Notes under the pieces: generated by a model | What the model was told of the DNA's origin: nothing | The model's input: the letters and a program-made list of their open reading frames with translations, nothing else | Databases searched by the model: none | Made by a program: the position numbers and the translations under genes | Assembly: GCA_020722805.1 (NCBI GenBank) | Contig: DYKA01000003.1 | Span: 1 to 42,578 of the forward strand | From: Vermiphilus sp. | GTDB lineage: Bacteria > Ratteibacteria > UBA8468 > B48-G9 > DTJG01 | Direction: 5' to 3' | DNA: 42,578 nucleotides | In this document: positions 1 through 42,578 of the stretch, in pieces | Layout of the letters: each line of letters starts with the position of its first letter | How positions within the stretch are numbered: the stretch's first letter is position 1

Positions 1-91
1 CTCTGTGCCTGGTAGTTAATCTTTGTGCCTCTGTGCCGTTGATAAGTATTAACTTTGTGCCTACCCATAACGGGGTCCAGTAAGGATTTAC
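1..91. mobile_element. Right end of a MITE-like element, truncated by the window edge, with CTYTGTGCC repeats
   Basis: The reverse complement of 69-91 (GTAAATCCTTACTGGACCCCGTT) matches 42362-42384 at 20/23. Four CTYTGTGCC units start at 1, 21, 29 and 53. Confidence 0.6.
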
Positions 92-208
92 CATAAAAAA
101 TAATTTTATCACATGCGGTCAGGGTTGCCTATATTCCATCGTGCAGATATCGCAAAAGCACAAGCATTTCAAAATCAAACATAAGGAATACCATTCCACA
201 TTCCTGAA

Positions 209-237
209 TTGACTTACTGCCGACTGTAAAATAGAAT
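209..237 (+). promoter_or_regulatory. Sigma70-type promoter for purB, likely giving a leaderless transcript
   Basis: TTGACT(209-214)-17 nt-TAGAAT(232-237), then 6 nt to ATG 244; no Shine-Dalgarno. Confidence 0.6.
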
Positions 238-243
238 ATAGGC

Positions 244-1533
244 ATGATTCCAAGATATACAAGAAAAGAGATGAGGCAGATATGGTCGGATGAAACAAAG
301 TTTTCAACATACCTTGAGGTGGAAATCGCTGTGCTTGAAGCATACGCAGAGCTCAAGATTGTTCCAGAGGATACGGTTGAAAGTATCCGCAGAAACGCAA
401 AAGTCAATGTAGCAAGAATTGAAGAAATTGAAAAAATAACAAATCATGATGTTATTGCCTTTGTTGAACAAATCGGTGAAACAATCGGTAATGCAAGCAG
501 GTATTTTCATTATGGATTGACTTCATCAGACCTCATAGATACTGCAACAAATCTTCTTTTAATCAGGGCAACCAATCTTTTGATTGACGACCTTGTGAGG
601 TTTTCTGAAACCCTTAAAAAGAAGGCAATTGAATACAGGGATACCCCGCAGATTGGAAGGACACACGGAGTTCACGCAGAACCGATTACCTTTGGTTTCA
701 AAATTGCCGGCTGGTATTGCGAGGTAAAAAGAGATATTGAAAGGTTGAAAACCGCACTTTCAGAAATTAGCGTGGGAAAAATTTCAGGTGCTGTCGGAAC
801 ATATTCAAACATATCCCCTGAGGTTGAAAAAATTGTATGCAAAAAACTCGGCTTGAAACCAGAGGTGTTCTCTACCCAGATTATTCCGAGAGATAGATAT
901 GCCTGCTATATGTCAACGCTCGGAGTGATTGCTTCCAGCCTTGAAAGGATTGCACTGCAAATAAGACTGCTCCAGCAAACAGAGATAAATGAGGTTGCAG
1001 AACCGTTTGGAAAGGGACAGAAAGGTTCTTCAGCAATGCCTCACAAGAGAAACCCGATTCTTTGTGAAAGGATCTGCGGGCTTGCAAGGATAATAAGAAA
1101 AAACGTTGCAGTCAGCATGGAAAATGTTGCAATGTGGCATGAAAGGGATATCAGCCATTCCTCTGCAGAAAGAATAATTTTCCCTGAAAGTACGATACTT
1201 CTTGACTATATGATAAATCTTATCACCGGAATAGTTGAAGGAATGGAAGTATTTCAGGATAGATTGAACGAAAACATCAATCTTACGCTCGGGCTTGTAT
1301 TTTCCCAGAAAGTTCTTCTGACACTGTGCGATAAGGGACTTTCAAGAAAAGATGCCTACGAAATTGTCCAGAGAAATGCTGCAAGAAGCAGGAAAGAAAA
1401 AATACACCTGATGAAACTTCTGACTTACGACAACGAAGTGAAAAAGTATCTCTCCGAGGACGAAATTAAGTCGTGCTTTGACACTGATTGGTATCTCAGA
1501 AATATCCATACTCTTTTTCAACAATTAACATGA
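244..1533 (+). CDS. purB: Adenylosuccinate lyase
   Basis: MIPRY start, HDVIAFV, HYGLTSSD, GRTHGVHAEP and the GSSAMPHKRNP fumarate-lyase signature. Confidence 0.97.
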   Translation: MIPRYTRKEMRQIWSDETKFSTYLEVEIAVLEAYAELKIVPEDTVESIRRNAKVNVARIEEIEKITNHDVIAFVEQIGETIGNASRYFHYGLTSSDLIDTATNLLLIRATNLLIDDLVRFSETLKKKAIEYRDTPQIGRTHGVHAEPITFGFKIAGWYCEVKRDIERLKTALSEISVGKISGAVGTYSNISPEVEKIVCKKLGLKPEVFSTQIIPRDRYACYMSTLGVIASSLERIALQIRLLQQTEINEVAEPFGKGQKGSSAMPHKRNPILCERICGLARIIRKNVAVSMENVAMWHERDISHSSAERIIFPESTILLDYMINLITGIVEGMEVFQDRLNENINLTLGLVFSQKVLLTLCDKGLSRKDAYEIVQRNAARSRKEKIHLMKLLTYDNEVKKYLSEDEIKSCFDTDWYLRNIHTLFQQLT

Positions 1534-2555
1534 CGGGCTCATTTCTATCACTTAAAAATGGTTATTCTCTTTTCCTGAAACATACTCTTTTCGGCCAGCC
1601 CATTGAAAAGTGCAACGTCAGTAATTTCCGACATCTGCAGGAAAATGGCTTCTGGACTAAATTCAGTACCGACGGTATTGCCGAAACCCATTATTTCAAA
1701 CTTTTCCAGTATCCGATGAAAAAATTCCCTGGATTGAGCGTCATAAAGGCATCGGCAAATGGTATTGAAATCAGTGATGAATACTCTTATTTTCTTGCTG
1801 ACTTCATGACAGTGGATGAGACCATTGTCGTGGAAAATGCAAACATCTCAGAGGAAGAAACCAGACTCCTTGCAGAAGAAATACTGAGGAGTTTTGATTA
1901 TTTCGAGTTTGCTGTCGTCGGAAAAGGCCAGATTCTTGCATGGTTTCCTGGCAGATATCCTGCCTTTGAATGGAGATTCCCCTTTCAGATGATTGGCCTT
2001 GATTATACTAACTACCTTCCTGGAGAAAGAACATTCAGAACCCTTGTCAGAATCGTCTCAAATTCATGGCGAATTCTTAAGGACCATCCAGTAAACAGGG
2101 TGCGTCTTGACCTGGGTGAAAATCCTGCGAATTTTCTGTGGTTTCACAGTCAGAACAGACGTGTTGAAAGGATTGAACCACTTGCTGAAAAAATCAAGAG
2201 ACCAACAATATTCTGGCCTGCTGTTTCCACGATTTCCGATTTTGCAAGGTATCTCGGATTTGAAATCAGGGAAGGTCTTCCAGAAAACCCTGTGGACAAT
2301 GCATTTTTCTGGACAGATATTGAACTCCAGCCAGAAGACACTGTGTGTTTGATCAAAAAATGGGAATCAATTGACAGTGAACTGATTCCATTAATCAAAA
2401 AAAATTCTAATAAGATTGTGATGGAATTTAACAGTGGTTTCTGTAATAACAGCAGGATAGTGTATTTATTGCATCCCGGCAGGAACAAGGGATTTCTTCA
2501 AAGAATATTGAAACCGAAAAGTATTCCTGCAAAATTTCTGTTTTCTGATGAATAA
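1530..2555 (+). CDS. Divergent ApgM-like (cofactor-independent phosphoglycerate mutase family) protein, probably non-catalytic
   Basis: ILKDHPVNRVRLDLGENPANFLWF resembles the ApgM HPVN...G..PAN.iW motif, but no metal-binding motifs are recognisable. ATG 1530 overlaps the purB TGA (ATGA), preferred over 1488. Confidence 0.6.
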   Translation: MTGSFLSLKNGYSLFLKHTLFGQPIEKCNVSNFRHLQENGFWTKFSTDGIAETHYFKLFQYPMKKFPGLSVIKASANGIEISDEYSYFLADFMTVDETIVVENANISEEETRLLAEEILRSFDYFEFAVVGKGQILAWFPGRYPAFEWRFPFQMIGLDYTNYLPGERTFRTLVRIVSNSWRILKDHPVNRVRLDLGENPANFLWFHSQNRRVERIEPLAEKIKRPTIFWPAVSTISDFARYLGFEIREGLPENPVDNAFFWTDIELQPEDTVCLIKKWESIDSELIPLIKKNSNKIVMEFNSGFCNNSRIVYLLHPGRNKGFLQRILKPKSIPAKFLFSDE

Positions 2556-3063
2556 CATTTTTGTCGGACTCGGCAGCAATCTCGGGAACAGAAAGGAAAA
2601 CATAAAAAAAGCCATTGAAAAAATGTCCGAGTGTATTCAGATCCTAAATGTTTCCAGACTTTATAGAACCAAACCACAGGAAAACGTTCAGGGAGGATGG
2701 TTCCTAAATGGCGTTCTTCACGGAAGGACATCACTGACACCGATTGAACTGCTCAGATTTCTTCAATCAATTGAAAATCAACTCGGCAGGCCAGGAAATC
2801 ATAAAAAGAACACTGCAAGAACCATTGACCTTGATATACTTTTTTTTGGTAAAAAGATCATCAAGAATAAATTTCTGAGAATTCCTCATCCGAAAATCGC
2901 GGAGAGAAGTTTTGTTCTTGATGGCCTTTCAGAAATAGCGAGCGGATTCGTGCATCCTGAAACAAAGAAAACTGTAAGTCAAATGCTGAAGGAGTACAGG
3001 GATGGAAATATTAAAAACAAAAAGAGAAATTCGTGCAGTCGTGAAAAAAGCAAAAGAATCTAA
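2548..3063 (+). CDS. folK: 2-amino-4-hydroxy-6-hydroxymethyldihydropteridine diphosphokinase
   Basis: GLGSNLGNR, FLNGV, RTIDLDILFF, IPHP and ERSFVL motifs. Confidence 0.95.
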   Translation: MNNIFVGLGSNLGNRKENIKKAIEKMSECIQILNVSRLYRTKPQENVQGGWFLNGVLHGRTSLTPIELLRFLQSIENQLGRPGNHKKNTARTIDLDILFFGKKIIKNKFLRIPHPKIAERSFVLDGLSEIASGFVHPETKKTVSQMLKEYRDGNIKNKKRNSCSREKSKRI

Positions 3064-3844
3064 AAGGAGAATCGGGTTTGTGCCAACAATGGGATATCTT
3101 CACAAAGGGCATCTGGCACTGATCCAGAATTCAATGGAGGACGGATGCTTCACAGTGGTCTCAATCTTTGTAAATCCACTCCAGTTCGGTCCTTCAGAAG
3201 ATTTCCAGAGATATCCAAGGGATATTGAAAGAGACATTTCAATCCTGGAAAAAGCAAAGGTTGATGCTGTTTTCTTACCTTCTGATGATGAGATGTATCC
3301 AGCAGGGCATCTTACGGTTGTTTCTGTTCCAAATCTCTCCGGAAAATTTGAGGGTGCAATAAGACCAGGCCATTTTACCGGAGTGTGCACCATCGTGGCA
3401 AAATTGTTTAATATTGTGCAGCCACACAGAGCATATTTCGGCTGGAAAGATGCGCAACAACTTGTGGTTATAAGGAGAATGGTTAAAGACCTTGATTTTG
3501 ATATCTCGGTCATTGGAGTACAAACAGTCAGAGAACCAGACGGACTTGCGGCAAGTTCAAGAAACGTGTATCTCTCTGAAGACCAGAGACGCCGAGCACT
3601 TGTGTTATCACGGGCTTTACAGGAAATAAGACAGATGGTAGAATACAATAAGATTATAGATGCAGAAGTTCTTATATCCAGGGGCAGAGAAATCATTAAA
3701 TCAGAACAGGTTGAACTGCAATATCTGGAAGCAGTGGAACTTGAAAATTTTGAGATAATCAAAAACATCAGGAAAAATACCGGTATTATCGGCGCCATAA
3801 AGGTGGATAAGGTTAGATTGATAGATAACATAATATGGGACTAA
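3002..3844 (+). CDS. panC: Pantoate--beta-alanine ligase
   Basis: GFVPTMGYLHKGH, SIFVNPLQF, RPGHFTGV, FGWKDAQQ, SSRN and RLIDN motifs. Confidence 0.97.
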   Translation: MEILKTKREIRAVVKKAKESKRRIGFVPTMGYLHKGHLALIQNSMEDGCFTVVSIFVNPLQFGPSEDFQRYPRDIERDISILEKAKVDAVFLPSDDEMYPAGHLTVVSVPNLSGKFEGAIRPGHFTGVCTIVAKLFNIVQPHRAYFGWKDAQQLVVIRRMVKDLDFDISVIGVQTVREPDGLAASSRNVYLSEDQRRRALVLSRALQEIRQMVEYNKIIDAEVLISRGREIIKSEQVELQYLEAVELENFEIIKNIRKNTGIIGAIKVDKVRLIDNIIWD

Positions 3845-3845
3845 A

Positions 3846-4205
3846 ATGCTTTACCCTGTTTGCAGAGCAAAGATTAAAGGAGGAAAGGTAACAGGCAAGA
3901 ATCTCTATTATGACGGCAGCATTACAATTTCTTCAGAAATACTTGAAGCAGCCGGAATAGTTGCAGGCGACATTGTGGATGTTCTGAACCTTAGCAACGG
4001 CGCAAGGATAACAACATACGTCATAGTGGAGAACAAAAAGAAATGCGAGATATTCCTCAATGGTCCCGCGGCAAGATTTTTTGAAATAGGAGACCAGGTG
4101 ATCATTCTCAACATCTCTCTTGCGACAGAGCAGGAAAGAAACAAAACAAAAATGAAGGTGGTTTCACTATCTGAAAAAAATCAGATAGTAAAAGTGGAGG
4201 GTTGA
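3846..4205 (+). CDS. panD: Aspartate 1-decarboxylase proenzyme
   Basis: YDG|SITI self-cleavage site, NGARITTYVI and NGPAAR; adjacent to panC. Confidence 0.93.
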   Translation: MLYPVCRAKIKGGKVTGKNLYYDGSITISSEILEAAGIVAGDIVDVLNLSNGARITTYVIVENKKKCEIFLNGPAARFFEIGDQVIILNISLATEQERNKTKMKVVSLSEKNQIVKVEG

Positions 4206-4206
4206 T

Positions 4207-5619
4207 ATGGCAAGTATAAGTAATAATATAAAAAAGTACAGTGCAAGACAGGCTCTCTCTGGTGTATTGAAAATTCTACCCCACCTTTCAGACCAAAATG
4301 TGATTCGCATCCTGTCCATTGCTGAAAAGGTATCCGCGAATCCCGCCTTCAAAGAAAGGGTTCTTGTCATTGAAGAAAAAATACGACAAAAACATCCTGC
4401 ACTTGAAGTGATAAGGCGCCTTAACGGGCAACTTTCCCAGATTCCAAAGAAAAAACTCATAATGAATCTCTTTTCAAATGCAATGTTTGACGGGACAAAG
4501 AAAAGACAGGAAATTCTGGAAAAAGAAGGATGGAGACCTCCATTTTTCTTTGTATTGAGTCCAACAATGAGATGCAACCTTAAGTGCACTGGATGTTATG
4601 CTGCCCAGTATACGAAGCAGGATGTCATTACAACAAAACAGATTGACAAAATCTTCACGGAAGCAAAGAAACTTGGTATTTACTTTGTGACAATAAGCGG
4701 TGGAGAACCCTTTTACAGGGAAGACCTTCTGGAATTATGGAAGAAACATAATGATATGTTTTTCCTTGTTTATACAAACGGGACTCTCATTGACGAAAAG
4801 ATGGCAGAAAAACTGCGCGACTTAGGTAATGTGGCCCCTGCCATCAGCGTTGAAGGTTTCAAGGAAGAAACAGAAAGAAGAAGAGGACCCGGGGTTTATG
4901 AGAAAATCCTCAATGCATGGAAGCATCTCAAAGAAAATGGAGTGCTTTTTGGATTTTCTGCAACCTGCACAAAACATAATGCAGAGGTAATTTACAGTGA
5001 TGAATTCATTGATTTTATGATAGAGCAGGGTGCTTTGTTTGGCTGGTATTTTCAATATATTCCCATCGGTAGAAAACCGGATACTACCCTTATGGCAACC
5101 CCAGAACAAAGAGCATGGGCCCGCGAGCGACTTGAACACATAAGAAACACACGAGCAATAATACTTGCTGATTTCTGGAATGACGGGCATCTTGCCGGTG
5201 GATGCATAGCAGGAGGAAGGGTTTACTTTCACATTAATTCACACGGCGACATTGAACCCTGTGTTTTTACACATTTTACAAAAGACAATATTAAAAATAC
5301 AACAATCAGACAGGCACTCCAGAGCGACCTTTTCAAGGCGATTCAAAAACGTCAGCCATATTCAAAAAATTTAATGTGTCCGTGTATGATTATTGACAAT
5401 CCGCAGGTTTTGAGGGAAGTCGTTTCTGAGACAGGTGCCAAACCATCGTATCCAGGTGCAGAATCAATCATAACTGAAAGCGCACAATTCCTTGACGAGT
5501 ATTCAAAAACAATACACCACCTGTGGGACCCTGTCTGGAAGGAAAAATACAAGGAAGGCAGGGTACTGAAAGGAATTGATTCTGAGGTGGCGTCAAGAAT
5601 TTTTGACCAGGAACAATAA
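4207..5619 (+). CDS. Radical SAM protein with SPASM/twitch-type C-terminal domain
   Basis: CNLKCTGC, SGGEP, YTNGT, GCIAGGRVYFHINSHGDIEPCVF and CPCMIIDNP motifs. Confidence 0.9.
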   Translation: MASISNNIKKYSARQALSGVLKILPHLSDQNVIRILSIAEKVSANPAFKERVLVIEEKIRQKHPALEVIRRLNGQLSQIPKKKLIMNLFSNAMFDGTKKRQEILEKEGWRPPFFFVLSPTMRCNLKCTGCYAAQYTKQDVITTKQIDKIFTEAKKLGIYFVTISGGEPFYREDLLELWKKHNDMFFLVYTNGTLIDEKMAEKLRDLGNVAPAISVEGFKEETERRRGPGVYEKILNAWKHLKENGVLFGFSATCTKHNAEVIYSDEFIDFMIEQGALFGWYFQYIPIGRKPDTTLMATPEQRAWARERLEHIRNTRAIILADFWNDGHLAGGCIAGGRVYFHINSHGDIEPCVFTHFTKDNIKNTTIRQALQSDLFKAIQKRQPYSKNLMCPCMIIDNPQVLREVVSETGAKPSYPGAESIITESAQFLDEYSKTIHHLWDPVWKEKYKEGRVLKGIDSEVASRIFDQEQ

Positions 5620-5641
5620 CACTTTTTGAAGAGCCATCAGG

Positions 5642-6319
5642 ATGAAAATCTCTGGCCAGGTCATAGAAAAAATTAACAGAACACAGCGTGTGATAAGTAT
5701 TAGAATTGAAAATTCAGATGTAAAATTCAAAGCAGGACAGTTCTTCAAACTTTACTCAAATAACGAATTCAGATATCTTTCTGTTTCCTGTTCACCAAAA
5801 AGAAATTATCTTGAATTCACAAAAAGAATAACAGAGAGCGAATTTTCATCGTGGTTCAAATCTCTGGAAATCGGTCATCGGATTATCGCTGAGGGCCCTT
5901 ACGGAAAATTTGTGATGGAGGAGGAAAACAAAATCCTTTTTATAGCGGGTGGTATGGGAATTACGCCTATATTAGGTTTGATTGATGATGCCTTTTTAAC
6001 ATCCAGCAAGAAAGATTTTGTGCTATTCTACGGGAACAGGTCGTGCGATGATATTCCCTTTTACGATGAGCTGAATCATTATTCAGGATCAATCAAACTG
6101 AAACTTTTCATTTTTACAGAGGAAAAAAAGGAAGGGTTCTATTACGGTCTCATAGATCTCAAAAAAATATTTGAACTTTTGCCAGATGCAACTGAAAGAA
6201 CTGCTTTTGTCTGTGGTCCACCGGGAATGGTTGAAACAATAACCAAACAGATAAGAAAATCTAATTTTACAGATGGATTGAAAACAGAAAAGATTATCGG
6301 CTATCAGGAGGAAATATGA
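5642..6319 (+). CDS. FAD/NAD(P)-binding oxidoreductase, ferredoxin-NADP reductase (FNR)-like
   Basis: [33 protein letters not shown] and VCGPPGM motifs. Confidence 0.88.
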
Positions 6320-6474
6320 AATATGTTTGCAAGGTATGTGGATATGTGTATGACCCTGAAAAAGGAGACGATACTCAAAACATCCCGGCTGGAACTGATT
6401 TTGAGAACCTGCCCGAATCATGGATATGTCCAGAATGCGGTGCGGGAAAGGACGAATTTGAACCTCTATCATAG
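6316..6474 (+). CDS. Rubredoxin (52 aa; not in the ORF track)
   Basis: Read by hand as [52 protein letters not shown], with two CxxCG motifs. AGGAGG SD upstream and ATGA overlap with the upstream gene. Confidence 0.97.
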
Positions 6475-6488
6475 GAGGAGGAACTAAA

Positions 6489-7655
6489 ATGGAAATACTG
6501 AACGGGGTTTTTTCTGTTGGTGCCGTTGACTGGGACCTGAAAACATTTCATGGATATTCAACACCCTATGGAACAACATACAATTCATACCTGATCACAG
6601 GTGAAAAGAATATATTGATTGACACTGTAAAAGAGTATTGTGCAGATGAGTTTTTCGGCAAAATCTCAAGGGTGTTCCCTGTTGACAGAATAGATTATGT
6701 CATATGCAACCACGCCGAAAAGGACCACTCCGGACTTGTCAACCATATTTTGACAAAATCAAATGCAGTGCTCATCTGTTCCCCAAAATGCAGGGATAAC
6801 CTTCAAAAACATTTTCATACTGACTATCCAAAAGTAATTACAGTTGAAAATGGACAGCATCTACAGATCGGAAACCACACATTCAGGTTTTTCCATATGC
6901 CAATGGTTCACTGGCCAGAATCAATGGCAACGTATCTTGTGGAGAAAAAAATCCTGTTCCCAAATGATGCCTTCGGACAGCACTTTGCTGATTCAAAACT
7001 GTTCGTTGACCAGGTGGGTATTGAAATCATTCTGAGAGAGGCGCAAAAATACTACGCCAACATTGTAAATCCCTACGGAAATTCAGTCCAAAAAGTGCTC
7101 ACAGCGCTTAAGGACCTGCCGGTGGAAATAATCGCACCATCACATGGAATGATATGGAGAAGGAAACAGGATATTGAAAGAATCATTGAAAAATACTCAA
7201 CCTGGGCGGCAAATAAACCAGGAGAAGGAATTGTCATCGTGTATGAAACAATGTGGGGTTCCACAAAGAAAATGGCTGAAAGATGCTTTGTGGAAGCAGT
7301 TGAGAAAAATTATTCAGTAAAAATGTTTAATCTTGAAGTGAGAGATATTTCTGATGTTGTGGCAGAAATACCGGATACAAAAACATTGCTGTTTGGGTCC
7401 TCAATACTGCATGGCCAGATTCTTCCTCGTATGGCAGGACTTCTGACATACCTTACTGGACTGAGATTCAACAACAGGAAAGCCTGGACATTTGGTTCAT
7501 ACGGATGGGCAAAACAATCATTTGAAAAGTTTGAGACATCAGTCAAAAATGCTGGTTTTGATCTTCCACAGCCCGGCTATTATGTGCAGTTTGTACCAGA
7601 CGAAAATACCCTTGCAGGACTCGCTAAAACCTTTTCGGAGAAGATTCTGGTTTGA
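6489..7655 (+). CDS. fprA: Flavodiiron protein (FprA/A-type flavoprotein, O2/NO reductase)
   Basis: GTTYNSYLI, HAEKDH, HWPES, DAFGQH and PSHG, plus a flavodoxin domain (TMWGSTKKMA, FGSYGW). Confidence 0.93.
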   Translation: MEILNGVFSVGAVDWDLKTFHGYSTPYGTTYNSYLITGEKNILIDTVKEYCADEFFGKISRVFPVDRIDYVICNHAEKDHSGLVNHILTKSNAVLICSPKCRDNLQKHFHTDYPKVITVENGQHLQIGNHTFRFFHMPMVHWPESMATYLVEKKILFPNDAFGQHFADSKLFVDQVGIEIILREAQKYYANIVNPYGNSVQKVLTALKDLPVEIIAPSHGMIWRRKQDIERIIEKYSTWAANKPGEGIVIVYETMWGSTKKMAERCFVEAVEKNYSVKMFNLEVRDISDVVAEIPDTKTLLFGSSILHGQILPRMAGLLTYLTGLRFNNRKAWTFGSYGWAKQSFEKFETSVKNAGFDLPQPGYYVQFVPDENTLAGLAKTFSEKILV

Positions 7656-9079
7656 AAAGAAAGTCCTCATTCATTTTTCTTGTTCTTGCTTGTGGTCTTC
7701 TGCCTTGCTTCAGTTTTCCACCGTTTAAAATCTGGATTCTCGGATGGTTCGGGCTTGTGCCCCTTTTATTTCTATTTGAAGAAAAACACACTGTCCGGAA
7801 TTTTTTCACGGGATTGCTTGCCGGTTTTGTTTTTCATGCGTTTTTGCTGAACTGGATTTTTTCTGTGGCCGGATTTTTTTACCTGCTTCTGGCTTTCTAT
7901 CTGGCGATAAACTGGGCGATATTTTTCTCTCTTGTTTTTGCTCTGCCTGAAAAAACAATCGTTCCCGTATCAGCATGCCTCTGGTATTTTCTTGAGATTC
8001 TCAGAAGATTTGTATTAACTGGTTTTCCATGGCTGCCTTTTTCACTTTCACAGTGGAATAATCCAGCAATTGCAGGAACTGTTTCAATCTACGGCTCTGC
8101 CGGGTTATCCTGTTTGATTGTTGCATTCAACATTTCATTTTACAGGTTTCTTCGCCGCAGGGGAACCATTAGCATACCTGTAATTCTCATTATCATGATT
8201 GTTTCTTATGCTGTTTCAACAATTTTTGCAGAATACAGAGGAAAAACAAATTTTGTTAGTGTGGCAGCAATTCAGGGGAATACAGGATATTTTGGTCAGG
8301 CTCCGGAAGAATCATTTGAAAAATACAGGAAACTTACTGATTCAATCAGATGGAATCCTGAAATTGTGGTGTGGCCAGAAAGCAGTTATCCCTCAATCAT
8401 TGATTGGAATGGCAGCGTAATTAAATATCTGAAAAGAAAATCCTTTGACTTTCCGGTTCTTGTCGGAACGATGAGCGAGGAAAATGGCAATATTTATAAC
8501 AGCGCCTGTCTTTTCAATAAGGGCAAGATTTTCAGATATCACAAGACACACCTTGTTCCTTTTGGCGAATATGTTCCGGCAAGGCATCTATCCTTGATAA
8601 GAAAAATATATCTCAGATTTGCTGGTGGAATGCCTGAAATAAAACCTGGCTCTGTCATCAAAACATTTGAAATTAATGATAAAAACTTTTCAGCACTTAT
8701 CTGTTTTGAAAATATATTTCCCGAAATTACAGCGGAATCTGCAAGAAACCAATCTGAATTTTTTGTTGTTATCACAAATGATTCATGGTATGGAAATTCC
8801 TTTGGTCCGTATCAGCATTTTGCTCATAATATTTTTCGGGCGTGCGAAACAGGAAGATATGTTATTCAGGTATCAACAACGGGTTTAACAGGCATTGTAT
8901 CAAATTCAGGAAGATTCAATGTTTTTCAAAAAAATGGAAAAGAACTCTTTGTTGATGGTATTATGAATATCAGGATGCAGAAAACCAATGATGTGAGAAC
9001 AATTTACACGGCACTCGGTGAAATCGGCATCTCAATGATATTTTTGATTATTACGGGGGTTTGTCTATGCAGAGATTAA
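7652..9079 (+). CDS. lnt: Apolipoprotein N-acyltransferase
   Basis: N-terminal TM helices, GFPW, and the E-K-C triad in WPES, YHKTHLVPFGEYVP and LICFE; TNDSWY. Confidence 0.93.
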   Translation: MKRKSSFIFLVLACGLLPCFSFPPFKIWILGWFGLVPLLFLFEEKHTVRNFFTGLLAGFVFHAFLLNWIFSVAGFFYLLLAFYLAINWAIFFSLVFALPEKTIVPVSACLWYFLEILRRFVLTGFPWLPFSLSQWNNPAIAGTVSIYGSAGLSCLIVAFNISFYRFLRRRGTISIPVILIIMIVSYAVSTIFAEYRGKTNFVSVAAIQGNTGYFGQAPEESFEKYRKLTDSIRWNPEIVVWPESSYPSIIDWNGSVIKYLKRKSFDFPVLVGTMSEENGNIYNSACLFNKGKIFRYHKTHLVPFGEYVPARHLSLIRKIYLRFAGGMPEIKPGSVIKTFEINDKNFSALICFENIFPEITAESARNQSEFFVVITNDSWYGNSFGPYQHFAHNIFRACETGRYVIQVSTTGLTGIVSNSGRFNVFQKNGKELFVDGIMNIRMQKTNDVRTIYTALGEIGISMIFLIITGVCLCRD

Positions 9080-9711
9080 AAAAACTTGAAGAACAAATAG
9101 GATACACATTCCGCGATACAGGTTTGCTTGAAGTGGCTATGACACATTCTTCCTATGCTCATGAGAAAAAAATTCAATCATATGAAAGATTAGAATTCCT
9201 GGGAGATGCAGTGCTTAACTTTACTGTTGCGTCAGAAATTTTTAGGCAGAATCCCGACAGGGACGAAAGTTTTCTCACCAATCTTAAGTCCGCATATGTG
9301 AACAGGGAATATTTGCATCGCCTTGGAAAAAATCTTGGACTCAAAAAAATACTCAGACACTCAGGTCCAGATGACATCCGACTGGATCAGGCAGTTGAAG
9401 CGTTAATTGGGGCCATATACATTGACGGTGGATACCGTTACGCAAGAAGGTTTATCAAAAAATACATTCTGAGAAAGAAGATAAAACCTCTGGAGGACTA
9501 TAAGGGGTTGATAAAAACACTATCAATGAGAAAGTTTAACAAAAATGTTATATACAGGGTGGAAAAGGAATCCGGTCCGCCGCATAAAAAAACATTTCAG
9601 GTCATCGCCAGAATTCCAGGTCAACAAATTTCTGCAACAGGAACAGGCAGAACAAAAAAAGAAGCAGAAATGATGGCATCCAGAATTCTTCTAAAAAAAC
9701 TGAGCGACTGA
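9067..9711 (+). CDS. rnc: Ribonuclease III
   Basis: THSS, ERLEFLGDAVL, EALIGAIYIDGG and a dsRBD (SGPPHKKTF...KKEAE). ATG 9067 preferred over TTG 9061. Confidence 0.95.
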   Translation: MQRLKKLEEQIGYTFRDTGLLEVAMTHSSYAHEKKIQSYERLEFLGDAVLNFTVASEIFRQNPDRDESFLTNLKSAYVNREYLHRLGKNLGLKKILRHSGPDDIRLDQAVEALIGAIYIDGGYRYARRFIKKYILRKKIKPLEDYKGLIKTLSMRKFNKNVIYRVEKESGPPHKKTFQVIARIPGQQISATGTGRTKKEAEMMASRILLKKLSD

Positions 9712-9712
9712 A

Positions 9713-11221
9713 TTATTTTTTTGAAATCTTATAGATATAGTACTGTTCAAAAACTCCCATAATGTTCATACTTACCCAGTAAAGCAACAGTCCAGATGAA
9801 AAATTATAAAACAACACCAGCATCATCAGTGGGAGCACTATGTTCATAAATTTTTGCGACTGTTCAACAGCCGGCGACATCTTTTGCTGAAAAAATGAAC
9901 TGATAAACATGAGAATAGGCAACACATTAACATGAAACGAACCAATTGTTGCAACTGTATCTGGCATGGAGAGGTCTTTCATCCATAGAATGAATTTGCT
10001 GCCCCTCAAGAATACAGAACTCCGCAGCGCGAGAAAAAACCCAACAAAAATCGGGATTTGAATCAGCATGGGCAGACATCCACCAAAAGGATTTATTTTA
10101 AATTCCCTGTAAAGGTTCATCATTTCCTTCTGCATCATCTGGGGATTATTCTTGTATTTTTTCTGAATTTCCTGGAGATAAGGCTTGAGTCTTTGCATTT
10201 GTTTCATTGACCTTAAACTGTTTCTGGTAAGAGGAAAGAATATTATCTTTATCAGAACAGTTAGAATGATAATTGTAAACCCCCAGTTGGGTATAAACCT
10301 GTGAATCGCATTGAGCACAGAGAAAATTATTCTACCCATTGAAACAAAGAAGCCAGTTCCGAATATTCTTATGTCATTGATCTCATTTTTTGCCACAAAA
10401 TAGTCAGAAGGTCCGATATAACAAACTAGAGGAAATTTTTTTGTTTCCCCCGGCAGTATCTCAAAAGATGGAATCCTGAATCCCCATTTTATTTTTGAGG
10501 CCCTATTTTCAATGTTGAATTCAACCGGTATATTTGTTTTGAAATAGTACATCTGATATCTTGTCCTGACAACGCAGACATTACCGGAAATCCTCTCCTT
10601 GATCTGTCTTGAGATATTGAATTTATCCAGTTTGCTGCCATTGGTAATAAGACACTCAACAGAAGAGTCCTCCGGATGCCTGCGGTCAAGAACAAGAGAG
10701 CCGAGAAACAGATTTATCTCAGGGCTTGTGACCTTTTCTTTTGAAAGATTTTTTATCAGTATGTCAGTATTCCATGTATACCTTGAAGGAACGATTTCTA
10801 TCTTTTTTTCAATCCCGATTCCATTCCTTTCGGCCCGCAAAACCAGCAGTTTCTCTGATGGGATGGAGGCAAGTACATATTCAATCTGTCTGGTTTCTTC
10901 GTTGACAAAGTCAAGGAGCGTTATACCATTTTCAAAAAAAGTAAATCTTTCTTCTCCGGGTCTGGTGTATCCGGAAAGAGAAAAAGAAACAATTTTTCCG
11001 CCAAGAAGGTCAAGATGTCCAGCAAACAACTCATTTCCGAATTTAACCTGAGTGTCGGATACAGCATAGTCGGTTTCTGCTTGAACCTGCCTTATAGTTT
11101 CTGTCTGAATTCTTTTTCCCTGAGTCTGAACAGGTCTTTCCTTTCTTGATGTAATACTGAAAAGAACGATAACCGTGAGAGCAAGTGCAAATGCAATCAT
11201 GATTCTTGTTTCTTCTTTCAT
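9713..11221 (-). CDS. yidC: Membrane protein insertase YidC
   Basis: [32 protein letters not shown] and GLLLYW; large periplasmic domain. Confidence 0.95.
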
Positions 11222-11445
11222 TTATTCGTCCTCTCAGGCAGCGGGTCATATCCACCCTGGTTAAATGGATGGCATCTTATTATTCTTTTTAGAAATAGAA
11301 TGCTCCCGGGCAACGGTCCAAACCTTTCCACTGCCTCAATGAAATAATTTGAACAGCTTGGATAAAATCTACAGTTTCTACCCAAAACTGGAGAAAACAC
11401 ACTCTGATAAAAACGAACAATCAGCACTATCACTTTCACAAACAT
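11218..11445 (-). CDS. yidD: Membrane protein insertion efficiency factor YidD
   Basis: FYQ...[12 protein letters not shown] and [12 protein letters not shown]. The start at MFVKV (11445) is more likely than 11469. Confidence 0.93.
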
Positions 11446-11729
11446 ATCTTTTTCTCTGTTTCGCTCCATTCTCTTTCAATATCCTTTTCTGTAAGATTTC
11501 GCAGATCTGTTTTTATTCTGATGAAATAATCTCCGCTTTTCAGACGCTTCCTTATAAGGGTTCTGATCTTTCTTTTCACTTTGTTTCTTATAACTGAATT
11601 GCCACAATAGCCGTGTATTTGAAATCCTATTCTAAGAGTTCTGTCTGGTGTTTTTCTGTAGTACAGGTCAAAGTATTCACCCCTTGTCCTTTCTCCATTT
11701 CTTATAATCTCCAGAATGCTTTTCTTCAT
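11436..11729 (-). CDS. rnpA: Ribonuclease P protein component (short, divergent)
   Basis: RIGFQI...[14 protein letters not shown] (RNR motif); lies between rpmH and yidD. Confidence 0.88.
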
Positions 11730-11860
11730 ATGGATACTGATTTTCTTCCCTTTTTTCTCCTTCTTGAGAAAATCTTTCTTCCAGTGTGCGTACTCATTCT
11801 TTTTCTGAAACCATGAACCTTTTTTCTCTTGCGCTTGTTTGGTTTTAATGTAATTGACAT
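11726..11860 (-). CDS. rpmH: 50S ribosomal protein L34 (44 aa; not in the ORF track)
   Basis: Read by hand as [51 protein letters not shown] and ATGA overlap with rnpA. Confidence 0.97.
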
Positions 11861-11869
11861 AACGGCTCC

Positions 11870-12637
11870 TTATTCATTAAGATTCCATCCTGAAAAATAA
11901 TTGATACACCTGTAATCAGTAAGGTCAATGCTCAATGGTGTAAGAGCAATATATCCTTCTCTTAATGCCCGGGTGTCAGATTCAGCAGTATCCATTTCTT
12001 CCATAAACTCACCTGTAAGCCAGTAATAAACCTTTTTCCCTGGATTTATTCGTTTCTCATATCTTTCCCTGTAGCGCGCCCTGCTCAGGGGAACAACTTT
12101 TACACCCCTGGGTTTTTCACCATGAGTAGATGGTACATTCACATTTAACAGAGTATTCTCCGGAATTTTGTTTTTCAGCATTAAAGATGCCAGTTTTTTC
12201 GCGAAATCCGCAGCAAATGAAAAATCCGGATTTTCAAGGCAGTCAAGAGAAATCGCAAAAGCAGGAATGCCCAGTATCACTGCTTCAGCAGCAGCCGAAA
12301 CAGTCCCTGAATATAAGACATCTATTCCAAGATTAGAACCAAGATTAATCCCTGAAATTACAAGATCCGGTTTTTCCCCGAGAAGACAGTAAACTGCTAT
12401 CTTAATACAGTCAGCAGGCATACCGTTTACACTGTATCCCTTTATCCCTGCAGGCAGATTTACTTCCTTAACCTTCAGAGGCATATTCAATGTTATGGCA
12501 TGTCCAATACTACTTCTTTCAACTTCCGGGGCAACAACTGCAACACTGAACAAACTGAGCAATTCTCTGCACAGAACATTCAATCCTTCAGCAAAAATTC
12601 CATCATCATTTGAAATAAGTACAAGTTTCTCTTTCAT
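11870..12637 (-). CDS. surE: 5'/3'-nucleotidase SurE
   Basis: LISNDDG, VVAPEVERS, GMPADC, SGINLGSN and YSGTVSAA. True start is MKEKLV at 12637; the ORF-track extension crosses a tRNA. Confidence 0.95.
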   Translation of the reverse strand: MKEKLVLISNDDGIFAEGLNVLCRELLSLFSVAVVAPEVERSSIGHAITLNMPLKVKEVNLPAGIKGYSVNGMPADCIKIAVYCLLGEKPDLVISGINLGSNLGIDVLYSGTVSAAAEAVILGIPAFAISLDCLENPDFSFAADFAKKLASLMLKNKIPENTLLNVNVPSTHGEKPRGVKVVPLSRARYRERYEKRINPGKKVYYWLTGEFMEEMDTAESDTRALREGYIALTPLSIDLTDYRCINYFSGWNLNE

Positions 12638-12660
12638 CTCACACCTTAAAGTAATGGGTA

Positions 12661-12733
12661 TGGAGCAGACCGGAGTTGAACCGGCGGCCTCCAGAGTGCG
12701 ATTCTGGCGCTCTCCCATCTGAGCTACTGCCCC
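12661..12733 (-). tRNA. tRNA-Ala(CGC)
   Basis: GGGGCAGTAGCTCAGATGGGAGAGCGCCAGAATCGCACTCTGGAGGCCGCCGGTTCAACTCCGGTCTGCTCCA; CGC anticodon, G3:U70 pair, CCA not encoded. Confidence 0.96.
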
Positions 12734-12744
12734 TGTAAAAATTA

Positions 12745-12773
12745 AGTTTATCATAAAAAATGTTGCTGGACAA
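12745..12773 (-). promoter_or_regulatory. Sigma70-type promoter for the tRNA-Ala/surE/rpmH operon
   Basis: On the minus strand TTGTCC-17 nt-TAAACT with a TGn extension, 11 nt upstream of the tRNA. Confidence 0.55.
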
Positions 12774-12815
12774 GGAATATAGGTGTTAAAATACATACGA
12801 CAACAGGGAAGATTA

Positions 12816-13997
12816 ATGAAAAAAGTTATGCATTTTGGAGCAGGAAACATTGGAAGGGGATTTTTCGGACAACTTTATCATGAGTCCGGATATCACATCA
12901 TCTTCGTTGACATTGTGGATGAAATCATAAAAACAATAAATGAGAAATCTCAATACCCGATCTGGATAGTGGGCGATGAACTGGAAAAAATAACTATTAA
13001 TAATATCTCTGGTATTTCACTGCAAGACCAGCAGACAATAGTGGATGCGTGTTCAGAGATTGACCTCATAAGTTTCTCTGTTGGCGCAAACAATGTTAAA
13101 GGTATTGCTCCTGTCCTTGCAAGAATCATTGAAAAAAAATTCTCAATGGAAAAACCAGGTTTTCTCAACATAATCATCGGAGAAAACCTGAAGGATGCGT
13201 CAGGAATTGTAAAACAAATGATAAATCAACACCTTCCGCAAAATTTCAAGAATATAATGGATGAAAAGGTCGGACTGGTAGAGACAGTACTCAGCAGAAT
13301 GGTGCCAGTAGTTCCTGATGAACTGAAAAAACAATATCCGCTGATTGTGCTTGTTGAACCATACAGGATTATGCCGGTCGCAAAAAACATGTTCAGGGGC
13401 AATATCCCTGATGTAAAAGGATTTTTGATGGTTGATAACATAGAACCATATGAGGCAATGAAACTCTACATACATAACTTTACCCATGCTGCTTTTGCAT
13501 ATGCGGGACATAGGAAAAACTACAAATTTATCTGGGAATCCGTCAGAGATAGAAAAATAGAAAATCTTGTTCAAAGGGCATATCTTGAAATCAAGCAGGC
13601 AATTCATAAGAAATACAGGATTGAAAATGAAAGAATTGATGCATACTACACGGACCTGATAAAAAGATTTTCCAATAAGGGACTCGGTGACACAATCGTA
13701 AGAGTTGGCAGAGAACCAATAAGGAAACTGGGTCCTAAGGAAAGAATAATCGGCGCTGCAGAATTATGCGAAAAACAGGGGATAACCCCTGAGTATGTAT
13801 GTCTTTTTGCCGGTTTCTGTCTTCATTATGATGAAGCATCAGACCCAGAAAGCCAGAAACTTCAGACACTCCTCTCAACAAACGGAATAGACAGCGTGCT
13901 GAAAAACATATCAGGCCTCAGTAAAAACGACCCTGTTTTCGTCAGAGTCAAGGAAAACTATACGAGTTTTTGGAAAATATTGAAGGAAGTGTTATAA
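12816..13997 (+). CDS. mtlD: Mannitol-1-phosphate 5-dehydrogenase-like polyol-phosphate dehydrogenase
   Basis: HFGAGNIGRGF, ENL, RMVP, KLYIHNFTHA, RFSN and RVGREPIRKLGPKER. ATG 12816 follows an AGGGA SD. Confidence 0.8.
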   Translation: MKKVMHFGAGNIGRGFFGQLYHESGYHIIFVDIVDEIIKTINEKSQYPIWIVGDELEKITINNISGISLQDQQTIVDACSEIDLISFSVGANNVKGIAPVLARIIEKKFSMEKPGFLNIIIGENLKDASGIVKQMINQHLPQNFKNIMDEKVGLVETVLSRMVPVVPDELKKQYPLIVLVEPYRIMPVAKNMFRGNIPDVKGFLMVDNIEPYEAMKLYIHNFTHAAFAYAGHRKNYKFIWESVRDRKIENLVQRAYLEIKQAIHKKYRIENERIDAYYTDLIKRFSNKGLGDTIVRVGREPIRKLGPKERIIGAAELCEKQGITPEYVCLFAGFCLHYDEASDPESQKLQTLLSTNGIDSVLKNISGLSKNDPVFVRVKENYTSFWKILKEVL

Positions 13998-13998
13998 T
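13970..13998 (+). promoter_or_regulatory. Possible internal promoter for the ADH-E1a/E1b/E2 genes
   Basis: TTGGAA-17 nt-TATAAT with TGn, overlapping the mtlD stop codon. Confidence 0.4.
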
Positions 13999-14041
13999 TT
14001 CTGCTATGTTTTAAGCAGTATTAAATGGTCAGGAGATGAAA

Positions 14042-15079
14042 ATGGCGAAAGCGGCATTGCTTGTAAACGTTGAAAATCTCAAGATTGTTGAAAGAGATAT
14101 ACCTCGCCCTGACACCGGAGAAATTCTCATCAGGGTTAAATCGTGTGCAATATGCGGAACTGACATTAAGGTTTTTCATCACGGTCATAAACACATTGTA
14201 TTTCCAAGAATCACCGGTCATGAACTGAGCGGTGTTATTGAAGAAACCGGGCCAGCCGTGAAGAAATTCAAGCCAGGTGATAAGGTCGCAGTGGCTCCTG
14301 CAATTCCCTGTGGTGAGTGCTATTATTGCAGGCGGGGATGGCAGTCAATGTGCGACAATCTCAAGGCAATCGGCTATCACTTTGATGGGGGTTTTGCACA
14401 ATATATGATTGTGCCTGAGGTTGCTGTTAGAAACGGCTGTGTTAATCTTGTTCCCGACAACCTTAGTTTTGATGAAGCCGCACTTGCCGAACCACTTGCA
14501 TGCGTCATCAATGGTCAGCAATTAAGCAGGGTTGAAATGGGAGATACAGTGTTGATTCTTGGAGCAGGCCCAATCGGGTGTCTACATGCGGAACTTGCAA
14601 AGAATATAGGCGCTTCAAAGGTTATTCTTGCCGATGTCGTGCAAAACCGGCTTGATATGGCAGGATTCACCGGTGCAATAAGGGTCAACACAAAACAAAC
14701 AGACCTGAAGAAGTTCGTCGCAGAACAAACTGATGGAAGAATGGCTGACAGGGTTATTGTGGCTGTGGGTGTGCCTGAAGCCCAGGAGCAATCCCTTGAA
14801 CTTGTCTCAAAAAGAGGCTCGGTCAATTTTTTTGGAGGACTTCCAAAAGAATCGCCATTTGCCAGGATAAATACAAACATTCTTCACTATGGTGAAAGTT
14901 TTGTAACCGGAACTCACGGTTCAACTCCACTTCACAACAGGATGGCGCTTGATTTTATTGCTGCGGGAAAATTTCAGATAAGAAACTATATCAGTAAAAA
15001 AATACCTCTTGAACAGATTGTTGAGGGTCTGAAAGAGGTTGAAGAAAGAAAGGTTGTAAAGATCATAGTTAATCCATAA
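14042..15079 (+). CDS. Zn-dependent medium-chain alcohol/polyol dehydrogenase (iditol dehydrogenase-like)
   Basis: ICGTD, GHELSG, CGECYYC...C and GAGPIG motifs. The AGGAG SD spacing favours ATG 14042 over 14036. Confidence 0.88.
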   Translation: MAKAALLVNVENLKIVERDIPRPDTGEILIRVKSCAICGTDIKVFHHGHKHIVFPRITGHELSGVIEETGPAVKKFKPGDKVAVAPAIPCGECYYCRRGWQSMCDNLKAIGYHFDGGFAQYMIVPEVAVRNGCVNLVPDNLSFDEAALAEPLACVINGQQLSRVEMGDTVLILGAGPIGCLHAELAKNIGASKVILADVVQNRLDMAGFTGAIRVNTKQTDLKKFVAEQTDGRMADRVIVAVGVPEAQEQSLELVSKRGSVNFFGGLPKESPFARINTNILHYGESFVTGTHGSTPLHNRMALDFIAAGKFQIRNYISKKIPLEQIVEGLKEVEERKVVKIIVNP

Positions 15080-15090
15080 AAGGGGCTGGA

Positions 15091-16053
15091 ATGTACAATA
15101 TTTCAAAAGATGAAGCAGCAAAACTGCTCAGACAGATGATGGAAATCAGGCAGTTTGAAGATAAGATTATGGAACTTCTGGCAAAGAATATTGCTGAAGG
15201 GGGTTCCCATCTATATGCTGGAATGGAAGCAGTCGCAGTGGGAATGATATCAAGTTTGAAGCCAGATGATTATATTACAAGCACACACAGGGGGCATGGC
15301 CACGCGATTGCAAAAGATGGAGACCTCAATGCGCTGATGGCAGAGATACTCGGCAAAAAGACTGGCGTTTGCAAGGGGAAGGGAGGTTCCCTTCATCTTG
15401 CAGATCTCAACAAAGGGAATCTTGGAGCAAATGGGATAGTTGCAGGCGGACTCGGAATAGCAACTGGCGCAGCACTCGCACTGAAAATGCAGAAGAGCTC
15501 AAAAATCGTTGTATGTTTTTTTGGAGATGGTGCTCTGAACAATGGGATAACACATGAATGTATGAATATGGCCTCATTGTGGAAACTTCCTGTGCTGTAT
15601 CTTTGCGAAAATAATCTTTACGCGATGAGTGTTTGCATAGACCGCGCGTGTTCTGTAAAGGACTTTAAGAAAAGGGCCGGTGCATATGATATGCCCGCTG
15701 ATGTTGTGGATGGAATGGATGTCCTCGCAGTAAAGGAGGCAGCAACAAAGTGGATAGAATATGTCCGAAACGGGAACGGACCCTGTCTGCTGATCTGTAA
15801 CACCTATCGTTACTACGGACACAGCCGCAGTGATCCGCGCGTTTACAGAACGAAGGAAGAAGAGAAATTATACAGGGAAAAAGACCCGATACCGGGTTTT
15901 GCCCGTAAATGCATAGAAAAAAAATGGCTGACTGAAAATGAGATTAAGCAGATTGAGGCATCAGTGTCAAAAGCAATAGAAGAGGCAACAGAGTTTGCGA
16001 TAAAAAGCCCACTGCCGGACCCTGAAGAACTCTATTTGGATCTTTATGTATGA
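15091..16053 (+). CDS. ThDP-dependent dehydrogenase E1 alpha (acetoin/pyruvate dehydrogenase type)
   Basis: HRGHGH, GKGGSLH, the GDGA...ENN ThDP motif and YRYYGHSRSDP. Confidence 0.92.
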   Translation: MYNISKDEAAKLLRQMMEIRQFEDKIMELLAKNIAEGGSHLYAGMEAVAVGMISSLKPDDYITSTHRGHGHAIAKDGDLNALMAEILGKKTGVCKGKGGSLHLADLNKGNLGANGIVAGGLGIATGAALALKMQKSSKIVVCFFGDGALNNGITHECMNMASLWKLPVLYLCENNLYAMSVCIDRACSVKDFKKRAGAYDMPADVVDGMDVLAVKEAATKWIEYVRNGNGPCLLICNTYRYYGHSRSDPRVYRTKEEEKLYREKDPIPGFARKCIEKKWLTENEIKQIEASVSKAIEEATEFAIKSPLPDPEELYLDLYV

Positions 16054-17039
16054 AAGGAGAAAAGGTGAGAGAGATTACGTATCGTCAGGCACTTAATGAA
16101 GCCCTTGATGAGGAAATGATGCGAGACAGCAAGGTGTTTCTAATGGGGGAGGATATTGCGATATATGGCGGAGCATACGGAGTTACTGCAGGTCTTCTGA
16201 ACAAGTATGGCCACGAGCGCGTGATTGATACCCCCATTTCAGAAGCCGGGATAGTTGGCACAGGACTCGGTGCTGCACTTTTAGGATACAGACCAGTGGT
16301 TGAGATTATGTATATTGACTTTATTGGATTGTGCATGGACCAGCTCAATAACCAGGTTGCAAAAATAAGATATATGTTTGGTGGGAAATGTACAGTTCCA
16401 CTCACAATAAGGACAGAAGGTGGAGCAGGAAGAACACTCGGTGCCCATCACTCACAGAGTCTTGAAGCGTGGCTGATGCATATCCCCGGAATAAAGGTTG
16501 TGATGCCCGGAACACCTGCAGATGCAAAGGGGCTGTTAAAAAGTTCAATCCGCGAAGATAACCCGATTGTCTTTATTGAACATAAGATGCTCTATAATAC
16601 AAAGGGTGAGGTCCCTGATGGAGAGTATCTGACTCCCATCGGTACCGCGGATATTAAAAGACAGGGTAAAGATGTTACGATTCTTACTTACTCCAGAATG
16701 GTTCTGTTTTCTCTTCAAGCAGCAGAAATTCTCGCTAAAGAAGGAATAGATGTTGAAGTGGTAGACATCAGAACACTTCTCCCACTTGATAAACAAACGA
16801 TAAAAAAATCAGTAATGAAAACTAACAGGGTTGTGATTGTTGAAGAAGATACAAAAACTTCAGGCGCCGGAGCAGAAATCGGAATGACGGTCGTTGAAGA
16901 ATGTTTTGATTACCTTGATGCTCCAGTAAAGAGAATAGCAGGCGCGGATGTTCCGATGCCAAAAGCACCAAATCTTGAAAAGATTGCAATACCTTCTCCG
17001 GAAAGTATTGCTGAAGGAATAAGGGAGGTAATGAAATGA
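16050..17039 (+). CDS. ThDP-dependent dehydrogenase E1 beta
   Basis: MGEDI, DTPISE, RPVVEIMYIDF, AHHSQSLE and FIEHK. Confidence 0.92.
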   Translation: MKGEKVREITYRQALNEALDEEMMRDSKVFLMGEDIAIYGGAYGVTAGLLNKYGHERVIDTPISEAGIVGTGLGAALLGYRPVVEIMYIDFIGLCMDQLNNQVAKIRYMFGGKCTVPLTIRTEGGAGRTLGAHHSQSLEAWLMHIPGIKVVMPGTPADAKGLLKSSIREDNPIVFIEHKMLYNTKGEVPDGEYLTPIGTADIKRQGKDVTILTYSRMVLFSLQAAEILAKEGIDVEVVDIRTLLPLDKQTIKKSVMKTNRVVIVEEDTKTSGAGAEIGMTVVEECFDYLDAPVKRIAGADVPMPKAPNLEKIAIPSPESIAEGIREVMK

Positions 17040-18208
17040 TAAGAGAAATCATAATGCCCAAGCTTGGCGAAACAATGGAAGAGGGCTACATCAATAAATG
17101 GCTGAAGAAAGAAGGTGATAAAGTTAAAAAAGGGGAGGTTATTCTTGAGGTAATGAGCGACAAAACAAACTTTGAGATTGAATCACAGTATGACGGGTAT
17201 TTAAGAAAAATTCTTTTTCCGGCATCGGAAAATCCTGTTCAGGTGACAACAATAATTGGCTATATTTCCGATACAAAAGATGAGGAAATACCAGAAGTTA
17301 CAGCAAAAGTTTTTGAAAAAAAGACACAGGATGTTGTAACATCAACAACCCAGGGAGATGTCCCGGTTGCAGAAGAGAAACAAAGGATAAAGGCAAGTCC
17401 TGCAGCAAGAAAACTGGCTGAGGATCTCGGAATAGACATTGGAAAGATATCTGGAAGCGGCGAATCAGGAAGGATTGAGAAAAAGGATGTTGAGGCATAT
17501 GCTGCCCGGATGAAAATTGAACAGGTTCTGCAGCATCCAGAATATGAGAAACTCTCACCTATAAGAAAGATTATTGCTGAAAGATTGAAACTCAGTAAAC
17601 AGAATATACCACACTACTACCTCTCTACAAAAATCCTGATGGATAATATTGACAATCTTAAAGAGATTGCCAGGAAAAAAGGAAAGGAATTTACATATAC
17701 TGATTTTATAATCTTTTACACGGCCAGGATTATTCAAAGGTTTCCATTAATGAATGCAACTTTTTCAGATGATACAATTTACTATCCCGAATCAGTGAAT
17801 ATAGGACTTGCTGTTAACACAAAAGACGGACTCGTTGTGCCTGTGCTGCGGCATCTTCAAACAAAGACGCTTGACGAAATATCTACTGAAAGAGCCCGGC
17901 TTGCTGAAAAAGCAAGAAACAATCAGTTGAGAAAAGAAGATACTGAAAACTGCGGATTTGTAATAAGTAACCTTGGAATGTTTGATGTGGTTCACTTTCA
18001 GGCAATCATAAATCCGCCTGGAACTGCGATAATGGCAGTTGGCTCCATAGGGAAAGAACCGGTTGTCATTAATGATAACATCGTGGTTAAACGTACGATG
18101 TGGGTAACTCTTTCCCTTGATCACAGGGTAATTGACGGCGCATACGGCGGACAGTTTCTTCAACATCTGAAACAGTTATTTGAAAACCCGGGTATTCTTG
18201 ATATATGA
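17036..18208 (+). CDS. Dihydrolipoamide acyltransferase E2
   Basis: Lipoyl domain (SDKT), E3-binding ASPAARKLA...GSGESGRI and catalytic DHRVIDGA. Confidence 0.92.
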
Positions 18209-18930
18209 TATCCCGAATAAAAGAAGATATTCAGACAGTATTCAGAAAAGATCCTGCGGCACGGAATTTGCTTGAGATTCTGCTGTGCTATCCGGGATTG
18301 CACGCAATATGGTTTCACCGGATATCTCATTATTTCTGGACTCACGGAGCACGTACGTTTGCTAGATTTCTTTCCCACATTAGCAGATTTCTGACCGGTA
18401 TTGAAATCCATCCTGGCGCAAAAATCGGTAGAAGATTTTTTATTGACCACGGAATGGGAGTTGTCATAGGAGAAACTTCCGAAATTGGAAATGATGTGTT
18501 ATTATATCAGGGGGTTGTTCTTGGTGGAACATCCCTTGAAAAGAAAAAGAGACATCCAACAATAAAGGATAATGTCGTTATAGGAGCAGGAGCAATAGTG
18601 CTGGGGGCTATAGAAATAGGTGAAGGCGCAAAAATTGGCGCGGGTTCAGTGGTGGTGAAGGACGTACCCCGTGGTTCCACTGTTGTGGGAGTTCCCGGCA
18701 GAGTAGCAGGAGTTCATCCAATCAAAGCAGTTGACCTTGACCATGGTCAACTTCCTGACCCTCTTGCAAAAGCACTGTCAATCATTATTGAAGAACAGGA
18801 AAAACTTGCTGAAAGAATTTCTGTTCTTGAAGGGATGGAAGGTCTCAAGGCAAAAATTGATACCTATTTTGAAGAAAAGAAAAGGGAAATATCAACAATG
18901 TTTGAACCTCTTGATAAGGGGGACAAATGA
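18205..18930 (+). CDS. cysE: Serine O-acetyltransferase
   Basis: [35 protein letters not shown] and KRHPT. Confidence 0.95.
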
Positions 18931-20426
18931 AATCATTGTTTTTCGCATTGTTCTGTACCCTGTTTTTTACAATCGTAGCAAATGGCACTTACATTACCCA
19001 GTACCATACTGTGAAAAAAGGTGAAACATTATTGTCTCTGGCAGCCAAATACAAGACGAGCGTTGAGGAACTGAAAAACTGGAATAATATGAAATCAACC
19101 AGGATTTTTACTGGTCAGCGTCTGATTGTAAACAAATACCAGAAAAAAGATGAAAACACATCCTACTACACTGTGAAGAAGGGTGATACACTCTTTGAAA
19201 TCAGCAGAAAAACAGGTGTTTCAGTTGAAAAACTGAAGGATTACAACAATCTTTCAACCAATACCCTGTATCCAGGTCAAAGGATAAGAACTGTTCCCGG
19301 GAAACAAAAAACTGTTGCAACAAAAAAGGCACAAACCGCGATTGCAACTGCTCCGGCTGATACATACGTGGTAAAACGGGGTGATACACTTTCCGGTATC
19401 AGCAGGAAAACCGGTGTTCCGATTAATGAACTGAAGAAAATCAATAATCTCAAGAACTCAAAACTTGCAATCGGACAGAAACTTGTCCTGAGGGTGAATG
19501 AGACGCCAGTAATAGTAGAAACCCAGCAGGTTATTGCATCAGCGGGTAGCATTGATGAAAAGAAGAACCAGGACCATCAGATAGTGCAGCCCGCAAGAAC
19601 AATCTATATAAACAGATACCACACAATTAAAAAGGGCGATAGCCTTAGCAAGATTGCACGCAAATATGGAGCTACTGTTACAACCATTAAACGACTGAAT
19701 AATTTAAAATCAAACACAATACATCCAGGCAAAACAATTATAGTTGCAAGAATTGTAAAGGAGGTTTCTCCACCAGTTATAAATCCGACGCCGATAGCAC
19801 CCGTGACACCAAAAATCTATTACAGGGTAAAACTGGGAGACACGCTTGAGTCAATCGCCGCGAGATTCGGTATAAGTGTTGCTGCCCTGAAAGAATCAAA
19901 CCTTCTTTTTGATGGGAGAATAAAAATAGGTCAGACACTCGTAATCCCGGAGGTCGCTAACAACGTTGAAGATGCTGGATTTGAAACCTCTATTTCCACT
20001 GAAGAAAAATATGATACCCAAAAATTCCTTGCATTGAAGGTTATAGAACACGCAATTAATTTCATAAACACTCCTTACAGGTACGGCGGACTATCACAGA
20101 AGGGAATTGACTGTTCAGGACTTGTTAAGAAATCATATGAAGCAGTAGGGATATCTATTCCGAGAACATCAAGAGAACAGGCGAAGGAAGGTGAAATCAT
20201 ACCTCTCAGTGCAATAAAACCTGGGGACCTGCTCTTCTTTGGAAACAAGGGACACATCAATCATGTTGGAATTTATATAGGGGATAACAAGTTTGTTCAC
20301 GCAAGCCGTGAGTTTGGAAAGGTTGTTGTCGCAGATCTGAATGACCGATATTATCAAAATCATCTTATCTGTGCAAGGACCTTAATCAACGGAGATGTTC
20401 TGGAATCAACTGACAGGAAAAACTGA
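18927..20426 (+). CDS. Secreted peptidoglycan endopeptidase with 5 LysM domains and NlpC/P60
   Basis: Signal peptide, five Y.VK.GDTL..I LysM repeats, GIDCSGLV and HVGIYIG...HAS. Confidence 0.92.
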
Positions 20427-21436
20427 TGTTTTCAAATAAGTCAGGATGCAGGTGGGCATGTTATGACTGGAAACTTGGAAGAATTCTGTTTATGGAAAAC
20501 GAAATAATCAGAATTTGCATCCTTGTTGATAAAGGTACGGATATTGTTGAATTTATTTACAAACCGCTTGATGTTGATTTTATGTGGAGAAGTCCGTTTC
20601 CGTTGTATCCTCAAGGTTTCCCTGAAACAATTCATGGAAAACTTGGTAAATTTATTGACTATTATCCCGGCGGATGGCAGGAGTGTTTTCCGAATGCCGG
20701 AAGACCTTGCGAATATAAAGGAGCTGATATAGGACTCCACGGTGAGGTCGCAACTCTTCCGTGGGAATACCAGGTGATAGATTCATCAAAAGATATTCTG
20801 AAGATAAAATTCTGGGTAAGAACCCTCAGAACTCCATTTTATCTTGAAAAAGCACTGGTTCTCAGGACAAACTCTGCAACCGTGGAAATTGAAGAATGTG
20901 TGATAAATGAGGGTGGAGAAGAAATGGATTTCCTGTGGGGACATCATCCTGCATTTGGCGAACCATTCCTTGACGAAAGCTGCAGAATTAATATTAAGAG
21001 TGCAAAGGTAGAAGTTTTCCCTGGCGATGGAATTTCAACAACAAATTTGAAGCAGGGCACCGGTACCTGGCCAGAAGTTGAAGGAATTGATGGTAAATCA
21101 GTTGACTTAAGCAGGGTTCCTTCACCGAATGCAAAGGTGTCTGATGTAATCTTCCTATCAGAACTCAAAGAAGATAAATATGAAATAGTGAATCAAAAAA
21201 TTTCACTTGGTTTCAGGTTTGAATTTCCGCGACATATATTCAAGTATCTGTGGTACTGGAGGGTTGCACGCGGAAGTTTTGGATACCCGTGGTACGGAAG
21301 AACTTATAATATAGCACTTGAACCGTTTTCTGGAAGAGCAATACTTTCAGAGGCAGTCAGAAACGGGTATCAGATTACACTCGGTCCTGGAGAAAAACTG
21401 CAGGCAAACCTTTCAGCAACTGCCTTCCGAATTTAA
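20426..21436 (+). CDS. Aldose 1-epimerase/galactose mutarotase-like protein (DUF4432-like)
   Basis: GGWQECFPN, HGE...LPW, WGHHPAFG and IALEP motifs. Confidence 0.75.
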   Translation: MFSNKSGCRWACYDWKLGRILFMENEIIRICILVDKGTDIVEFIYKPLDVDFMWRSPFPLYPQGFPETIHGKLGKFIDYYPGGWQECFPNAGRPCEYKGADIGLHGEVATLPWEYQVIDSSKDILKIKFWVRTLRTPFYLEKALVLRTNSATVEIEECVINEGGEEMDFLWGHHPAFGEPFLDESCRINIKSAKVEVFPGDGISTTNLKQGTGTWPEVEGIDGKSVDLSRVPSPNAKVSDVIFLSELKEDKYEIVNQKISLGFRFEFPRHIFKYLWYWRVARGSFGYPWYGRTYNIALEPFSGRAILSEAVRNGYQITLGPGEKLQANLSATAFRI

Positions 21437-21437
21437 G

Positions 21438-22859
21438 ATGAAAGAGTTTCAGACCATTATTGGACTTGAGGTCCATGTTGAGCTTTTGACGAATTCCAAA
21501 ATGTTTTGTTGGTGTTCCACGGAATTTGGCAGGCAACCGAACACTCAGGTGTGTCCTGTTTGCCTTGGACTTCCCGGCGCACTTCCTGTTGTAAATGAAA
21601 AAGCAATAGAACTCGGATTGCGCACATCAATTGCACTGAACTGCAGGATAAACAAAGAATGTATTTTTGTGAGAAAATCATATTTTTATCCAGACCTGCC
21701 GAAAAACTTTCAGATATCACAGTATGGAGACCCAATCGGAGTTGATGGTTATCTCTGCATTGGTACAAAAAACATTGGCATACTTCGTGTCCACATGGAA
21801 GAAGATACAGGTAAACTGATACACGACGAAAGAACTGGCACATGGTCGGGTATTGACTTTAACAGGTCAGGTATTCCCCTTATGGAGATTGTAACAAAAC
21901 CCGAAATCACAGGACCTGATGAAGCTGAACAGTTTCTTCAGGAACTCAAACGACTCATCTCATATATTGAAGTGAGTGATTGCAATATGGAAGAGGGATC
22001 CTTAAGATGCGATGCAAATATCTCCGTCAAACTAAAGTCAGACACAAAACTTGGGACAAAGGTGGAGGTAAAAAACATGAATTCCTTCCGTTCAGTGAGA
22101 CGTGCGCTTACCTATGAACAGCAGCGGCTAACCAGTTTACTGGAAAAAAAGAAAGAAATTTTTCAAGAGACACGGCTCTGGAATGAAACACTCCAGATTA
22201 CTGAACCAATGAGAACAAAAGAAGAGGCGCATGATTACAGATATTTCCCGGAACCGGACCTTCTGCCGTTCAGAATAGATATAGATACGATCAACAGGGT
22301 AAAATCAGAAATTGGGGAATTGCCGCAATTAAAGGAAAAACGATTTCAAAGTGAATACGGCCTATCCCCTTATGACTCTGCTGTACTGAGCTCTGAAAAA
22401 ACAATTGCGGATTACTTTGAGCAAGCCATTTCCTTTTATGCAAAACCAAAACAGGTTGCAAACTGGATACAGACAGAAATTCTTGGACTTTTGAAGGAAG
22501 CAAAATGCAGAATAGACAAATGTAAGGTCAGCCCACAATCACTGGCAAAAATTGTTGAAATGGTGGATAATAATATAGTGAGTGCAACCACGGGAAAAAA
22601 GATTCTTCGCGAGGTATTTGCCACAGGCACAGACCCGGAGGCTCTTGTTAGAGAGAAAAATCTCATCCAGATAAGCAATACAGAGCAAATAGAAACGATG
22701 ATAGATGAGGTTTTGGATGAAAACCCGCAGGCGGTCGGCGATTATAAATCAGGCAAGACCCAGGCGCTTGGATTTCTTGTGGGGCAGGTAATGAAAAAAT
22801 CAGGCAGCAAAGCAAATCCTGCTGTCGTAAGACAAATATTGCAAAAGAAATTAGATTAA
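21438..22859 (+). CDS. gatB: Asp/Glu-tRNA amidotransferase subunit B
   Basis: IGLEVHVEL, YFYPDLPK, HMEEDTGK, GSLRCDANIS and DYRYFPEPDL; start MKEFQT at 21438. Confidence 0.97.
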   Translation: MKEFQTIIGLEVHVELLTNSKMFCWCSTEFGRQPNTQVCPVCLGLPGALPVVNEKAIELGLRTSIALNCRINKECIFVRKSYFYPDLPKNFQISQYGDPIGVDGYLCIGTKNIGILRVHMEEDTGKLIHDERTGTWSGIDFNRSGIPLMEIVTKPEITGPDEAEQFLQELKRLISYIEVSDCNMEEGSLRCDANISVKLKSDTKLGTKVEVKNMNSFRSVRRALTYEQQRLTSLLEKKKEIFQETRLWNETLQITEPMRTKEEAHDYRYFPEPDLLPFRIDIDTINRVKSEIGELPQLKEKRFQSEYGLSPYDSAVLSSEKTIADYFEQAISFYAKPKQVANWIQTEILGLLKEAKCRIDKCKVSPQSLAKIVEMVDNNIVSATTGKKILREVFATGTDPEALVREKNLIQISNTEQIETMIDEVLDENPQAVGDYKSGKTQALGFLVGQVMKKSGSKANPAVVRQILQKKLD

Positions 22860-22881
22860 CAGGGCATAAGGAGCCAGAAAA

Positions 22882-24075
22882 ATGAAAAAGAAAATTGTGA
22901 TATGGGTTGCTGGTTTTTTTCTATTGAGTTTCCTTCTCGGGTTTAACCTTGAAGTATCTCAAGCAAGAAAAAATGAGGAAGAGTTTTATCGCGAACTTGA
23001 ACGTTTTGTAAATGTCGTAAACATAGTAAAAAAAGAATATGTGACACCTGTTAATGATAAAAAACTCATATATGGCGCACTGAAAGGCATGCTATCTTCT
23101 CTTGACCCTTACAGCGCCTTCCTTGAACCAGAAGCATCAAAGGAACTACAGATTGAAACATCTGGAGAATTTGAAGGTGTCGGAATGGAAATAACATTGA
23201 AGGACGGAATAATAACTGTTGTAAGCCCTATACAGGATACCCCTGCATGGAATGCAGGAGTTAAGCCAGGAGACAGAATAATAGAAATAGATGGAAAATC
23301 AACAAAAGGAATGAATACATGGGAAGCAGCGCAAAAACTCAGAGGCAAGAAAGGAACATCTGTAACCATCAGTGTTCTGCGGGAACACACCACAAAGATT
23401 ATCAAGATAACCCTTGTCAGAGATGTCATAAAGGTGAAATCAATTAAAAGCTCAATTCTGCCTGGAAACATCGGATACGTGAGAATAACTAATTTTCAGG
23501 AAAGAACAAGCACGGATCTTGAGGCAGTTATAAAAGAATTAATCAATCAACAGGTACAGGCATTAATTCTTGATCTCAGGAATAATCCAGGGGGACTTTT
23601 GAGCTCAGCCATAGAGGTGAGTCAAATGTTCCTGCCTGAGAAAAAGATTATCGTTTCAATTCAGGGCAGAAAACCAGAAGAAAAAAGAACTTATTATTCT
23701 CAGAAACCTCCATTATGGAACAAACCAGTTGTTCTGCTTGTCAACAACGGAAGTGCAAGCGCATCAGAAATCGTTACAGGTGCACTCAGAGACAATATCA
23801 GCACCTGCAAGGTTATCGGAACGAAGACCTTCGGTAAGGGCTCTGTCCAGAATCTGATAAAACTTGATGAAGATGGAACATCCATGAAACTGACGATTGC
23901 CTATTATTATACACCTTCCGGCACTAAGATTGATGGTAAAGGCATTGAGCCCGATATTAAAATTGAGGCACCAGAAGATATTGAAATGGGTTCTCTTGAA
24001 AAAGATGTTCAGTTAAAAAAGGCAGTAGAAGAATTATCAAGTCAGATGCAGGCAACAGTTGTAAATACTCAGTAA
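22882..24075 (+). CDS. ctpA: Carboxyl-terminal processing protease, S41 family
   Basis: LDPYS, PDZ domain (GVGMEI), DLRNNPGG, SASASEI and TFGKGSVQ. The last 4 codons and the stop come from an inserted MITE. Confidence 0.92.
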   Translation: MKKKIVIWVAGFFLLSFLLGFNLEVSQARKNEEEFYRELERFVNVVNIVKKEYVTPVNDKKLIYGALKGMLSSLDPYSAFLEPEASKELQIETSGEFEGVGMEITLKDGIITVVSPIQDTPAWNAGVKPGDRIIEIDGKSTKGMNTWEAAQKLRGKKGTSVTISVLREHTTKIIKITLVRDVIKVKSIKSSILPGNIGYVRITNFQERTSTDLEAVIKELINQQVQALILDLRNNPGGLLSSAIEVSQMFLPEKKIIVSIQGRKPEEKRTYYSQKPPLWNKPVVLLVNNGSASASEIVTGALRDNISTCKVIGTKTFGKGSVQNLIKLDEDGTSMKLTIAYYYTPSGTKIDGKGIEPDIKIEAPEDIEMGSLEKDVQLKKAVEELSSQMQATVVNTQ

Positions 24076-24157
24076 AGTACATTTTATTGCAAAGTGAAAA
24101 GTGAAAAATAATTTTAATCTTGCAGTTTACAATTTGCATTTTGCATTGAATATTTAC
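24061..24157. mobile_element. 97-bp MITE-like element with GTAA...TTAC ends and an 8-bp target duplication (IS66-family-like signature)
   Basis: TIRs GTAAATACTCAGT / ATTGAATATTTAC (11/13). CAACAGTT is duplicated at 24053-24060 and 24158-24165. The interior holds inverted heptamer repeats. Confidence 0.85.
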
Positions 24158-24167
24158 CAACAGTTAA

Positions 24168-25040
24168 ATGAAAAACTTTAACAGAAGATACGGCTCAGGT
24201 GTACTGATTCTTTTTCTGGTTTTTCTGGTACTTTTGACCTTTCTTTTTCTCGTTGAACAAATCAAGAAAAAACCATATCCAGAGAAAAAACCCACACCTC
24301 TTGAACGCAAATTTATCACTCCAGGTAAGAAAAAGATTTTGCCTGAAGTTATTCCAGAAAAAGCCGGGGCAGGGGAGATTGCAATCATACTGGATGATGT
24401 TGGATGGAATCCAGATATTGTCTCTCAGATCAAGAGAATACCTGTTCCATTAACTCTTGCAATACTACCAGACAGTCCATTTGGATTAAAAATAGCAAAG
24501 CAACTGTCAGGCAGACCGGGTGTTGAGCTTATTCTCCATATTCCCCTTGAACCAGAAAGGACAAACAGTGAGACACTGCTGTTAGATGGCTTTTTAACGG
24601 TGAAAATGGATGATGAACAGATCAGAGACAAATTCAATGATTATCTCGCAAGGTTCGGTTCTTACATCGTTGGTGTCAATAATCACATGGGTTCCAAATT
24701 TACAAAAGATCAGGAAAAAATGGCAGTGTTACTTGAAGAAATCAAAAAGAAAAAACTTGTGTACATAGACAGTTTAACAACACAAAAATCTGTTGGATAT
24801 ACTGAAGCGAAAAAAATGGGAATAAAAACAGCCAGAAGGGATGTTTTTCTTGATAACTCACCTGACCGCGAAAAAATCATTCAGGGTCTGATTATGACCG
24901 GCGAAATTGCAAGAAATAAAGGCACGGCGGTTGCCATTGGACACGCAAGGACGAATACGTTAAAAATTCTTGAGGAAAAATTACCGGAAATGCTGAAAGA
25001 AGGGTACAGGTTTGTACCTGTAACAAAACTAACCAGGTAA
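24168..25040 (+). CDS. Divergent polysaccharide deacetylase family protein (YibQ-like)
   Basis: IAIILDDVG, LHIPLEP, GVNNHMGS, DSLT, RDVFLDN and AIGH; follows ctpA as is usual. Confidence 0.9.
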   Translation: MKNFNRRYGSGVLILFLVFLVLLTFLFLVEQIKKKPYPEKKPTPLERKFITPGKKKILPEVIPEKAGAGEIAIILDDVGWNPDIVSQIKRIPVPLTLAILPDSPFGLKIAKQLSGRPGVELILHIPLEPERTNSETLLLDGFLTVKMDDEQIRDKFNDYLARFGSYIVGVNNHMGSKFTKDQEKMAVLLEEIKKKKLVYIDSLTTQKSVGYTEAKKMGIKTARRDVFLDNSPDREKIIQGLIMTGEIARNKGTAVAIGHARTNTLKILEEKLPEMLKEGYRFVPVTKLTR

Positions 25041-25041
25041 A

Positions 25042-26019
25042 ATGATTATAGCCGGTATAGAGAGCTCCTGTGATGAAACATCTGCAGGTATTGTCAGAGA
25101 CAGAAAAATCCTCGCCAATCTGATAGCAAGCCAGGAAAAAATCCATGCTTCATTCGGAGGCGTGGTTCCTGAACTTGCCAGCCGCGCCCATCTTGAAAAG
25201 ATATCTGGCCTTTTCAATCTGTCCCTGAAAAAGGCAGGAATCAGTTCATCGCAGATAGATGCATTCGGCGTTGTAAATAGACCCGGACTCAAAGGTTCAC
25301 TAATGATAGGGGTGAGTTTTGCCGAGGGTATCGGTTATGCACTGAAAAAGCCCGTGTATAATGTAAATCATCTTCACGCCCATCTTGCAGCATGCTATAC
25401 AGACCCTGAAATCCAGTTTCCTGCGCTCGGGCTTGTCATATCAGGCGGTCATACGAGTTTGTTTCTGATTAAGAATCACACCGAGCTTGTATCCCTCGGA
25501 AAAACAAGAGATGATGCATGCGGGGAGGTATTTGACAAGGTTGGCAGAATGATGAATCTTCCTTTCCCTGGCGGAGCACATGTAGAAAAAATTGCACAAA
25601 AAGGCAATGAAAAAAAAATCAGATTCCCGCGCGCATATATCAGAAATTCTCTTGATTTCAGTTTCAGCGGAATCAAGACAGCCGTTTATTACTACATTTC
25701 CAAACACGGACTCAAAAACCTGCCGGATATAGCAGCCGGATTTCAAAAGGCGATTGTTGATTCAATAATAAAAAAGATAGATGATGCCCTTGAAATATAC
25801 GATGTCAGAACCATGCTGTTCGGAGGAGGCGTGATAAGGAATGATTACCTGAGAAATAGAATCACCCAGCATCTTTCAAAAAAAAAGATCCACGCCGCAA
25901 TTCCAGATCCGCAGATGTGCATTGACAATGGTGCAATGGTTGCCATTTTAACAGATTATATGATTTCAGCAGGTATTGAACCGCAGCCCTATGTCATCAA
26001 TGTTTGTCCAACAAAATAG
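25042..26019 (+). CDS. tsaD: tRNA N6-adenosine threonylcarbamoyltransferase
   Basis: GIESSCDETS, GGVVPELASRAH, HLHAH, SGGHT, FSFSGIKT and DNGAM. Confidence 0.96.
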   Translation: MIIAGIESSCDETSAGIVRDRKILANLIASQEKIHASFGGVVPELASRAHLEKISGLFNLSLKKAGISSSQIDAFGVVNRPGLKGSLMIGVSFAEGIGYALKKPVYNVNHLHAHLAACYTDPEIQFPALGLVISGGHTSLFLIKNHTELVSLGKTRDDACGEVFDKVGRMMNLPFPGGAHVEKIAQKGNEKKIRFPRAYIRNSLDFSFSGIKTAVYYYISKHGLKNLPDIAAGFQKAIVDSIIKKIDDALEIYDVRTMLFGGGVIRNDYLRNRITQHLSKKKIHAAIPDPQMCIDNGAMVAILTDYMISAGIEPQPYVINVCPTK

Positions 26020-26024
26020 GCACA

Positions 26025-27005
26025 TCAGTCCTGTTTTTCTGTTTCAGATTCAACGTTGCTGCTCAGATAGAAATTTTTGGCACTAAGATGTTCTGAATAG
26101 GTTTTTGAGAAATAATGCGTACCATCTCCCTTTGATACAAAAAAGAGATACGGTGTCTTTGCAGGATAAACTGCTGCCTTCAAAGATTCCTTTCCTGGAT
26201 TGCAAATAGCACCAGGAGGAAGTCCCCTGTGAATATAAGTATTGTAAGGTGTTTTTGTTTTGAGGTCGCTCATTGTAAGATTCTTCTTGTTTCCTATGAC
26301 ATATTTTATCGTAGAACAGCTCTGCAACGGCATTCCGCGATTCAACCGATTGTAAAAAATTCCTGCTATGGTTGGCCTTTCAGAATTTATCTCTGCCTCC
26401 TTCTCAACGATTGAAGCAACAATTACAATCTTATTAAGCTGGTGTTTTTTCAGTTTTGATGCGTCGGGGTTAATCTGCTGGAAAACCTGCCAGAATCTTT
26501 CTATCATTTTTTTTGCCACTGCTTCTTTTGAAACCTTCAGCGGAAAATTGTAAGTATCAGGGAATAGATAACCTTCAAGTCCTTCATTTTTCGCAAACTC
26601 ATCAAACTCATCGCTGCTGCAAATTCCTTCCTGTTCAAGAATTATTCCTATTTCATGACAAGTTATTCCTTCAGGAAAAACAAGTTTTAAGTACGCAATA
26701 TCTCCCTTTTTCAGTTTTTCAATAACATCATAAAGATAAGGCCTTCCCCTGAACTCATAAATACCTGCGCGAAGTTTTCCATCAACATGCTCTTTCCTTA
26801 AAACCCGAAGAAACCAACGGGTATTTTTGATAATACCCTTTTCCCGCAGTATAATGGCGATCTCTTTCCCTGTGATATTCTTTGGTATCTCAACGAGGGT
26901 ACCTGCTGGCTGTATATCCCCGTAGAGACTTGCACGAAACGACGCAAATCTGATTACTCCAAAAAAAATCGCCACCGTTAATATAACTATGATTGTTCTT
27001 TTCAT
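26025..27005 (-). CDS. mltG: Endolytic transglycosylase MltG (YceG)
   Basis: PEG, EGYLFPDTY, ASIVEKEA, PYNTYIHRGLPPGAICNPG and HYFSKTYSEH. Confidence 0.94.
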   Translation of the reverse strand: MKRTIIVILTVAIFFGVIRFASFRASLYGDIQPAGTLVEIPKNITGKEIAIILREKGIIKNTRWFLRVLRKEHVDGKLRAGIYEFRGRPYLYDVIEKLKKGDIAYLKLVFPEGITCHEIGIILEQEGICSSDEFDEFAKNEGLEGYLFPDTYNFPLKVSKEAVAKKMIERFWQVFQQINPDASKLKKHQLNKIVIVASIVEKEAEINSERPTIAGIFYNRLNRGMPLQSCSTIKYVIGNKKNLTMSDLKTKTPYNTYIHRGLPPGAICNPGKESLKAAVYPAKTPYLFFVSKGDGTHYFSKTYSEHLSAKNFYLSSNVESETEKQD

Positions 27006-27009
27006 GGTA

Positions 27010-28263
27010 TCAAGCCACGTTTTGGATTATCACGCGGCGCATAAAATCAATTCCAGCAAGGGCTGCACGAATCTTTATTGTTGACCTGGAACCCGAAAAA
27101 TAAAAACTTTTCGTTTCAATATGCCTGTTTGAAAGAGCAACCGCCATGCAGACAAGACCAACCGGCTTTTCAATACTGCCACCTGTTGGACCTGCAATAC
27201 CTGTAATTGCAAGAGAAACATCTGCCTTTCCATATTTTCTAGCACCCTTCGCCATTGCAACCGCGGTTTGCTCGCTCACCGCACCATATTTTCTCAATAT
27301 GCTTCTTGGTACTTTCAGGATTTTTCTCTTCACCCTGTTTGAGTATGCAACAATTGAACCATTGAATCTTTGAGAAATTCCAGGTATCTCTGTCATTAAA
27401 TGTCCTGCAAGCCCGCCTGTACACGATTCAGCAAAACAACATACCATCTTCTTTTCTTCAAGAATACCGGCAAGTTTTTCTGGAATAGAATAATTCCCGA
27501 TAAAGGAGTCTTGAAAAATTTCTTTGAGAGCACCTTCAACACGATCAAAAACTTTCTTTTTAGAAGATGGTATTTTCAACCACAGTTCTATAAGGTATGG
27601 CTTTGCAAGAATCGTCCATTCACCACCCAAGTTTTTTACCTCATCCCTTATTTTGTCTGTTTTTTCTTCAACCACTGCTTCTGGTTCGCCGGCAATGTTA
27701 AAACCTTTTCGCACAAACAGACCTCCTGCATGATAAATACTTTTTCTCAACATAGGCATAACGCTGTTCCTCAGCATTTCTTCAAATTCCCACGGTGGAC
27801 CAGGAAGAAGAAATATCAATCTGTTGTTATGCTGTATCATCATACCCGGTGCAGTGCCAATAGTATTAGAAATCACAGATGTACCATCTATAACCATTGC
27901 CTGTTTCTTATTTTTTTCTGGAATATTCACTATCTTCCTTTCTTTGAACCTCTGCTGAATTTCTTTCCAGACATCATCCGAAAAAACAAGTTTTCTCCCT
28001 GTATATCTGGAAATTGCTTCTCTTGTAATATCATCAAATGTGGGCCCGAGCCCACCGGAAATTATGAGTATATCACTATTTTTCATACAGAAATCCACTG
28101 CACTAATTATTTTATCCATATCATCAGGCACAATAATGTTGAAATTGATTTCAAACCCATCCAGTTCACATATTCTGCTTGCAATGTGAACATTTGTGTT
28201 GGCTACACTATAGAAAAGTTCATTTCCAACACAGATAAAACCTATGTAGTTATTCTTATCCAT
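27010..28263 (-). CDS. cinA: CinA-like protein (MoCF-like domain plus NMN deamidase PncC domain)
   Basis: GNEL, GGLGPTFDDITR, GTAPG, AESCTGG, GAVS and TGIAGPTGG. Confidence 0.92.
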   Translation of the reverse strand: MDKNNYIGFICVGNELFYSVANTNVHIASRICELDGFEINFNIIVPDDMDKIISAVDFCMKNSDILIISGGLGPTFDDITREAISRYTGRKLVFSDDVWKEIQQRFKERKIVNIPEKNKKQAMVIDGTSVISNTIGTAPGMMIQHNNRLIFLLPGPPWEFEEMLRNSVMPMLRKSIYHAGGLFVRKGFNIAGEPEAVVEEKTDKIRDEVKNLGGEWTILAKPYLIELWLKIPSSKKKVFDRVEGALKEIFQDSFIGNYSIPEKLAGILEEKKMVCCFAESCTGGLAGHLMTEIPGISQRFNGSIVAYSNRVKRKILKVPRSILRKYGAVSEQTAVAMAKGARKYGKADVSLAITGIAGPTGGSIEKPVGLVCMAVALSNRHIETKSFYFSGSRSTIKIRAALAGIDFMRRVIIQNVA

Positions 28264-28287
28264 TACAGTATCATTGATGACCAGATT

Positions 28288-28839
28288 TTATTCAGACAAG
28301 GTTATCCTATTAACTAATGAATTGTCATTTAGGTTGTAGAGTTCTACGCATCTGTCAGAAAGCAGTCCAATTCCTGGAAAATTCTTAGGAAGAGCACAGC
28401 TGCCCGGATTAAGAAATATGGTTTTTCCAATTTTTTCAAGGCTTGCCGTATGGGTATGTCCTGTTATACACAGGTCAATAGCCCAGAGTTTTGAAAGAGT
28501 AATCAACTGCTCTTTATTAAATTTGTGGCCGTGTGTTATAAAAATTCTCAGTCCTTCATAGATACTAAAAGCAAACGGCTCACATAATGGAAAATTACTC
28601 ACAATCTGGTCAACATCAGAATCACAATTACCCTTTGCGCAGATTAAAGGTATTACAAGTGAATTGAATTGATTGGCAAGTGTACCCGGAGAATAACATT
28701 CAGGCAAAGGATTCCTCGGACCAAAGTAGTACAGGTCTCCAGCATGAATAATACAGGTGGTATCAGAGCCAACATATACCTTCACTTTTTCCCATGCAGA
28801 AAGTGAACCATGAGTATCACTTATGATAACTATCTTCAT
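28288..28839 (-). CDS. YfcE-family metallophosphodiesterase
   Basis: SDTHG, HAGD...GPRN, GNCD, THGH, GHTH and NPGS. Confidence 0.92.
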   Translation of the reverse strand: MKIVIISDTHGSLSAWEKVKVYVGSDTTCIIHAGDLYYFGPRNPLPECYSPGTLANQFNSLVIPLICAKGNCDSDVDQIVSNFPLCEPFAFSIYEGLRIFITHGHKFNKEQLITLSKLWAIDLCITGHTHTASLEKIGKTIFLNPGSCALPKNFPGIGLLSDRCVELYNLNDNSLVNRITLSE

Positions 28840-30587
28840 TTCTGTTCCTTTTTAAGGACTGGCTTTTGCGGCAAGACATCCATCACTAACTCTGACTTCA
28901 GTACCTCGTTTTCATTCTTTTTCAGGTGTATCCTGATATTATTCTTGCCTGTCTGCCGCAGTTTTGCTGTCAACATATATTGTTCGCCAATTCCGGTAAT
29001 TTTATTTTCAGCCAGTCCATCAACACTCAACAGTGATTCAAGCCCGGAAACAGGATTTCCGTACCTATCAACCACAACAAATCCAACCTGAAATTCCTGA
29101 TTTTCTATAACAACCGGCTCATACTCAAGAATTTTGATGCCTGCAGGGGATGATGGCTCAACTGAAAATGTATTTGATTTACCGATATGACCCATGCCGT
29201 CGGTTATAACAACACAGGTCTCTGCGACTGCCTTCTCAAAGACTACTGTTTCCATCCATATTCCTGACGACATATCCTCTTTTATATAAGACGGAAGCCC
29301 TGTGTCCCCGGCAAAAAAGAAACCCTTTATCCTGTTTCCATATTTATCAAGCGCTTTTATTGTTATTGAAACAGGACGACCCGCTTCAATAGGTGATTTT
29401 ATCTGACTGATTTCAAAATGGTCAATGGTACCTGGTCTAACCTTTATAATGCAGGACTCTTTAATCATTGTCCCTGAAATGGAAACCGTTAACCTGTTTT
29501 CTCCTGATTTATGGAACACTATCGGGATATTGGCATTTCCATCTGCATCTGAAACAAAACTTGAAGGATATTCCGCTTCATAGGTAGATATTATGGAAAA
29601 CCTTACCCCGCTTTTAAGTGTAACATTTCCAAATAAATCCTTTGTTACAATTTTGGCGATAGTCGGCACACCTGCGTACACATTCTGAGGTAGAATAATT
29701 TCTATTGATGCTGGAGAACCCGGTTCAACCTCAAACTCTTCTGAATTCTGCCACACTCCTTTAGAATCAACAACAAACAAAATATTGTTCTTTCTTGACT
29801 TCTTAAACTGTATCATAAGATTTGCAATTCCCTTATCAAGAACAACCTCGGATGGCTCCACACTTTGAGTGAAATCAGTGATTCGTAGTTTTTCACTGGA
29901 TTCATAGATATTTCCCTCTGTGTCAATTGCTTTGATGCTTATTGAAACTGGTTTCCCTGATTGTACCTTTGCAGGAAGATTAAGTATCTGATATCCCCTG
30001 AACTGGTTTTGTGGTTTCTCTATTTTTTTTGTTTCCTCTTGGGGAATTTCTCTTTCCTCTTTTTGTTTCTCAGCGCTTATGGTAGAAGTCAGAGAGGGTC
30101 TTTGAAAATCTGGAAAGTTTATATTTCTTCCTATGGCTGCATGGCCATCTGCATAAAGAACACCATACCCGCCAGTGTGCGGAGAAGGCAGTTCTGGATA
30201 AAGAGATGTTATCTCAGTCATAAGCCAGATATTTGAGGCATTTGAAGATATTCTTTTCGCTGACTCATTCCACAGGTAATTGGTTCCGTACCTGTTGAAC
30301 TCGGTTGATATTGCAGGGCAGAAAAATAAATCTCCTGTCGCACCATATTTCCTGAGAACATTATTTATACCTCTCGGGTCTTTTTCGCTCCTAGGATAAA
30401 AAACAGCATCCGGCAAACCATCATGGTCTGCCTCAAACATTGCCACTGCCTGTCCAATCTGTTTGAGATTGTTCAAACAAACTGAGTCCTTACCCTTTTT
30501 CACAAGTTGGTACCCACCGAGAGAAAGTGTGGATACAATCGCAGCAACCGCAGCAATTTCAGTAAGCGTGAAACCTCTGTTTTTCAT
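28836..30587 (-). CDS. Prepilin-type (GFTLxE) H-X9-DG protein fused to four Ig-like repeats
   Basis: MKNRG|FTLTE, CLNNLKQIG and HTGGYGVLYADGH, then four repeats ending DTEGN, DLFGN, DKYGN and DRYGN. The start at 30587 is supported by the promoter position. Confidence 0.82.
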   Translation of the reverse strand: MKNRGFTLTEIAAVAAIVSTLSLGGYQLVKKGKDSVCLNNLKQIGQAVAMFEADHDGLPDAVFYPRSEKDPRGINNVLRKYGATGDLFFCPAISTEFNRYGTNYLWNESAKRISSNASNIWLMTEITSLYPELPSPHTGGYGVLYADGHAAIGRNINFPDFQRPSLTSTISAEKQKEEREIPQEETKKIEKPQNQFRGYQILNLPAKVQSGKPVSISIKAIDTEGNIYESSEKLRITDFTQSVEPSEVVLDKGIANLMIQFKKSRKNNILFVVDSKGVWQNSEEFEVEPGSPASIEIILPQNVYAGVPTIAKIVTKDLFGNVTLKSGVRFSIISTYEAEYPSSFVSDADGNANIPIVFHKSGENRLTVSISGTMIKESCIIKVRPGTIDHFEISQIKSPIEAGRPVSITIKALDKYGNRIKGFFFAGDTGLPSYIKEDMSSGIWMETVVFEKAVAETCVVITDGMGHIGKSNTFSVEPSSPAGIKILEYEPVVIENQEFQVGFVVVDRYGNPVSGLESLLSVDGLAENKITGIGEQYMLTAKLRQTGKNNIRIHLKKNENEVLKSELVMDVLPQKPVLKKEQK

Positions 30588-30593
30588 AGTGTA

Positions 30594-30622
30594 AGTATAC
30601 AAAATTTCTCAGTTTCAGTCAA
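30594..30622 (-). promoter_or_regulatory. Sigma70-type promoter for the prepilin-like gene, likely leaderless
   Basis: On the minus strand TTGACT-17 nt-TATACT, then 6 nt to ATG 30587; no SD. Confidence 0.65.
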
Positions 30623-30761
30623 AACAAAAATCAGGCAACAGGGTACCGCCATCATAGTAAATATTTTCAAAAATGCTTTAATCTGTTATAATTTCCACAA
30701 GCAGTCAGATTACTGAATTCTCTGTACCATCTGTCAGGAAAAACGGATAACAAAAGAAGCC

Positions 30762-32015
30762 ATGAACTCAAGGGAAAGAATAAGAGCAAGCATCTCTCAT
30801 AAGCAACCTGATAGGGTTCCTTTGGACCTGGGAGGAACCGCGGTTTCAGGAATCTCAGCATTCACCCTTGTGAAATTGAAAAAAGCGCTCGGTCTTAAAA
30901 CACCTGTGATGATTGATGAACCGTTTCAGATACTCGGCAGGGTTGATGACGAATTGAGAAAGATTCTTGGCATAGATACAGTTCCATTAAATGCAAGGAA
31001 AAACTTCTTTGGGTTTGAAAACGAAAACTGGAAGAAATGGACTGCGCCCGACGGAACAAAGTTTCTTGTCCCGGAGAAATTTAACACAACCATGGACAGT
31101 AATGGAAATGTTTACCTCTATCCCGAGGGTGATATAACTGTCTCCCCATCAGGAAAATTACCCGCTTCTGGCTTTTACTTTGACGCAATTGTAAGACAAA
31201 AGCCAATCAATGAGACATCTCTCAATCCTTCCGATAATGTGGATATCCAGGTCTTGAGCGATGAAGATCTCAGATATTACGAAATGGAGTCCATCCGCAT
31301 TTTCAAAGAAACAGAATTCTCAATTATCGGGAATTTCGGCGGTACGTCGTTCGGGGATATTGCCCTTGTTCCTGCACCATTTTTGAAAAATCCGAAGGGG
31401 ATAAGGGATATTGAAGAATGGTATATATCAACGATAACAAGACGCAACTACATATATGAAGTTTTCTCAAGACAGTGCGAAATCGCTCTGAAAAATCTAA
31501 AAATGATTTTTCAGGCAGTGGATAACAGGATTGATGTTATTTTTGTTTCCGGAACTGATTTTGGAACTCAGAATTCCCAGTTCATATCAGTTCAGACATA
31601 TCGCGAACTGTACAAACCATTTCATAGCAAAGTGAATGACTGGATACATAAAAACACTGCATGGAAAACGTTTATTCACTCATGTGGTTCTATTGAACCA
31701 TTCATAAATGACTTTATTGAGGCGGGTTTTGATATTCGTAATCCTGTTCAGTGTTCAGCAAAAAACATGGACCCTGTTGACCTGAAACGGAAATACGGAG
31801 AAAAAATTTGCTTCTGGGGTGGCGGCATTGACACACAAAAGACGCTTCCTTTCGGAACCCCTGAACAGGTGAGACAGGAAGTGAAAAATCGCCTGAAGAT
31901 ATTTTCTGAAGGCAGCGGTTATGTGTTCAATACAATTCACAACATCCAGGCAAAAACATCTGTTGAAAACATTCTTGCAATGTTTGAAGCAGTAAAACAG
32001 TTTAACAATTCCTGA
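30762..32015 (+). CDS. Uroporphyrinogen decarboxylase (URO-D/MtaA-CmuA) family protein
   Basis: MNSRERI...PDRVP, GTDFGTQ, HSCG, NPVQ, FWGGGIDTQ.TLPFGTPE and HNIQ. Confidence 0.88.
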   Translation: MNSRERIRASISHKQPDRVPLDLGGTAVSGISAFTLVKLKKALGLKTPVMIDEPFQILGRVDDELRKILGIDTVPLNARKNFFGFENENWKKWTAPDGTKFLVPEKFNTTMDSNGNVYLYPEGDITVSPSGKLPASGFYFDAIVRQKPINETSLNPSDNVDIQVLSDEDLRYYEMESIRIFKETEFSIIGNFGGTSFGDIALVPAPFLKNPKGIRDIEEWYISTITRRNYIYEVFSRQCEIALKNLKMIFQAVDNRIDVIFVSGTDFGTQNSQFISVQTYRELYKPFHSKVNDWIHKNTAWKTFIHSCGSIEPFINDFIEAGFDIRNPVQCSAKNMDPVDLKRKYGEKICFWGGGIDTQKTLPFGTPEQVRQEVKNRLKIFSEGSGYVFNTIHNIQAKTSVENILAMFEAVKQFNNS

Positions 32016-32019
32016 TAAA

Positions 32020-33744
32020 ATGAAATATCCCGACATCTGGGGAGAAGGCATGATTTTCGCGTTCTCCGGCCTTGAAGGAGAAACCGACTGGTTTGCTCCG
32101 TTTATTGCGGGCACCACAGAAAAATTCGGGTCGCTCTGTTTCAGACTGAAAGATAACAGAACCTTACATTTCAGGGGTATGGAAGAACTGAAAGATGTTC
32201 GGCCAAAGGTTATCTGTTCCGATTTGATAGTTTTCAAAAATCCGGATGTCTCAATAATCTTTGTTGAAAAAGACAGAATACTCGGTCAGTACAACCCACA
32301 GTTTCCACCATCCATAACTTCAGAAGCAGCCAGGATTGAGCAGATCGGTAATGTTGTAGTGCGTTTATCGGATGACGGAATAAGCGCTCTTATACTTGAA
32401 AATGACAGGAAGGTCTTCTCACTCTCATATGACAGGGGGAACAAATACAACGCAATACAAAAGGCGAAGAGAACCATAACAGAAAAACATTGTGAGGATG
32501 AAATTTAGAAAAAAATCAGGTTCCTTGAAAAATTCAATCATGTTCGGTTTGATGATGAGGTTGAAGAAAAAACCTATCTGAAAGCAGTCTCCGTCATGAA
32601 GGTAAACGGTGAATCCGCACAGGGAAAAATCAAATCAATATGGACAACACCTGATAGATGGCCTCATAGAGATATGTGGTTCTGGGATTCAGCATTTCAT
32701 ACGTTTGGTAACCGCTATATCTCCGGTGATCTTGCTGAAAAAACAATTACCGCAGTACTGGACTGCCAAAGGGAAGATGGATTTATTTCTATCACAATGA
32801 ATCCCGAAAAAACCAGGGTATATGAGCATATTACCCAGCCACCTCTTTTTGCATGGGCTGCACTTGAACTTTTCAAAATCACAAAAAATTATGATTTCCT
32901 TGAATTTGTTTATAAAAAAATGAGCAAATACATTGAATGGCTTTATAAAAACAGAGACAATGATAGCGATGGATTACTTGAGTGGATGATAGATGAAAAT
33001 AGTGCATCAAAATGCGGTGAATGCGGGATGGACAATTCTCCGAGATTTGACAGTGTGAAACCAGCAGAAAATGTAGCAGTCATTGACCTGAATTGCTTTG
33101 CAATAAATGAAATAAGATGCCTCTCAAAAATATCAAGAATCCTGAAAATCAACGGGGACGCATCAGTCTGGGATAAAATGGCTGAAGAAAAAACCCTGCT
33201 GGTAAACAGGCATCTGTGGGACGAGCATGATGGCTTCTATTACGATAGAAAACAAAACGGGAGTTTCATCAGAATCAAGACACCAGCGTCATTCCTTCCT
33301 TTGTTTGCAGAAATTTCAGACAGGGTAAAAGCTAGAAGAATCATTGAAAAACTTATAAACCCGGAGATGTTCTGGACAGAATTGCCTTTGCCTTCTGTGT
33401 CAAAAGATGAACAAACATTCTGCAAAGATATGTGGAGGGGTGGAACATGGCTTAATTATAATTTCCTCGTTTATAATGGCTTGAAAAAGTATGGATTTGA
33501 GGATACTGCAAAAAATCTTCTGATAAAGACAAAAAAGGCAGTTGAAAAGTGGTACATTGAAAAGGGCTCTATATTTGAGTTCTACGATCCGGATAACAGG
33601 ATACCACCGAAGGAATTGCCAAGAAAGGATTGGCTTGGAACACGCGGCTGGTCAAGAACAATAACTGATTACCACTGGAGCGCAGCAATCTATGTTGCGA
33701 TCATCAATGAGTTGAAAAAAAATGACGGAACTACCATCTTTTGA
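32020..33744 (+). pseudogene. GH63/MGH1-like glycoside hydrolase interrupted by a single in-frame TAG (32506-32508)
   Basis: ORFs 32020-32508 and 32596-33744 share a frame and are joined by 29 sense codons. Motifs WFWDSAFH, TQPPL, GMDNSPRFD, WRGGTW, EFYDP and WSAA. Confidence 0.75.
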
Positions 33745-34806
33745 ATTCAAAAAAAATTTCGTTGAAACAGTTGCAAGACACAGAAAGATCCAGACGGCAA
33801 GAAAAGGATGTCTGATATACACATTTCTTCCAGAAGAGGAGGAAATTGCAAACTCAATATCAATTCCGCCACTTGAGGAAATTGATTTTAGAAAGGATGT
33901 GCTCCTTCTTCCGAAACTTCTGTGCAATAGAGATGAAAAATTATACAGATATCGCTCTGACTATCCGGATGATTCAATTCCAGTATTGCCCCTGAGATAC
34001 GGCTCTCAGGCATATTTGCAGGTATGATTCTTGGCTCCATTAGGTTTGGCGCAAACACGTCATGGATAGAACCAGTGGGAAAAACCATAGATGAAACAAT
34101 AAACTTCCCGTGGGAAAAGGATAATCAGTTCATTGATATCGCACTGACGGGTCTTGAATACGCAGTAAAACGTCTGAAAAACAAGTGTTATGTCTATCTT
34201 TCAGGTTATCACTCGCCACTTGAACTCGCATTTATCCTGAGGGGTTCTGATTTCTTTCTTGACATCTATAATTGTCCTGAAAAGGTCCACGTACTGATCA
34301 GGAGATGTGATGAAGCACTGAAATGGGTATATCAGATAATTGAAAAAAATGTAAAGAGCGAGAATAATGGAATTATTGCAGGATATCTGTGGATGGGAAA
34401 AGGGCTTCCTTTTTTAAGCGATGATGCAGCAGGGCTTCTTTCTCCGCAGCACTATAGAGAATTTGGGGTACCTTATACAGATGAGGTTTTCAGAAGGTTT
34501 GGGGGTGGATTTCTTCATCTACATACTCAAGCATATCATCAAATGGAAAATGTATCAAACATGGGACACCTGATAATGTATAACTGGAGACCCGATCCCG
34601 GTACATCTGAAGCCATTACTATTCTTGATACACTTATTGATGGGGCAAGAAGAAAAATTGTGCTGATAATAGCAGACGCAGAATCAATAAGAAGAAATAT
34701 TTTACTTTTGGCGCAGGGCAGATTTTTTCTTCTCTGTTACTGCAGAAATCGCATAGAACAGGAGTCCATCGTTAACTTTGTTAGGGAGAAAGCACCAATA
34801 GAATAA
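33722..34806 (+). pseudogene. URO-D-like family protein split by a 2-nt frameshift near 34004
   Basis: Removing one TC from GGCTCTCAGG joins the two ORFs into 360 aa (...PLRYGSGIFAGMILG...). The C-terminal part has SPLELAFILRG, LSDD...LLSPQHYREFG.PY and LHLH. Confidence 0.7.
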
Positions 34807-34900
34807 CCGGTGGTTATTGAATATCCCTTGCAGTCCTATACAAAAAAATTGGGCTTGACCACACTCTCGCTCCAGATACAGTCAATGCCCGAATATATTT

Positions 34901-34929
34901 TTGACATTTTATTCTGGTTGAAGTAAGAT
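34901..34929 (+). promoter_or_regulatory. Sigma70 promoter for the micro-lipoprotein/RND operon
   Basis: TTGACA(34901-34906)-17 nt-TAAGAT(34924-34929). Confidence 0.7.
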
Positions 34930-34945
34930 TTTTTTCACTGTAGCA

Positions 34946-35010
34946 GTAAACACTCAATAAAGTACATTTTACACTGAATATTCAGTAAACGATGCTTACT
35001 GAATATTGGC
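34946..35010. mobile_element. Degenerate, internally rearranged copy of the 24061 MITE
   Basis: 34946-34971 matches 24061-24086 at 24/26. It contains TGAATATT twice, and the flanks CTGTAGCA/CAGGAGCA match at 6/8. Confidence 0.65.
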
Positions 35011-35021
35011 CAGGAGCAATT

Positions 35022-35111
35022 GTGAAACAAATGTCTTGTATTTTGCTGGTGGTTTTATTCATAATGATTTTTGCTGTTGGATGCAGCATGCGACTTCAGA
35101 TAGGCAAGTAG
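35022..35111 (+). CDS. Putative 29-aa micro-lipoprotein (not in the ORF track)
   Basis: AGGAG SD, GTG start, MKQMSCILLVVLFIMIFAVG|CSMRLQIGK*; hydrophobic core and lipobox-like AVGC. Confidence 0.55.
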   Translation: MKQMSCILLVVLFIMIFAVGCSMRLQIGK

Positions 35112-35195
35112 TTTATACCAGGTTACACGACATCAGATAAATAACAATGATGTCGCGGTTTAATCTAATCAAATACTTATTAAAAGGGGTATATT

Positions 35196-36344
35196 ATGAA
35201 AAGAATTTTTGTGATACTAATCCTGATATTTATTGCCATACTCGGATTCAGAATATACCAGAAATCCACAGCATATACTCCTCCCGGCATAGGTGAAATG
35301 CAAAAACAGTCAGGGATACCGGCTGATGTACTTGTTGTTCAGCCGCAAAATTTTTCAAAAAGTATTGATGCTACCGGCACCATAGGAAGCGAGGAGGAGG
35401 CCTATATTTCTGCAAAAATTCCAGGCAGGGTCGCTGCGGTGAATGCAGATGCAGGCATGCTTGTAAACAAAAATCAAATACTTCTGAGAATAGATGATTC
35501 CCAGTTAAAAATACAAAAGGCACAGATACAGAACCAGATAGTAATAGCACAGTCCAATCTTGATGCAGTCAAAATCCAGATGGATGACGCAGAACGCGAC
35601 TACAAACGGATGGAAGAATTATTCAATGAAAATGTTATCTCAAAAAAACAACTTGAGTCATATCAGGTTAAGTTTGAAACACTGAAGAAAAATTATGAGT
35701 CAGCAAGAAAAAACATTCAGGTCGTTAAAGATAGTCTCAAACTTATAGAAACACAAATTGAGGATTGCATCGTCAGAGCACCCTTCTCGGGAATTATAGG
35801 AACAAAAAGGGTTGAAACAGGCGAGGTTGTTGGAGCAGGAATGGTTCTGATGACACTTTATAATATCAACAATCTGAATGCCCAGATAAAAGTACCTGAA
35901 AATTATATACCTTTGATAAAAAAGGGTCAGGAGGTAGGAATGAAAACCGATGTCTCTGAACAGAAATTTTACGGAAAAATTACAAAAATTTCCGGAGCTG
36001 CTGACCCGAAAACAAAAATGTTTATTGCGTATGTTTCAATATCAAAGAATAATCTTCCTATAAAACCAGGCATGTTCGTTCAGGCAAATATTATTATCAG
36101 TGAAAGAAACAATGTTATCACTGTACCCCAGCAGGCAGTATTTGAAGATAAGGGAAAGAAATGCGTATATATTGTTGAAAAAGACACAGCGAAAAAAGTT
36201 GAAATAATTACCGGCGAAAAAACAGACAACCTGATTGAGGTTAAATCAGGACTTGTCCCGGGAAATACGGTTGTGGTTTTCGGTAAGGAAAACCTTTTAT
36301 CTGGCGCAAAAGTGAAAATTGTAAAAACAGAAAAAATGCAATGA
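35196..36344 (+). CDS. RND efflux periplasmic adaptor (MFP) subunit
   Basis: N-terminal TM, ISAKIPGRV, coiled-coil hairpin, VRAPFSGII, IKPGMFV and SGLVPGNTVVVFG. Confidence 0.93.
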   Translation: MKRIFVILILIFIAILGFRIYQKSTAYTPPGIGEMQKQSGIPADVLVVQPQNFSKSIDATGTIGSEEEAYISAKIPGRVAAVNADAGMLVNKNQILLRIDDSQLKIQKAQIQNQIVIAQSNLDAVKIQMDDAERDYKRMEELFNENVISKKQLESYQVKFETLKKNYESARKNIQVVKDSLKLIETQIEDCIVRAPFSGIIGTKRVETGEVVGAGMVLMTLYNINNLNAQIKVPENYIPLIKKGQEVGMKTDVSEQKFYGKITKISGAADPKTKMFIAYVSISKNNLPIKPGMFVQANIIISERNNVITVPQQAVFEDKGKKCVYIVEKDTAKKVEIITGEKTDNLIEVKSGLVPGNTVVVFGKENLLSGAKVKIVKTEKMQ

Positions 36345-39300
36345 ATCCTGTTAGATTGGCAGTAAAAAAACCTGTTTTTGTTCTGGTCATATTTTTCATC
36401 ATAATGCTGCTTGGCTTCTTCTCGCTTCCAAAGTTGCACGTTGATCTTGCTCCAAAGGTTGAAATTCCTATCGTCACCGTTATTACTGTTTACCCTGGTG
36501 CAGGACCAGACCAGGTTGAAACCCTTGTGACAAAACCCATTGAAGATGCCATAAGCACAACGAATAATCTGAAGAATATAAAATCAAGCTCTGTTGAGGG
36601 CGTGTCAATCATTGTGGCTGAGTTCAACATGGGTTCATCTGTTGACATCGCAGTAACTGACGTAAGGGAAAAGGTCTCCTCAATGATTGGAGATCTTCCT
36701 GAGGGCGCAAAACAGCCCGAGATTTTGAAGCTTGATATAAACGCGTCACCCATCCTTTATCTCAGCATCACAGGTAATGACCTTAAAAAGATCTACGACG
36801 TGGCCGACAACTTTGTCAGGGTGAAACTCCAGACCGTTCAGGGCGTCGGAAAAATAGATATTATCGGTGGTGAAAAAAGAGAAATAAGAGTTGAGGCAAT
36901 TCCTGAAAGACTCCTGTATTATGAGATTGATCTGACAACCATTGCACAGAGATTGAAGGTTGAAAATATCAACATTCCTTCCGGTCATTTTCTGATGGAT
37001 GATAGAGAGGTTTCAGGAAGATTAAATACAGAATTCAAAAGCCCCGAAGAAATAAAGCTCATTGACCTGCCTGTCTTTGATATGTCAACCGGAAGTATCA
37101 GAACAGTTCCTCTCAGCAGTGTTGCGAATGTATTTGACACAACAGCCGAAATAAGAGATAAAACAAGAACAAATGGCAAAGATTCTGTTGGAATCATTGT
37201 TCAAAAACAGCCAGACGCAAACACTATCCAGGTTGTGGATAGTGTAAGAAAGGTTCTTCCTGATATCCAGAAAGGGCTTCCAGAAGACTCAAAAATTGCA
37301 ATCGTGACTGATACATCAGAGTTTATCAAGGATGCTGTGAGTGATGTCTGGCATAAACTTTTTATAGCAGTCATTCTGACAGGGCTTATACTTTTTGTCT
37401 TTTTGTACAGCGTGGGAAGCACGCTCATTGTCTGTCTTGCAATACCTGTTTCTCTTGTCGGGACACTTTTTTTTGCATATCTTTCAAGATTTACATTGAA
37501 TATTCTCTCCCTTTCAAGCTTAACCCTTTCAGTCGGCATTGTTGTTGACAGTTCAATTGTTATCATTGAAAACATATATAGACATAAAAAAGAATTGAAG
37601 GAAAAAGGCGAAGAGGCAGCAGAAAAAGGCGCTCTTGAGGTTGCTTCAGCAGTGAGTGCCACAATGCTTACCCATATGGTTGTGTTTCTGCCGATTGTAT
37701 TTATGTCGGGTCTTGTGGGACAGTTTTTCAAAGAATTCGGGATGATACAGGTTTATACATCCCTGCTTGCTCTGGGAGTGGGTTTTACCCTGACACCGAT
37801 GCTGACAACAAAATTCCTGAAAGATACCGGAGAAAAAGATTGGGCAATAAAAGCAGAGAAAAAATTTGAACAGTTCAAAAATGGATATAGAAGAACTCTT
37901 TTGAAATTTTTACATAGGCCCGGACCGGTGCTTGTGGTTATCGGCATACTGATACCGCTCAGCTTTACATTGCTTCCTTTTATCGGCATTGAAATGATAA
38001 CAAATGCAGACGAAGGAATATACAATATATCCCTCAGAATGCCCCCGGGCACAAATCTCCAGAAAACAGAATCAATTGTAAAAGTCATTGAAGAAAAGGT
38101 GTTATCAATACCTGAAACAGATCAGGTTTTCGCAACTATTGGAAAGATTTCAGGAATGTTTGCCGGCATGGGCTCAGAAGGTCCTGAATATGCTCAGCTT
38201 CTGGTAAAACTCAAGGACGTAAGAAAAAAATCAACCACCCAAATAGTGGAAGAAATTAAACCGTTTCTCGCAGGAATACCAGGAACTATTACAGTTGCTG
38301 AGCAAAGCACAATCGGTTCAGGCGGCAGACCGCCTCTTGAAATATATATCACAGGCACAGATGAAAAATCAGTAATACAGACATCTGAAGAGGTACTTAA
38401 TATAGTCCAGTCAACTGATGGAGTTTCAAGTGCTGATTCATCATATAATCCAGGCAAACCAGAGATAAATTTTGTCATTAAAAGACCCAAGTTAGCTCAG
38501 TACAATCTGAATTCAAATCAGGCTGCAATGATATGCAGGTCTGCTCTTGAAGGAATAGTCCCATCAAAATTCAGGGTTGGTGAAAATGAATATGATATAA
38601 GGGTAACGATACCAGAAAAAGATAAAAAAGATATAAATGTACTTGAAAATCTAACAATTGTAAATCCCATGCAAAATGTTTTCTTGTTAAAACAGATCGC
38701 TGAAATAAAAGAAACATATGGACCAACAACCAGAGAAAGATACGATAGAAAACCGAGTGTTACAATACTCGGAAATATTAACAAACCCCTGGGAACAGTG
38801 ATGGCAACATTGAATAAAGAGATAAAAAAACTAAATCTTCCAGAAGGCACATCCATAATATTTGGAGGTCAGAGTGAAAGAATGGCTGAATCCTTCAGAG
38901 ACCTTTTTCTTGCTTTGATTCTGTCGGTGCTGCTTGTTTATCTTGTAATGGCGGCTCAGTTTGAAAGCTGGGTGGAACCATTTATCATTATGGGAACACT
39001 TCCTCTATCAATTATTGGAATTCTTACAGGCCTTTTTATAACAGGAAAGACAATAAACATATTCAGTTTAATGGGGATGATTGTTCTTGTTGGAATAGTT
39101 GTAAGCAATGGCATATTGATTGTCAACTTTGCAAAAAATCTGATTCAAAGGGGTAAAAACCCTGAAGAGTCAGTTATTGAAGCAAGTGCATCAAGATTGA
39201 GGCCGATTTTGATGACAACTCTGTCTATGATAGGCGGAATGCTACCGCTTGCACTTGCTGTTGGAAAAGGCTCTGTGCTTAAAGCACCGATGGCTGTCAG

Positions 39301-39400
39301 CGTTATCAGCGGGTTGATAAGTTCCACTCTTTTAACTCTTTTTATTATTCCGCTTGTCTATTTGTTTTACGCGAGACGAAAATATAAAAAACAGCAATAG
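36341..39400 (+). CDS. RND efflux transporter permease (AcrB/HAE1-like)
   Basis: 1019 aa; YPGAGP, GIVVDSSIVIIENI, GIVVSNGILIV and RLRPILMTT. Confidence 0.95.
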   Translation: MNPVRLAVKKPVFVLVIFFIIMLLGFFSLPKLHVDLAPKVEIPIVTVITVYPGAGPDQVETLVTKPIEDAISTTNNLKNIKSSSVEGVSIIVAEFNMGSSVDIAVTDVREKVSSMIGDLPEGAKQPEILKLDINASPILYLSITGNDLKKIYDVADNFVRVKLQTVQGVGKIDIIGGEKREIRVEAIPERLLYYEIDLTTIAQRLKVENINIPSGHFLMDDREVSGRLNTEFKSPEEIKLIDLPVFDMSTGSIRTVPLSSVANVFDTTAEIRDKTRTNGKDSVGIIVQKQPDANTIQVVDSVRKVLPDIQKGLPEDSKIAIVTDTSEFIKDAVSDVWHKLFIAVILTGLILFVFLYSVGSTLIVCLAIPVSLVGTLFFAYLSRFTLNILSLSSLTLSVGIVVDSSIVIIENIYRHKKELKEKGEEAAEKGALEVASAVSATMLTHMVVFLPIVFMSGLVGQFFKEFGMIQVYTSLLALGVGFTLTPMLTTKFLKDTGEKDWAIKAEKKFEQFKNGYRRTLLKFLHRPGPVLVVIGILIPLSFTLLPFIGIEMITNADEGIYNISLRMPPGTNLQKTESIVKVIEEKVLSIPETDQVFATIGKISGMFAGMGSEGPEYAQLLVKLKDVRKKSTTQIVEEIKPFLAGIPGTITVAEQSTIGSGGRPPLEIYITGTDEKSVIQTSEEVLNIVQSTDGVSSADSSYNPGKPEINFVIKRPKLAQYNLNSNQAAMICRSALEGIVPSKFRVGENEYDIRVTIPEKDKKDINVLENLTIVNPMQNVFLLKQIAEIKETYGPTTRERYDRKPSVTILGNINKPLGTVMATLNKEIKKLNLPEGTSIIFGGQSERMAESFRDLFLALILSVLLVYLVMAAQFESWVEPFIIMGTLPLSIIGILTGLFITGKTINIFSLMGMIVLVGIVVSNGILIVNFAKNLIQRGKNPEESVIEASASRLRPILMTTLSMIGGMLPLALAVGKGSVLKAPMAVSVISGLISSTLLTLFIIPLVYLFYARRKYKKQQ

Positions 39401-39470
39401 CCCACGGGGAGATTTGAACTCCCGACCCGTCGCTTACGAAGCGACTGCTCTACCGCTGAGCTACGAGGGC
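39399..39470 (-). tRNA. tRNA-Thr(CGT)
   Basis: GCCCTCGTAGCTCAGCGGTAGAGCAGTCGCTTCGTAAGCGACGGGTCGGGAGTTCAAATCTCCCCGTGGGCT; CGT anticodon, U5-U68 mismatch, CCA not encoded. Confidence 0.94.
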
Positions 39471-39509
39471 ACATTATAATTATACACAAAAAGCACCACT
39501 TATGAAAAT

Positions 39510-40637
39510 TCACCTCTTTGTTATGTTTGAAAGAGCATATCTTGCAACATCATTCAATTCACTGTATGGATAAAAAATTGCAATCTGTCTGAAACAATTC
39601 TTTGCTTTTTCCTTTTCTCCTTTATCAAGGTAAAGCGTGCCAAGATTATACAAAGCATTATCAGCAAAATTACTGAAAGGATTATTCCGTATGAATCTTC
39701 TGTAAGCCAGAATTGCTTCATCAAATAGTCCTTGGTCCTGCAGTAATTCTGCAAATCTATATCCCAATGATTTAGGAATCCGAACTTCCGAGAACCTTTT
39801 CAGTGCTTCTCCGTAAAGGACCGCTGATTCTCTTTCATTCTTCTCCTGCACCAGGTGTTTAATCTGATTTTCCACATTGAAAAGTTCAACCTGATCTTCA
39901 AATGGGATTATCTTCATCACGCTTTCCCCGGCAATATCGTAAAGAAAACTGCTGCCGGACTTGATGTTCAACACATACCTCATACGTTGAAATCCTTTCG
40001 TAAGCAGCGCAATCCCCATGCCTGCCAGAAATCCTCCGATATGAGCACCAAAAGCAATGCCGGAAGTTGCTGATGAATTTACATTCATCATCATTCCGAT
40101 AATCTGCTGGACAAACCAGAATGAAATCCAGAAATATGAAAAAATGTTGAACGTTCCGGTATAAATTTTAAAGATAAGAAAAAGCCAGTACCAGAAGGTA
40201 ATTCTACTTTTCGGAAACAGCATCAGATAAGCACCCAGCACTCCTGATATAGCGCCGGAGGCACCAATTGAAGGAATTGTTCTTGCATCACCGTTTGTAA
40301 AAAACCCATAAAAAAGTGCAGCGATTATCCCGGAAAAAAGATAAAAAAGGAAGTACTGGAAATGTCCCCATCTATCCTCAAGGTTATCACCCATCAGATA
40401 CAGATACCACATGTTTCCTATAAGATGCATTATGCTTCCATGTAAAAACATTGAGGTAAAAATTGTAAACCATGAAAATCTTGCAGGAATAAACCCAAAA
40501 TTCCTGATAATTTCTTCATATCCACTGCTGAAACCAAACAAAAAATAAATAATGACATTTGTAAAAATTATCGTATAATTGATAACAGGGATTTTTTTAA
40601 CTCCAAATTCATCACGAATCGGCCAGAAAAAAAACAT
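39510..40637 (-). CDS. Rhomboid intramembrane serine protease with C-terminal TPR domain
   Basis: MFLHGSIMHLIGNM, GASGAISGVLGAY and AHIGGF; TPR-like ADNALYNLG...YP.S. Confidence 0.9.
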   Translation of the reverse strand: MFFFWPIRDEFGVKKIPVINYTIIFTNVIIYFLFGFSSGYEEIIRNFGFIPARFSWFTIFTSMFLHGSIMHLIGNMWYLYLMGDNLEDRWGHFQYFLFYLFSGIIAALFYGFFTNGDARTIPSIGASGAISGVLGAYLMLFPKSRITFWYWLFLIFKIYTGTFNIFSYFWISFWFVQQIIGMMMNVNSSATSGIAFGAHIGGFLAGMGIALLTKGFQRMRYVLNIKSGSSFLYDIAGESVMKIIPFEDQVELFNVENQIKHLVQEKNERESAVLYGEALKRFSEVRIPKSLGYRFAELLQDQGLFDEAILAYRRFIRNNPFSNFADNALYNLGTLYLDKGEKEKAKNCFRQIAIFYPYSELNDVARYALSNITKR

Positions 40638-40667
40638 AGAAAATTGTCCTTTTTATAAAATTATATT

Positions 40668-41603
40668 ATGAATTCCGGAAGGTTCAAAAATGCGCTTGTT
40701 GTAAAACCTGGAAGCATCGGCGATACTGTTGCTGCATTTCCCGTATTTTATTCCCTGAAAGAAAATTCTTACAATGTTTATTTTATTGGCTCAGAAAAAA
40801 TGATCGGTTATCTTGAAAGAATAAAATTTATTGAAAAGGGTATTGGCTTCGGTGATTCACGCCTTTTAGAATTTTTTACTTATCAGAGAAAATTCACGGT
40901 TCCTGAAATGCCAGATTTTGACATTGTTATTTCCTACATTGAACCAGATACTATATTCGGCCAGAACATCCTGAATACATATAAGGATAATGCTGTTTTT
41001 CATCCTGTGCCAGAAGAACCTGCCAGTCATATCACTGAATTTCTTCTTGAACCCCTTCATAAATCAGGAATAAAAGTAATGTTTGATATAGAAAGAAAGG
41101 TAAACAAACATGGTAATGACATTCTTTTTATTCATCCTGGCAGCGGAAGCAAAAAGAAAAACCTGCCACCCGAAGGTTTTCTTGAAATTTTTACAGAATT
41201 GAACCAAACATGCGAGTGCAGGATAATAATCGGGGAATGCGAAAAGTCAGATATGGACTACTGGGTTAAAAATGCTGGAGCCGAAAATATCATTGAACCG
41301 GAAACAATAGATGAACTTGCAAAAAAACTTGAAAATGGTTCCTGGTTTATTGGGAATGACAGCGGTGTTTCTCACCTTGCAGCATTTCTTGGATTAGATA
41401 CATTTATCATCTTTGGACCAACAGACCCACAGATATGGGCTCCGAAAGGCAAAAAAGTTAAAATCATACAGACAACTGCAGAGTGCGCACCCTGCAATTA
41501 CCAGACAAGAAAAAATTGTCAGAGTATGAAATGCTTGAAAGAGATAAACGTTCAGTCTATCATATCTATGATAAAACAGGTTGTGAAGAAGAAAAGGAGG
41601 TGA
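40668..41603 (+). CDS. Glycosyltransferase family 9 (ADP-heptose:LPS heptosyltransferase-like)
   Basis: GSIGD, HPGSG...KN, IGNDSGVSHLAA, FGPT...WAP and CAPC...C...C. Confidence 0.88.
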   Translation: MNSGRFKNALVVKPGSIGDTVAAFPVFYSLKENSYNVYFIGSEKMIGYLERIKFIEKGIGFGDSRLLEFFTYQRKFTVPEMPDFDIVISYIEPDTIFGQNILNTYKDNAVFHPVPEEPASHITEFLLEPLHKSGIKVMFDIERKVNKHGNDILFIHPGSGSKKKNLPPEGFLEIFTELNQTCECRIIIGECEKSDMDYWVKNAGAENIIEPETIDELAKKLENGSWFIGNDSGVSHLAAFLGLDTFIIFGPTDPQIWAPKGKKVKIIQTTAECAPCNYQTRKNCQSMKCLKEINVQSIISMIKQVVKKKRR

Positions 41604-41933
41604 ATGAAAATGAAGAAAACATTTATTATATTGTCTTTATTCTGTCTATGTCTTTTCATCAGCGGATGCAGTAAGAAACCCGCTGGTGAAATAGGAGAAA
41701 AAGCAAAAGAAACAGGTGAAAAAGTATTCCAGAAACTCAGAGGTACGGCCCATCAGGACAACCTTATGTATCTCAAAAACAAGATCAATACTTACAAGCG
41801 GCAGAATGGAAGGTATCCTGATTCACTGCAACAACTTGTCAATGAAGGTTTTATTGACAGAATACCCGAGCCACCTGCAGGAATGCAGTATCAATATGAC
41901 CCATCAACAGGAAAATTAAGTTTCAAGCAATAG
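41604..41933 (+). CDS. Lipoprotein with a GspG/pseudopilin-like globular domain
   Basis: GGAGG SD, signal peptide with ISG|C lipobox, and YKRQNGRYPDSLQQLV..GFIDRIPEPP.G..YQYD. Confidence 0.75.
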   Translation: MKMKKTFIILSLFCLCLFISGCSKKPAGEIGEKAKETGEKVFQKLRGTAHQDNLMYLKNKINTYKRQNGRYPDSLQQLVNEGFIDRIPEPPAGMQYQYDPSTGKLSFKQ

Positions 41934-42109
41934 CTGTACTGGATATAAATCAAAAGTGCCGGCAAAACTTACGGCCAATTATTTCGCCTTCAGAGAATAC
42001 GAAAAATTGATGACTATTTTATACTTAAGATAAAACAGGGTTGTTCACCCCCATTTGATATTTCATAACTGAAGTATAAGAGTTCATTCTCAAAGCAGAA
42101 AAGAGTCAA

Positions 42110-42227
42110 TGTGGATATTGCCGTATGTGGATACCCCAATGTCACGTCAGGATAACCACATCCTTGCCTGCTCGCACCCTTTGGGTTACCCACAATCTCC
42201 ACATTACTACTATTATTTTTTCAAAAA
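42110..42227. other. Putative replication origin core (DnaA-box cluster, DnaA-trios, AT-rich tract)
   Basis: TGTGGATAT 42110, TGTGGATAC 42126, ATAACCACA 42152, tandem TTACCCACA/ATCTCCACA 42186-42203, then TTACTACTATTATTTTTT. Confidence 0.65.
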
Positions 42228-42361
42228 CCTGAAAGACATAAAGTGGGTATCAAAGAAAAAAAACTTTTGGAAATAAAGACTGGCTCAAAAATTGAAATCA
42301 ACCCTACGGTGAAAAATTTTGACAAAAACTGGGGGGTAAAATGAGAGTGATAATTAAATCT

Positions 42362-42578
42362 GTAAATCCTCACTGAACCACGTTCGCCTCCCCCTTGCGG
42401 GAGTTTGCCAAAGCATCAGTGGCGGAAGTGGGGAGGCAGGCACTCAGGATGAGTGCGGTGGGGGTGATATAGTGGGGGTGATATAATAGAATGTCACCCT
42501 CACCCGAACCCGTCTTGCACTGCGTGCTTCGGTCAGCGGCCTCACCCTCTCGGCCTTAGTGCTATACGGTGCTCTTTC
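42362..42578. mobile_element. Left end of a MITE-like element with GC-rich REP-like hairpins, truncated by the window edge
   Basis: GTAAATCCTCACTGAACCACGTT matches the inverted end at 69-91. Tandem GTGGGGGTGATATA x2 (42458-42485), GCCTCCCC/GGGGAGGC and GCACTC/GAGTGC stems, TCACCCTC repeats. Confidence 0.6.

Follow-up and report, generated by a model that had tools for sequence, protein, structure and literature searches.

Bacterial MITEs are well known, and the Correia elements are one example of those that derive from insertion sequences (IS). Two reports describe MITEAba12, and MITECca01 of Cardinium, as small, non-coding elements with terminal inverted repeats (TIRs) and target duplications, whose ends are those of a resident or related IS and whose many copies are mostly intergenic (PMC6382973, PMC9769881). 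ISDge4 of Deinococcus geothermalis, a member of the ISBst12 group, has only one transposase ORF, the TIRs GTGACTACTCAGCA and GTAACTGCTCAGCA, and a direct repeat of 8 bp (PMC12898284), and the IS66-family elements ISPpa5a and ISPpa7 have 8-bp repeats as well (PMC3281130). IS66-type ends can also enclose DNA that does not serve transposition, as in the 'tIS66' elements with passenger genes, e.g. ISPa75 with fosZ, and the same report mentions one MITE, of 161 bp, which has a repeat of 4 bp and lies close to an IS66 remnant (PMC12888890). A further likeness is offered by the REP/REPIN sequences that go with RAYT, which are described as short, abundant, hairpin-forming extragenic repeats (PMC3116915). 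The literature searched does not describe any family of MITEs derived from IS66, nor did we find in it an account of three co-resident IS66-ended MITE families, or of small-gene hairpin cassettes such as those considered below.

The window, that is, the whole stretch of 42,578 nucleotides analysed here, is the entire contig C166 of a fragmented, metagenome-type assembly (1.79 Mb, 182 contigs, 92% complete), and both of its ends break inside repeats. It holds four elements, all of which belong to three families (A, B and C) of GTAAAT-ended miniature elements; these are very probably gene-less MITEs with termini of the IS66 family in its single-transposase, ISBst12-like form, two of the three interior families matching the hairpins of small genes. 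Differing interiors mark different families, and those of B and C are long hairpins of short inverted repeats. The features of the window are the following:

1..91, minus strand: element 1, a family B miniature element truncated at the contig start to its left-end part; the genome has 48 family B left ends, this one included
74-91, minus strand: TIR of element 1, read on that strand as GTAAATCCTTACTGGACC then CCGTTATGGGTAGGCAC
1-9, 21-29, 29-37, 53-61: CTYTGTGCC nonamers, interior repeats of element 1
24053..24060: left copy of the target-site duplication CAACAGTT, 8 bp, perfect
24061..24157, plus strand: family A miniature element, 97 bp, with TIRs at 24061-24073 and 24145-24157
24088-24108 and 24119-24147: its interior heptamers, TGMAAAR and inverted TGYAAAN respectively
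24158..24165: right copy of the target-site duplication CAACAGTT, 8 bp, perfect (8/8)
34946..35010, plus strand: decayed remnant of a family A copy, with 26 nt of left end (GTAAACACTCAATAAAGTACATTTTA) fused to a right-end terminal hairpin at 34977-35007
42362..42578, plus strand: element 4, family C-type, cut by the contig end
42362-42379, plus strand: TIR of element 4, GTAAATCCTCACTGAACC then ACGT
42387-42436: GC hairpin of element 4
42437-42457: small hairpin of element 4
42458-42481: two copies of GTGGGGGTGA, facing TCACCCTCACCC
42482-42493: centre of element 4, 12 nt
42494-42505: TCACCCTCACCC of element 4
42506-42578: further repeated GC-rich module of element 4

The elements lie where the initial annotation had put them, with the small correction that the TIR of element 1 spans 74-91 and not 69-91, and the interior repeat types that it had listed (CTYTGTGCC, inverted TGMAAAR, and GC-rich GTGGGGGTGA/TCACCCTCACCC hairpins) are all present. 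Since the contig ends truncate elements 1 (1-91) and 4 (42362-42578), their far ends and duplications are out of view. The motif GTAAATCCTYACTGRACC is exact at 74-91 (minus) and 42362-42379 (plus), the window's two matches at up to three mismatches against 0.09 expected, while GTAAATAYTCART is exact at 24061 (plus) and 24145-24157 (minus) and has one mismatch at 34946; at up to two mismatches it has 14 matches in the window, with 5.85 expected, and the other 11 are near chance. The element at 24061-24157 is devoid of some 60 bp of interior when compared with 12 other complete family A copies (143-181 bp), and for annotation it is relevant that its insertion rewrote the end of a gene, providing the ORF at 22882-24075 with its stop and the five codons before it, and separated two translationally overlapping genes. 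The remnant at 34946-35010 ends in the long right-end variant known from other family A copies, here degenerate (ATTGGC in place of ATTTAC), and its flanks agree at just 5/8 positions. Its hairpin folds with z = -3.41; the interior of element 4 (z = -4.63) and family B (z = -5.19) fold far better than shuffles, and family A has no such advantage over them (z = -0.75 and -1.69). No ORF of at least 90 aa was found within the window copies.

The same ends recur throughout the genome, as the initial annotation had anticipated: exact GTAAATAYTCART occurs 36 times against 0.2 expected, and GTAAATCCTYACTGRACC at up to two mismatches 33 times against 0.4 (10 first-order Markov simulations). At least 146 A/B/C loci cover 16,583 bp and lie at 81 of the 364 contig ends; the repeats are collapsed in this fragmented assembly, so these copy numbers are minimum values and some joins may be wrong. 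Among termini close to contig ends, 35 have a body that runs off the end and 5 point the opposite way. Complete copies measure 97-230 bp, and in the long form of family B, of about 430 bp, no reading frame was seen by eye. When ends were paired, the predicted duplication length of 8 bp was borne out, with five of 28 candidate pairs matching at 8/8 and four at 7/8, whereas none of 28 control pairs reached 6 of 8 in either of two controls. The remaining 19 candidate pairs have no duplication, some of them being wrong pairings or nested copies but several being clean-looking copies (on C58, C98, C150 and C171); pairing of family B across contigs, with 39 left and 29 right ends, gave only two perfect 8/8 pairs.

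These data bear on whether the elements are mobile at all. That they might be immobile regulatory or structural sequences, such as terminators or protein-binding arrays, or else artefacts of assembly and binning, could be argued from the position of many elements between genes, from the fragmentation of the assembly, and from G030, a genome of another family, whose copies of A and B are 90-97% identical to those here. Yet the site occupied at 24061-24157, with its precise 8-bp duplication, is empty in three same-genus genomes (G005, G011 and G009); a search of 11 same-genus genomes gave neither family A nor family B, except for one weak family A match (E 5e-4, G005); insertions sit within other copies; and the G030 contigs have unique flanks that either lack a match in the source genome or match it at only 67.5%. 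Both the presence/absence difference and the duplications contradict this reading, which we regard as extremely improbable.

A partner for the ends is found in G012, a genome of the same family, whose contig C5 carries an intact IS66-family element of 2,487 bp (L008:887-3373). Its ends, GTAAATCCTCAGTCAACCCCGTTATG and GTAAATATTCACTGAACCCCGTC, match those of the miniature elements, its terminal inverted repeats begin with GTAA (GTAAATCCTCAGTCAACC and GTAAATATTCACTGAACC), and the duplication ATAGAAAC flanks it on both sides (8/8). The TnpC of 587 aa matches PF03050 at 2e-48 (165.7 bits, cut-off 23.1), as does its homologue in G038 at 1.1e-49. The single-transposase ISBst12 group fits this element, not the canonical three-gene form, because it comprises only a 111-aa DUF6788 ORF and the transposase, with no tnpA or tnpB. 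The first 26 bases of element 1 match its tnpC-side end at 22 positions. B-like miniature copies are also present in G012, one of them flanked by TTTAAAAC (8/8) and with a right end that equals the IS end over 20/20 bases; three of eight miniature copies there have a duplication at 7-8 of 8. The source genome holds only two decayed copies of the cognate transposase, on C19 and C7, with the end GTAAATCCTCAGTAAACCACGT, which family A left ends match at 17/20 bases and the first 22 bases of element 4 at 20 (both for the C19 copy). No intact cognate transposase was found in the source assembly, and the intact canonical IS66 on C23 has different ends (GTAAGCGCTCAG; its terminal repeat reads GTAAGCGCTCAGTAAACC). 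The attribution of the ends to IS66 thus stands, and the full transposase sought with them exists intact in G012 but only as decayed copies in the source genome.

Taken together, these observations suggest that an IS66-type DDE transposase would bind the GTAAAT termini in trans and insert the elements through 8-bp staggered cuts, that the burst of elements in the source species may have been recent, and that the source transposase may since have decayed or have been left unassembled. A different enzymology would apply if the elements were extragenic palindromes of the REP/REPIN type, spread by a RAYT-type (Y1) transposase instead of being derivatives of a DDE element. They are indeed short, abundant, mostly intergenic and partly palindromic, and one Y1_Tnp gene exists in the source genome (C29:3583-3909); that gene, however, is flanked by unrelated GACAGACCYGGCACTTTT repeats, the ends of the elements match the IS66-family element over 20-26 bases, and Y1 transposition, as in IS200/IS605 and the RAYTs, makes no target duplication, whereas 8-bp duplications are present here. 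Contradicted by the duplications and by the shared IS ends, a REP/REPIN origin is in our view very improbable.

As to the interiors, two of the three repeat types have counterparts beside small genes in relatives. At G012:C36 a TIGR02436 four-helix-bundle gene lies between GGCACAnAG and CTnTGTGCC arrays. These share the 2+4 layout of the family B interior and, over 33-46 nt, have 85-97% identity with the arrays of that family, a link made at one locus in one genome. In several relatives, GGGGGTGA/TCACCCTC and GC hairpins of the family C type flank DUF559 genes, with a GC hairpin and GGTGGGGGTGA upstream and TCACCCTCACCC and a GC hairpin downstream. It is because these repeats flank genes at a hairpin apex that the MITEs can be said to carry such modules in a gene-less state. 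The DUF559 module, for one, is also carried in a unit of its own, about 500 bp long: two 502-bp units in G009 are 99.8% identical, with ends of their own and 8-bp direct repeats at both loci, and their ends match gene-less units in the source genome, among them the one on C110, a gene-less DUF559-type unit to which the interior of element 4 (about 42386-42510) is about 94% identical. The resemblance to small-gene flanks proposed beforehand finds support for CTnTGTGCC with the four-helix bundle and for GGGGGTGA/TCACCCTC with DUF559, but not beyond these: no gene-bearing counterpart of the TGMAAAR heptamers of family A was found in 40 relatives, and the flanks of the only GxxExxY locus found are of another kind. 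At 16 of the 22 small-gene loci, inverted complementarity between the flanks exceeded that of every one of 150 controls, a test passed by only four of eight four-helix-bundle loci.

The initial annotation had gone further and envisaged a two-tier system, with hairpin cassettes as a separate mobile class that inserts into, and is exchanged between, IS66-ended platforms, ends and interiors re-assorting independently. IS66 ends and gene-less forms of two module types are indeed seen, and the finding that gene-bearing cassettes exist outside GTAAAT ends, with none of 24 gene-bearing loci holding its small gene between such ends as had been expected, speaks for cassettes that lead a separate existence, as do the DUF559 unit with its own ends and direct repeats at the two G009 loci and the occurrence of three repeat types within three families with IS66-type ends. 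The two TIR types recognized at the outset are both real motifs, but their variants form a continuum and do not map one-to-one onto interiors, family B left ends using both (26 and 14 of 48), which is also what re-assortment would give. On the other hand, subterminal sequences co-vary with interiors, as expected of diverged families, and there seems to be no free population of nonamer cassettes in the source genome, since a GTAAAT terminus is in reach of 24 of the 29 nonamer arrays and four others lie near contig ends, leaving a single array with neither. The mixed loci that can be read, 2 of 23 having been resolved, are explained by ordinary nesting of one element in another or by hybrids, with 8-bp duplications of their own: a family C copy lies inside family A with CTTTTCAC on both sides, and the hybrid at C137:5607-5901, which combines an end of family B with one of family A, has its own duplication ATAAGGAA (8/8). 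Nested and hybrid elements explain much of the apparent interchange of interiors, no cassette exchange event was caught, and we consider the full two-tier system doubtful.

The relationship may also run the other way, the hairpins being native to the MITEs or to local repeats, and the small genes being independent selfish genes that prefer a hairpin apex, in which case gene-less forms are empty targets and not decayed cassettes. The exact placement of the gene at the hairpin centre, both at G012:C36 and in the DUF559 case, is compatible with this; so are the repeats that flank four-helix-bundle genes, which vary by locus (three different motifs in G039 alone), and the nonamer arrays of G012, eight of nine of which sit in MITEs while the single other one holds the gene. 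Nevertheless, no GTAAAT ends enclose the cassette of G012, and the two DUF559 copies of G009 share both their hairpins and their outer ends, so that gene and flanks moved together there as one unit; insertion of independent genes is, on balance, unlikely. Returning to the reading of the elements as gene-less MITEs with IS66-family termini, the gene may have been either lost from a cassette or inserted into a hairpin. As a tentative extension, the small genes of three enigmatic families that often have several copies (TIGR02436, the DUF559 Vsr-like endonuclease, GxxExxY) might, together with the long hairpin at whose apex they sit, form mobile cassettes of a class of their own, which would exist with or without the gene, the gene-less ones being captured by IS66-type ends and amplified as MITEs in this lineage; if so, one selfish element would be riding on the transposition machinery of another.

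The families are of consequence for their host genome, a small one, in that they nest, hybridise and break it into many contigs, and the G012 transposase together with A, B or C ends offers a testable pair. Four-helix-bundle and DUF559 genes are widespread, often in many copies, and the agent that spreads them has been unexplained; gene-bearing and gene-less forms of one hairpin module can now be compared side by side, and because the ends of one module are defined and 8-bp direct repeats accompany it, the movement of these small genes becomes testable.

Compared with known systems, the G012 partner resembles the IS66/ISBst12 group in its DDE_Tnp_IS66 domain, its inverted repeats starting with GTAA and its 8-bp duplication, and differs from the ISBst12 examples in the small DUF6788 ORF upstream of the transposase and in its GTAAAT termini; the window, for its part, holds not an IS66 element itself but high-copy miniature derivatives. 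Unlike known bacterial MITEs, families A, B and C have IS66 as parent family, co-exist as three families that nest and form hybrids, and in two cases have interiors that match gene-flanking hairpins. Whereas the tIS66 elements are autonomous and enclose a functional gene, the present ones are non-autonomous and enclose a gene-less hairpin module. REPs, in turn, lack target duplications and are associated with an adjacent Y1 transposase gene, in contrast to the 8-bp duplications and IS66 ends found here. BOX elements and BIMEs are mosaics of a few short blocks that vary in number and order, a trait shared with our mosaic loci, but no transposase partner or regular target duplication is known for them, whereas the mosaic loci here that can be read are nested or hybrid elements with 8-bp duplications. 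Finally, 23S rRNA intervening sequences with a TIGR02436-type ORF carry, as here, a four-helix-bundle gene at the apex of an inverted-repeat stem, although the four-helix-bundle loci described here lie outside rRNA, between protein-coding or tRNA genes.

The GTAAAT-ended elements of this genome resolve into three families, here called A, B and C, which were defined from 121 internal repeat regions together with an alignment of copies and which can be taken, as a solid conclusion, to be MITEs of an ISBst12-like IS66 element. Repeats were mapped by 16- and 14-mers, the 13-mer map being too noisy in an AT-rich genome. Family A, about 143-181 bp in size, runs from the left end GTAAATACTCAGTAAAGTACATTTTAT through two to five TGMAAAR heptamers, a centre and four inverted heptamers to a right end of two kinds, one short and one furnished with a terminal palindrome. 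Family B consists of inverted GGCACAnAG arrays; its short copies measure about 180-220 bp, and a longer version of about 430 bp is observed across contig breaks only. The GC-rich family C is exemplified by C149:1261-1424 and by C56 from 19285 onward (C numbers denote contigs). The three kinds of interior repeat that the initial annotation described are all present in the window, in these four elements:

1-91, minus strand: family B left end
24061-24157, plus strand: family A element with about 60 bp of its interior missing
34946-35010, plus strand: family A remnant, its left end fused to the right-end palindrome and its terminus mutated
42362-42578, plus strand: left end of family C type whose interior is longer

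Single-strand folding far exceeds that of shuffled sequences for family B (z = -5.19), for the interior of the fourth element (z = -4.63) and for the palindrome of the third (z = -3.41); it does not for family A (z = -1.69; window copy -0.75). Rfam has no entry for the GTAAAT-element sequences: in the window it identifies two tRNAs only, and five repeat-rich loci give no match even at an E threshold of 0.1. Around the fourth element further repeats are apparent: 53 bp just upstream (42212-42264) are made of 16-mers with at least three genome copies, and the tail (42506-42578) is a further GC-rich module, …CTTCGGTCAGCGGCCTCACCCTCTCGGCCTTAGTGCTATACGGTGCTCTTTC, that recurs at C177:2758-2812 (98%) and on C22, C115, C104, C84 and C61, and that on C177 and C155 adjoins sequences resembling tRNA 3' halves. 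A 39-bp mini-element on C86 (5518-5556), which is made up almost entirely of the two family A termini in head-to-head junction, lies within another, 142-bp repeat and shows no duplication.

The terminal motifs are strongly over-represented, as the initial annotation had anticipated. Within the window the long TIR motif occurs exactly at 74-91 (minus strand) and 42362-42379 (plus strand), that is, twice against 0.09 expected, and the short one exactly at 24061 (plus strand) and 24145-24157 (minus strand), with one mismatch at 34946; genome-wide there are 36 exact copies of GTAAATAYTCART against 0.2 in simulations, and 33 copies of the long motif with up to two mismatches against 0.4. A BLAST census with ten representative copies counts 146 A, B or C loci, totalling 16,583 bp and located at 81 of the 364 contig ends of an assembly of 1.79 Mb in 182 contigs (92% complete, 39.5% G+C). 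Among termini no more than 450 bp from a contig end, the body of the element runs off the end in 35 and lies in the opposite direction in 5, the bias that assembly breakage at these repeats would produce. The window is contig C166 in its entirety, and both of its termini lie inside repeats, so that the first and fourth elements were cut by assembly and not by biology. A circular contig in which these two form one element is ruled out, the first being of family B and the fourth of family C.

Evidence of transposition comes from target-site duplications, for which a loose end pattern was dropped because it yielded mostly chance pairs (813 matches against 1,133 in the shuffle). Under stricter, objective pairing rules we obtained 28 candidate end pairs, whose flanks agree at 8/8 positions in five, at 7/8 in four and at no more than 4 in the remaining 19, while neither of two controls gave more than five matching bases; the predicted 8-bp duplications thus exist in 9 of the 28. 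Alternative or nested pairing accounts for some of the 19, and several clean copies among the 28 have no duplication. The family A copy at 24061-24157 bears CAACAGTT on either side. For family B, cross-contig pairing of 39 left with 29 right ends produced two matches that are perfect over 8 bp (C16-C77 and C151-C161), the controls giving 0 and 1 pairs at 7/8 or better. The site of the 24061 element is uninterrupted in three genomes of the same genus (G005, G011 and G009), in which the upstream gene's stop and the following gene's start overlap (…AAATGA…); the insertion therefore split two overlapping genes and gave the upstream reading frame a new tail.

A full transposase with the same ends, which the initial annotation had proposed to look for, was found in G012, a genome of the same family, and not in this one. 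A PF03050 search here returned a canonical IS66 that is intact, on C23 (ends GTAAGCGCTCAG…), and on C19 a broken copy that has the end GTAAATCCTCAGTAAACCACGT, an internal deletion and a frameshift; C7 retains a DUF6788 reading frame and transposase residues 1-57 only. Among 40 relatives the C19 fragment has full-length homologues in G038 (75% identity) and in G012 (64%). The G012 element is complete: 2,487 bp, ends GTAAATCCTCAGTCAACCCCGTTATG and GTAAATATTCACTGAACCCCGTC, with ATAGAAAC on either side, encoding a 111-aa DUF6788 protein and a 587-aa IS66-type transposase. The B left end of the window matches its tnpC-side end at 22 of 26 bases, a B right end from G012 matches its other end at 20 of 20, and the C end of the window matches the C19 end at 20 of 22. 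B-like MITEs give 22 matches in G012, and eight of the nine nonamer arrays there lie within GTAAAT-ended elements of 170-226 bp, three of which have duplications at 7-8 of 8 bases. The canonical IS66 of C23 (480-2998) appears intact, with three ORFs (130, 130 and 534 aa), and is without matching 8-bp flanks; it may be a candidate cross-mobiliser of the GTAAAT elements. The sole Y1_Tnp gene (IS200/IS605- or RAYT-like; C29:3583-3909, minus strand, within the region 2800-4300) has GACAGACCYGGCACTTTT repeats on both flanks, which are unrelated to the GTAAAT elements.

The interchangeable look of the interiors is in part a product of ordinary nesting and of hybrids, 23 of the 146 loci joining two or three families. 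On C56 a family C copy sits within family A with CTTTTCAC duplicated; on C64, C74, C96 and C110 family A is nested in B at …AAAAACTA; and B is nested in A after …AAACTTAGC at 7 of the 26 left ends of one B variant. A hybrid at C137:5607-5901, with a B right end at one boundary and an A left end at the other, carries ATAAGGAA on either side, and this duplication of its own suggests that the same machinery accepts ends of different families. The two TIR types that the initial annotation distinguished are better read as variants, neither of them tied to an interior, since the left ends of family B occur in both (26 and 14 of 48).

As for a second tier of repeat cassettes shared with small genes, it is real as a relationship between sequences for two of the three kinds of repeat: the likeness to gene flanks that the initial annotation had proposed was borne out between family B and one four-helix-bundle (TIGR02436) gene and between family C and DUF559 genes, and not for the TGMAAAR heptamers or for GxxExxY. 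This genome has no GxxExxY or TIGR02436 gene and a single DUF559 gene, which lies among AAATCCCCC/GGGGGATTT hairpins with no GTAAAT ends; of the 40 relatives, 16 have DUF559, 6 TIGR02436 and 1 GxxExxY. A four-helix-bundle gene on G012:C36 is preceded by GGTACATAGGCACAGAG and followed by CTTAGTGCCTTTGTGCCTTAGTGCCTCTGTGCC, in the 2+4 layout of the B interior, and its arrays are 85-97% identical over 33-46 nt to B arrays from both G012 and this genome. That locus has no GTAAAT ends, a search for an orthologous empty site in G014 and G013 gave no match, and 52 genomes of the order contain no further copy of the cassette. The nonamer arrays of this genome have a GTAAAT terminus within reach in 24 of 29 cases and clearly lack one in 1.

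DUF559 genes are preceded by a GC hairpin and GGTGGGGGTGA and followed by TCACCCTCACCC and a GC hairpin, and matches of the C interior in relatives land exactly at their ends. In G009 two 502-bp DUF559 units at different loci, 99.8% identical, start with GGTAGTGTCAA… and finish with …TTGGCAGAAC, with 8-bp direct repeats (GTTCAAAA and TGAATATT) one base outside the ends. Gene-less units with both of these ends occur here on C110, C123 and C84, the last with TAAAAAAC on either side; compared with the C110 unit, the fourth element's interior shows about 94% identity between the first hairpin and TCACCCTCACCC inclusive, and has 12 nt only where the DUF559 gene would be. Inverted local alignment of the 110 nt on each side of the gene at 22 small-gene loci put 16 above all 150 local controls (four-helix-bundle 4/8, DUF559 11/13, GxxExxY 1/1), an exact 7-mer test being weaker (four-helix-bundle 1/8 above the control maximum). 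The flanks of the single GxxExxY locus are unrelated. A GxxExxY remnant in the long B interior is unsupported, the only blastn-short match of the G004 locus in this genome being 21 nt in an unrelated gene. The expectation that a small gene would lie between GTAAAT termini failed at every gene-bearing locus (0 of 24). Against the full two-tier system stand this result, the GTAAAT termini near most nonamer arrays of this genome, the narrow range of the heptamer arrays and the flanks of the GxxExxY locus.

Several further arrangements deserve mention. A repeat unit with a conserved left motif GGTAGTGTCAAGAAAYAGATGAAAGATTT (7 copies here) and a conserved right motif …AACATAGCCAAATTTGGCAGAAC (18 copies), as at C84:16722-16955, C110:13065-13301 and C123:3067-3281, holds mostly GC-clamp hairpins (CCCCCTTTnnAAAGGGGG) between the two; nearly all of the right ends, judged by eye, are followed after about 15-35 nt by a ribosome-binding site and start codon. 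The G009 version of the unit bears DUF559 with 8-bp direct repeats, and the left motif recurs, in few copies, in 6 of 41 genomes from three families. The unit may be mobile and bear a promoter, or it may be a conserved regulatory region. At L064 (G018:C44:362445-365762) the repeats (…AATGACCTGACCCGTTCATAGGGGATTG…) of an array that is CRISPR-like in appearance enclose a four-helix-bundle gene flanked by GAGCTGAAG/CTTCAGATCTTCAGC, and after the next repeat follows a gene-less copy retaining only the last ~40 nt of the gene; in a 2023 Science paper '23S rRNA IVP' figures among the CRISPR-associated proteins (PMC10910872). At L063 (G003:C5) and L065 (G024:C27) four-helix-bundle genes lie directly between tRNA genes, flanked by short inverted tandem repeats of their own, of the GTTAATAGT and GGCATATGGCA types.

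The families differ in their distribution. Among 40 relatives family A has matches in G030, of another family in the same order (90-97% identity), and besides these two weak hits only; within the 11 same-genus genomes there is no match beyond one weak one (E 5e-4, G005). Heptamer arrays are confined to this genome (60 matches, control 1) and G030. Family B is present in G012 (70-74% over its full length), G014 and G030. The G030 copies (L019, L023 and L025) are of A and A+B composite type, and one A left-end fragment lies upstream of an orthologue of the gene that follows the A copy at C171:4804-4980 here. The unique flanks of the G030 contigs have no match to this genome or match at 67.5%, so that the sharing is no simple mis-binned duplicate; it could reflect horizontal spread or an old insertion common to both, or else a problem of binning.

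The openly accessible article texts searched describe neither MITE families derived from IS66 nor hairpin cassettes surrounding these small genes; MITEPsy2, considered as an IS66-related precedent, is Tn3-related (PMC3189936). IS66-family elements captured in Paracoccus generate 8-bp repeats (PMC3281130), and ISDge4, a member of the ISBst12 group, combines GTAACTGCTCAGCA-type ends and an 8-bp repeat with a single ORF (PMC12898284). The published hallmarks of IS66-family elements agree with those observed here.

Follow-up and report, generated by a model that had tools for sequence, protein, structure and literature searches.

A short MITE, probably derived from an IS66-family insertion sequence, at the overlap between ctpA and a polysaccharide deacetylase gene

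Positions 24061 to 24157 of the window, i.e., the whole 42,578-nucleotide stretch of DNA analyzed, are with a probability of roughly nine in ten a MITE, a non-autonomous transposon that descends from an insertion sequence of the IS66 family and is inserted at the ATGA overlap between ctpA and the deacetylase gene that follows it. An IS66-family transposase acting in trans would have made a staggered 8-bp cut just 5' of AAATGA, into which the element would have been pasted; the same genome has candidate sources of such an enzyme on two contigs: C23, with an intact tnpB/tnpC element, and C19, where the copy is broken. The event, a jumping element at a junction of overlapping genes, is clear and of an ordinary kind. 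As a natural instance of a MITE within a stop/start overlap of 4 nt, it is clean, with a GTAA...TAA terminus that ends the upstream frame; the junction represents a testable case for the fate of a coupling-dependent gene once the coupling has been removed.

All features described here lie on the forward strand, except where the reverse strand is indicated. The sequence and the repeat listing place the 97-bp element between two copies of CAACAGTT, the left target-site duplication at 24053–24060, within the ctpA frame, and the right one at 24158–24165. From 24061 onward the element reads GTAAATACTCAGT..., and it closes with ...ATTGAATATTTAC at 24157, followed by CAACAGTT and AAATGA, with the ATG at 24168. 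The left terminal inverted repeat, GTAAATACTCAGTAAA, occupies 24061–24076. The right terminus, TGAATATTTAC (24147–24157), is of a short form without the 25-bp unit CAGTAAACGGTGTTTACTGAATATT of the long-form copies, in which the terminal inverted repeat measures about 16 nt (GTAAATAYTCAGTAAA). Compared with the family, the window copy is missing about 50 nt at its center and the 25-nt subterminal unit, segments found in most copies, and its inverted repeat is therefore 11 nt (24061–24071 and 24147–24157, 91% complementary) and not 16 nt. With both of these segments lost, it is a short derivative of a full form of about 140–190 bp. The preliminary description of a complete 97-bp MITE with a perfect 8-bp target-site duplication is thus correct for both termini and for the duplication, but not for the interior, from which these two segments are missing. 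At 97 bp, the element is too short to encode a transposase.

The interior comprises three direct heptamers (TGCAAAG, TGAAAAG, and TGAAAAA; 24088–24108), the number of which differs among family copies, and four inverted heptamers (TCTTGCA, GTTTACA, ATTTGCA, and TTTTGCA; 24118–24145). This arrangement of three heptamers facing four inverted ones, proposed earlier, can be read directly off the sequence. The inner inverted arms are 25 nt long and imperfect (76%). The imperfect hairpin proposed with them does exist, but RNA folding revealed it to be real and weak: the fold reaches −22.0 kcal/mol, against −16.7 ± 2.9 for shuffled sequences (z −1.8), and a fold at least as good was reached by 9 of the 200 shuffles. 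At such a z value, a stable hairpin is unsupported as a distinctive feature of the element. An Rfam search of 23900–24300 returned no match at E ≤ 1.

The insertion has changed the end of ctpA (22882–24075), which encodes an S41 peptidase with a PDZ domain. In the ctpA frame, the left terminus of the element encodes VNTQ and a new TAA stop (24073–24075). Because of this in-frame stop, the protein, which had 394 aa and the ending ...ATVK* before the insertion, now has 397 aa and ends in ...ATVVNTQ*. Removal of the element and of one duplicate in silico restores the ATVK* tail and the ATGA overlap onto the deacetylase start, and the downstream ORF still has 290 aa, a reconstruction that confirms the rewritten C-terminus inferred at the outset. 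The downstream gene (24168–25040), coding for a YibQ-like divergent polysaccharide deacetylase of 290 aa, is intact and starts 92 nt past the ctpA stop. The immediate context of its ATG has been kept, rebuilt by the second duplicate. No Shine-Dalgarno-like motif was found in the 18 nt upstream of this ATG (24168), from which GGAG, GAGG, and AGGA are all absent, in agreement with the earlier remark that the gene had been left without an obvious ribosome-binding site.

It had also been stated that the insertion broke translational coupling. This is true of the gene layout, in which an overlap has been replaced by a 92-nt gap, while the consequence for expression is a prediction made from the sequence. 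Termination-reinitiation coupling from ctpA to the deacetylase gene would be lost, and the deacetylase would probably be translated less efficiently, its translation depending either on an AU-rich leader or on a transcript that starts at a promoter-like site in the right arm. No terminator-like sites were detected in 23800–24400. The reading of the element as a terminator was rejected on this account, and, since no such site is present, transcription may be expected to continue through the element and to leave the downstream tsaD connected. The tsaD gene is widely regarded as essential in bacteria. The rebuilt start-codon context, together with an upstream frame that gains four codons before it closes, may explain how an insertion upstream of tsaD was tolerated.

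Examination of the junction in related genomes revealed the empty ATGA-overlap arrangement expected from the original reconstruction. The orthologous junction has the ATGA overlap in 11 of 11 same-genus genomes, and the element itself, when looked for, was present in none of the 11; the overlap was also found in all six metagenome contigs (6/6). Relatives at a greater distance, of which 17 were compared, have spacings of −26 to +18 nt between ctpA and the deacetylase gene, and a long spacer occurs in none of them; one further locus is cut by a contig end. An empty site from the same species was not found among these sequences, the nearest relative having 67% YibQ identity, and a scan of metagenome contigs with the deacetylase protein yielded only 6 relatives at 52–66% identity, none close enough to represent the same species. 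Such an allele would read ...GCAACAGTT joined straight to AAATGA. One run (X1) contains the locus. The contigs of runs X1–X3 on 23300–24900 include no joint that skips the element; they break inside the repeat, which speaks neither for nor against an empty allele. In 1 contig, a joint also jumps back by 96 (from 24154 to 24059); it probably originates from another locus with abutting copies.

The genome (G000), 1.79 Mb in size, contains roughly fifty related copies, of which the element is one. A repeat search of the own genome gave 64 matches and a blastn-short search 94 HSPs, and 47 right-arm cores, spread over many contigs, were classified as long (22), short (12), other (12), and cut (1). 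The copies are 40–190 bp long. Element ends were called by an alignment-based rule that was blind to the flanks. Among the 22 two-ended copies, the duplication is perfect (8/8) in eight, 7/8 in four, and 5/8 or less in ten, and its sequence differs from copy to copy. When the left flank of one copy was paired with the right flank of another, 0% of the pairs matched at 8/8 and 0.3% at 7/8; a shifted control gave 0/21 at 8/8. Other copies with 8-bp duplications therefore exist in this genome (8 of 22 perfect, 4 of 22 at 7/8), contrary to the objection foreseen in the preliminary description, that the window copy might prove to be alone in this respect. One of the low scores, that of C144:41270 (3/8), is due only to the deletion of 1 nt at a terminus, and visual inspection shows AGGATTGG on both sides of this copy. 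The arms of the window copy are 96–100% identical to those of other copies, which, together with its perfect duplication, suggests that the copy is young. A 65-bp mini-copy of the same family is located at 34946–35010 and consists of a left end, a remnant of the right core, a hairpin unit, and a degenerate right end, with flanks that match at 6/8. Copies were also found in an independent genome, G041, a Ca. Omnitrophota MAG, where 2 of 11 two-ended copies have duplications of 8/8 and 2 have 7/8. In both genomes, the flanks diverge precisely past ...TTTAC.

A regulatory function might be added to this transposon origin, which it would not replace. The repeat would then be not just a parasite that the genome tolerates but a domesticated regulatory cassette with an outward promoter in its right arm and heptamers serving as protein-binding sites, which now drives or regulates the deacetylase and tsaD; this can be considered possible, albeit unlikely. 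The right arm contains the promoter-like arrangement TTTACA-17 nt-AATATT (24126–24154), a consensus match only, which aims at the deacetylase gene and is kept in 33 of the 47 right cores of the family. However, a single promoter-like site was found where shuffled sequences gave a mean of 1.7, i.e., below expectation. For many family copies, a start codon is no more than about 40 nt away. Right ends could be called in 34 cases: in 21 the gene ahead runs in the same direction, in 8 it is an opposite gene that presents its 3' end, and in 5 no gene was called. This orientation departs from a 50:50 split (two-sided binomial p ~0.02), a null that is nevertheless overly strict, given that intergenic regions between divergent genes are longer and that each of their ends faces a gene start. 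The right core is identical across 25 nt in a distant genome, but such conservation of the right arm is equally expected for a transposase-binding site.

A broader and still more tentative proposal takes in the spread of the family. G041, which has 32% YibQ identity and lies outside the 65 genomes searched as the phylum of G000, contains at least 94 exact 25-mer matches, compared with about 47 right arms in G000. The family as a whole might constitute a mobile promoter/operator cassette, made of the conserved TTTACA-17-AATATT and of variable heptamer binding sites, that has spread horizontally between very distant uncultivated lineages. If so, it would have rewired many operon-internal genes in G000, including the deacetylase-tsaD pair 3' of ctpA.

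The derivation of the MITE from the IS66 family is suggested by its termini. Both ends read GTAAATA, with GTAA as in IS66 and without the GCG that follows there, and the ends contain the CTCAG motif. According to the excerpts of two published studies, inverted repeats starting with GTAAGCG and 8-bp direct repeats are the signature of IS66 (PMC11946415), and ISDge4, a member of the ISBst12 group, has the terminal inverted repeat GTAACTGCTCAGCA and an 8-bp direct repeat (PMC12898284). The left end of the MITE (termini GTAAATAYTCAGTAAA) agrees at 17 of 20 bases with the IS66 end on C19 and at 14 of 20 with that on C23. The comparison with the IS66/ISBst12 group that had been recommended thus revealed a resemblance both to resident IS66 ends and to the ISDge4 repeat as given in the excerpt (PMC12898284). 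Matches to PF03050 occur in the same genome on C23 and C19. On C23, the frame is intact and codes for 534 aa with LZ, zf-IS66, DDE, and C-terminal domains; it adjoins a TnpB_IS66 gene in a tnpB/tnpC element. The C19 copy is broken and also truncated by the start of its contig.

It is rather doubtful that the likeness to IS66 ends is superficial and that the element was mobilized by another transposase family that also makes 8-bp duplications. The assembled genome contains no intact insertion sequence, and no transposase gene, with exactly the ends of the MITE (GTAAATMCTCAGTAAAC), and the heptamer arrays have no counterpart in the subterminal sequence of C19 or C23. PF03050 was found in neither of the two other genomes searched, G041 and G030 (0/2), both of which are MAGs, so that absence is not demonstrated. 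Against this explanation stand the 17 of 20 terminal bases common to the MITE and the C19 end, the GTAA start and CTCAG motif shared with the IS66 and ISBst12 ends in the published excerpts (PMC11946415, PMC12898284), and the presence in the genome of IS66, the only transposase family searched.

The insertion might also be real and its 97-bp interior an assembly shortcut via a high-copy repeat, the true copy being about 140–170 bp long, which is improbable. The 97-bp structure was found in no other copy of the genome, and both missing segments are bordered by short repeats, AAA and TGAATATT. Independent X1 contigs cover 23300–24089 and 24130–24900 with zero differences, and it is at these inner positions, 24089 and 24130, that the two flank contigs stop. 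The X1 contigs listed begin or end exactly at the internal deletion junction (24107/24108) or close to it, and the exact 97-bp interior is therefore taken from the MAG assembly only; a bridging piece may be contained among 107 further contig pieces beyond those listed. On the other hand, position 24118, 10 nt from the deletion junction, carries a private C (T in other copies), indicating that reads specific to the window copy exist, and elsewhere perfect duplications also flank other short-ended copies, e.g., C89:11802 and C144:19602.

That the element is not mobile DNA at all but a structured intergenic repeat, such as a REP-like sequence or a terminator hairpin, flanked by a chance 8-nt repeat, is hardly credible: an imperfect fold is possible and 10 of the 22 two-ended copies have no clear duplication, but this reading is contradicted by 8 perfect and 4 near-perfect (7/8) duplications, all of different sequence, against none in the controls at 8/8, by the duplications in G041 and the exact divergence of the flanks in both genomes, by a fold no better than shuffles at usual thresholds (z −1.8), and by the absence of both a terminator-like site and an Rfam family.

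As a probable IS66-derived MITE, the element belongs to a larger set of repeats. The start of the contig cuts the end of a second MITE family (1–91, reverse strand), with GGCACAAAG-type repeats and the terminus GTAAATCCTTACTGGA, and a third type, which opens with GTAAATCCTCACTGAACCACG (an IS66-like end), runs from 42362 to the end of the contig at 42578. Many copies of the family described here are likewise located at contig ends. The MAG contains at least three IS66-ended repeat families. They lie at many of its contig ends, among them the two ends of the contig of the window, and are therefore a main cause of the fragmentation of the MAG. For genome work, this practical point is larger than the single insertion.

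A search of the literature on Omnitrophota together with MITE or insertion sequence, judged by titles, abstracts, and listings, found no description of Omnitrophota MITEs; the paper in which both terms occur deals, by its title and abstract, with a chlamydial symbiont of hydra. The excerpts of PMC3189936 and PMC10969869 tie no MITE to an IS66 parent. With the IS66 family, including the single-ORF ISBst12 group as described in the excerpts above, the element shares the GTAA start, the CTCAG motif, the 8-bp duplication, and the 17 of 20 bases of the resident C19 end. It differs in having no transposase, in its size (97 bp, in a family of about 140–190 bp, against about 2.5 kb), in the 7-nt arrays in its interior, which are absent from the resident IS ends, and in GTAAATA in place of GTAAGCG. 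Chunjie, a MITE of Geobacter uraniireducens Rf4, is similar, as far as the excerpts describe it, in its dozens of size-variable copies, one of them inside an operon, and in being AT-rich with terminal inverted repeats and direct repeats (PMC10969869, PMC3184786). It has 21-bp terminal inverted repeats, 9-bp direct repeats, and, according to the review, a very stable fold, whereas the present family has inverted repeats of 11–16 bp and an 8-bp duplication and folds weakly; the two sequences are unrelated. Correia elements of Neisseria (PMC10969869 in part) are also high-copy MITEs adjoining genes, with documented effects on the transcription of a neighboring operon; their termini and target are different, and their effects have been shown experimentally. 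They also served as the model for the regulatory cassette considered above. MITEPsy1 of Pseudomonas syringae pv. phaseolicola, in the excerpt of PMC3189936, is about 100 nt long, has ends that match a resident insertion sequence, and, like the present element, created a new allele with an altered C-terminus when it inserted close to where a gene ends. It differs in its 4-nt duplication at CTAG/YTAA, in its IS5-like parent, and in that its transposition has been shown experimentally, whereas the element at the ctpA-deacetylase junction is known from sequence.

The junction between ctpA (22882-24075 in the ORF table; an S41 peptidase with a PDZ domain by Pfam) and the gene of a full-length YibQ-like "divergent polysaccharide deacetylase" (24168-25040; ORF table and Pfam) holds a well-supported insertion of an IS66-like-family MITE at a stop/start overlap. 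The preliminary description read this event correctly; its corrections are that the copy is internally shortened, that the hairpin is weak, and that the consequences for expression should be taken as predictions. Direct reading of 23700-24500 places the left target-site duplication copy, CAACAGTT, at 24053-24060, the 97-bp MITE, which starts GTAAATACTCAGT and ends ATTGAATATTTAC, at 24061-24157, and the right duplication copy at 24158-24165, followed by AAATGA with the deacetylase ATG at 24168. The duplication is perfect, as described, and an 8-nt direct repeat at the flanks is also listed by the repeat finder. Present-day CtpA has 397 aa and the expected tail ATVVNTQ-stop; the left terminus of the element adds VNTQ and TAA in the ctpA frame, and the duplicate regenerates the bases immediately before the deacetylase ATG. 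Scripted excision of 24061-24165 gives a 394-aa CtpA with the tail ATVK-stop, an ATGA junction and an unchanged downstream ORF of 290 aa, and the proposed ancestral allele is therefore right. Upstream of ctpA lies gatB, and tsaD starts 1 nt past the deacetylase stop. The 4-nt overlap, said to recur throughout the window, is found in the ORF list at seven other co-directional junctions.

This reconstructed allele agrees with the layout found across the genus. The deacetylase protein is present in 41 of 41 genomes searched, the window's own counted, and the junction comparison took in the 29 relatives' loci returned by the deacetylase search. In 28 of these, ctpA lies directly upstream; the remaining locus is truncated where its contig ends. 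The reconstruction had been staked on relatives carrying the empty ATGA allele, and the 4-nt overlap of ctpA stop and deacetylase start occurs in all 11 same-genus genomes, none of which has a match to the element (0/11); the CtpA tail ends in K in 10 of them. Spacing in 17 more distant genomes ranges from -26 to +18 nt, with no spacer near 92 nt, and ATGA is present in 6/6 metagenome contigs (52-66% identity). No same-species empty allele was found among the genomes and metagenome contigs searched, which include no relative that close. In the only sequencing run holding the locus, contigs break inside the repeat and none at the locus skips the element; both flank-element junctions are confirmed with zero differences (23300-24089 and 24130-24900). 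In one contig of this run, 24154 is followed directly by 24059 ("goes back 96"), so that a left end comes after a right end; this could reflect a circle-like junction or a pair of adjoining copies elsewhere in the genome.

The element belongs to a repeat family, family-1, whose ends were called by motif and alignment, blind to the flanks. The genome contains 47 right cores (the conserved 25-nt right-arm segment): 22 with long and 12 with short right ends, that is, with or without a 25-nt subterminal unit, 12 others and 1 cut. Duplications were scored in the 22 copies for which both ends could be called and the flanks extend for 8 nt or more. Further copies with 8-bp duplications, whose lack would have told against the reading, do exist: the flanking 8-mers agree at 8/8 in eight copies, 7/8 in four, 5/8 in one, 3/8 in four, 2/8 in two and 1/8 in three. 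One copy scored 3/8 (C144:41270) has AGGATTGG on both sides by eye, the call being off by one because of a 1-nt terminal deletion. When left flanks were compared with right flanks of other copies, 0% agreed at 8/8 and 0.3% at 7/8; flanks shifted by 8 nt gave 0/21 at 8/8 and 1 at 7/8. The duplicated 8-mers vary by copy (CAACAGTT, TTCTTAAC, AATCGTTC, CATGGAAT, GATTTATA, AAAATATT, AAAATGTT, GAAGGGTC), and such copy-specific duplications are the pattern left by transposition through a staggered cut of 8 bp.

In the 1.79-Mb assembly (182 contigs, 92% complete), an own-genome search gave 64 matches to the element and blastn-short 94 HSPs. Most copies match as two halves with extra interior sequence between them. 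Past the right core, most run on CAGTAAACGGTGTTTAC TGAATATTTAC until the flank diverges; a full-length right end therefore reads ...ACTGAATATTTAC, which brings the complete inverted repeat to ~16 nt (GTAAATAYTCAGTAAA). Alignment of 16 two-ended copies showed that a central block of ~50 nt, found in most copies, and the 25-nt unit of the long forms are missing from the window copy, the sole copy of its length in this genome. It is thus a derivative with intact termini and a shortened interior, and the term "complete" applies to its termini but not to its interior. The repeat finder reports a terminal inverted repeat of 11 nt (91% complementary) and imperfect inner arms of 25 nt (76%). As noted before, the interior has three heptamers in direct orientation (24088-24108) opposite four in inverted orientation (24118-24145). 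The imperfect hairpin proposed from them does fold, but it is unremarkable: the region as RNA reaches -22.0 kcal/mol, and 9 of 200 shuffles fold equally well (z -1.8). Family-wide, the left-arm heptamers TGCAAAG/TGAAAAG number ~2 to 5 per copy, much as in a short tandem repeat of variable length carried by the transposon. The window also contains a 65-bp family-1 mini-copy (34946-35010) made up of a left end, a right-core remnant, the hairpin unit and a right end that has degenerated; the 8-mers on its two sides agree at 6/8 positions. Shortly downstream of this mini-copy come CAGGAG and a GTG/ATG start codon, belonging to a small ORF that opens with what looks like a lipoprotein signal peptide.

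All effects of the insertion on expression are predicted from sequence. GGAG, GAGG and AGGA are absent from the 18 nt before the deacetylase ATG in the present and the reconstructed allele, which bears out the remark that this gene has no obvious SD. Motifs of this type precede 395/998 long ORFs in the genome against 130/998 at a control offset; therefore, Shine-Dalgarno pairing is in use, though not for every gene. Before the insertion, deacetylase translation would have depended on termination-reinitiation at ATGA, which would now be impossible across 92 nt. Because no terminator-like site was found in 23800-24400, transcription may plausibly read through into the deacetylase gene and on into tsaD. 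The intactness of the deacetylase ORF is consistent with an insertion that is recent or tolerated. A single promoter-like consensus match, TTTACA-17-AATATT (24126-24154), points at the deacetylase gene, a yield not above shuffle expectation. The motif is retained in 33 of the 47 right cores, and 21 of 34 family-1 right ends face a co-directional gene, 8 an opposite gene and 5 nothing callable. Together, these patterns hint weakly at a regulatory role or orientation-dependent tolerance, since transposase binding would equally predict conservation of the arm.

Other repeats accompany family-1 in this genome. A second family has 42 matches genome-wide; its 8-nt arrays are of the GGCACAAAG type, and its termini read GTAAATCCTTACTGGA or GTAAATACTCAGTGAAG. 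A third type starts GTAAATCCTCACTGAACCACG; like the second family, it is frequent at contig ends. The window's contig starts inside the second (1-91) and ends inside the third (42362-42578). Such IS66-ended repeats, present at both of its ends, probably fragment the assembly. On contigs C64, C74, C96 and C110, family-2 copies are interrupted by family-1 copies, each time at the same position (between ...AAAAACTA and GTAAATAC...), either as nested insertions or as a composite unit itself copied. A further nested event is seen at C56:19182-19516, where a 335-bp family-1 copy has taken up a GC-rich repeat whose ends are IS66-like (GTAAGCCCTCAGTGAACACCG...).

Among 64 other genomes searched as the same phylum, only two match family-1: G030 (2 matches, 91% over 45 nt) and G057 (1 match, 80%). 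When named genomes were scanned for exact matches to the 25-nt right core, 94 stretches came up, and all 80 matches listed lie in G041 (MAG JAHJHM01, titled Candidatus Omnitrophota bacterium), which is outside the 65-genome phylum set and distant from the window's genome (YibQ 32%, GatB 55% identity). Termini and heptamer arms of the G041 copies are the same as in the window's genome, and the subterminal and central parts differ; among the 11 G041 copies with both ends, the flanking 8-mers agree at 8/8 in two and at 7/8 in two more. These shared features in a distant genome suggest that family-1 spread horizontally between distant lineages.

IS66-family transposase genes are present in the genome. 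An intact IS66 element lies on contig C23, where a TnpB_IS66 ORF accompanies a TnpC frame of 534 aa (LZ, zf-IS66, DDE and C-terminal domains); the ends of this element read GTAAGCGCTCAG... The copy on C19, with the right end GTAAATCCTCAGTAAACCAC, is broken and truncated by the start of its contig. The MITE left end is identical to the C19 end at 17/20 positions and to the C23 end at 14/20 positions; the assembled genome yielded no intact IS whose ends are exactly those of the MITE. In published descriptions, IS66 inverted repeats start GTAAGCG with 8-bp direct repeats (PMC11946415), and ISDge4 of the ISBst12 group has the TIRs GTGACTACTCAGCA / GTAACTGCTCAGCA and an 8-bp repeat (PMC12898284). 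The earlier guess of an IS66/ISBst12-like MITE is supported by the GTAA-type signature with 8-bp repeats and by the resident relative on C19. MITE insertions of this type are already known, and the copy at the ctpA-deacetylase junction is a further member.
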